Of a stretch of DNA of 35,294 nt, positions 1 to 35,294 are shown one piece after another. The notes under the pieces were generated by a model. The model saw nothing but the letters and a program-made list of their open reading frames with translations. It did no database searches and was not told where the DNA came from. The position numbers and the translations under genes are program-made. The stretch is taken from IMG/VR virus record IMGVR_UViG_3300025470_000005, positions 1 to 35,294 of that record, one strand, 5' to 3'. Position 1 is the stretch's first letter. Each line of letters begins with the position of its first letter. This stretch comes from a virus (taxonomy: Duplodnaviria > Caudoviricetes).

Positions 1-99
1 GCTCGCTGTGGTTGTTGTCACCCACGTCATGTGTGCTCACACCACTTGGTCTTTGTACGCGGGCCTTGATCTGATTGAGAGGTTTGACTGTCACGACTT
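1..99. repeat. 99-bp terminal direct repeat, copy 1 (circular assembly overlap)
   Basis: Positions 1-99 are identical to 35196-35294. A length of 99 is a common assembler k-mer. Confidence 0.95.
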
Positions 100-492
100 G
101 ATGTTCCTTAGTTTGGCAACAGCGTCAGCAAAGGCCTCAGCTTTGGCTTGAGCCACATCTTCTGACTCCACAGTTTCAACGTGTTGACGATCAGCTATGA
201 CCTTGCCCAGCAGCACCTTGTCATAGTCTCTCACACCCGTATGGTCTCCACGCGTCAATGCTTCCACATAGTTTAGTGCAATCTGTTCAGCATAGTCTTT
301 ACCAAGGTGACGACCCAGGCTTTGCAACAAGCCATCCATTGTGATCTTGTTGGTTGATCCTTTGGGACGTCCAGCACCAGCACGTGCGCCTCCACGACTT
401 GGCGTCTTAGATTTATAACTGCCACGCACTTTGACTGTGCCAGGCATGGCGATGACGTTGGTGTCTTGGGTGGGTTTGTCAGAACTGTTCAT
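91..492 (-). CDS. Candidate terminase small subunit / DNA-packaging DNA-binding protein
   Basis: Contains GGARAGAGRPKGSTNKIT, typical of TerS-like N-termini, followed by a helical core. First gene after a TAAATA motif. Its TGA overlaps the GTG of the 35041-35289 ORF across the junction (GTGA). Confidence 0.55.
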   Translation of the reverse strand: MNSSDKPTQDTNVIAMPGTVKVRGSYKSKTPSRGGARAGAGRPKGSTNKITMDGLLQSLGRHLGKDYAEQIALNYVEALTRGDHTGVRDYDKVLLGKVIADRQHVETVESEDVAQAKAEAFADAVAKLRNIKS

Positions 493-497
493 ACAGT

Positions 498-504
498 TAT
501 TTAG
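498..504 (-). promoter_or_regulatory. Late-promoter core CTAAATA
   Basis: CTAAATA-actgt-ATG, 5 nt before the start of 91-492, with no SD and no -35. Likely a leaderless transcript. Confidence 0.65.
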
Positions 505-567
505 CTTAAGATTTTTCAGAATCCTTTTCCGTTAGCGCGGGTTTGGCGTAGCAGATCGTTTGGTCAC

Positions 568-591
568 AAAAAAGCCCACACCAAGGTGGGC
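568..591 (-). terminator. Intrinsic terminator ending the early block
   Basis: Minus strand reads GCCCAC-cttggt-GTGGGC-TTTTTT, between the last early gene and the TerS-candidate promoter. Confidence 0.8.
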
Positions 592-621
592 CAAAACCTA
601 TAAACGGGGAGGCTTTAGGTT

Positions 622-831
622 TTAATAGAAAAATGTTTTTGATTCGTAATCATCCAGGATGTTTTTATCAACAAACAATCCTATTAATACAATATTAGGA
701 TGTGATGGATCAACAAAAAACCATTCAAAGTTGGTCCAAGGATCAGACTGTTGCTGTTGATATTCTGGATATTCATCCAGGAGATCTTTTAAATGCGGAT
801 TCTGTTCTAGTTGTAGTTGAGTAATAATCAT
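622..831 (-). CDS. Hypothetical protein, 69 aa (SHPNI-motif paralogue)
   Basis: ORF downstream of a consensus sigma70 promoter. Shares F.V..SHPNI..I with 919-1167. Confidence 0.7.
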   Translation of the reverse strand: MIITQLQLEQNPHLKDLLDEYPEYQQQQSDPWTNFEWFFVDPSHPNIVLIGLFVDKNILDDYESKTFFY

Positions 832-888
832 TAATGATTCTCATTGAGGCTTTAGGGTAAGCCTCCTAATGTTTAACAATGTGTGTTT

Positions 889-917
889 ATTATACTAATT
901 TTATTCATTTATGTCAA
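889..917 (-). promoter_or_regulatory. Consensus sigma70 promoter
   Basis: Minus strand TTGACA-17 nt-TATAAT, an exact consensus. Confidence 0.85.
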
Positions 918-918
918 A

Positions 919-1167
919 TCAACCGCATGTCTGGTGGCTGTAGCGGAGCCAGTCAACAAACTTCACAGGACCCGCATCATCATCATACCAATCATGTTGA
1001 CTCAACTTCATTAAGATAAAAGCAATGTTTGGATGGCTTTCTTTAACCAAAAACACATTTTTATGATAGATGTAGTTGTACTCTAGTGTGGCATCTTCAG
1101 GCCAAATCAGTTCATAGAGGTTGTTTCCCCTGTTAACCAAGTCATCAGGTATTTGTAGATAACGCAT
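919..1167 (-). CDS. Hypothetical protein, 82 aa (SHPNI-motif paralogue)
   Basis: Abuts the stop of 1168-1674. Contains FLVKESHPNIAFI. Confidence 0.7.
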   Translation of the reverse strand: MRYLQIPDDLVNRGNNLYELIWPEDATLEYNYIYHKNVFLVKESHPNIAFILMKLSQHDWYDDDAGPVKFVDWLRYSHQTCG

Positions 1168-1674
1168 TTACCAGTTTTCAATCCATTCAACATCTACACA
1201 CTTGCTAGGGCTTGCCAAAAACAGTTCATGTTCTCCCCAAGGCAAAGTATATCTAAAACCCAAATTCACATAATAGTCAGTATTGTCATCTAACTTTGCC
1301 AAATCAATCACAATGATTTCTATACCTTGTGTTCTTAGTTTTAGCAGAGTATTGCGTAGCACTCCTTTGCCGCGTGATCTAGGTTCTACATAGACATCTT
1401 CTACGCACCAAACGGGCTGTGCTGATGTGTGATCTTTGCCAATACTGGGGCGAATCATTGTCACATAACCAATAGTGCGTCCTTTGTGTTTAATCCAAAG
1501 ACATTTGCTGGTGTTTTCAAATGTTGCGTCCCAATGCTGTTTGGGCACACCTGCTACCACTTGATAGCCTTGTCGCCATTGTGTGCTAGAATTGTATTCA
1601 GCTACATAACGTTGTTGCCAAACATTAAAAATAGCATGATCAGACAGTTTTGCAGGTATGAGATCAAAGTTCAT
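1168..1674 (-). CDS. GNAT-family N-acetyltransferase
   Basis: Acetyl-CoA motif A (VEDVYVEPRSRGKGV) and motif B (YYVNLGF). Confidence 0.8.
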   Translation of the reverse strand: MNFDLIPAKLSDHAIFNVWQQRYVAEYNSSTQWRQGYQVVAGVPKQHWDATFENTSKCLWIKHKGRTIGYVTMIRPSIGKDHTSAQPVWCVEDVYVEPRSRGKGVLRNTLLKLRTQGIEIIVIDLAKLDDNTDYYVNLGFRYTLPWGEHELFLASPSKCVDVEWIENW

Positions 1675-1683
1675 AGTGTGCTT

Positions 1684-2049
1684 TCATTTGTAACGGGTAC
1701 AGACATGTGTGATCAATGCCCATTGTACAGTGTCAGGCCAGGCATACTGCCAAGTAGCATTTGGTGTGTTGGCTTGATATGTAACGTCCGTGGCTACAAT
1801 TCTTGTTTCATATGTGACTCTGTAGCTGTGGCTTGGGCAGTGACATTCAACACGCTGTACAGTTTGAGCGTTGTCATCATGTCTGCGGGTCCAAGCCACT
1901 AGAACTAGTCCTTGTGCCGCATGATGTGTCACGCTGGAGCTGTCATACTCATAGTCATAGTCGCTTTGATCTACAGCATAAGGCACCCATGTGGCAGCTG
2001 GCGCTGAAAGACTCAGTGTTAACGCTAAGACGCCAAGTGTGCGTTTCAT
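1684..2049 (-). CDS. Secreted/periplasmic protein, surface-adhesin-E-like
   Basis: Sec signal peptide MKRTLGVLALTLSLSAPA, then W..Y.D..S, a Cys and a C-terminal VC pattern resembling adhesin-E-family domains. Confidence 0.5.
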   Translation of the reverse strand: MKRTLGVLALTLSLSAPAATWVPYAVDQSDYDYEYDSSSVTHHAAQGLVLVAWTRRHDDNAQTVQRVECHCPSHSYRVTYETRIVATDVTYQANTPNATWQYAWPDTVQWALITHVCTRYK

Positions 2050-2219
2050 ACCAGTCCTGAGTAGTCCTGTTTGAAACTGTTGACAAACTCTGCCACATCC
2101 CTGTTTAGGTTGTCACGCATCCACAAGTGCAAGTAGTCGCCCAGTTCAGGCAAGTAGACCACAAGCTCTTCAGGAGTAAAACTTTTGAATACTGCCAGTT
2201 TAAATTCAAGTTGTGTCAT
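2046..2219 (-). CDS. Hypothetical protein, 57 aa (not in ORF track)
   Basis: MTQLEFKLAVFKSFTPEELVVYLPELGDYLHLW...; overlaps both neighbours by 4 nt, filling the gap exactly. Confidence 0.7.
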   Translation of the reverse strand: MTQLEFKLAVFKSFTPEELVVYLPELGDYLHLWMRDNLNRDVAEFVNSFKQDYSGLV

Positions 2220-2446
2220 AGTGCTGCCTCCAAATAGTTTGCTCTGCGAAACAATACATCATCATAGCATAATCCTATCTGTTGCTTTTCCCAACCTTCA
2301 GCACGAAGTTGATCAAAAAATTTGGATTTTTCTTCAGCATTCATATCAACCACATGGTCTTGAATTTCGCTTACAGTCATTGTGTCATAACTTTCTACAA
2401 TTTGTACAGGCATGGGTTTACCAAACATTTTTTCATAGTGATTCAT
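2216..2446 (-). CDS. Hypothetical protein, 76 aa
   Basis: ATGA overlap with the upstream gene 2443-2685. Confidence 0.75.
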   Translation of the reverse strand: MNHYEKMFGKPMPVQIVESYDTMTVSEIQDHVVDMNAEEKSKFFDQLRAEGWEKQQIGLCYDDVLFRRANYLEAAL

Positions 2447-2685
2447 TCTGCGGCCTCCAACTCTTTGCGAAGTTGGCGATGTTCTTCAACATCAAGATAT
2501 TGTTCTGCTATGTTCCATTTTACAAAGTTTAAATCATCTTCAAACCAATCCCAAGCATCATCTAAACTGTTGTATGTCTTACACAGATATGTTGCCTTGC
2601 CTTTGACCATTTTGGGTTTATTGGCAATCATAGCCAGGCATATTCTCTTTAGGGTGGCTTCTGGTGATAATACGCAATAGGTCAT
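2443..2685 (-). CDS. Hypothetical protein, 80 aa
   Basis: SD AAGGAC upstream; first gene after the repeat promoter at 2715-2767. Confidence 0.75.
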   Translation of the reverse strand: MTYCVLSPEATLKRICLAMIANKPKMVKGKATYLCKTYNSLDDAWDWFEDDLNFVKWNIAEQYLDVEEHRQLRKELEAAE

Positions 2686-2714
2686 TTGGGGTCCTTGTGT
2701 GTTTGTGTAGTGTT

Positions 2715-2767
2715 ATTATAGCGCACTTGTCATTTTTGACAAAATGCGCTGTTGTGTTTATGCAACA
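2715..2767 (-). promoter_or_regulatory. Early promoter repeat with upstream palindrome (copy C)
   Basis: TGTTGCATAAACACAACA ... TTGTCAAAAATGACAAGTGCGC-TATAAT. Confidence 0.75.
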
Positions 2768-2985
2768 GTATCTTGTGCGTAAGCGTTGTAGATTTCAACG
2801 TATTGGCGGATAGCTGTGTTGGCTCTGCGTTCAGCACAGTATTCAAAGTCCTTAAATGCTTCAAAAGCCGCGTCAAGTTCTTCCATATCTCTTGTGCGGC
2901 GTGCCAAGAACTCATAGATGTGTTGAGCCAAATCTGTTTCCAGTGTTGCCAGCTCTTGTTCGTTAAGTTTGATTGTGTGTGTCAT
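2758..2985 (-). CDS. Hypothetical protein, 75 aa
   Basis: Start moved to ATG 2985, which has SD AAAGGAC. The stop lies inside the palindrome (protein ends ...TVA*). Confidence 0.75.
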   Translation of the reverse strand: MTHTIKLNEQELATLETDLAQHIYEFLARRTRDMEELDAAFEAFKDFEYCAERRANTAIRQYVEIYNAYAQDTVA

Positions 2986-2991
2986 TTGCTG

Positions 2992-3067
2992 TCCTTTTGT
3001 GTTAAAGTAGTTCAATTATAGCGCACTTGTCTTTTTGGCACAAATGCCGTGTTGCATTTAAGCAACA
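2992..3067 (-). repeat. Early promoter/leader repeat (copy A, 76 bp)
   Basis: Matches 3236-3311 with one mismatch. Contains the palindrome, TTGTGC-17-TATAAT, leader and AAAAGGA SD. Confidence 0.9.
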
Positions 3068-3228
3068 CCTTGCTTGACAAAGTAGGCTGCTTGACGTGCC
3101 ATAGATCCATAGCGTACAGCGCCTGCACGTGCCATTGTGCGGGCCTGTTCTTGATCTACGCCAGACTGTGTCAAAAACTCATAGATTACAAGTTCAATGT
3201 CTGCAGGTGTGATTTTTTGCTGTGCCAT
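3058..3228 (-). CDS. Hypothetical protein, 56 aa (not in ORF track)
   Basis: MAQQKITPADIELVIYEFLTQSG...KQGVA*; SD AAAGGAAC; lies exactly between repeat copies A and B. Confidence 0.75.
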   Translation of the reverse strand: MAQQKITPADIELVIYEFLTQSGVDQEQARTMARAGAVRYGSMARQAAYFVKQGVA

Positions 3229-3235
3229 TTTCAGT

Positions 3236-3311
3236 TCCTTTTGTGTTAAAGTAGTTCAATTATAGCGCACTTGTCTTTTTGGCACAAATGCCGTGTTGCA
3301 TTTACGCAACA
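3236..3311 (-). repeat. Early promoter/leader repeat (copy B, 76 bp)
   Basis: Near-identical to 2992-3067. Confidence 0.9.
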
Positions 3312-3538
3312 GCCAATAGTGTTGTGCGGCTTGCTTGCCACAAGTCATCTAGGGGCTCAATCAACTCTATGTGTGTGGTCTCGCCAGCAAACGCACGCCA
3401 ACGGGCAAACTTTTGTTTACGTAGGTCGCCAAGTACAGCACGACAGCGTTGTTTATAGCGATCGCGTGTTGTTTTAACAAGTACCTCACGGCCAGGATGC
3501 GCGGGCGCACTGACACGTAGATATACAAGATCAATCAT
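3302..3538 (-). CDS. Hypothetical basic protein, 78 aa
   Basis: SD TAGGAG; ends ...AVA* inside the palindrome. Confidence 0.7.
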   Translation of the reverse strand: MIDLVYLRVSAPAHPGREVLVKTTRDRYKQRCRAVLGDLRKQKFARWRAFAGETTHIELIEPLDDLWQASRTTLLAVA

Positions 3539-3565
3539 AATAGACTCCTAAGTGGTTGAATTGTT

Positions 3566-3618
3566 ATTGTAGCGCAAGTGTCTTTTTGGCACAAATCTAC
3601 TGTTGCGTTTTTGCAACA
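3566..3618 (-). promoter_or_regulatory. Early promoter repeat with palindrome (copy D)
   Basis: TGTTGCAAAAACGCAACA ... TTGTGCCAAAAAGACACTTGCGC-TACAAT. Confidence 0.75.
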
Positions 3619-3887
3619 CGGGGCTTGCGGGCTGTTCGTGGCTTTTTTACAACAGGTTCACTTGGTGGTGCGTTGAGCCAAGTTATGCCCAGTGCAGTAT
3701 AACCTGGGTTCAAGAGTTCTGCTTGACGTTCTGCTGTGATGGCATTGGCAGCTTCAACTTCACATGTGATCGTAAAGTTCTTGATCAGTTGTATCCTGTA
3801 TTGATTCATAATGATTTGTTGTGCGAGGTCTACCAGGTGGGCGTCGTCGTAGGCTGGGCCATTCAGGCGCGCCACCAAGACACTCAT
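3597..3887 (-). CDS. Hypothetical protein with basic C-terminal tail
   Basis: Ends KKPRTARKPRVAKTQQ. Start is uncertain because it overlaps 3760-4056; the internal MNQY Met is an alternative. Confidence 0.6.
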   Translation of the reverse strand: MSVLVARLNGPAYDDAHLVDLAQQIIMNQYRIQLIKNFTITCEVEAANAITAERQAELLNPGYTALGITWLNAPPSEPVVKKPRTARKPRVAKTQQ

Positions 3888-4056
3888 GGTCCTTGTTGCT
3901 CACTGTGGTAAGGATTTTGCCGCAGCCTGGACAGGGGTATTTGGGCCTAAGTCTGTTTGGAATCTCTGCATCCACTGCCCAATCCTTAAAAAACTTATAG
4001 TACTCTTTGACCACTGTCCAGCCTGTGGGCCGCTTTTGATAGATGGTTACTTTCAC
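3760..4056 (-). CDS. Putative zinc-finger protein
   Basis: CPGC-x11-H-x-C plus an AT-hook-like RPPGRPR. Proposed GTG start 4 nt after GTAAATA (4061-4067). Confidence 0.45.
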   Translation of the reverse strand: MKVTIYQKRPTGWTVVKEYYKFFKDWAVDAEIPNRLRPKYPCPGCGKILTTVSNKDHECLGGAPEWPSLRRRPPGRPRTTNHYESIQDTTDQELYDHM

Positions 4057-4063
4057 CCAGTAT

Positions 4064-4480
4064 TTACTGGGTAAACAACTGGCTGTAATTGTTTGTGGGC
4101 TTGGGTGCCTGTCCTGCTGCGTTGGGCAAGTCAATGCCTGCACAGCGATTGTAAGTCTCGCGCATGGTCATGATGGCGGCCCAAGCATGGCGTTTGGTTT
4201 CACGCTTGTCAAGACTGCGTGGCTTGCTCATGTCAAGGTTCAAGCGTGCCTGTCTAATGTTGGCACTGTCATGTGAACGAAATGCACCAGGTTCCATGTC
4301 TTGCATTTCTTCAAGTGCTGTCAACATGTTGTCCCAATCCTCATTGGAGAACACATGCAGGTACTCACCCCATATCTGTTTGTTGTTGATGTTGATGGGC
4401 TCGTTGGTATCAGTGATCACTGAGTTCAACATGCGTGCCACATCAAATACCTGTTCTAGTCCTTTAACTGCGTTTGCCAT
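4064..4480 (-). CDS. Hypothetical helical protein, 138 aa
   Basis: SD AAAGG, coupled to the upstream gene; no family recognised. Confidence 0.75.
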   Translation of the reverse strand: MANAVKGLEQVFDVARMLNSVITDTNEPININNKQIWGEYLHVFSNEDWDNMLTALEEMQDMEPGAFRSHDSANIRQARLNLDMSKPRSLDKRETKRHAWAAIMTMRETYNRCAGIDLPNAAGQAPKPTNNYSQLFTQ

Positions 4481-4481
4481 T

Positions 4482-4682
4482 TTATTTGCCTTTCTTTAAG
4501 TTGTTGAGTAAATCTTTGAGTCTGGTTGTTGGTGTTTGCTGGTGTTGAGATTTGATACTGGCCAATATATCCTCAGCCCTAGAGGGTATATCTTGTACAT
4601 CTACACCTCTGAGATGTTCAAGATTTTGATTAAGTCGTATGACTTGTTCAAGTAGTAGTTCAAGTAGTTTAGTTTTTTTCAT
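4482..4682 (-). CDS. Hypothetical coiled-coil protein, 66 aa
   Basis: SD AAAGGA; Leu-rich heptads. Confidence 0.65.
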   Translation of the reverse strand: MKKTKLLELLLEQVIRLNQNLEHLRGVDVQDIPSRAEDILASIKSQHQQTPTTRLKDLLNNLKKGK

Positions 4683-4704
4683 ACATTTCCTTTGTGGTTG
4701 ATTG

Positions 4705-5047
4705 AGAGATCTCTTAACAGAGATCTAATTAACTTCTTGCGAAGTTAATTTGTTTTCTTATTTAATACATCTTGTTGGAGCCGTAGGAACGGCTAACGCA
4801 AAGTTCTTAAAAAAAAGAGAAGTTGCGTGAACCGTTTCCTATAACTCCAACTGAACTGCATCTTGCGTCCCCATAAGGGGCGGCCTTTCAGCGAGGTTAC
4901 TTACGCCAGGTAATTATTGGGGAGACCTGTCTCATAGTCTACTCCCCGCCACATTGCTGTGACACCTGATGGCACCCCTGTTGTTCCCGTTTCGCGTAAG
5001 TTACTTTGGGCAGGTCTGGATTCGTTAGCCGTTATCATCTTAATCCA
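4705..5047 (-). ncRNA. Candidate large structured RNA / origin region
   Basis: Intergenic gap of about 370 nt with many stems, two GCAA tetraloops on the minus strand and an 11-bp perfect long-range inverted repeat (4788-4798 / 5023-5033). Confidence 0.5.
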
Positions 5048-5051
5048 AGTT

Positions 5052-5426
5052 TTAAGGGTTCTGTCTCAATGCCTTGATGCGTGTTCTATTTTGTGCCATA
5101 ATGTGTTCCCGTGAGTCAATTGCCATAACGATGTTGTTAAACTTTTTCCAAAACTTTTTATTCAATGGATAGCCTTTTTTATAGACTATATTCCAGTAAG
5201 CACCCCATGTGGCCTGCTCACTGAGATTCATTCTATGCCAAAGATCATCACGTATGTTGATCAGTATAATCACATCCGTGATTTGTGTGTGCCCATCCAA
5301 GTCATCCAAGTTGATGCCTTTGGTGCGTAACCATAGACCCACATTCCATTCTTGTCGTTGGGCATTAAGTTCATTGCTGTTGGCAGAACTCAATTTATTA
5401 TATTTTAGTGATGTATTGTTGCTCAT
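5052..5426 (-). CDS. Hypothetical protein, 124 aa
   Basis: Trp-rich globular-looking ORF; no family recognised. Confidence 0.7.
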   Translation of the reverse strand: MSNNTSLKYNKLSSANSNELNAQRQEWNVGLWLRTKGINLDDLDGHTQITDVIILINIRDDLWHRMNLSEQATWGAYWNIVYKKGYPLNKKFWKKFNNIVMAIDSREHIMAQNRTRIKALRQNP

Positions 5427-5577
5427 AAGTTGTTTGCCTATTTTGCTACCCCAGGAAAAGGTAGTGTGCTAGTTGATTCACGCAACCCCAACTAGCAAAA
5501 GTCTCCTACAGGGCTTTTGGCCAAACAACCCGTATCGTTGCGATACTGATAAAAACAAAGGCCCTGTGCGTATAAAG

Positions 5578-5584
5578 TATTTAG
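5578..5584 (-). promoter_or_regulatory. Late-promoter core CTAAATA
   Basis: Immediately upstream of the structured leader 5441-5570. Confidence 0.55.
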
Positions 5585-5625
5585 CTATTATTGCAAAAGA
5601 CTGTGTTTTTTGCAATCATTTTGGT

Positions 5626-5636
5626 TAAATATTTAG
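5626..5636. promoter_or_regulatory. Overlapping TAAATA cores on both strands (TAAATATTTA palindrome)
   Basis: TAAATA on + (5626-5631) and CTAAATA on - (5630-5636). Confidence 0.4.
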
Positions 5637-5703
5637 GCTCGCTGATCAAGTGGCTGCAAGAGAGATGCTGGTGATCTGGTTTTGCCACTTTCCCCACCTA
5701 GGC

Positions 5704-6000
5704 TTACCTCTGGCGAGCACTGATAGTTTCACCATTGAGACCCACAATGCCCACTTGTGGTTCCTCAGCCTGCTTACGCATTTCAATAGCCTGATTGGCC
5801 AGTTGAATGTATTCTGGTGTAAGTTCACCCTCACGCACAAAACCACGCAGGATCATGTTGACAAGACTAAAAATGTCTTGCTCAGTCATGCCTTGTGATT
5901 CCATGGCCAGTACCACATCTTCCAACACATGGATTAGACTTTTGTGTTGATGTTGTGGTTTGATAAACTTGTTGTCGTATTTGTTGTATTTTGTTTTCAT
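5704..6000 (-). CDS. Hypothetical protein, about 98 aa
   Basis: ATG at 6000 preferred because the TTG start at 6012 falls in the terminator U-tract. Confidence 0.65.
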   Translation of the reverse strand: MKTKYNKYDNKFIKPQHQHKSLIHVLEDVVLAMESQGMTEQDIFSLVNMILRGFVREGELTPEYIQLANQAIEMRKQAEEPQVGIVGLNGETISARQR

Positions 6001-6010
6001 AATTTCAGTC

Positions 6011-6112
6011 AAAAAAAGAGCCTAAGAAATGGCTGTAACTTAGGCTCAACCCCAGTGACGGGGATGTGTAGTTAAAGGACAGCGTTTTAAGCTGGGAAAG
6101 GAACCTACACAT
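6011..6112 (-). ncRNA. Candidate ~100-nt sRNA
   Basis: GTAAATA core at 6115-6121, stem ATGTGTAG/CTACACAT, CCCC/GGGG hairpin, then terminator GAGCCTAAG/CTTAGGCTC followed by T7. Confidence 0.6.
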
Positions 6113-6117
6113 TGTAT

Positions 6118-6657
6118 TTACTTGAGCCATTTATAACCATTTACAAAAGTCCACTTGATGCGGCTTGCTATGGTCTTGTTGGTGTTGTACTTGACAGCAA
6201 TGTCTGCTGTGCTGGCTGTGCGAATCCATTTGATTTCTTCATCAGTGTATTTGTACTTGCGATTTTGTTTGGCTGGTACACGTGGTCTTGGACCAGTCTT
6301 GCCACAACTTTGTGTGCCCTTCTCACGCATGAGTCTGTTGCGATCATACAGTGTGCCAATGGTTAAATGATCTGGATTGACACAGCTGGGGTGACATGCA
6401 ACTTGATGCATCACGCATTCTTTTGGGTCTAAGGGCAGTCCAGTTTTGATACGCATGGCCACACGGTGTGCTGTTGCCATGATGTCCTTGTTGTCTTTGA
6501 TACGCACAGCACCAATCATACCATAACCTTGTGGATGTTTGGCACCAACAAAGTGTATGCAGCCATTTGATTGTGTTTCCAACTTGCTTTCGTAGAAATT
6601 GAGATCTACCAACAAGTCGCCAACTTTGGTAAATTCTTTTGAACTACGCTTTGGCAT
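6118..6657 (-). CDS. HNH endonuclease-like protein with C-terminal HTH
   Basis: NGC..F.G....GYG, AHRVA, VMH..CHPSCVNPDHL..GT, then KYTDEEIKWIR...IAVKYN.. Confidence 0.85.
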   Translation of the reverse strand: MPKRSSKEFTKVGDLLVDLNFYESKLETQSNGCIHFVGAKHPQGYGMIGAVRIKDNKDIMATAHRVAMRIKTGLPLDPKECVMHQVACHPSCVNPDHLTIGTLYDRNRLMREKGTQSCGKTGPRPRVPAKQNRKYKYTDEEIKWIRTASTADIAVKYNTNKTIASRIKWTFVNGYKWLK

Positions 6658-6670
6658 AATGTCTCCTTTT

Positions 6671-6708
6671 GTTTATTTATAGTTGTTGTACAATACAACT
6701 AAATAAAC
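6671..6708. promoter_or_regulatory. Divergent late-type promoters
   Basis: Exact T4 consensus TATAAATA on - (6674-6681) facing the HNH gene and CTAAATA on + (6699-6705) facing the GNAT gene, arranged as an inverted repeat. Confidence 0.7.
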
Positions 6709-6724
6709 TTATAGGACGTACAAA

Positions 6725-7240
6725 ATGGCAACATACATTCACAACGCAACTGATCCTTGGACTTGGCGCACAGCAGGTCACGAGGATGTGCCAGACATAT
6801 TGGATCTGGTGGCACTAAACTATCAAAATGAAATTACTGGCATACTTACTGCTGACAGACCACGCATGGCCATGCACCTACACAAGGCCATACTGAATCA
6901 AATATTTGAACCACACAGCAACCTTGTCAGCGTGTGCAGAAACAATGCCACAAACGAACTGTTGGCATGGGGTTGGTTGGAACGTGGCAAGTACACTGTC
7001 TATGCTCCAGAAGAAATGAGCTGTGCTGAATTTTTACATTTGGATCTAGGCCTCAGCGCCCGCAACAAGATCACATTGGTGGCACAGATGTTAAACATTT
7101 GGCAAGATTGGACACGCCAAATGAACATACCAGTTATGGTTAGTACCAGCATACGCACAGAGCAAGGTGCCTTCATGCGCCTACATGAGAAACTGGGCTT
7201 TACACTACGTGGCAGTTTTGCCTATAAGAGAATCATATGA
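6725..7240 (+). CDS. GNAT-fold acetyltransferase-like protein
   Basis: N-terminal WRTA..EDVPDI and C-terminal RLHEKLGF motif B. Motif A is degenerate. Confidence 0.65.
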   Translation: MATYIHNATDPWTWRTAGHEDVPDILDLVALNYQNEITGILTADRPRMAMHLHKAILNQIFEPHSNLVSVCRNNATNELLAWGWLERGKYTVYAPEEMSCAEFLHLDLGLSARNKITLVAQMLNIWQDWTRQMNIPVMVSTSIRTEQGAFMRLHEKLGFTLRGSFAYKRII

Positions 7241-7563
7241 TGGGCGGCACATTACCAGGACAAGCGGCAGCGCAAATTCCTGCGCTAACATCACAACAGA
7301 TAGCCAGCATGTATAATAATTACAATGGACAGCAAGCGCAACTGGCCGCACAACAAGCCAACACTGCTTATTATAGTCAATTGAGTCAGCAGAATGCCGC
7401 GGCTCAACATGCAGCTTGGATGAATGTGCAAGCCACCGCTGAACGTATGAAAAAGCGTTGGATGTTTGATGGTGAAGCAATGGATCTCGTAACTTTTGCT
7501 AATACGGTGTTTGGAGAAGACACACCTGAAGCAACACATTTTGTATTAAAACACAGCAAATGA
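7237..7563 (+). CDS. Gln/Ala/Asn-rich hypothetical protein
   Basis: Overlaps the GNAT stop; low-complexity N-terminal half and a small C-terminal domain. Confidence 0.65.
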   Translation: MMGGTLPGQAAAQIPALTSQQIASMYNNYNGQQAQLAAQQANTAYYSQLSQQNAAAQHAAWMNVQATAERMKKRWMFDGEAMDLVTFANTVFGEDTPEATHFVLKHSK

Positions 7564-7574
7564 AAGGCAATACA

Positions 7575-7847
7575 ATGATAGAAGCAACAAACAAAAATTA
7601 CATTATCAAGTCACTGGGCTTGGAAAAAGAAGAAACCACCAGCAGTGGTCTTATTATCAAAGCACAAGGCGAAACTGAACTGGCAGAGATTCTCAGTGTT
7701 GGACCAGACATAGAGAATCCACTTGCTGTTGGCACTAAGGTTGCGGTGATATGGCAAAATGCTATTCCCATCGTTCTAAACAAAGAACGCAGTTATGTTA
7801 TCAACAAAGAAAACATCATAGGAGTTGTCAATGATGCCAGCAATTGA
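7575..7847 (+). CDS. groES: Co-chaperonin GroES (Cpn10) homologue
   Basis: Mobile loop EEtTSSGLII, AEILSVGP, LAVGTKV and terminal ENIIGVV. Start moved to the MIEAT Met, which has SD AAAGG. Confidence 0.85.
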   Translation: MIEATNKNYIIKSLGLEKEETTSSGLIIKAQGETELAEILSVGPDIENPLAVGTKVAVIWQNAIPIVLNKERSYVINKENIIGVVNDASN

Positions 7848-8001
7848 TGTTTTCAGTGTGCGTATTGTTGAAGATGCTGACTATCCAGACAAAGTTGAAA
7901 TCCACATGTTGGATGAACTAGGTGAGATAGTTGAAGGTGGTCAGTTTGACAAAGCGGCTTTTATGCAAAGCGTTTTGGAATTTTACAACAAGAATTATTA
8001 A
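7831..8001 (+). CDS. Hypothetical acidic protein, 56 aa (not in ORF track)
   Basis: MMPAIDVFSVRIVEDADYPDKVEIHMLDE...; SD AGGAG; its stop overlaps the convergent gene's stop. Confidence 0.65.
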   Translation: MMPAIDVFSVRIVEDADYPDKVEIHMLDELGEIVEGGQFDKAAFMQSVLEFYNKNY

Positions 8002-8171
8002 CTGTCGTACTCAGGATAATGAGCAGGTTGGAGTAGGATGGTTTTTATATCAAGCATGAGCAGTTCAAGACGAACCATCCTGCTATCCAAGGTATCAAGA
8101 CGTGTAATAACGCCTTGGTACCTTTTTTCACATTCGTCTAGATGTTGTTCTAGTGTGACTGTGTCATTCAC
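7998..8171 (-). CDS. Small coiled-coil protein, 57 aa (not in ORF track)
   Basis: GTG start; LEQHLDECEKRYQGVITRLDTLDSRMVRLE; last gene of the late operon. Confidence 0.55.
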   Translation of the reverse strand: MNDTVTLEQHLDECEKRYQGVITRLDTLDSRMVRLELLMLDIKTILLQPAHYPEYDS

Positions 8172-8646
8172 TACGGCGTCCTCTGTTGGTGTGACGTCCT
8201 GGAATTTCTAGTGTGGCTTCAATCTTCCAGCAGAAGGTAGCAATCTTTTGTATGTGGTCAGCTGCCATGTTGCACACATCAGGATAATTGGCATCTTTGC
8301 CTGCTTCATCCATTTCATGATACAGATCAATCATGACATATAAATTGTCTAGCGTGTCGTGCAACAAATCATCAGCATCCATTTTGGGCATGGTGTCTTT
8401 GATATCGCTGGTGAGCAAAATCATTTCAATGGTTTCTGGCACACGACCAACACCGCAAGCCTGTATCTCTTCACCCAACACATCCACATTGTCTTCAAGA
8501 TATTGATAGATATGCTTGAGCAATTTATGATCACTCATAAAATTGCGTCCACGAATGTTCATGTGGCTGGCGTGGGCACGTTGATATGCAACAAAGTTGG
8601 TTGCGTACACACGTTCTAATACTTCATATAGTTTGGTTAGTTCCAT
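8164..8646 (-). CDS. dps: Dps / ferritin-like protein
   Basis: HASHMNIRGRNFMSDHKLL...Y....DVLGEEI matches the Dps signature (H, H, D, E ligands). Arg-rich C-terminal tail. Confidence 0.8.
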   Translation of the reverse strand: MELTKLYEVLERVYATNFVAYQRAHASHMNIRGRNFMSDHKLLKHIYQYLEDNVDVLGEEIQACGVGRVPETIEMILLTSDIKDTMPKMDADDLLHDTLDNLYVMIDLYHEMDEAGKDANYPDVCNMAADHIQKIATFCWKIEATLEIPGRHTNRGRRSE

Positions 8647-9735
8647 TTATTTTCCTTGCCTTGCTGGTGCGTATAGTGTGCTAAGTGCTGCCATGCGTTG
8701 TATAAAGTTTTGCGGAGTTGGAGGTTGTGCTGCCGCTTGACGCACAGGCGCCTTAGCAATGTTATTTAACGCTGCTCTACCACCAAAGGCTGCAATATCT
8801 CTTTCATTGCCGCTTGCCAAAATGTTTTGTGCTTGGTCAGGTGGAATGTTTTGATTGAAGGTAGGACCATAAGGCACATTCATATTGTGGTATGCGTGTT
8901 GCGCTTGCTGTCCTTGACCTTGTGCTAGACGTTTGCCCAATTCAGCTGCCTGTGCGTATTGTGCGGCATCATAGGCATTCAATGCCAAGCCTGCTGGTCC
9001 CAACACTTTGCCTGCCATACGTGCCACTGGCATAACTGCTCTACCAATTTGTGTACCAACGCCAGGCACGCCACTGATGAATGCCTGTGCTGCATCACGT
9101 GTGGCAGGATTGTTTAGAATCTTTTGTCCTTGAGCACTTGTTAAAACATTCTTAACGCCTTGTGGTCCACTCTTGGCAAATGCTTCCTGTATTGGTTGTA
9201 ACATTTCTGGATGCTCTGCTACAACTGCTCGCTTCAATGGATCATAAAGAGTGTTTAAACTTTTTGCTTGATCAAACTTGCTGGTGTTTTTGGCAGCAAT
9301 GGCAGCAGCATCTTTGGCAGTTTGGTATGTGTCATATGCGCTTTTGGCAGCAGCCACAGGAGGTACACCCATGTGTGCCAATGCCACGTCAGCCACCACG
9401 TTCAATGGATTCTTAACATAGTTCATTGTGGCAGCACCTGCGCCTTTGGCCAATGCTCCTGCTGTGTCTGCAACTGCTTGTCCATTGAAGCCTGTTGGTC
9501 CTGACATCATAAACTGTGGCGCCACTGGACCTTCTGGTTGTGGCGTTGTAGTTGCTTGTGCTTGTTGTGCTTGTTCAGTTTGTCCAGACAGGAACGCATC
9601 AGGATCAAAACCTGATGTATCTGAAGCAGCAGCCTGTTGTGTTGCCACTTCAGGTTGCTTGTCTTCTGTGGTTTTTGTTTTCTCTACTTTGGTTTCTTGG
9701 CCAGCTAAGAAAGCATCTGGATCAAATTCTGCCAT
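8647..9735 (-). CDS. Putative ejection / internal virion protein
   Basis: Ala/Gln-rich and helical, FDPDAFL.GQ repeated twice, hydrophobic Gly-Ala segments; located in the ejection-protein position. Confidence 0.55.
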   Translation of the reverse strand: MAEFDPDAFLAGQETKVEKTKTTEDKQPEVATQQAAASDTSGFDPDAFLSGQTEQAQQAQATTTPQPEGPVAPQFMMSGPTGFNGQAVADTAGALAKGAGAATMNYVKNPLNVVADVALAHMGVPPVAAAKSAYDTYQTAKDAAAIAAKNTSKFDQAKSLNTLYDPLKRAVVAEHPEMLQPIQEAFAKSGPQGVKNVLTSAQGQKILNNPATRDAAQAFISGVPGVGTQIGRAVMPVARMAGKVLGPAGLALNAYDAAQYAQAAELGKRLAQGQGQQAQHAYHNMNVPYGPTFNQNIPPDQAQNILASGNERDIAAFGGRAALNNIAKAPVRQAAAQPPTPQNFIQRMAALSTLYAPARQGK

Positions 9736-12338
9736 TATTGTAGTCCTAAACTTGTCATGATTTGGCGTGCTTTTGGATCATTGGCATGTGTCTTGGCCCA
9801 ATTGTATGCTTGGACTTTGGCATCATCGCTTTGACTACCCAACATGTATTTGGCATCTGGTTCTTGTCCAGATTTAATACGCATACGGTTGGCACCTTTC
9901 TTAACTGTGTCAGTTAAAATTTGTGAGTTGCGTTTGAATTCTTCCTCGCTGATGCCAGGATCATTCAATGCTGCCATAGCACTGGTTGCTGCCTTACCTT
10001 CAGTGTCACTGATTGATCCACCACCACGTAGGCTATTGAATGCGCTCAAGAACTCTTGTCCTTTTAGTTGCTCATACTTGGCTTTCCAACCACGTGCTTG
10101 TGTGCCAGGTAATTGTAGTATGCCAGTAATGCCTGGAACACCAACGTTGGTGCTGAAGCCAGGATGGTTGATAACATCACCAACTGTTTGCAATACTTGG
10201 TCCGCGTTGGCTTGATAGTCAGCAAGACCTTCTTTGCTCTTGGCACGGTTCTCAGCAAGTTTGGCATCTTCTTCAGCTTTGGATTTCTTGTAAGCCTCAT
10301 ACTCTGCCGCTGTGGCAAAATCACTGCGTGGACGCATTGGTGCTTGTTGGTTAGCAGTAGCAGGACTTACTGGATTGGTAATGTTCATACCACCAGTGCT
10401 TGGTGCCGCGCCACCATGCTCAACTTGTTGTTGTGCATCTCTCCAACGTTTTTGTTCTGATGGACTTAGTTGGCTATATGATTTGTTCATAGTAGCATCA
10501 TCAAATCCAGTTAGACGTTTCATGCTGGCTGTGTAAGCGGCAGGATTGTTATCACCATGACCAGCAGGTGCCCATGTGTATGGCACTTGGTTCAATGGCA
10601 TGTTGTTGTATCTATCGCCAGACAATAGATTGTGTTGCGCTGCTTCGCCATGTTCTGGTGTATCAAACACAGCAGTACCATTTGGTGCTACGCCTTGATA
10701 TCCTGGTTGGCTTTGAGCAAAGCGTCCGCTCATGATGTTGCCTGGATTGTTATTGTCGTTACTTGGTCCGCCTGCGTTTTGTCCAGGTGCTACAGGACCT
10801 TGTGGTGCTGCGCCTTGTGGGGTAGCAGCAGTTCCAGGAGCAACTGGCGTAACCATACCAGGAGCTGCGTTGCCAGGCAATGCGCCACCAGTTTGAGTGT
10901 TTGTAAATCCGCCATATGCACCACTTGTACCTTGTGCTGTGCCCAACAGTGATTTTTTGACTGCTGGATCCATTGGTCCATTTTTGGTTTCATCTTCAGC
11001 AATAATTTTGAGTGCTTGCTCCATTGGCACGCCAGCAATCTTGTTGCGTATTCTGTTGAGGTCAATTTGGTTCTTGACATCAATGTCGCTGCCAATACCA
11101 TAAGCATACAGGTTGGCGCTGTCACCAGCAAACACTTTGCCATTGGCGCCAACATAACGTGGTCCCAAAGGTGTTGTTTGCAAGTTGTACAATTCACCAG
11201 TCATACGATCTTTGTATGCTTGTGTATGTGTTTGTGCGCCTTTCATGCCAATGCTGTTGATCAGTTCATTGCCTGTTAGTTCGCCATCGCTGGTATAACC
11301 TTTGACAGGTGCGCCTTGTCCATTGTATTTGATCCAGGCTGGTTTGCCATCAACAAGAGTTTGTTGCCATTGATCACCAGCACCAAGTTTTTGTTGTTCA
11401 TTTTTAGCAAGATCGCTTAGGCCAAGTCTATGAAACAAATAGGCTTTTAGGTAACTGCCTTCTTCGCTTTTGTCACCAAGAGCACGTTGTAGGCCAGCAC
11501 CACCACCTTGAATCATTTCATTGACTTTTTTCTGTGCAGCTTCTGCTTTGCGCTTTTGATCTAGACGTGCAGCAAATTCATCATTGTAGGCTTTCTTGGT
11601 GGCAGCATCAATATTGTCACCACCAGCATAAGCACCCATGCCCAATGCGTTTAAGTTACCGTCATTGACAGGACTATTCAATACCAAATGGTGAATAGCA
11701 TTTTCTTCTGGAGTGTGGTTTGGATTAACATTTGGATCAGATCCAAACGATGCCAATGTGCTGTTCACAGCATCAGGATGCAGTGCTACATTGTTTGATG
11801 TAGGTTGTGGCTGTGTCTCAGGAGTGGCCTGTGGTTGTACAGCACCTTGTGCTGCTTGTGCTGCCTGTGCTGCTTGTGCTGCTTGTGCAACACCAGCACC
11901 TGGTTGATTACTTGCTACTTGTACACCTGGTCCAGCTTGTGGCATTTCTGGTGCTACTGGAGCAGCAGGTGCCTGTGCTTGTGGCGCAGGTTGCCCTTGC
12001 TGTCCACCAGTAATAGCACTCAGTACGTTTTGCTGTGTTTGCTGCATTGGATTTGGTGCAGCCGCAGGAGCCACAGGCATTGGTGGTGCTTGGAAATCGC
12101 TAGGAGTCAGTTGCAAAGCAGCAGGCGTTTGTGGTGTCATTTCAGGGGCATTTTGCGCTGTATTGGCGTCTATTTTCTGCTCATGTGTGACTGTAACACC
12201 GCCATCTGGATCTTGCTGTATCGTAGTAGTCTTAGGGGCTGTATTGCCACGATTTCCAAGATAACTAGACAACATGTCACCAGTGCTGGCTGGATTGCTA
12301 CTGAATGCGTTTGATAGTAAAGAGTCTAAAATTGCCAT
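9735..12338 (-). CDS. Large ejection protein with a lysozyme-like NNPGN domain
   Basis: NNNPGNI...AVFDTPEHG...WAP...NNPAAY segment typical of virion-associated muramidase-like domains; P/Q/A-rich linkers. Confidence 0.65.
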   Translation of the reverse strand: MAILDSLLSNAFSSNPASTGDMLSSYLGNRGNTAPKTTTIQQDPDGGVTVTHEQKIDANTAQNAPEMTPQTPAALQLTPSDFQAPPMPVAPAAAPNPMQQTQQNVLSAITGGQQGQPAPQAQAPAAPVAPEMPQAGPGVQVASNQPGAGVAQAAQAAQAAQAAQGAVQPQATPETQPQPTSNNVALHPDAVNSTLASFGSDPNVNPNHTPEENAIHHLVLNSPVNDGNLNALGMGAYAGGDNIDAATKKAYNDEFAARLDQKRKAEAAQKKVNEMIQGGGAGLQRALGDKSEEGSYLKAYLFHRLGLSDLAKNEQQKLGAGDQWQQTLVDGKPAWIKYNGQGAPVKGYTSDGELTGNELINSIGMKGAQTHTQAYKDRMTGELYNLQTTPLGPRYVGANGKVFAGDSANLYAYGIGSDIDVKNQIDLNRIRNKIAGVPMEQALKIIAEDETKNGPMDPAVKKSLLGTAQGTSGAYGGFTNTQTGGALPGNAAPGMVTPVAPGTAATPQGAAPQGPVAPGQNAGGPSNDNNNPGNIMSGRFAQSQPGYQGVAPNGTAVFDTPEHGEAAQHNLLSGDRYNNMPLNQVPYTWAPAGHGDNNPAAYTASMKRLTGFDDATMNKSYSQLSPSEQKRWRDAQQQVEHGGAAPSTGGMNITNPVSPATANQQAPMRPRSDFATAAEYEAYKKSKAEEDAKLAENRAKSKEGLADYQANADQVLQTVGDVINHPGFSTNVGVPGITGILQLPGTQARGWKAKYEQLKGQEFLSAFNSLRGGGSISDTEGKAATSAMAALNDPGISEEEFKRNSQILTDTVKKGANRMRIKSGQEPDAKYMLGSQSDDAKVQAYNWAKTHANDPKARQIMTSLGLQ

Positions 12339-12347
12339 GTGTGGTCC

Positions 12348-13070
12348 TTAAACTTGGATGCCAGAACTTGTAGATCCTGTGGTGCCTTGCGTACCAACCA
12401 TGCCGCTGAAGTTTGGAGTACCATAACCACCAGCTGCCAATTGATTGTTGAGACCAATATATTGTTGTAGCATGTTCAATGGGATTTGACTTGCAGTAAC
12501 GCCTGCTTGTCCTGCTTGTAATCCCAACTGTCCGCCTTGTAGGCCAGCGCCTGTTAGGCCTTGACCCGCTGCCAATTGTTGTTGTGCAATGTTGTTCAAC
12601 ACGCCAGCTGTGGCCTGTTGTTGTTGTTGCTGTGTTAGTCCAGCAAGTTGTTGGTTTGCCAATGCGCTACGTGCTGAACCAATTTGTCCTGCGCCACCAA
12701 AACCTGCGTTTTGTGCTGTCAAGTTTTGTTGGTATTGTTGTTCTGCAGGGATCATTGCAGCATTGATTTCTGCTTGTTGATAAGCAGGACTTGCAATATT
12801 GCTTAGTGCGTTAATGCCTGTTGAATAGGCTTGTGCGCCACCTTGCCCTGCGTTTTGTTCCAAGCTGTTGGCAGTGCTGGCCAAATTGGTTGCTGCATTG
12901 TTGGCACCTGTTGCGCTTTGATTGTACAAGCTAGGCAATGAACCAGCAGCACCTGACAAATTATTCATTGCTTGTGTTCCCAAACCAGCTTGGTTAGCAA
13001 CATATTGTTTTTGTAGATCGCTAACTACTGGTGCGCTACTGCTTGATCCACTTTGTTTTCCGTAACTCAT
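12348..13070 (-). CDS. Putative DNA-transfer/pilot protein
   Basis: Gln/Gly/Ala-rich; N-terminus MSYGKQSGSSS; GFGGAGQIGSAR motif. Confidence 0.6.
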   Translation of the reverse strand: MSYGKQSGSSSSAPVVSDLQKQYVANQAGLGTQAMNNLSGAAGSLPSLYNQSATGANNAATNLASTANSLEQNAGQGGAQAYSTGINALSNIASPAYQQAEINAAMIPAEQQYQQNLTAQNAGFGGAGQIGSARSALANQQLAGLTQQQQQQATAGVLNNIAQQQLAAGQGLTGAGLQGGQLGLQAGQAGVTASQIPLNMLQQYIGLNNQLAAGGYGTPNFSGMVGTQGTTGSTSSGIQV

Positions 13071-13089
13071 ATTTTTTTATCCTATCAAG

Positions 13090-13096
13090 TATTTAC
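13090..13096 (-). promoter_or_regulatory. Late-promoter core GTAAATA
   Basis: In the 37-nt gap upstream of 12348-13070, followed by an AGGA SD. Confidence 0.6.
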
Positions 13097-13107
13097 TTGT
13101 CTGTATT

Positions 13108-13716
13108 TTAGAAGAAGTCGCTAAGGTCTGAAAAGTCACTTTCCAAACTGCTTGGGTCAAAACTGCTAGTATCAAAACTGCTCATGTCTGGCGCAACAGC
13201 ACCAAAATCAGTTCCTGCGTTACCAAAGTCTCCGCTGGTAAAATCATAATTGCCAGTGTCAGGTGGCATCGTAACATCAAAGCCACCATTGTTCATATCT
13301 AACCCACCTGAATAATCAGCACCGCCACCAAAGCCTGCGCCGCTTATTGTTCCGCCACCTGTGTTAACACTAAATGGACTAGTGCCACCTCCGCCCATGC
13401 CCATCATGTTTTTTGCCATTGATTGCAACTGTGGACTCATGCCACTAAACAATCCACCGCCGCCTGCGGCTGCTGGATGTTGTGCTGGTGTTTGTGGTAC
13501 ACCAAGTGCTTGGCCAATGCCACTGGTCAATGCACCTGACAATGCGCTGGTCACTGGATCGCTAGAAGCAGCATGTTGACTTGATGCCATTGGATTTGCA
13601 CCACTTGCACCACTTGCACTAGACCCTGGATAAGATCCATAATAGTAATAATTGTTTGTTGCTGGACTTGCTCCACCACCTGTTGGGCCTCCAGTGCCTG
13701 CTTTACCAAAACTCAT
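13108..13716 (-). CDS. Gly/Ser-rich low-complexity putative internal virion protein
   Basis: MSFGK start resembles that of 12348-13070; acidic D/F-rich tail. Confidence 0.55.
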   Translation of the reverse strand: MSFGKAGTGGPTGGGASPATNNYYYYGSYPGSSASGASGANPMASSQHAASSDPVTSALSGALTSGIGQALGVPQTPAQHPAAAGGGGLFSGMSPQLQSMAKNMMGMGGGGTSPFSVNTGGGTISGAGFGGGADYSGGLDMNNGGFDVTMPPDTGNYDFTSGDFGNAGTDFGAVAPDMSSFDTSSFDPSSLESDFSDLSDFF

Positions 13717-14309
13717 GATGTTTTTCCTGTACTAGTTGGGGCAACAGGTCCTTGCGGTAATGTAATCTGTTGCGGTGTTATCAGCGAACCTAAACCTGTA
13801 TTGGCTGGCGCTACTGGCGCTACTGGCGTACCCATAACACTACCTGGATTTGGTCCAGGATTTACCAATTGTGTTGGACTTAGATTGCTGCTGGGAAACG
13901 CTACTGGGTTTACTGTTTGTCCGCCACCGCTAGATTTGCCACCAAGCAATTGGCTTAACAATAAACCTGCTCCGCCTGCCAACAGCAATGGTCCTGCATT
14001 GTTTAACAAACTTGAACCTGTACTGCTGGTTCCTTGACCAATACCAAGACTTTTGCCAATGCTGCTTAATACGCCACTACCACTGGATCCATTGCTGCCG
14101 CCAAATAGATTGTCCCACCAGTTGCCACTGCTGCTGGTTCCTGATGCTGGAGTGTTGATACCACCAGTGTAATCGCCACCACTGGTATCGCCCATATTGA
14201 CTGCACCACCACCATTATCAGTAGAAGAAGTATCAGTACTGCTATTGTCTGTGGGAGCCACTGGGTTTCCGCTGTCGTCTATTGGGTTGCCAAATTCATC
14301 GTAATCCAT
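13713..14309 (-). CDS. Gly/Ser-rich putative internal virion protein with one hydrophobic helix
   Basis: GPLLLAGGAGLLLSQLLGG; several PVAP motifs. Confidence 0.55.
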   Translation of the reverse strand: MDYDEFGNPIDDSGNPVAPTDNSSTDTSSTDNGGGAVNMGDTSGGDYTGGINTPASGTSSSGNWWDNLFGGSNGSSGSGVLSSIGKSLGIGQGTSSTGSSLLNNAGPLLLAGGAGLLLSQLLGGKSSGGGQTVNPVAFPSSNLSPTQLVNPGPNPGSVMGTPVAPVAPANTGLGSLITPQQITLPQGPVAPTSTGKTS

Positions 14310-14330
14310 GTTCTTATTCTTTCTTATATG

Positions 14331-14337
14331 TATTTAC
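14331..14337 (-). promoter_or_regulatory. Late-promoter core GTAAATA
   Basis: In the 32-nt gap upstream of 13713-14309. Confidence 0.6.
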
Positions 14338-14341
14338 CCAA

Positions 14342-14785
14342 TTATAACCAAGCGGGTTTGGTAGGCCAGGTTATGTTTGTTGGGAACCCTGATTGTTGGG
14401 GCACGTCTAACAATGCTGTTCTATATGTTCTAAATTCTTGTTGCTGATCAGGACTTAAATTGGTGTACCAGACAGCATTTACTTTGTCTACAGTGTCTTT
14501 TAGCAATTTATTTCTTTGAGCACGCATCAAGGCTGGCACTGCGCTGTTGTCAACTGTCCAAGTTTTAGTGTTCCAATCAAAGCGAACTCTTGTACCTAAA
14601 CTGGTAGCAGGACGAGCTGGCATCTCAACAGGTGCACCATTGCTGATATAATACATGTGAGGATTGATGTCTCCTTCAATGTAGCTTTTATTGGCCAAAT
14701 TGGCTTGTATCATCTCAGCTGTTGATGCTGTTAGACTGCCAGTAATCTGTCCTGTTGTGCTGTCGTAAATTGTATATGTTATCAT
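14342..14785 (-). CDS. Tail fibre assembly chaperone
   Basis: RAQRNKLL...YRTALLDVPQQSGFP..ITWPTKP is the characteristic tail-assembly-chaperone C-terminus; directly follows a fibre gene. Confidence 0.85.
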   Translation of the reverse strand: MITYTIYDSTTGQITGSLTASTAEMIQANLANKSYIEGDINPHMYYISNGAPVEMPARPATSLGTRVRFDWNTKTWTVDNSAVPALMRAQRNKLLKDTVDKVNAVWYTNLSPDQQQEFRTYRTALLDVPQQSGFPTNITWPTKPAWL

Positions 14786-14788
14786 ATG

Positions 14789-17700
14789 TTATCCTACGTA
14801 TGGTGCCAAGATACCAGTTATGATTGCTGGATATGTGAATTGTGGAGTATAAGATATTCCATCATAAAAATTTAGATTTAAGTAAGCAGGAGCAGGAGAG
14901 CCTGCAATATTGGTGTCATACCCATACACCATACCAAACGTATAAGATCCTGATTGAGTTGCAGTAAATCCAAAATTCACAGTGGTTGCAGGAAAATTAA
15001 GAACGTTATTGGCTGTGTCAAATACTTGATACCAGCTTGATCCTATTTGACTGTATTGAATACTTGAATCAGGTAACTGGATACCAACTTGAAGATTGAT
15101 TGTATATTCTGTGTCAGCAGTGGCAGGACCTGTAAAACTCAACTGTCCATAGACGGTAGCTGTTATATAAATTACATCGCCCACATTCATGTTGGCAATA
15201 AGAGTGTTACCAACGCCATATAGACTACCAGCAGTAGGAGGACTTGGTGCAGTATCAGCTGTTGACGATACTGTCAACACTCGTGTGCTTGCTCCTGGTG
15301 TCAATGCTGTTGCTGGCACACAGTTGCTGGTAAACATTCTAGACAGAATAGAAGCAGATTGTATTGCGGCTGCTGCAACGCTTGCTGGAGCCATTTGGCT
15401 GGCAGTGATAGCATTGTAGACAATGTTGGTTGTGTTGACAACGTTTGAACGCAGGTTGCCGCCAGATACCAAACCAAGAATAGTCAAGTTGCCGCCAATG
15501 ACTGCATTATTACCAACAACCAAATTGCTGGCAATGCTGGCGCTGTTACCTATCAATAGGTTGTTGCCAATGACCATGTTGTTGCCAACCAAAGCATTGT
15601 TACCAATAACTAGATTGTTGCCAATGGCCAAATTGCTGCCAATAGTTCCGTTGCTGCCAATGGCTAAGTTATTTCCTATAGTGGCGTTGTTGCCAACCAA
15701 TAGACTATTGGCAATTACAGCATTGTTGCCAATGGCCAAATTGTTGCCAATGGCTGCACTACTACCAACAGTAAGATTGTTGCCAATAACCGCATTATTA
15801 CCTACTGCCAAATTATTACCAATACTGGTTGTGCCAGCAAGGCGTGCGTTACCTGAACTGGCTTGCAACCAAAACCCAGGACTTGCAAAACTACCAATTG
15901 TGGCATTTTGACTTACAATGTTTAATGGATAAACATCTGTTGTGATCAACGCACTGGCTGTGACACTGTTGCTGACAAACAAGTTACCACTAATGACTTG
16001 CGTGTTGGCACTGAGCCATTGATTGATGTTGGCATAAAATGTTTTGGTGACAACTGTATTTGTTGGACGATATGTAAATGATGCAGTGTCACCTGTCAAT
16101 GGAGTATAGCCTGTACCAATAGGAGGCGTTGCCGCAGTGCGAGGTGCTTCAAATGCTGTAGTGTAATCACTGGCAGAATAAAAAGTAGGATCGCTGGCAG
16201 TGACCACATAAGCGCTGGTGAATACACCACGCTGTCCAGTAGGACCATTTAACTGTTGTGGAGTTGACCAAGTTAGATTGCCAGCAATGCCTGTATTGCC
16301 TTGTATTTGTGCGTAGGCTTGTGCAACATATAGATTGCCATATCCAGGATTGGCAGGTATTGTAGTACTCCAAGTAGCTACATTGGCACCTTGCGAATAC
16401 TGCAAAGATCTAAAAATTATTATACCAGCACTACCGTTGCCATCATTGCTGCCAGCACCTAAACTAATATTTTCTCCTGATCCGCCACCGCCGCCCCAAA
16501 TACCGCCAGTTGGCGCCAATGCTATATTGCCTTGATATCCAGTTCCGCCACCGCCAATACCACCTGAATCTCCATATTTTCCACTGCTGCCGCCGCCACC
16601 ACCGCCACCAAAATAAGCAACGCCATTGGATTGTATAGCGCCAGCCCAAGTAATTTGATTCCACGGGTCTGCTACACCAGCACCGCCAGGAAATTTATAA
16701 CCATTGGCAACACCTTGAGAATAAGTTGTGCCTGTACCAACTGCACCATTGCCACCATAAATGTTTGATAAAAAGTTTTGATAACCTGATTTACCAGCAG
16801 CAGCAGTATAGATTGGACTTATACTTGTTCCAGAACCGTACCCAAATACAGTGTCAGCAGTATAACCAGCAGTAATGGCATAATTGGTTGTGTTTGATAA
16901 AAACACACCAGGAGTGTATAGATATGATCCGCCACTGCCACCTTGGCCAGCTGCCCCTAATGTACCATATGTGTATTGTTTGCCTGCTCCTGGTCCACCG
17001 CCACCAACCATGAATACATCGTAATTGCCGCTGTTGCCGTTGATGTTGACTGTAACAAAGTTAGTACCACCAGATTGAACATAAACAGTTCCAGTACCAG
17101 GATAAATCCAATTGTTGTTGGAACCAATATTATAACTGCCAGCAACGTTGGCTGTTGAATATACAGTGGTAAATGTCCAGTTGTATGTGCTGTTGGCTGC
17201 AATCACATTTATTTGACTATTCAAATAAGTTGAATCAACTGCCACGCTCACATTACCTGGACTATTTGCTGCAAAGGCAAGTCCTGGATCTGAAGGCGGT
17301 GTACCTACACCTGTTGTAAAATTCCATGAACCAGTATTGGCTTGTGGAGTTGCAGGTGCAATGTTTGCCCAAGTATAAACTGGAAAATTATAATTGCTGC
17401 TGCCAGGAATACCATTGGCACCTGGTGCACCATTGGCACCTGTTGTACCTGTAACAACATCCAAATTGATTGGAGTGTTATCTTGCACAGGAACAAAATA
17501 AGTTGGTGCTGTGGTATTAACGTTGAAACTGATTTGTCTACCACCAAGTGTTTGATAGTATAGATGTTTGGTTGTGCCAAATCCGCCAGCTACCTGTGTC
17601 CATTGATAGTCAGCAGGATTGGTGTCTACTACATTGGCAGTAGTGTTATGAATACCATAATAACTGGTGTATGCACTATTGCTGGTGAACCCTGAACCTG

Positions 17701-17908
17701 TGGCACTGTTACCATAGGCCACATTCATGTATTGATACAAATAGGACACAGTATTGCCACCTGTGCTGATTGCGCCCGTTTGAACGTTGGCAGTCAACAC
17801 ATTACCAGTTGCGTTGATATTGTTGTTGCCCAAGTTGGCCAAGGCATAGTTCAAACTTGAAACTATATCGCCTTGACTGCTGTTTGTATCTAATGCAAAA
17901 TTTGACAT
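14789..17908 (-). CDS. Tail fibre/spike 2 (collagen-like, Gly-rich and hexapeptide-repeat domains)
   Basis: Start moved to ATG 17908 (TAATG overlap with the nozzle stop). GANGAPGANGIPG, polyglycine-rich domain, 19 [IV]GNNxx repeats. Confidence 0.75.
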   Translation of the reverse strand: MSNFALDTNSSQGDIVSSLNYALANLGNNNINATGNVLTANVQTGAISTGGNTVSYLYQYMNVAYGNSATGSGFTSNSAYTSYYGIHNTTANVVDTNPADYQWTQVAGGFGTTKHLYYQTLGGRQISFNVNTTAPTYFVPVQDNTPINLDVVTGTTGANGAPGANGIPGSSNYNFPVYTWANIAPATPQANTGSWNFTTGVGTPPSDPGLAFAANSPGNVSVAVDSTYLNSQINVIAANSTYNWTFTTVYSTANVAGSYNIGSNNNWIYPGTGTVYVQSGGTNFVTVNINGNSGNYDVFMVGGGGPGAGKQYTYGTLGAAGQGGSGGSYLYTPGVFLSNTTNYAITAGYTADTVFGYGSGTSISPIYTAAAGKSGYQNFLSNIYGGNGAVGTGTTYSQGVANGYKFPGGAGVADPWNQITWAGAIQSNGVAYFGGGGGGGSSGKYGDSGGIGGGGTGYQGNIALAPTGGIWGGGGGSGENISLGAGSNDGNGSAGIIIFRSLQYSQGANVATWSTTIPANPGYGNLYVAQAYAQIQGNTGIAGNLTWSTPQQLNGPTGQRGVFTSAYVVTASDPTFYSASDYTTAFEAPRTAATPPIGTGYTPLTGDTASFTYRPTNTVVTKTFYANINQWLSANTQVISGNLFVSNSVTASALITTDVYPLNIVSQNATIGSFASPGFWLQASSGNARLAGTTSIGNNLAVGNNAVIGNNLTVGSSAAIGNNLAIGNNAVIANSLLVGNNATIGNNLAIGSNGTIGSNLAIGNNLVIGNNALVGNNMVIGNNLLIGNSASIASNLVVGNNAVIGGNLTILGLVSGGNLRSNVVNTTNIVYNAITASQMAPASVAAAAIQSASILSRMFTSNCVPATALTPGASTRVLTVSSTADTAPSPPTAGSLYGVGNTLIANMNVGDVIYITATVYGQLSFTGPATADTEYTINLQVGIQLPDSSIQYSQIGSSWYQVFDTANNVLNFPATTVNFGFTATQSGSYTFGMVYGYDTNIAGSPAPAYLNLNFYDGISYTPQFTYPAIITGILAPYVG
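15482..15823 (-). repeat. 19 x 18-bp degenerate coding repeat ([IV]GNNxx)
   Basis: IGNNLA-VGNNAV-IGNNLT...IGGNLT counted from the translation. Confidence 0.9.
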
Positions 17909-19542
17909 TAACGAGTATCCTGAACTACAGTGATTTGCCAGTTGGCTTCTGTCATCTGCCAACTATTTACTGCGCTGTTAGCACCTACTTGTAAAGTTAC
18001 AACGCGAGCTTCGTTTTGATCAATTTGTGCCCATGGATTGCTGGTCTGTATTGGTATTGTGACATTGGGTTTGAATACCACAACATTGCCCACACTGTCT
18101 GCGCCACCAACTGTGATTGTGATATTGCCTGTGCCATAGACTTCTGGCAACACGCGATGCACTTGTACGCTGGCACTGTATGGTTGACCAAAGCTGATAT
18201 TGTCACGTTGGAAATAACTGTTGATACTAGTGTTGCCAACAAAACTTGTGCCAGTATCTTTTTGTATGATGTTGGCATTGGTTGTGTAAGTGCTATAGTC
18301 AACGCCACGTGTGCTTAAATTGATGTTGCCATTGATGATTCTTGGCGCTTCTGTTGCCATTGTGGCAGCGGTAACTTGACGTGGAGCTTGCCAAACATCT
18401 AGATCATAACGATAAGCAATCATTTGATTGCATTGTCCAGTTGATGTCAAGTCTGGATAATAAATCTCTACTTGATACTTTTCAGTATTGTTAATCATAA
18501 AGATTTGATTTGTGTATGCGTTGTTTAAATTATTGTAGAAATAATTTTTGATCCGTTGGTTGCCAATAGGAGTAAAAGTCCCACCATCAAACTTCCAAAT
18601 ATCGCGAGCATCAACGCCATAAGCAACAGTGTCAACCACTGCCCAACAATTTTCATTTATTAGTCCCCTTCCTTGGCTAACAATCTTAATACCAAACACA
18701 GGAGCATAACTGCTTTGGTAAGCAATAGGACTCATTAGACATGTGTCCCAATAGCTGCAAATATAGAAGTTACCATTGAGACTAAAGCCATCTTTGATTG
18801 GTCCACGCACAGGCATTTCAACCTGGTTGGCAATATTGTATACAGTAGGTGCCCAAGTTGTTGGACCTGAGTTGATGCCAAAGTTTTGACTCCAACGCAC
18901 ACTGGTTGGCAAGTTTTGTACAGTACCACCGCCAGGTACAACGTTGGCATTGATGTTGCCAGTTAAATTACCTGCAACCAACAGCGATCCCAAATTGGGA
19001 CTGTTGTACACACGCACAAAGCCTGCTGTTAGGCTTGAATACAATGGTACAATATTGCCCGTGCTGTTGTAACCTACATCATAGTTCCATGTGTAGTTGT
19101 CTGGTGCGTTGTCATACAGGCGTATCTGTCCATAATTGCCTGGACTAAAATACATGGGTGGATTGGTTTCATCATTTAAGAATACAACTGTGCCATTCCA
19201 ACTGGCTGTAATAACAGTGTTAACGCTGTAACCAGTAAAGTTACCAACACCAGGTGTTATAGAAGTGATACCACCTGTTTGGTCAATTTCATACCATTGG
19301 CCTTGTGCAGTGGCAACTATCCAATAGTAGATACCATTAGATCCAAAACCACTTGTAACAAAAATTTGATTACCAGGTACTTGTGCCAAAATATATTGAT
19401 CACCTGCTACACTGTTTACACCACGCACATTGGTTTCAATATTTTGACCAGCATTGTATTCATTGGCAGTCAACGCACTTGATGGAACATCAGGCGTAAA
19501 ACTCATGTTGCTAAAAGGTGTCTTGACTGGATTGACTGCCAT
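17908..19542 (-). CDS. Tail nozzle / DNA-stabilisation protein (P22 gp10- or T7 gp12-like position)
   Basis: 544 aa, beta-propeller-like strand pattern, VRWS, DIWKFDG..F.PIG..RIK.YF. Confidence 0.7.
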   Translation of the reverse strand: MAVNPVKTPFSNMSFTPDVPSSALTANEYNAGQNIETNVRGVNSVAGDQYILAQVPGNQIFVTSGFGSNGIYYWIVATAQGQWYEIDQTGGITSITPGVGNFTGYSVNTVITASWNGTVVFLNDETNPPMYFSPGNYGQIRLYDNAPDNYTWNYDVGYNSTGNIVPLYSSLTAGFVRVYNSPNLGSLLVAGNLTGNINANVVPGGGTVQNLPTSVRWSQNFGINSGPTTWAPTVYNIANQVEMPVRGPIKDGFSLNGNFYICSYWDTCLMSPIAYQSSYAPVFGIKIVSQGRGLINENCWAVVDTVAYGVDARDIWKFDGGTFTPIGNQRIKNYFYNNLNNAYTNQIFMINNTEKYQVEIYYPDLTSTGQCNQMIAYRYDLDVWQAPRQVTAATMATEAPRIINGNINLSTRGVDYSTYTTNANIIQKDTGTSFVGNTSINSYFQRDNISFGQPYSASVQVHRVLPEVYGTGNITITVGGADSVGNVVVFKPNVTIPIQTSNPWAQIDQNEARVVTLQVGANSAVNSWQMTEANWQITVVQDTR

Positions 19543-19886
19543 TATTGTGCGTCCCAGGTTTGAGTTGTTTCATTCCATTTATAGGCTTTGCCATCTTTTG
19601 GCATTGCCACAGGAGGCTCCCATAACCATTCAGTTGTATTCAATGTCCAGCTTGGAAATGGTTGTGGTAGATAGAACGCATCGCGAACTGCATCATATAC
19701 ATAACCAATACCAGCATAATTACCACGTAGTGGAGTACCACCTTGTGTGTGAACTCCATTGCGTGTGTTATAGCTGGTCTGAATCCATTCACCTGGACTT
19801 GTATCTACAAATGTGTTGAAGAAATCAGCTTCAGCTACTATAACATTTACGACTCTACCATTTAATACTTTTGCGTAATGACTCAT
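19542..19886 (-). CDS. Conserved partner of Gly-rich tail fibres
   Basis: WIQTSYNT...LRGNYAGIGYVYD...DAF..PQPFPSW.L, a family usually found directly after Gly-rich fibre tips. Confidence 0.7.
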   Translation of the reverse strand: MSHYAKVLNGRVVNVIVAEADFFNTFVDTSPGEWIQTSYNTRNGVHTQGGTPLRGNYAGIGYVYDAVRDAFYLPQPFPSWTLNTTEWLWEPPVAMPKDGKAYKWNETTQTWDAQ

Positions 19887-19895
19887 TTTATTTCC

Positions 19896-22800
19896 TTATG
19901 CTGTGTAGCTACCACTTGTTGTAAAGGTCATAATGGTGTTGCTACCACTTGTTGTGACTGTTGGGCCACCAGTTGTTACGCCTGTGTAACTTGCAGTTGG
20001 CACGCTGACAATAACAACGCCTGAACCGCCATTACCACCACCACCACCACTAGTGCTGTAGCCTTCGTTGTCGCCACCGCCTGCACCACCGCCTGTGTTT
20101 GCAGTACCTGGGAAACCAGTTTGGTCCATTGTAGGCCAACCATAACCACCATTACCGCCACCACCTAGGCCGCCAGTTCCTGCAGGAACAACGTATGAAC
20201 CGCCACCGCCACCGCCACCTGCATAGTATGTAGCTGTTCCTGTAATGCTGTTTTGCAAACCAACACCGCCGTTACCACCAGTAGTGCCATCAGAACCAAC
20301 ACCACCTGCGGCTCCAGCTCCACCACCACCACCACTGGCTCTATCACCACTAGCTGTACCACCAGCGTTACCTTGTCCGCTTGTGCCTGAACCAGGACTT
20401 GTTCCATAGTTGGCTGCTGCACGACATCCAATACCGCCACCTGAACCACCGTTCATGTTTGACAAGCTACCAGTGTTGAACGAACCGCCACCACCGCCAC
20501 CAATCATGGTCAAACTAAAGCCAGTTGAGTTTGAACCTGGTGTACCGCAAGTGTTATAAACTGATGAAGCGCCAGGAGCACCTGCACCGCCAGCACCAAC
20601 TGTAAATGAATAAGTTGTGCCAAGTGTTAATGAGATGTTACCAACATTGTAACCGCCAGCACCGCCGCCAGCACCTGAAGTGTTAGAGCTTTGACCAGCA
20701 CCGCCGCCGCCGCCGCCAGCTACAATCAAATAACTTGCAGTGTATGGTCCGCCTACTGGAGCTGGGGTAGAAGTGTTAAATCCGCTGTATGGGATCCAAC
20801 CTTGTGTTGAATCAATGTAAACAAATGCTACAGTTTCTCTTTGGTTAACAATAGCCACGTTGCTAGAAGTACCATCAATGTTTGCACCATTGCCATATAT
20901 TTTAACTCCAGCGGTATTCCAATTGCCGCTGTAGTCAGTAAAGCTGACTGCTTGTCCAGCAGTTGGAGAACTTGGTAATGTAACAGTTATATTACCACTT
21001 GTGGTATTGACAGGGTATGCGCTACCAGCTACCGCAGTAAAATTACTGGTTTGTACTGATTGCCACGATAAGCCGCCACCGCTAGAACTTGGTGCAGTTG
21101 TTAAACTTGTACCATCACTAAACACAATGGCTTTGCCAGAACCTGGTGCCAACACAATGTTGGCATTGGTTTGAATTAGACTGTTGGCGTCTTCGTTCAA
21201 GATAGCATAACGGTTTGCAATGTTAAGACCACCTGTTGCTCCAGGAGCTGTTACCCAACCACTTGGAGTATGGAAACCAACAGCATTGGTGATTGCAACA
21301 CTGTTTGATGCTGGTGCAACTTGTGGCAAGAAACCACGAGCATAAATCACGTTGGCAGTGTTGGTAGCGCCGTAAGTGGTCTGACTTTGGATCTGACCTA
21401 TTACACCAGTAACATAGTTCACATTGGCAACCAGGCCGCTACCAAGAGCAGTTCCTTCAGGTATGATATACACAGTGCCACTAACTGCACTGCCTGTGCC
21501 TAAAGTTCCGTTACCATATATGCTTAAAAAGTTTTGCTGTGTGGCCACAGTGTTTTGCAATTGAGACTGGCTACTGGCCCAACTGATACCATTCAAGTTA
21601 ACTTCAAGCACGTTATCAGTATGACGATAACGATCAGTGTTTTGCATCACGTTGGCAGTCACTGGCCATAGACCCTGGTAATTGGTAATACCACTAGTAA
21701 ATCTTGTGGTGCTGGTCTGATAGCTAGACTGTAAGCCTACGTTGCCAGAGGTCTGCATCAAATAACTGTTGATGTTGATCAAACCGTTGATGTTGTTGCC
21801 AGCAGCTGGTTGCAATACTCCGTTTACATAAACTGGAGGATTGTTTTTCATATTTTGCCACAAGGGAGGTGCTGTGCCAGGATCGCTTTGTGGATAAGCA
21901 TTGGCCAAGATACGACCGTTTACGCTGTCAAACAAGGTTGATCCAGCCAAATTGCCTGTGAATGAACTGCCTGTTGAATAAGCTGTGCCGTTGGCCCAGA
22001 ATACACCAGCACTTGTTACCAAGTTACCAGTTGTGAGTTTGCTGGTTGTGACCAAGTTGCCACCAATTGTGACTGTGCCTGTTGCTGTGCCAATTGTGCC
22101 ATTATAAGTTGGCAAGTAAGCAGCCACATTGCTGTTGCCGTAAGCGCCAGCAGTGGTCTGATATGTAGCGTTTGCGTAGGTATAGAAACTACCAATGTTG
22201 GCATTGATTGTGTTGATCTCGCTTTGCAATACCGCAGCATTGGCAATAGTACTGTAGGTAGCATTAGCATAAGTGTAAAAACTACCAACGTTGGCATTTA
22301 GAGTTTGAATAACAGCATTGGCCGCTGTGATATTGCCACGAAGACTTGTGATCTCGCTTTCTTGGCTTGCTGCATTGGCAATGGTACTATAAGTAGCATT
22401 GGCATAAGTGTAAAAGCCACCAACATTGGCATTTAGAGTTTGAATAGCAGCATTGGCTGCTGTAATGTTGGCATTGATAGCATTGATAGTTGCATCTGTG
22501 CCACTTGACAAATAGGCAGCTACGTTTGTATTGCTATAAGTTGTGCCGCCTGTGCCAGTTAAAATACTGACACCGTTGGGATAGATAAAATGTGCAGCAA
22601 CAATATTACCACCAGTGCTTTGAATATTACCTGTGGCAACAATGGTTGTTACTAGGCCAGTTGACAAATAGGCATTGACGTTGCTGTTGCCATAACTGCT
22701 TCCGCCACCAGTTTGGAATGTGCTGTTGGCATAAACTTCAAATGCTGTCAAATTGCTTTGAACAGTTACAATGGCAGCATTGGCCGCAGTTAGTCCGCTG

Positions 22801-23510
22801 TTCAATGTGTTGATTTGTGTGCTTTGAATTGTATTGGCTGCATCAACATAGCCTTTCATTGCTGTGTTGGCAGTTACAATGGCAGCATTAGCTGCTGTAA
22901 TTTCGCTTTGTAGTGTTGCAGCATTGGCAATGGTACTGTAAGTAGCATTGGCATAAGTTTCAAAGCTGCTTAGAGTTGCTTGTGTTGCATAAGTGGCATT
23001 GGCATAAGTTTCAAACGCTGCCACGTTGGCATTAATACCAATAATGGTACTGCTGTTGTTTAATGTGCCAGCATAAGTTGGCAAGTAAGCAGCCACGTTG
23101 GCGTTACCATAGATGCTACCACTACCTGAACTATAAGGTTGGCCATTGCTCCAAAATATACCAGCAGTGGTAATCAAGTTACCAACTGTGACTGTGCCAG
23201 TTAGATATGCTGCCACGTTGGCATTGCTGTATGTGCCAGTTTGTGTTGGAATAGCAACAGTGGTAATGTTGGTCACGCGGCCATCAGATCCCACTGTGAC
23301 AATTGGAATGTCTGCATTGTCTCCGTATGTGCCAGGACTAACGCCTGTGCTGAGTGTTGTTGCAGTGACATCAGTATTTGAATTGGTTAGATAAAAACCA
23401 ACGCTACTACTATTGGCCAACAATGTTAATAATTGTTGTGCATTGTTTAAAATGTTTGCACTGCCAGAGCCAATATACAGCCCGTTTGTGTTACCTACTG
23501 GTGTTCCCAT
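19896..23510 (-). CDS. Tail fibre 1 with repeat shaft and Gly-rich C-terminal domain
   Basis: Five Y[GS]NxNVxAYL and six YAN[AS]T[YF] repeats, a VNTTSGNITVTLPSSP module, then YLIVAGGGGGG...GGSGVVIV. Confidence 0.8.
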   Translation of the reverse strand: MGTPVGNTNGLYIGSGSANILNNAQQLLTLLANSSSVGFYLTNSNTDVTATTLSTGVSPGTYGDNADIPIVTVGSDGRVTNITTVAIPTQTGTYSNANVAAYLTGTVTVGNLITTAGIFWSNGQPYSSGSGSIYGNANVAAYLPTYAGTLNNSSTIIGINANVAAFETYANATYATQATLSSFETYANATYSTIANAATLQSEITAANAAIVTANTAMKGYVDAANTIQSTQINTLNSGLTAANAAIVTVQSNLTAFEVYANSTFQTGGGSSYGNSNVNAYLSTGLVTTIVATGNIQSTGGNIVAAHFIYPNGVSILTGTGGTTYSNTNVAAYLSSGTDATINAINANITAANAAIQTLNANVGGFYTYANATYSTIANAASQESEITSLRGNITAANAVIQTLNANVGSFYTYANATYSTIANAAVLQSEINTINANIGSFYTYANATYQTTAGAYGNSNVAAYLPTYNGTIGTATGTVTIGGNLVTTSKLTTGNLVTSAGVFWANGTAYSTGSSFTGNLAGSTLFDSVNGRILANAYPQSDPGTAPPLWQNMKNNPPVYVNGVLQPAAGNNINGLININSYLMQTSGNVGLQSSYQTSTTRFTSGITNYQGLWPVTANVMQNTDRYRHTDNVLEVNLNGISWASSQSQLQNTVATQQNFLSIYGNGTLGTGSAVSGTVYIIPEGTALGSGLVANVNYVTGVIGQIQSQTTYGATNTANVIYARGFLPQVAPASNSVAITNAVGFHTPSGWVTAPGATGGLNIANRYAILNEDANSLIQTNANIVLAPGSGKAIVFSDGTSLTTAPSSSGGGLSWQSVQTSNFTAVAGSAYPVNTTSGNITVTLPSSPTAGQAVSFTDYSGNWNTAGVKIYGNGANIDGTSSNVAIVNQRETVAFVYIDSTQGWIPYSGFNTSTPAPVGGPYTASYLIVAGGGGGGAGQSSNTSGAGGGAGGYNVGNISLTLGTTYSFTVGAGGAGAPGASSVYNTCGTPGSNSTGFSLTMIGGGGGGSFNTGSLSNMNGGSGGGIGCRAAANYGTSPGSGTSGQGNAGGTASGDRASGGGGGAGAAGGVGSDGTTGGNGGVGLQNSITGTATYYAGGGGGGGSYVVPAGTGGLGGGGNGGYGWPTMDQTGFPGTANTGGGAGGGDNEGYSTSGGGGGNGGSGVVIVSVPTASYTGVTTGGPTVTTSGSNTIMTFTTSGSYTA

Positions 23511-23520
23511 GTCTTAATCC

Positions 23521-24252
23521 TTATCGTGTAGTGTAGCGTTGATCTCTGCGTGGCTGGAATATACTTGTTAACTTATTGTGGCCACCACTCCACTTACCTT
23601 TGTTGTTTTGATCCTCAACAATATCCCATGCTGCTTGATATTTGGCATCCCAAGTTGCAGCATCTTCTGGCATCTTACGTTTCAAATAGTATTCGCGTAG
23701 TGCGCCATACACATAACCTTCAGGCCATGATTGCAACACCACATTGGTCAATACTTCACTGCCATCAGTGTTGAGAGTAAACAGTTGTGGCCAAGTTTTG
23801 AAATAGTACAAGTTGATTTGTGCGCCTGCACTTAGTCCAGGCAAGAATTCATAGTTCTGTCCAACTTCACTGAACTTGCCACGATACACTTGTGGCACGT
23901 TGATGGGTTTAAGATACAAGTTCTCAATCAGTTGGTCAGCAATCATATCGCGATCACCAATACGATCGTAGACAATCCATGGTCCGCCACCTGCGCCATT
24001 AATGGTTGCACCTGGTCCTTGGTTAAAGAACAAGATGGGTCTGTTCATGTCAGCTGGAATAGGCACATAGCCATTTGAATCTGCTGTGCCATATGTGTTA
24101 TAAGGATCAGATCTCAGTGCTGGTAATTCAATGTTACGCATACCAAGTTCAGCCATGTAGATACAGTCTTGTATTTCTTGTGCGTTTGTACTACCTGTCC
24201 AGTTTTGAATAAAAGTGACAAGTGCATTAGCATCTGCGATAAAAGTTGACAT
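23521..24252 (-). CDS. Head-tail adaptor / tail tubular protein A-like
   Basis: Position, size and motifs (I.MAE..M, VPIPAD, TNVVLQSWPEGYVYGAL). Confidence 0.7.
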   Translation of the reverse strand: MSTFIADANALVTFIQNWTGSTNAQEIQDCIYMAELGMRNIELPALRSDPYNTYGTADSNGYVPIPADMNRPILFFNQGPGATINGAGGGPWIVYDRIGDRDMIADQLIENLYLKPINVPQVYRGKFSEVGQNYEFLPGLSAGAQINLYYFKTWPQLFTLNTDGSEVLTNVVLQSWPEGYVYGALREYYLKRKMPEDAATWDAKYQAAWDIVEDQNNKGKWSGGHNKLTSIFQPRRDQRYTTR

Positions 24253-24863
24253 TAGTGTTTTCCTGCAAAATTGGCACCTTCAAAAAATGCCTTTTGTCCA
24301 ACTGCTGCTGGATATGGCACATCAATAGGTATTGGTAAACGACCACCTGGATAGCAAACAAAAGGATTGTACTCCTTTTCTACTACTTTGTAAAACTGTG
24401 CCTTGAGTGAACGATCACGTTTGATAGCTGCCCATGGCATACCACCAAAGTATTTGTTACAGATTTCAAAAGCAATGACTTCAGGTAGTTCCATCCATTT
24501 GTAACCTAACTTGCCATCTGGTGTTAGGGGTGCTAGTGGATCCATCCAACCTTGTTCTGCTCTTGCGCGATATTCCTTGCAGTGTTGTAGTATTGCAGGA
24601 ATGTTAAATTGTTCTCTTGTCAAATACATCTTGCCATCTTGACGGCCAGTTGTAGTTTTGATGTTTTTGCTTAGGTTAAAGTCTTCTCTAGTCCAATCAC
24701 TCTTGAGAGTGTTGTATAGTTTGTCATTTTGTAACAAGCGATCAGCAATGCCGTTGTCACTTGTAACTAATCCGCCTTTGTCCCAACGGTGTGCGTCTTG
24801 GTCAAACTCTGGATCTTCATCCTCAAGTTGACTTTTGTCATGATAATTTGCAAATTCGTCCAT
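24252..24863 (-). CDS. Hypothetical late protein, 203 aa
   Basis: Between the capsid and adaptor genes; has its own CTAAATA core. Confidence 0.8.
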   Translation of the reverse strand: MDEFANYHDKSQLEDEDPEFDQDAHRWDKGGLVTSDNGIADRLLQNDKLYNTLKSDWTREDFNLSKNIKTTTGRQDGKMYLTREQFNIPAILQHCKEYRARAEQGWMDPLAPLTPDGKLGYKWMELPEVIAFEICNKYFGGMPWAAIKRDRSLKAQFYKVVEKEYNPFVCYPGGRLPIPIDVPYPAAVGQKAFFEGANFAGKH

Positions 24864-24867
24864 ATAG

Positions 24868-24874
24868 TATTTAG
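24868..24874 (-). promoter_or_regulatory. Late-promoter core CTAAATA
   Basis: CTAAATA-ctat-ATG directly after the capsid terminator; leaderless geometry. Confidence 0.7.
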
Positions 24875-24878
24875 TATC

Positions 24879-24903
24879 AAAGAGAAAGGGGCCGTAGCCC
24901 CTT
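24879..24903 (-). terminator. Intrinsic terminator after the major capsid gene
   Basis: AAGGGGC-TACG-GCCCCTT followed by TCTCTTT; UNCG tetraloop. Confidence 0.75.
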
Positions 24904-24924
24904 GTCCTTTTCTAATTTTTAAGA

Positions 24925-26370
24925 TTAGAAGCTGTTGCCGTCCCATGCGTTTAGGCGTTGGACATACGCTGTTGGGCGTAGTGTACCAGAAGCACCAGTG
25001 CTTGGGTTTACACCAACATAAGTTCCGTTAGGACTAATGTCGTGCAATACTGCAACACCAGCTGGGTTACGAACAATCAATGTACCTTCAAGAATGAACT
25101 GGTCCAAACTTGCGTCAGCGTTTGAGAACACTTCGTTGTTTGGTCCTAGGTCACGCAATGAACCCCATTGTAAAACTTCTTCGTTCAAGAAGTAGATGCT
25201 GTTACCTGCACCAACTTGATCCATGATCCAAGAATCAAAAATCTCGTATGTGTAGTTGAAGTCACCTTCGTATGTAGCGATAGTGTCACCACGTTCGCTG
25301 TTCACACGGTTGATGCTACGGCTTGTAGGCATTGTGTCGCTCAAATGTGTACGCAAGCTAGTTGGGCAAACGATTGTGCGGATTTTAGCGTTGAAACGTT
25401 GTTCAGCAGTTGTAACCAATTGCTTGTACAAGCTAGGTGCAAATTGTTGCAACTGACCTGTATAAGAGTAGAAGTTACTACCTAGGTATTCACCGTTGTT
25501 GGCGTTAGAAACACCAGAACCAATTGTCAATACGTTGGCTGTACCAGCTGTTGTAACGTCACTGTTTTCGTTGTTGAACACAGTGTAGAAGTTGCTGTTA
25601 GGAGCAACAGAGAAGCTGTGTGTGCCAGCAAAGCTGTTCAACGAACCCATACGACGACCAGTTTGTGGACCGTAAGTTGTTACAGAACCAGATACTGGGC
25701 TGACAGGAGGTGTGCTAGAAACTGCTGCGTAGCTGCTGTTAGCAACGTATTGAACGTTACCACCTTGGTTACCAGTTACGGAACCACCTAGGAATGCTGC
25801 TGTTGCGCCTGCGCTGGTCAATTCAACGATACCAGCGTTGTTTGTCAATGTACCAGTAGTAATACCAGTAGTTGTACCAACAACGTTACCTGCGAAACCA
25901 ACTGCACTACCAGCTTGTCCGCTGTATTTTGTACCAATTTGGTCATTACGAACGATTTGTGCTTCAACGTCAAACATCAATTCAATCAATTGCTTGACTT
26001 CTTGATATGCTTGAGGATCACCACCAGATTGTTCAACGGCACGTGCTGTACCAGTTGCACCAACCACTGTGCTGAAAATCTGAGTGTAGTTACCCAAGTT
26101 AGCACGGCTTTGTTGTTCAACAAGTCCAGAGCTTACTGCTTGGCCTTCTTGGTTAGCTTGGATTTGTGGTAGACGGTAAACGTCGTTTGTCCACAATGGT
26201 AAAGTGCTAACAACTTTACGCTTTTTAGCCATACACATGTTTAATACAGGTGTGTCATCCTTAACGCGGTTGCTTACGTCTAAGTCTAAGTCTTTAACAA
26301 CGATGTCAGTTTGATAGCCTGAGGTACCATTGCCAATGACTGCGGTTGAGTTATAACCTTGTGCTGCCAT
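24925..26370 (-). CDS. Major capsid protein (DUF5309-type, HK97 fold) with insertions
   Basis: DTP.L, W..D, EG, GNYTQIF..V..TGTA.AV, RRMGSL, final E.TL.VRNP; follows the scaffold gene and precedes a terminator. Confidence 0.85.
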   Translation of the reverse strand: MAAQGYNSTAVIGNGTSGYQTDIVVKDLDLDVSNRVKDDTPVLNMCMAKKRKVVSTLPLWTNDVYRLPQIQANQEGQAVSSGLVEQQSRANLGNYTQIFSTVVGATGTARAVEQSGGDPQAYQEVKQLIELMFDVEAQIVRNDQIGTKYSGQAGSAVGFAGNVVGTTTGITTGTLTNNAGIVELTSAGATAAFLGGSVTGNQGGNVQYVANSSYAAVSSTPPVSPVSGSVTTYGPQTGRRMGSLNSFAGTHSFSVAPNSNFYTVFNNENSDVTTAGTANVLTIGSGVSNANNGEYLGSNFYSYTGQLQQFAPSLYKQLVTTAEQRFNAKIRTIVCPTSLRTHLSDTMPTSRSINRVNSERGDTIATYEGDFNYTYEIFDSWIMDQVGAGNSIYFLNEEVLQWGSLRDLGPNNEVFSNADASLDQFILEGTLIVRNPAGVAVLHDISPNGTYVGVNPSTGASGTLRPTAYVQRLNAWDGNSF

Positions 26371-26395
26371 AATATTCTCCTATTTTATATTGGCG

Positions 26396-27598
26396 TTATC
26401 TTCTTGTGCCACGTGCGGATCTTAATGCACTTAATTGGGCTACAAGTAAATTGTCTGCGGCTTTTTTATCGCCGCCCCTGGCTTTTTCACGAAGGCTAGA
26501 CACTTGATCTTGTTGACGTCCACTTGGCACGGAACTACGTGTATTGCGTGTGGTCAATGCAGCAATGCTTCCGCCAGCTGCTTTTGCTTTGGGTCTGTCG
26601 CGATACTTAAGTCCATCACGCAACAAGGATAAGATGTGCTCATCACTTGCAACTAGGTCTATGTTATCAACGCCTGGCACAATTTGTGTTTTGGCGCCTT
26701 GCCAACCCTTGGCAACTTTTTCACGAACTTCTTCATAAATGGCCGCATTTCGTAATTCCTTATCTTGGAATGACTTGCGGTTATTATCAAGCACTTCGCG
26801 AACTTGATTACTACGCATTTGGTAAAACTGATCCACATTGGGTTTAAGAGTATTGACAGTTTGGGCCATACGTTGTAGGTAGGCTTCATTCTGTTGCATG
26901 TTAGCTTGAATCTGAGCCTGTTGTACAGGATCTTGAGTTCTTGCTAGTTGTTGCTTAAACACATTTTGGTATTGTTGTACCTTAATAATTTCGTCATAAG
27001 CCTTTTGCAGCTGAGGACGAACTGTAAATTCCATTGCCAACATAAGACCATCAGTTTCAGCTTTCTTAGTTTGAAGATATTCATCAAACTCTGCTTTCTG
27101 GACCTTAAGTTGTCTTGCTTCTTCGCTAATTGCGGCTCCTTGGCCCAATATGGCGGCTGCTTTCTTTGCATCAATTTCAATTTCTTTACCATTACGCATA
27201 AATTTGAATTTAGCGTCTGGGTGATTCTCAGCGAACTCTAAGAAATCAATAACTTCTGCTTGGGTTGAATCTGGTTGGCTTACCTGATCGTCTTGATCTG
27301 GGGCGTCTCCTTCATCAATGCTGCCTGCATCATACTCTGCTTCTGGCTCTGCAACTTCTGGCTCAATCAAATTGGCATCGCTGTCAGGTGTTTCTTCTCT
27401 GACTGCTGCTCCTTGTGGTGCCACGGGGGCTTCTGCCTTTGCCTCAGCAGTAGTACCCGTCCCAGGTTGTATGGTAGCTGCCGCTTGGTTACGCATTGCG
27501 GCCATCTTTGCAGCTATTACATCCAGTCCAACACTGGCTTCTTTGACAGGGACCGTCTCTGGTTGGAGATTAGGTGTGTCAGTTACAATGTTCTCCAT
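26396..27598 (-). CDS. Capsid scaffolding protein
   Basis: Acidic disordered N-terminus, K...NGKEIEI, long coiled coil, basic tail; immediately upstream of the MCP gene. Confidence 0.75.
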   Translation of the reverse strand: MENIVTDTPNLQPETVPVKEASVGLDVIAAKMAAMRNQAAATIQPGTGTTAEAKAEAPVAPQGAAVREETPDSDANLIEPEVAEPEAEYDAGSIDEGDAPDQDDQVSQPDSTQAEVIDFLEFAENHPDAKFKFMRNGKEIEIDAKKAAAILGQGAAISEEARQLKVQKAEFDEYLQTKKAETDGLMLAMEFTVRPQLQKAYDEIIKVQQYQNVFKQQLARTQDPVQQAQIQANMQQNEAYLQRMAQTVNTLKPNVDQFYQMRSNQVREVLDNNRKSFQDKELRNAAIYEEVREKVAKGWQGAKTQIVPGVDNIDLVASDEHILSLLRDGLKYRDRPKAKAAGGSIAALTTRNTRSSVPSGRQQDQVSSLREKARGGDKKAADNLLVAQLSALRSARGTRR

Positions 27599-27611
27599 TG
27601 TTTCTCCTTAG

Positions 27612-27974
27612 TTAAGCGTTGGGGTCTTCAGTAGCCATTTGGCCTGTCTGTTGACTTACCACGCGATTCTTGTAATACACCGCTCTTTTGAGCGATTTAA
27701 TAAATTCATCTATTCCCGCCAGCTGATTGCCTAGTGCTATCCGCTCTGCGTTGCTGTCTGCTGTGTGATTACTGATCTCAGCAAGCACTTCCATGCGTTC
27801 AAACTTGAATATGTGTATAAAGTAAGCAAAGTCTCTGTTACGCAACAGGTTCTCTGCTTGTGTTCCTACTTCTTTGACGCGATCCAATTGGCTTGGCGTC
27901 ATTTTCTTAATATTATTGGGGTCTACATTGACACGTTTATTAAACGCATCAATGACGTCATCATTGATTAACAT
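27612..27974 (-). CDS. Conserved small protein between portal and scaffold
   Basis: AENLLRNRDF helical motif; typical podovirus position. Confidence 0.7.
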   Translation of the reverse strand: MLINDDVIDAFNKRVNVDPNNIKKMTPSQLDRVKEVGTQAENLLRNRDFAYFIHIFKFERMEVLAEISNHTADSNAERIALGNQLAGIDEFIKSLKRAVYYKNRVVSQQTGQMATEDPNA

Positions 27975-27997
27975 ACATTACCTTAATACAGTAAAGT

Positions 27998-28004
27998 TAT
28001 TTAT
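27998..28004 (-). promoter_or_regulatory. Late-promoter core ATAAATA
   Basis: In the gap after the portal stop, upstream of the scaffold/capsid unit. Confidence 0.65.
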
Positions 28005-28006
28005 GT

Positions 28007-30307
28007 TCAAAATGCTCTGGCTTTGTGTTCACCAATAAGACTGACTCCATCCAATTGCATCTTGGCACTTGCGCCGCTGACATCAGCCATGACTTGTTGT
28101 GTCTTGGCTTGATCCAATGCTGCGCTGGCTTTGTCTTTGAGTTCAGCTGCTGGCGGATTGGCTTTGGCTGCTTCTGCTGCTGCTTGTGCTTTCTGTGCTG
28201 CTTGTTGTGCCATTTTAGCGGCTTCTTCCAACGTGACAAGATACACATCTGCTTCTTTGACACTGAGTGCATACAACATGTCTTCGTATGGCTTGCGTAT
28301 TTTCTTAAACAGTGTAGGATCATCAATACCATTGACAATCATTTGTTGTAGTTCAGCGTTGAATTGTGTTTGTGCCTGTTTGATCAACTGTATACGTTGC
28401 AAACTGTTTTCTTCACTGTTCATGCCCATGGCTAAATCAATGTGAATTGTTTTACGTTCATTGAAGTCATAGTTTTCAAAGCGTTCACCATCCATAAAAA
28501 CGGGTTTGCCTTCTGGGTGGAACTCTTGTGCCAGTTTACGCACACCCCAATCATCTGCATGTGCAACCAGTGTACGCCAAATTAACCAAATGGCATCCTT
28601 CAAGCCTTCAGCACAATTTTTAACTGTGTTGTCTTGAATAATTTGGTTTGGACTTAGAGCCAAGTTTAGTTTGGCACCTGAATTACCTGGATCCATAACT
28701 TCTGGATTGAATACGTCTTGTGGCGTGGTCATGCCCACCATGGCCATTTGGTCTTGCTGCATACGTTGCAGTGTATTGTCCATAAACGTTGGATTACCTT
28801 GTGGTGTTGGCAATGCGTAGATGTCTTTGGTAGGATCAAACTTGCTGTCCAAAATAAAGATAGCAGCTTCACCGTCTTGAATCATTTCAAAGTCCACACG
28901 ATCTGGCTTGACACCAATACGTGGAGTTGACTGTAGCAAGCCCATCATTAGTTCTGCGCGATATCCTGATGTCATGTACTCTTGCATTGGAGTCACAGAT
29001 TCAGCAATACTCATACCATAGAAGTTTTGTGGCAGTGGTTTTGGTACCATGTTGGCCACAGGAATAAATTCTACTTCACGTGCGCTGATAACATACTGAC
29101 CACTATAGATCAATTCAACAAGTTCCAACTCGCCGTCGCCGTCAATATCGTAGCGGTTCCAAACAGTAAGCACAGTAACTTGACGTGCTTCTGGTTCTTG
29201 TGCTGCATAGCCTTGTGCTGGCAATCCATTAATAGGCACGCTATCACGAGCATGGATGGCCAAATTGTTGAGCAAGCTACCAGCCTGATAGCTGCCCACG
29301 TTTGAGTATTCCGCATAGATCTTGAACTCCTCTAGATCAATGTCTGGATACAACTCAGTTGCTTCTTGAATACTCATTGGTTTGTAGAAACCGCAGAAAG
29401 GTTGCTCTTGAATTTCTATCACAGTGGGGTCACACATCCAATAGTGTTGCGCTATAGGACGGAACTTGACGTTCACTGTGTAACCAGTCAGCTTATACTC
29501 TGCATCATAAATGGTGTTACGAGCAATAGCTTCGCTTAGGGCGTCTTCGCCTTCTTGTAGTTGTACATTGTTTTCGTCTGTGTGATCTTCAAATGGCTGT
29601 TCCTCAAAATCACCACCAGCAATGGCCTTACTGCGGTCAATACGCTCTTGAATTAGTTGTTGTGCCTGCTTGTCATCTGCGGCGTGTAGAAACTGTTGTG
29701 TTTCTGCTGCTACCTTGGCTAGGTCAACACCTTTTTTACGACGACTGTTGCGTTTTACTTTTAGGCCTGATTCTTCTGCTTGTTGTTCAAATGCTTTTAG
29801 TTGGTCTTCTGTACCGCTTGTGGTTACATAACGAACAACCTGCTCGCGCATGGGAGCAATCAACATCTCGCCGTTTTTGTGTAGGCAAGCATCCATGGTC
29901 CAGTGTTGTAGAATAAAGTGAGGATCATTGTTTTGGTTAATAATCTTGTGAACCATTTCTGTGGCTTGACGTGCTGCTGCCTCGTCATCTTCATTGTCCG
30001 CTACAAATTCAAAATTGATCTCACCATTTTGTGCAAGTCCTTTGACAATGACTGCACTGCTGTAATCAACTACGGGTTTTACTGTGGGATGGATATAGTC
30101 AATGCCATTAACTGGTTCTGTTGACTGTGTCATGGCCAGAACCAAATAGTGATAATCGCTGGTTCTGTTGATGTTGTTCTTTGTTGCTAATAAGCGCAAG
30201 TTGGCCGCACATTTTTGGTCCAACAAACTCTTCATTTTTACAAAACGAGCGAGACTGCCGCTGTTTGTGTTTAAGTTGCTTACAACAACATTCTTTAGGT
30301 TAAGCAT
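28007..30307 (-). CDS. Portal protein (P22-like, with C-terminal helical barrel)
   Basis: EDDEAAARQATE, YDIDGDGELEL, P.P..FYG.SIAE...MQ and a Q/A-rich C-terminal helix; follows TerL. Confidence 0.9.
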   Translation of the reverse strand: MLNLKNVVVSNLNTNSGSLARFVKMKSLLDQKCAANLRLLATKNNINRTSDYHYLVLAMTQSTEPVNGIDYIHPTVKPVVDYSSAVIVKGLAQNGEINFEFVADNEDDEAAARQATEMVHKIINQNNDPHFILQHWTMDACLHKNGEMLIAPMREQVVRYVTTSGTEDQLKAFEQQAEESGLKVKRNSRRKKGVDLAKVAAETQQFLHAADDKQAQQLIQERIDRSKAIAGGDFEEQPFEDHTDENNVQLQEGEDALSEAIARNTIYDAEYKLTGYTVNVKFRPIAQHYWMCDPTVIEIQEQPFCGFYKPMSIQEATELYPDIDLEEFKIYAEYSNVGSYQAGSLLNNLAIHARDSVPINGLPAQGYAAQEPEARQVTVLTVWNRYDIDGDGELELVELIYSGQYVISAREVEFIPVANMVPKPLPQNFYGMSIAESVTPMQEYMTSGYRAELMMGLLQSTPRIGVKPDRVDFEMIQDGEAAIFILDSKFDPTKDIYALPTPQGNPTFMDNTLQRMQQDQMAMVGMTTPQDVFNPEVMDPGNSGAKLNLALSPNQIIQDNTVKNCAEGLKDAIWLIWRTLVAHADDWGVRKLAQEFHPEGKPVFMDGERFENYDFNERKTIHIDLAMGMNSEENSLQRIQLIKQAQTQFNAELQQMIVNGIDDPTLFKKIRKPYEDMLYALSVKEADVYLVTLEEAAKMAQQAAQKAQAAAEAAKANPPAAELKDKASAALDQAKTQQVMADVSGASAKMQLDGVSLIGEHKARAF

Positions 30308-30332
30308 TCTGAGATTACCTTTTACAATATAG

Positions 30333-30339
30333 TATTTAG
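30333..30339 (-). promoter_or_regulatory. Late-promoter core CTAAATA
   Basis: In the 35-nt gap between TerL and portal. Confidence 0.65.
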
Positions 30340-30342
30340 TGA

Positions 30343-31968
30343 CTATTCATCCGCGCTGTACACACGCTTCCAAGGTGGGCGTTCTATGGCTGCTTGTTGT
30401 GCTTGACGCACACGCAAGTTATGAGCAGCGTCTCTAAAACGCTGTTGGGGACTGCGACTATCCCAGGGTTCTGCCCAGCCATTTAGGCATCCAAGTAGGG
30501 CATAACGTGCTGAGTCAATGCAGTCATCAGGATCGCTAAAGCGTCCTTTGTCATCTACGTAGTAGTTTTGGCATTCACGCAGGAATTCTACACAATTTTC
30601 ATTGATATGGAATGTGCCCAACTCCATCATTTGGCGCATCATGTTTATACCAAAGCTCTTGTGGTTTGTGACACGTCCTTGTTCATCTGCGGGATTGTGT
30701 ATGGGCTCTGGATACACATTGAGTTCGTATTGTTCAAACAGTTGTCTAATGCTGAGTGCGCTCATGGTGTAGCGTCCCACAGTGCCCGCATCTGGAGGCA
30801 GCACAATAGGAGTGCCAAACACTTCTGGACGCATGAGATGCTGCACATAATTGATGGGGTTGGCTTCTTCTGTGCCTTTGACCACTATTTGCTTATCCAG
30901 CCATGCTTCTTGTTCGTTAGGCATCCAGTAGATTAGGCTCAACACTGTCTTGTCATTGACAAGTCCTAGGTCAAGAGCAATAAGCCTATAAATGCCGCTA
31001 GTATTACGGAAGTCATAATCACCAGTTTTATAAGTGGGCCAGTTTCTAATTTGAAACACAGCTCCCTTGCCCATAACAGGAACGCCATTACGACGAGCAT
31101 CGCGTTCATGAGGTAGATAATCTCGTTCAAGTTGTAGCCTTGTTGAATTTAATAGGAATGGTTCGCCCCAGGGATCATATTCAGGTACATCATCCCAGCT
31201 GACACGTATGTGTTCATAACCATCTTCATGGTTCCAAAACTTACTTACCAGTCCATTTAGACCTTTCAATGGTGTGAACGAGCAAAGAACTTGGCCTTGC
31301 GTTGTGGCAGTACGTGTTACAATTTCACTGAAGAAGTCATCAGGTGGTTGTTCGTCAAATATGGCCAAGTTCAGTTTGAAACCTTGCATCTGACGTACTT
31401 CCTGTGTGTAGTTGGCAAACAACAAATAACTGTTGCTACCACTACGGTGTTTGATCTCAACACCAATACAGTTGGCACCATCGCCACGCATGGTATCAAA
31501 CACAATACATTCTCTGGGAATGGCACCTGTGCCAATGGCATCACGGATTTTGACATCATTGGTGCCTAATAATTCTGCTTGCAATACCAGCGCAACCTGA
31601 CTCCAACCTTCACCAGCAACCATGGCTGTGACAGGTTTGTCAAAGCGTTTACCATCCCACCATTCAGGATAACGTCCAGTCAAGTGACATGCTGTTTCAA
31701 AACAGGTTGACACTGTTTTACCAATACGGTTGGCAGCAAGGATACCCCTACGTGGACTAGCACCAGTTCTAAAAAACTTGCGCTGATGTTCAAAGGGCCT
31801 AAAGTACTTGAGTTGGTTATAGCGCATGTCCTCTGCAATGGCAATGGCATATTCCTGTAGGCTGGCCTTGGCTCCAGGAGGCAATTGATCAATGATGTGT
31901 AGGGGTACGTTTTGTTGTTCGCAACAATAGCGTACCGCACGCCGCATGAGCACAGCAGTATCAATCAT
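30343..31968 (-). CDS. terL: Terminase large subunit
   Basis: Walker A AANRIGKT, Walker B AIFDEQPP, coupling motif FTPLKG, nuclease ALDLG...DDCIDSARY. Confidence 0.95.
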   Translation of the reverse strand: MIDTAVLMRRAVRYCCEQQNVPLHIIDQLPPGAKASLQEYAIAIAEDMRYNQLKYFRPFEHQRKFFRTGASPRRGILAANRIGKTVSTCFETACHLTGRYPEWWDGKRFDKPVTAMVAGEGWSQVALVLQAELLGTNDVKIRDAIGTGAIPRECIVFDTMRGDGANCIGVEIKHRSGSNSYLLFANYTQEVRQMQGFKLNLAIFDEQPPDDFFSEIVTRTATTQGQVLCSFTPLKGLNGLVSKFWNHEDGYEHIRVSWDDVPEYDPWGEPFLLNSTRLQLERDYLPHERDARRNGVPVMGKGAVFQIRNWPTYKTGDYDFRNTSGIYRLIALDLGLVNDKTVLSLIYWMPNEQEAWLDKQIVVKGTEEANPINYVQHLMRPEVFGTPIVLPPDAGTVGRYTMSALSIRQLFEQYELNVYPEPIHNPADEQGRVTNHKSFGINMMRQMMELGTFHINENCVEFLRECQNYYVDDKGRFSDPDDCIDSARYALLGCLNGWAEPWDSRSPQQRFRDAAHNLRVRQAQQAAIERPPWKRVYSADE

Positions 31969-32330
31969 TAAAGACCTTTACTGATTTGTTCTAAGTAATA
32001 GGCAGCACGGGCAAGGTCAGCAAGTTCGCTGGTGTTGAGTCTCCATGTACTAGGTTGTCCAGGATCTTCTTCACCTTGCTTTTCAAAACTGCGCTGTAGA
32101 CGTTCCATTGTGAGACGTAGGCAATGACGCACCTGTCTTGGATAACGTTGTTCAAACGCATCAAGATGTGCGCCGTTGACCTTTTGCATGATCTTTGTGT
32201 CAGCCACTGCCAAGGCCTCTAAGTCACCAGCAAGTCCTGTCGCGATGTGTGCGTTAGGATCTGGCGCTGACTTAACAGGCTTGGTAAGTATGGGACGTCT
32301 TGGAACGAAACTCGTCATTACATGTTCCAA
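31968..32330 (-). CDS. Hypothetical protein, 120 aa (alternative TerS candidate)
   Basis: Helical and coupled to the terL start; no diagnostic motif. Confidence 0.6.
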   Translation of the reverse strand: MEHVMTSFVPRRPILTKPVKSAPDPNAHIATGLAGDLEALAVADTKIMQKVNGAHLDAFEQRYPRQVRHCLRLTMERLQRSFEKQGEEDPGQPSTWRLNTSELADLARAAYYLEQISKGL

Positions 32331-33022
32331 GGATTGTCAATGGCTTGACTTGCATCACCACCTATAACAAAGTCACGGTCAATCCAGGTTTCCCATTGTG
32401 TCTTGTTGCCAATTTTCATTTTGCTCATGAAGTTTTTTAGGCGTGTGCCCATGGGAGTGATCTCACCACTTGGCCAACGAATAACCTGTTCACCTGTGCG
32501 TGGATCAACCCATTCATACTTTTCTGGTACCTTCTGTCCAAACTTGTTTACACGCTCACCAACTGCACGTTGTGCGATGGGTCCCATGACTTCATAGGTA
32601 ATGGTGTTGTCAATGTACTTCTTGAACAGTACGCTACACTTTTGTCCTGTAGCTGCCCACGAAGGATCTGGATGAGGAAATGTGTCACATTGGAATTGGC
32701 TAACTGGAATGTGACTACGAATGTGATAGGGACGTGCGGGAATTGGTTTCATTGCGTCCACAGGCACAATGTCATTCTTGTCTAGGTAGGGATTTTCTCC
32801 ACCAACCAGGGCTGGGTCTGGTTCACCGCCGTTGAGAATGTGCATGGCAGTTTCATATTTGAACTTGTTGCTGCGACCCTTGAGGTTCACAGTATAACCA
32901 GTTTGATCAAATACAAACTTTTCTAATTCACGGGCTGTGGGGAAGTCTGTTTGCAAGCCCTCTAGATCATATAAGGGTTCGCTGTGTGCGGGCGCTGCCG
33001 CTGTGGTTGTTGTTTTTTTCAT
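32318..33022 (-). CDS. Hypothetical protein, 234 aa
   Basis: SD AAAGGT; preceded by a structured leader and a TAAATA core. Confidence 0.8.
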   Translation of the reverse strand: MKKTTTTAAAPAHSEPLYDLEGLQTDFPTARELEKFVFDQTGYTVNLKGRSNKFKYETAMHILNGGEPDPALVGGENPYLDKNDIVPVDAMKPIPARPYHIRSHIPVSQFQCDTFPHPDPSWAATGQKCSVLFKKYIDNTITYEVMGPIAQRAVGERVNKFGQKVPEKYEWVDPRTGEQVIRWPSGEITPMGTRLKNFMSKMKIGNKTQWETWIDRDFVIGGDASQAIDNPWNM

Positions 33023-33042
33023 AATAATACCTTTAATTAATA

Positions 33043-33098
33043 TGCCGCCAGTATAGCAAAACGGACTATGACAACAGTGCTGGCGGCACCCACTGCTG
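33043..33098 (-). ncRNA. Candidate 5'-leader pseudoknot
   Basis: Stem CAGCAGTG/CACTGTTG; its loop TGCCGCCAG pairs perfectly with the downstream CTGGCGGCA. Confidence 0.55.
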
Positions 33099-33100
33099 AG

Positions 33101-33107
33101 TATTTAC
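33101..33107 (-). promoter_or_regulatory. Late-promoter core GTAAATA
   Basis: Immediately 5' of the pseudoknot candidate. Confidence 0.6.
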
Positions 33108-33111
33108 ACGT

Positions 33112-33462
33112 TTAATCTTTGTATTTGTTTTTACGTGCTGTAAAGCGTTGGTGCTGATTGTCTTCAATTGATCCACCTTCAGGAACTTCATGTTCTCCAG
33201 GATTGGCTTCAAGCTGTCTAGCACGACCCTCAAACGCTCTAGAGATGTGGTCACTCAATTCATAGCGTTCTGATTTGGCATCTAGGAAGTTGCCACGCTT
33301 GGCACGGTGTGCGCCTTCATTGCCTGTGCGTGGACCCTGTGCCACGTTGACATTGTCACGTGCATGTGGATTGCGTCCAAACGACTCGTCACGTGTGTCA
33401 GCACGGTCTGCTGTGCTGTTTTTCTCAATATAGACTTTGCCTGTGTATTCTCTCATGATCAT
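33112..33462 (-). CDS. Charged, disordered hypothetical protein
   Basis: ATGA overlap with the upstream gene; R/H/D/E-rich. Confidence 0.7.
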   Translation of the reverse strand: MIMREYTGKVYIEKNSTADRADTRDESFGRNPHARDNVNVAQGPRTGNEGAHRAKRGNFLDAKSERYELSDHISRAFEGRARQLEANPGEHEVPEGGSIEDNQHQRFTARKNKYKD

Positions 33463-33659
33463 TTACCTTTGTGCATGTGCTTTAGCGTTTCAGCTAGGTG
33501 GGCACGTCGTGCCAGTGCGGGGTTCTTGCTGTGTTCAGCGCGAGCCAATTTAGCTGCTGGAATAGTTTTGCCTGCTGCCACATGTAGTTCTTTGTGTAGC
33601 ACGCCTGGATGTTTAATGGCCTGTGCGATCCAGTGTCGCCCTTTTGTAGAATGTTCCAT
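33459..33659 (-). CDS. Small basic conserved phage protein
   Basis: WIAQAIKHPG.LHKEL.V..GK.IP..KL...RA.LAETLK pattern; SD AAGGAG. Confidence 0.8.
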   Translation of the reverse strand: MEHSTKGRHWIAQAIKHPGVLHKELHVAAGKTIPAAKLARAEHSKNPALARRAHLAETLKHMHKGK

Positions 33660-33668
33660 AGCTGCTCC

Positions 33669-33983
33669 TTAGTATGGCAATGTGGAGATTGGTACAATGT
33701 ACACGTTGCCGCTGCCGTAAATGGCTGTGGTTAGAATAGTTAAGTTGCTGGCCACTAGCGGTGGAGCTAGAGGAGCAGTGACTTTGCTTTCACCAGGTTG
33801 TACAACAATGTTGGCAAAGCTGGTGCCACCTGTGGGAAACACTGCAACTTTAACTGGTGTGCCGCCTGTGGGCACTACAACGTCAAAGCTGGCACTACCG
33901 CCTGCTGTGTGATATGTTAGTGTGCTTGTGGTTGTTGCTGTGACAGCAATGGGTTCACCACGTGCGATATAGTGTGCGCTCAT
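33669..33983 (-). CDS. Small all-beta protein (possible capsid decoration)
   Basis: T/V/G-rich strands ending GNVYIVP; function is inference. Confidence 0.6.
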   Translation of the reverse strand: MSAHYIARGEPIAVTATTTSTLTYHTAGGSASFDVVVPTGGTPVKVAVFPTGGTSFANIVVQPGESKVTAPLAPPLVASNLTILTTAIYGSGNVYIVPISTLPY

Positions 33984-33985
33984 GA

Positions 33986-34402
33986 TTAACGGCTAGCCTT
34001 TGTGATATAGATAGCGTCAGAGTTAGCGTATGCTGGACGTTTACCAAATGGTTCAATGGGATGTCCTTGTGCTGCTGTGCTAACAGTACGACGATTAGGA
34101 TCTTTGGTAACGCTGGGTCCAATTGACTCCATACGATCCGCATGACTGTCTGAGGCATTGCCCTTACGGTTAGATTCCATGAGTCCATGATTGATCATGT
34201 CTGGATTCTTTACCATGTGTGCCATTGGATTCGCGCATAGGTGTTCACGACCATGTGTCTTGTTAACGCCATCGCCCATCTGTCCGTTAAAGGCAAACGC
34301 CTTGCCATCGCCCTGTTGCGTCTTAGCAGTGCGTGGAGCATACATGCCTTCACCCTTGTGTAAGCCTGTTGCTGTCTTACGGTTTAATGTTGTGTTTTTC
34401 AT
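33986..34402 (-). CDS. Basic, disordered hypothetical protein
   Basis: Tightly packed in the operon; K/H/M/G-rich. Confidence 0.7.
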   Translation of the reverse strand: MKNTTLNRKTATGLHKGEGMYAPRTAKTQQGDGKAFAFNGQMGDGVNKTHGREHLCANPMAHMVKNPDMINHGLMESNRKGNASDSHADRMESIGPSVTKDPNRRTVSTAAQGHPIEPFGKRPAYANSDAIYITKASR

Positions 34403-34403
34403 T

Positions 34404-34706
34404 TTACATTCCCTTTAGTTTACGCACTGCGTGATGGTCGTCTTCATGTTTGCGTCCATCTGTGTGTTTCATGTTTGCTGGATGACTGTGGCGTGTTTGC
34501 ATTGCAGGATGTGCTGTGTGATGCACTTGCTCCTCAACGCCACCCGCTTGTTCAAAGTCAGCATGTTCATCATCAGAGTGCAAGGCACGTTGACCCATGC
34601 GACCTGGTCCCGCCTTGTTGTGTTCCATACGGGCTTGTTCACTGCCCTGCTTCATAACCATGCTTGTTGGGTTTAGGTTATACACACCCTTTGTTAGTTT
34701 TGACAT
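34404..34706 (-). CDS. His-rich hypothetical protein
   Basis: HHTAHP...RHSHP..KH...KHEDDHH; TAATG overlap with the upstream gene. Confidence 0.7.
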   Translation of the reverse strand: MSKLTKGVYNLNPTSMVMKQGSEQARMEHNKAGPGRMGQRALHSDDEHADFEQAGGVEEQVHHTAHPAMQTRHSHPANMKHTDGRKHEDDHHAVRKLKGM

Positions 34707-34999
34707 TAGTCCATTCCCTTTGTTGAGACCTGTTCGCCCACGTCCTCTAGACTTTGTGGTGCGTTGTTTAGTTTAGCAGCCATTGTGTCTGAATGACGTA
34801 CTGTGTTTGGCGCAATAGCTTTATGGTAGTGCAGACTACGTGCGCTTGAATGTTCGCTGTGATGAGCAGTTTTATGAGCAGCCGCACGCTTTTCACTGTA
34901 TGCGATTGCCACTGCTTGAGGTTGTGGCTTGCCAGCAGCTAGCTCGCGTTTGATGTTTTCTCCAAACGCTTGTTTGCTGGTGCTTTTAATTAGTGGCAT
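34706..34999 (-). CDS. Small basic phage protein (QAVAIA family) with His-rich extension
   Basis: MPLIKS.SK.AF.ENIK.E..AGKP..QAVAIAYS; SD AAAGGA. Confidence 0.8.
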   Translation of the reverse strand: MPLIKSTSKQAFGENIKRELAAGKPQPQAVAIAYSEKRAAAHKTAHHSEHSSARSLHYHKAIAPNTVRHSDTMAAKLNNAPQSLEDVGEQVSTKGMD

Positions 35000-35017
35000 T
35001 GCGATATCCTTTATTAT

Positions 35018-35024
35018 TATTTAG
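35018..35024 (-). promoter_or_regulatory. Late-promoter core CTAAATA
   Basis: In the gap upstream of 34706-34999, followed by an SD. Confidence 0.65.
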
Positions 35025-35040
35025 TCTCATTGTTACGGGA

Positions 35041-35289
35041 TCAATTGGCCAAGCCTGGGTAACGTCTCGCGCTGGCACCATAGTTACCTGGGTTTAGGCG
35101 CTCCGTGGCCTTGTCTCCAAACGCACCAGTATCCATGGGACGAGCACTGGCACTCACAATGACCTTGTGATAGTGTTCGCTGCGTTTAGCAACATGCTCG
35201 CTGTGGTTGTTGTCACCCACGTCATGTGTGCTCACACCACTTGGTCTTTGTACGCGGGCCTTGATCTGATTGAGAGGTTTGACTGTCAC
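35041..35289 (-). CDS. His-motif hypothetical protein, 82 aa
   Basis: GTG start overlaps the TerS-candidate stop across the circular junction; HSEH...RSEHYHK. Confidence 0.7.
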   Translation of the reverse strand: MTVKPLNQIKARVQRPSGVSTHDVGDNNHSEHVAKRSEHYHKVIVSASARPMDTGAFGDKATERLNPGNYGASARRYPGLAN

Positions 35290-35294
35290 GACTT
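35196..35294. repeat. 99-bp terminal direct repeat, copy 2
   Basis: Identical to 1-99. Confidence 0.95.

What the first reader, a model, noticed from the sequence alone, without database searches (positions are those of the whole stretch)
1..35294. Virion-complete phage with T4-type late promoters but no sigma factor or replisome: candidate virophage-like satellite of a large phage
Seen: an apparently complete circle encoding terminase, portal, scaffold, capsid, tail, fibres and ejection proteins. I recognise no DNA polymerase, primase, helicase, SSB, integrase, RNA polymerase, sigma factor or endolysin, and all unassigned non-structural ORFs are 234 aa or shorter. Late units start at TAAATA cores with no -35. 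Known: T4 late promoters (TATAAATA) are read only with phage gp55 and gp33 and are activated by the gp45 sliding clamp, which couples them to replication. Known satellites (P4, PICI, PLE, cf-PICI) replicate themselves and borrow structural parts. Inference: this element shows the reverse dependency. It would build its own particle but borrow replication, late transcription and possibly lysis from a co-infecting T4-like or other large phage.
Basis: partly seen in the sequence, partly recalled or inferred. Interest (0 to 1): 0.9.

Follow-up and report, generated by a model that had tools for sequence, protein, structure and literature searches.

The report
Small phage parasitising jumbo-phage late transcription
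This complete 35-kb lake phage and its many relatives encode a whole virion but no recognisable late sigma factor or lysis enzyme, and put a T4-style promoter word in front of their virion genes that their self-sufficient sister phages lack, so they likely reproduce only in cells co-infected by a large phage, probably a roughly 350-kb jumbo phage.

Summary
Observation confirmed. The window is a true 35,195-bp circle; independent contigs cross the join. TAAATA is the most intergenic-enriched hexamer (16 of 18 sites), is depleted in coding DNA, has no -35 and often sits 4-5 nt before ATG, the T4-late geometry. No sigma, replicase, integrase or lysin was found. The strongest evidence is comparative. 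A sister clade with the same virion module keeps initiator, recombinase and endolysin genes and lacks the promoters (portal: 0 of 40 loci against 63 of 73 here). Large phages sharing the window's early-promoter cassette carry gp55-type sigmas; the relaxed promoter consensus fits the RaK2/CBB-like jumbo class best. Corrections: the full TATAAATA occurs once; 10 of 48 relative lineages carry their own primase/helicase or PolA-like primase, so borrowed replication is not family-wide; gp33/gp45 were not detected in the jumbos; helper-replicated satellite phages are already published (MiniFlayer). Dependence is inferred: no helper, host or co-infection is shown, and one unassigned 98-aa core protein remains a possible own activator. 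The scan noted the same pattern on five other genomes. New variant of a known kind; about 0.7 likely.

The parts
1..99 (.). terminal repeat (assembly overlap), identical to 35196-35294; genome is a 35,195-bp circle
   Evidence: join crossed by G053 and by contigs of runs X1, X11, X14
91..492 (-). family-specific core ORF, 133 aa, GGARxGAGRPKGS motif; terminase-small-subunit-like (label recalled, no call confirms it); leaderless behind TAAATA
   Evidence: 10 of 11 family genomes, 0 of 8 sister; alignment; no PDB hit
498..503 (-). TAAATA late-type promoter core, 5 nt before the ATG of 91-492; first promoter of the late region
573..592 (-). intrinsic-terminator-like hairpin plus T run that closes the sigma70 early region before the TAAATA at 503
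   Evidence: consensus scan, function inferred
622..3538 (-). variable early region: ten small ORFs (one GNAT, 1168-1674) behind sigma70-type promoters
   Evidence: the six of these ten ORFs that my caller clustered were singletons among 11 genomes
889..917 (-). perfect sigma70 promoter TTGACA-17-TATAAT
2692..3618 (-). four 76-nt repeats (2692-2767, 2992-3067, 3236-3311, 3543-3618): TGTTG-N8-CAACA stem-loop, sigma70-like promoter and ribosome site, each before a small ORF; PeSL-like cassettes
   Evidence: the same cassette pattern matches about 1200 viral stretches including 100-345 kb contigs
4064..4480 (-). 138-aa ORF, unassigned, not core
   Evidence: 2 of 11 genomes by clustering; no family hit
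4759..4764 (-). TAAATA core before 4482-4682 and 4064-4480
5052..5426 (-). 124-aa ORF directly behind the structured leader, in the slot where other relatives carry primase/helicase or a PolA-like protein
   Evidence: 15 homologues, no Pfam; 3 of 11 genomes by tblastn
5427..5577 (-). conserved structured leader: CGCAAYG hairpin, then a long stem ending near the next ATG; function unknown
   Evidence: 15 lineages by motif rule; no Rfam match; the window's copy has insertions and was not recovered by my covariance model
5578..5635 (.). promoter cluster: TAAATA at 5578-5583 (-), 5630-5635 (-) and 5626-5631 (+), with an overlapping weak sigma70-like site 5615-5587 (-)
5704..6000 (-). 98-aa three-helix core protein specific to the family; the remaining candidate for an own regulator or initiator
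   Evidence: 11 of 11 family, 0 of 8 sister
6118..6657 (-). HNH endonuclease with C-terminal extension, behind TAAATA
   Evidence: PHROG E 1e-12; 8 of 11 genomes
6674..6705 (.). divergent TAAATA pair (6674-6679 minus, 6700-6705 plus)
6725..8001 (+). plus-strand unit: 171-aa GNAT-like ORF (weak, E 0.01), 108-aa ORF, GroES-like co-chaperonin (7560-7847), small core ORF
   Evidence: GroES 11 of 11 family, 0 of 8 sister
8164..8646 (-). Dps/ferritin-like protein, following the ejection genes; the sister clade has its lysis genes in that position
8647..14309 (-). predicted ejection proteins; TAAATA at 13090-13095 and, inside a gene, 8763-8768
   Evidence: phrog_2534 for 9735-12338; the rest by position (inferred)
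14331..23510 (-). tail fibres, fibre chaperone (14342-14785) and virion structural protein (17908-19542); TAAATA at 14331-14336 and, inside a gene, 17964-17969
23521..24873 (-). virion structural protein 23521-24252 and 203-aa ORF 24252-24863, leaderless 4 nt behind TAAATA 24868-24873
   Evidence: the 203-aa ORF is in 8 of 8 sister genomes, so it is not a TAAATA-specific activator
24925..26370 (-). major capsid protein, SU10 type
   Evidence: PF17236 E 1e-29; 483 viral relatives
26396..28003 (-). predicted scaffold (by position) and 120-aa ORF behind TAAATA 27998-28003
   Evidence: motif before the 120-aa gene in 77 of 77 family loci
28007..30338 (-). portal, behind TAAATA 30333-30338
   Evidence: PF23899 E 1e-44; motif in 63 of 73 family loci, 0 of 40 sister
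30343..31968 (-). terminase large subunit
   Evidence: tree
32318..33022 (-). 234-aa core ORF: small helical N-domain plus beta domain; not sigma-like
   Evidence: in 8 of 8 sister genomes, 40% identical in MW202484
33101..33106 (-). TAAATA core before 32318-33022 and the terminase
33112..35195 (-). cluster of small basic core ORFs, unassigned; TAAATA at 35018-35023

Best explanation
The window is a complete podovirus-type genome that encodes its own virion but no recognisable late sigma factor, replicase or lysin, and it is likely a satellite virus whose TAAATA promoters would be read by host RNA polymerase carrying the gp55-type sigma of a co-infecting large phage, probably a RaK2/CBB-like jumbo. 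Steps. (1) Shown: the same virion module exists in an autonomous-looking sister clade with initiator, annealing, resolvase and endolysin genes and without these promoters. (2) Inferred: the family arose from such a phage by losing that block and rewiring virion, terminase and accessory genes to helper late promoters. (3) Inferred: after entry by its own tail, host sigma70 reads only the variable early cassettes, closed by a terminator at 573-592; virion genes stay off until the helper's late sigma appears. (4) Least certain: replication starts in the exchangeable slot at about 4000-5700. The window has no enzyme there and would use helper or host proteins; some relatives bring their own primase and helicase. 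(5) Inferred: the cell is lysed by the helper.
For: Motif statistics and depletion in genes. No -35, and ATG 4-5 nt behind the hexamer in 9 of 11 genomes for one gene and 6 for another, which rules out a TATA box ~25 nt upstream and fits T4 late promoters, which have no -35 element (PMC2988020, passages). Promoter-positioned sites per genome: 8-15 in 11 family genomes, 0-2 in 8 sister genomes. Per gene: portal 63 of 73 against 0 of 40, 120-aa gene 77 of 77 against 1 of 25, 203-aa gene 59 of 72 against 2 of 32 loci (not dereplicated). Both groups are clades on a terminase tree (41 and 40 sequences, support 0.87 and 0.99). Sister genomes: initiator hit in 6 of 8, endolysin in 7 of 8, annealing protein in 8 of 8; none of these in 11 family genomes. 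gp55 family: 0 of 12 family records, 9 of 18 large contigs that share the early cassette; five of the nine have 301-316 aa sigmas, and the one searched is closest to PA5oct-, CBB- and RaK2-like jumbos. CBB has 35 predicted ATAAATA late sites and a gp55-like sigma (PMC5259590, passages). A at -1: family 44 of 108, jumbos 48 of 121 (p 0.89), canonical T4-like 29 of 38 (p 0.0003). Candidates for an own activator fail or are shared with the sister clade; the 98-aa core gene itself has TAAATA upstream in 7 of 11 genomes.
Against: All dependence is inferred from absence and motif match; no co-infection, abundance covariation or host is shown. 10 of 48 lineages encode their own primase/helicase or PolA-like protein, including a relative whose 98-aa protein is 93% identical to the window's (L515). 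The 98-aa protein is universal in the family, absent from the sister clade and unassigned; its best, sub-threshold fold matches are small DNA binders (GapR Z 4.2, rmsd 7.7, 69 residues), and GapR is reported as homologous to T4 DsbA (PMC7824862, passage). Leaderless share resembles canonical T4-like phages, not the jumbos (25 of 108 against 56 of 121, p 0.0003; against 6 of 38, p 0.49). Genes shared with jumbos (Dps, superoxide dismutase, methyltransferases) are generic, and the sister clade also shares DNA with the large phages. The early cassette is in only about 5 of 11 family genomes and occurs in both classes of large phage. Only 2 jumbos and 2 T4-like genomes were profiled. The two clades were each collected with their own query, so intermediates were not sampled; the contrast is one evolutionary event. 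Four early ORFs were never clustered and most small ORFs were not folded.
Confidence: 0.7

Rival explanations
1. Autonomous phage: a small unrecognised protein (best candidate 5704-6000) acts as late specificity factor or activator at TAAATA, replication uses host enzymes from the slot at 4000-5700, and lysis uses an unrecognised single gene.
For: The 98-aa protein is in 11 of 11 family and 0 of 8 sister genomes, exactly tracking the promoter; weak likeness to small DNA-binding folds; 2 of 119 members touch the gp33 Pfam model at E 0.014. The family is abundant (483 capsid loci). Some members have primase and helicase.
Against: Profile comparison with gp55, gp33 and DsbA gives 0.07%, 0.17% and 0.43% (the last two profiles had only 2 sequences). 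The gene lies behind TAAATA itself in 7 of 11 genomes, and no sigma70 site was called upstream of it in the window. No ORF of 40 tested has a transmembrane-like stretch and no endolysin is found. Independent invention of exactly the T4-family late word would be needed.
Confidence: 0.15
2. Helper-dependent, but on a canonical 150-170 kb T4-like phage with gp55, gp33 and gp45.
For: Four such contigs share the early cassette and have canonical gp55; two tested carry gp33 and gp45. Leaderless share matches them. GroES hits G037.
Against: Their late sites have A at -1 in 29 of 38 cases against 44 of 108 in the family (p 0.0003); codon usage correlates less (0.83-0.89 against 0.91-0.92, confounded by GC). 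Dps hits 0 of the 4 canonical T4-like contigs and 4 of the 5 with the long sigma. This share is counted inside the 0.7 for helper dependence.
Confidence: 0.15
3. The host's own RNA polymerase, with an unusual primary or alternative sigma, reads TAAATA; the phage is autonomous in a host not yet identified.
For: Host unknown: only one distant terminase (33%) in 185,579 species genomes.
Against: The phage's early promoters are textbook TTGACA-17-TATAAT, so the host's main sigma is sigma70-like; TAAATA lacks the conserved final T of the -10 box (established knowledge). Large phages with the same early cassette encode their own gp55-type sigma alongside this word. It does not explain the missing lysis genes.
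Confidence: 0.1
4. Assembly artefact, or one segment of a larger or bipartite genome.
For: Metagenomic origin; two related contigs (G009, G011) are 50-54 kb with two different terminases, so chimeras occur in this family.
Against: Independent contigs cross the join; 5 further genomes close as circles of 33.9-36.7 kb with the same order; the 98-aa family was seen on no contig above 58.5 kb among 120 listed hits. A separately packaged second segment cannot be excluded but would amount to a helper.
Confidence: 0.03

Closest known systems
Streptomyces satellite viruses MiniFlayer and MulchRoom (PMC10690885; abstract, 8 passages and section 12 read)
   Same: Own terminase, portal, capsid and scaffold, an HNH nuclease, no recognisable replicase; MiniFlayer has no integrase; helper is a large virulent phage.
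   Different: They have 20-26 genes and were shown with their helpers in culture. The words 'promoter' and 'sigma' do not occur in that paper. Here the proposed link is late transcription through a gp55-type sigma, the genome is 35 kb with a full tail, fibre and ejection set, an autonomous-looking sister clade is visible, and dependence is unshown.
T4-family late promoters, gp55/gp33/gp45 (PMC2988020, passages; CBB, PMC5259590, passages; PMC7824862, passages)
   Same: TAAATA core, no -35, start about 5 nt downstream, placed before virion genes.
   Different: Only the 6-nt core is conserved, and the genome has no gp55, gp33 or gp45.
PLE of Vibrio cholerae (PMC7145576, abstract only), P4, PICI, cf-PICI (as summarised in PMC10690885 and PMC13587820, passages)
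   Same: Parasites of a lytic helper; PLE replication needs the phage. Some family members carry primase plus helicase, as P4/PICI-type elements do (recalled).
   Different: Those integrate and borrow capsids or tails. This family has no integrase hit and makes the whole particle.
Sister clade: MW202484 (Podoviridae sp. ctfne034) and 19 viral records of 38-45 kb
   Same: Terminase 52%, portal 46%, capsid 62% identical, same gene order in the head cluster.
   Different: Keeps initiator, SSB, Erf/Sak, RusA, endolysin; lacks TAAATA promoters, GroES, the window's Dps family and the 98-aa protein.
Virophages of giant viruses (PMC13359090, passages)
   Same: Self-packaging hyperparasite of a giant virus; use of the giant's late promoter is recalled from Sputnik and mavirus, not from a call.
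   Different: Bacterial host and tailed-phage ancestry; analogy only. That 2026 review names only ICP1 satellites, MiniFlayer and one transduced island for large phages.

Membership tests
Bacteriophage satellite virus (MiniFlayer type) | encodes its own capsid and packaging genes | tested here: met
Bacteriophage satellite virus (MiniFlayer type) | no recognisable replicase | tested here: met
   met for the window and for 15 of 18 lineages whose slot is fully covered; not for 10 of all 48 lineages
Bacteriophage satellite virus (MiniFlayer type) | cannot propagate without a helper phage | not testable with these tools
   needs culture or single-cell data
Bacteriophage satellite virus (MiniFlayer type) | a specific helper infecting the same host | tested here: inconclusive
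   candidate class found by cassette, sigma and promoter consensus; no host known; nucleotide matches to four large genomes are short gene-level similarities
T4-type late promoter | 8-bp consensus TATAAATA | tested here: not met
   1 of 18 window sites; TA prefix in 16 of 108 family promoter sites; only the TAAATA core is kept
T4-type late promoter | no -35 element | tested here: met
T4-type late promoter | transcription starts about 5 nt downstream | tested here: inconclusive
   conserved ATG 4-5 nt downstream fits; start sites not mapped
T4-type late promoter | read by gp55-RNA polymerase, activated by gp33/gp45 | not testable with these tools
   needs reporter or in vitro transcription; gp33/gp45 models hit 2 of 2 canonical T4-like and 0 of 2 jumbo genomes, while PMC7824862 reports gp33 orthologues and clamps in this jumbo group
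P4 / PICI / PLE / cf-PICI | integrase and chromosomal residence | tested here: not met
   no integrase hit; no close copy in the species-genome collection
P4 / PICI / PLE / cf-PICI | borrows capsid or tail from the helper | tested here: not met
   head, tail and fibre genes present
gp55 / gp33 / DsbA (for ORF 5704-6000) | sequence-profile or fold match | tested here: inconclusive
   profile probabilities under 0.5%; no viral fold match; best PDB Z 4.2, within noise
PeSL cassettes of T4-type phages (PMC2839356, PMC4122927; search listing only) | repeated sigma70-like promoter with stem-loop flanking small variable ORFs (definition recalled) | tested here: met
   no sequence comparison with the published PeSLs was made

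The most novel reading that the evidence does not exclude
A widespread, abundant family of freshwater tailed phages are bacterial virophages: obligate parasites of RaK2/CBB-like jumbo phages that evolved from an autonomous podovirus by discarding replication control and lysis and rewiring every virion gene to the jumbo's late sigma. The window's lineage has gone furthest, replacing primase and helicase with a structured RNA element and a 124-aa protein that feed its genome to the helper's replisome.
Probability: 0.45. Interest if true: 0.9.

Novelty: new variant of a known kind. Interest (0 to 1): 0.74.

Why it matters
If true, satellite viruses of bacteria are not a Streptomyces curiosity but a common, lake-wide lifestyle, and jumbo phages have virophage-like parasites wired through their late sigma. 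The family gives a before-and-after pair (sister clade against reduced clade) for how an autonomous phage becomes a satellite. It also gives a simple screen for hidden satellites among 'complete' metagenomic phages: a foreign late-promoter word with no cognate sigma. Many ordinary-looking 35-kb phage genomes would have to be recounted as hyperparasites that limit jumbo-phage bursts.

Tried and rejected
Specific early-cassette patterns found 0 and 5 viral stretches, the five all family members; only the loose pattern reached large phages (scan stopped after 7 of 64 parts, 125 loci). A loose pattern for the leader was mostly chance. The idea that the leader is the origin and excludes primase/helicase was weakened: lineage L486 has both. 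The idea that the leader mimics a helper element found no support: no hit in 51 loci of four large genomes, with a weak model (6 base pairs) that also missed the window's own copy. Gene sharing as evidence for the helper was rejected as non-specific: my clustering had merged an iron superoxide dismutase (not in the window) into the 234-aa family, and the sister clade shares DNA with large phages too. 32318-33022 and 24252-24863 were rejected as activators because 8 of 8 sister genomes have them; fold searches for 32318-33022 gave best Z 4.5 and one uncharacterised viral match. No listed family for 5704-6000: ESM Atlas best 0.81, 62 of the 80 distant homologues scanned without PHROG hit, PDB sequence hits only to unrelated or designed helical proteins. 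4064-4480 and 5052-5426 were not folded (two jobs only). No tRNA, no Rfam match. No RNA holder listed among 24 runs, which says nothing on expression. The maximum-likelihood tree did not finish; FastTree was used. Host not found. Abundance covariation not tested. Literature: nine searches, of which looked for this kind of element; none listed a paper describing it. The library lacks most subscription journals, and CBB Table S7 was not seen.

Full report
1. The observation. The window ends in a 99-nt exact repeat, so the genome is a 35,195-bp circle. This is not a mis-circularised fragment: contig G053 covers 30021-35294 and 1-3268 at 100% identity in one piece, and contigs of runs X11, X14 and X1 (the last possibly the source) cross the same join. 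All 24 listed holder runs are freshwater or lake DNA. Pfam and PHROG scans of 50 ORFs name terminase, SU10-type portal and capsid, virion structural proteins, fibres, a fibre chaperone, an ejection protein, an HNH nuclease, GroES, Dps and a GNAT, and nothing for replication, transcription, integration or lysis (NCBIfam on 29 window ORFs). A gp55 profile and 17 replication or lysis proteins from relatives find nothing in 637 six-frame segments. None of 40 small and medium ORFs has a transmembrane-like stretch at the threshold used.

2. The motif. TAAATA occurs 18 times, 16 in intergenic DNA (5.4% of the genome); two of the 16 overlap stop codons. Shuffles never exceeded 10, it is the top hexamer for intergenic enrichment, and it is depleted inside genes on both strands (2 against 11.7, 0 against 12.0). 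Over 179 intergenic sites in 11 genomes there is no -35 signal, and two genes start 4-5 nt behind the hexamer in 9 and 6 genomes. That spacing fits a -11 to -6 promoter core with leaderless messages (inferred) and matches T4 late promoters, which lack a -35 element (PMC2988020, passages). The full TATAAATA appears once. The window also has a sigma70 early region: four stem-loop promoter cassettes (2692-3618), a perfect promoter at 917-889 and a terminator at 592-573 just before the first TAAATA.

3. The family. The capsid protein has 483 relatives in the viral collection (80 kept). Ten near-complete relatives of 33.9-36.8 kb share the gene order; two 50-54 kb contigs hold two different terminases and are more than one unit. 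Among 131 accessory proteins of these ten, Pfam found methyltransferases, glycosyltransferases and fibre parts but no replicase, sigma or lysin.

4. The sister clade is the control. The only close named record, MW202484, shares terminase (52%), portal (46%) and capsid (62%) but has SSB, Erf, RusA, a Cro-like regulator and a chitinase-type lysin. It led to 46 further loci; 7 whole genomes were fetched. Of 109 sister accessory proteins I scanned 49, which gave initiators, helicase, SSB, annealing proteins, RusA, endolysins and a spanin. Initiator hits occur in 6 of 8 sister genomes, endolysin in 7 of 8, and none of these in 11 family genomes. Promoter-positioned TAAATA numbers 8-15 per family genome and 0-2 per sister genome. 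By gene: 63 of 73 against 0 of 40 (portal), 77 of 77 against 1 of 25, 59 of 72 against 2 of 32 (loci not dereplicated). Each group is a clade on a terminase tree rooted on one distant sequence. Promoter gain and loss of the replication-control and lysis block thus fall on the same branch. It is a single event, and intermediates were not sampled.

5. Could the phage read the promoter itself? 32318-33022 and 24252-24863 are in 8 of 8 sister genomes, and the model of 32318-33022 is not sigma-like. 4064-4480 and 5052-5426 are not core. 5704-6000 is the real candidate: 11 of 11 family, 0 of 8 sister, 181 homologues, 80 clusters of mostly 60-130 aa. Its model is three helices (pLDDT 82) with no significant fold match and profile probabilities below 0.5% against gp55, gp33 and DsbA. 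Its top, sub-threshold match is GapR, which PMC7824862 (passage) calls a homologue of T4 DsbA; DsbA is non-essential and had no effect on late transcription in vitro according to PMC2988020. The gene has TAAATA upstream in 7 of 11 genomes, awkward for a first activator. The loophole is narrow but open.

6. Who could read it? The early cassette pattern matches about 1200 viral stretches (125 loci returned). Of 18 large contigs tested, 9 encode a gp55-family sigma; 0 of 12 family and 0 of 6 sister records do. Four are canonical T4-like contigs of 106-172 kb; five are pieces or wholes of roughly 350-kb jumbos with a 301-316 aa sigma, the one searched being closest to those of PA5oct-, CBB- and RaK2-like phages (37-41%). 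CBB has a gp55-like sigma and 35 predicted ATAAATA sites, with no gp33 or gp45 detected (PMC5259590). In two jumbos, 63 and 58 TAAATA sites are promoter-positioned with a free -1 base, as in the family (A in 44 of 108 against 48 of 121); two canonical phages prefer A (29 of 38; p 0.0003). Codon usage leans the same way (0.91-0.92 against 0.83-0.89) but is confounded by GC. Against: the leaderless share matches the canonical class, and gene sharing is non-specific. gp33 and gp45 models hit only the canonical genomes, though PMC7824862 reports both kinds in this jumbo group, so clamp coupling is open.

7. The region behind 5704-6000 is an exchangeable slot. Among 48 distinct lineages, 7 have primase plus superfamily-3-type or related helicase, 3 a PolA-like protein whose predicted structure resembles primase-polymerases fused to D5 helicases (TV-Pol, PMC2579912, abstract; the assignment is a lead), 15 a structured leader behind TAAATA, 6 other unknown ORFs with the slot fully covered, and 17 are partial with nothing recognisable in view. 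Of 18 fully covered lineages, 15 have no recognisable replication enzyme. A very close relative (L515) has the PolA-like gene, in two pieces, where the window has leader plus 5052-5426. No replicative DNA polymerase was found in any member scanned. The leader has a CGCAAYG hairpin and a long stem kept through different sequences; it is not in Rfam, was not found in the large phages, and co-occurs with primase/helicase in L486, so its role as origin is unproven.

8. Mechanism and odds. Most likely (0.7) this is a self-packaging satellite that enters alone, expresses only variable early genes with host sigma70, and makes virions when a co-infecting large phage supplies a gp55-type sigma and later lyses the cell. 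Within that 0.7, about 0.55 goes to the jumbo class and 0.15 to canonical T4-like helpers. An own small activator (0.15), a host sigma (0.1) and artefact (0.03) remain. Shown: circle, gene content, motif, contrast with the sister clade, existence of candidate helpers with the same signals. Inferred: promoter function, helper identity, dependence, lysis route.

9. Known and new. Satellite viruses of bacteria are published (MiniFlayer, MulchRoom: PMC10690885; Ando, tail-less: PMC13587820, passages), and PLE needs its phage to replicate (PMC7145576, abstract). A 2026 review of giant viruses and jumbo phages lists no such family (PMC13359090, passages), and searches found none. New would be the late-sigma link, the jumbo helper, the breadth of the family and the visible autonomous sister. 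The scan's own notes describe the same pattern on five other genomes, and one note on a TAAATA phage with replication genes saw no need for a helper; these are unchecked notes, not independent support, and a sequence look-up found no note on this capsid family. Verdict: real feature, new variant of a known kind, interest 0.74.

Noticed in passing
window 5427-5577 (-); L100:9524-9636, L083:16405-16520, L093:9976-10089, L082:14897-15016, L530:4456-4567 and others: Structured leader RNA candidate with a CGCAAYG hairpin, a long sequence-variable stem closing near the ATG and a GUGG/GUGCGAA-type loop, in 15 lineages before unrelated small ORFs; no Rfam match. Worth its own study.
   Followed up: partly
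L097:280-1446, L089:13183-14754, L515:906-1976: Stand-alone PolA-superfamily (TV-Pol-like) proteins with no Pfam or PHROG hit; the ESM Atlas shows many unnamed clusters of them.
   Followed up: partly
window 2692-3618: PeSL-like early cassettes; ORF 2443-2685 with its cassette is 91% identical in G007, whose capsid is only 67% identical, suggesting recent cassette exchange.
   Followed up: partly
window 6118-6657: HNH nuclease conserved in place in 8 of 11 genomes next to the replication slot; may serve packaging, recombination-dependent initiation or attack on helper DNA.
   Followed up: no
window 7560-8646; L086:13889-14392; L091:6513-7145: Family carries genes typical of large phages: GroES and Dps in 11 of 11, iron superoxide dismutase in 4 genomes, and a PHROG 3704 protein 74% identical to one in T4-like G044.
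   Followed up: partly
L527:9376-10245: One relative has an AAA ATPase (phrog_1250) in the replication slot, with 26% homologues in both jumbos.
   Followed up: no
window 4683-5051: 369-nt non-coding stretch, the longest in the genome, with a TAAATA and a T run; possible origin or RNA; not examined.
   Followed up: no
L497, L500, L504 (G007, G008, G009) and G005: The 98-aa core gene lies inverted relative to its neighbours in 4 of 11 genomes.
   Followed up: no
G009, G011: 50-54 kb viral records holding two different family terminases 35,264 nt apart: probable chimeric assemblies of two relatives.
   Followed up: partly
window 15507-15814 (-): 18-nt periodic hexapeptide beta-helix repeat in the 1057-aa tail protein.
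   Followed up: no
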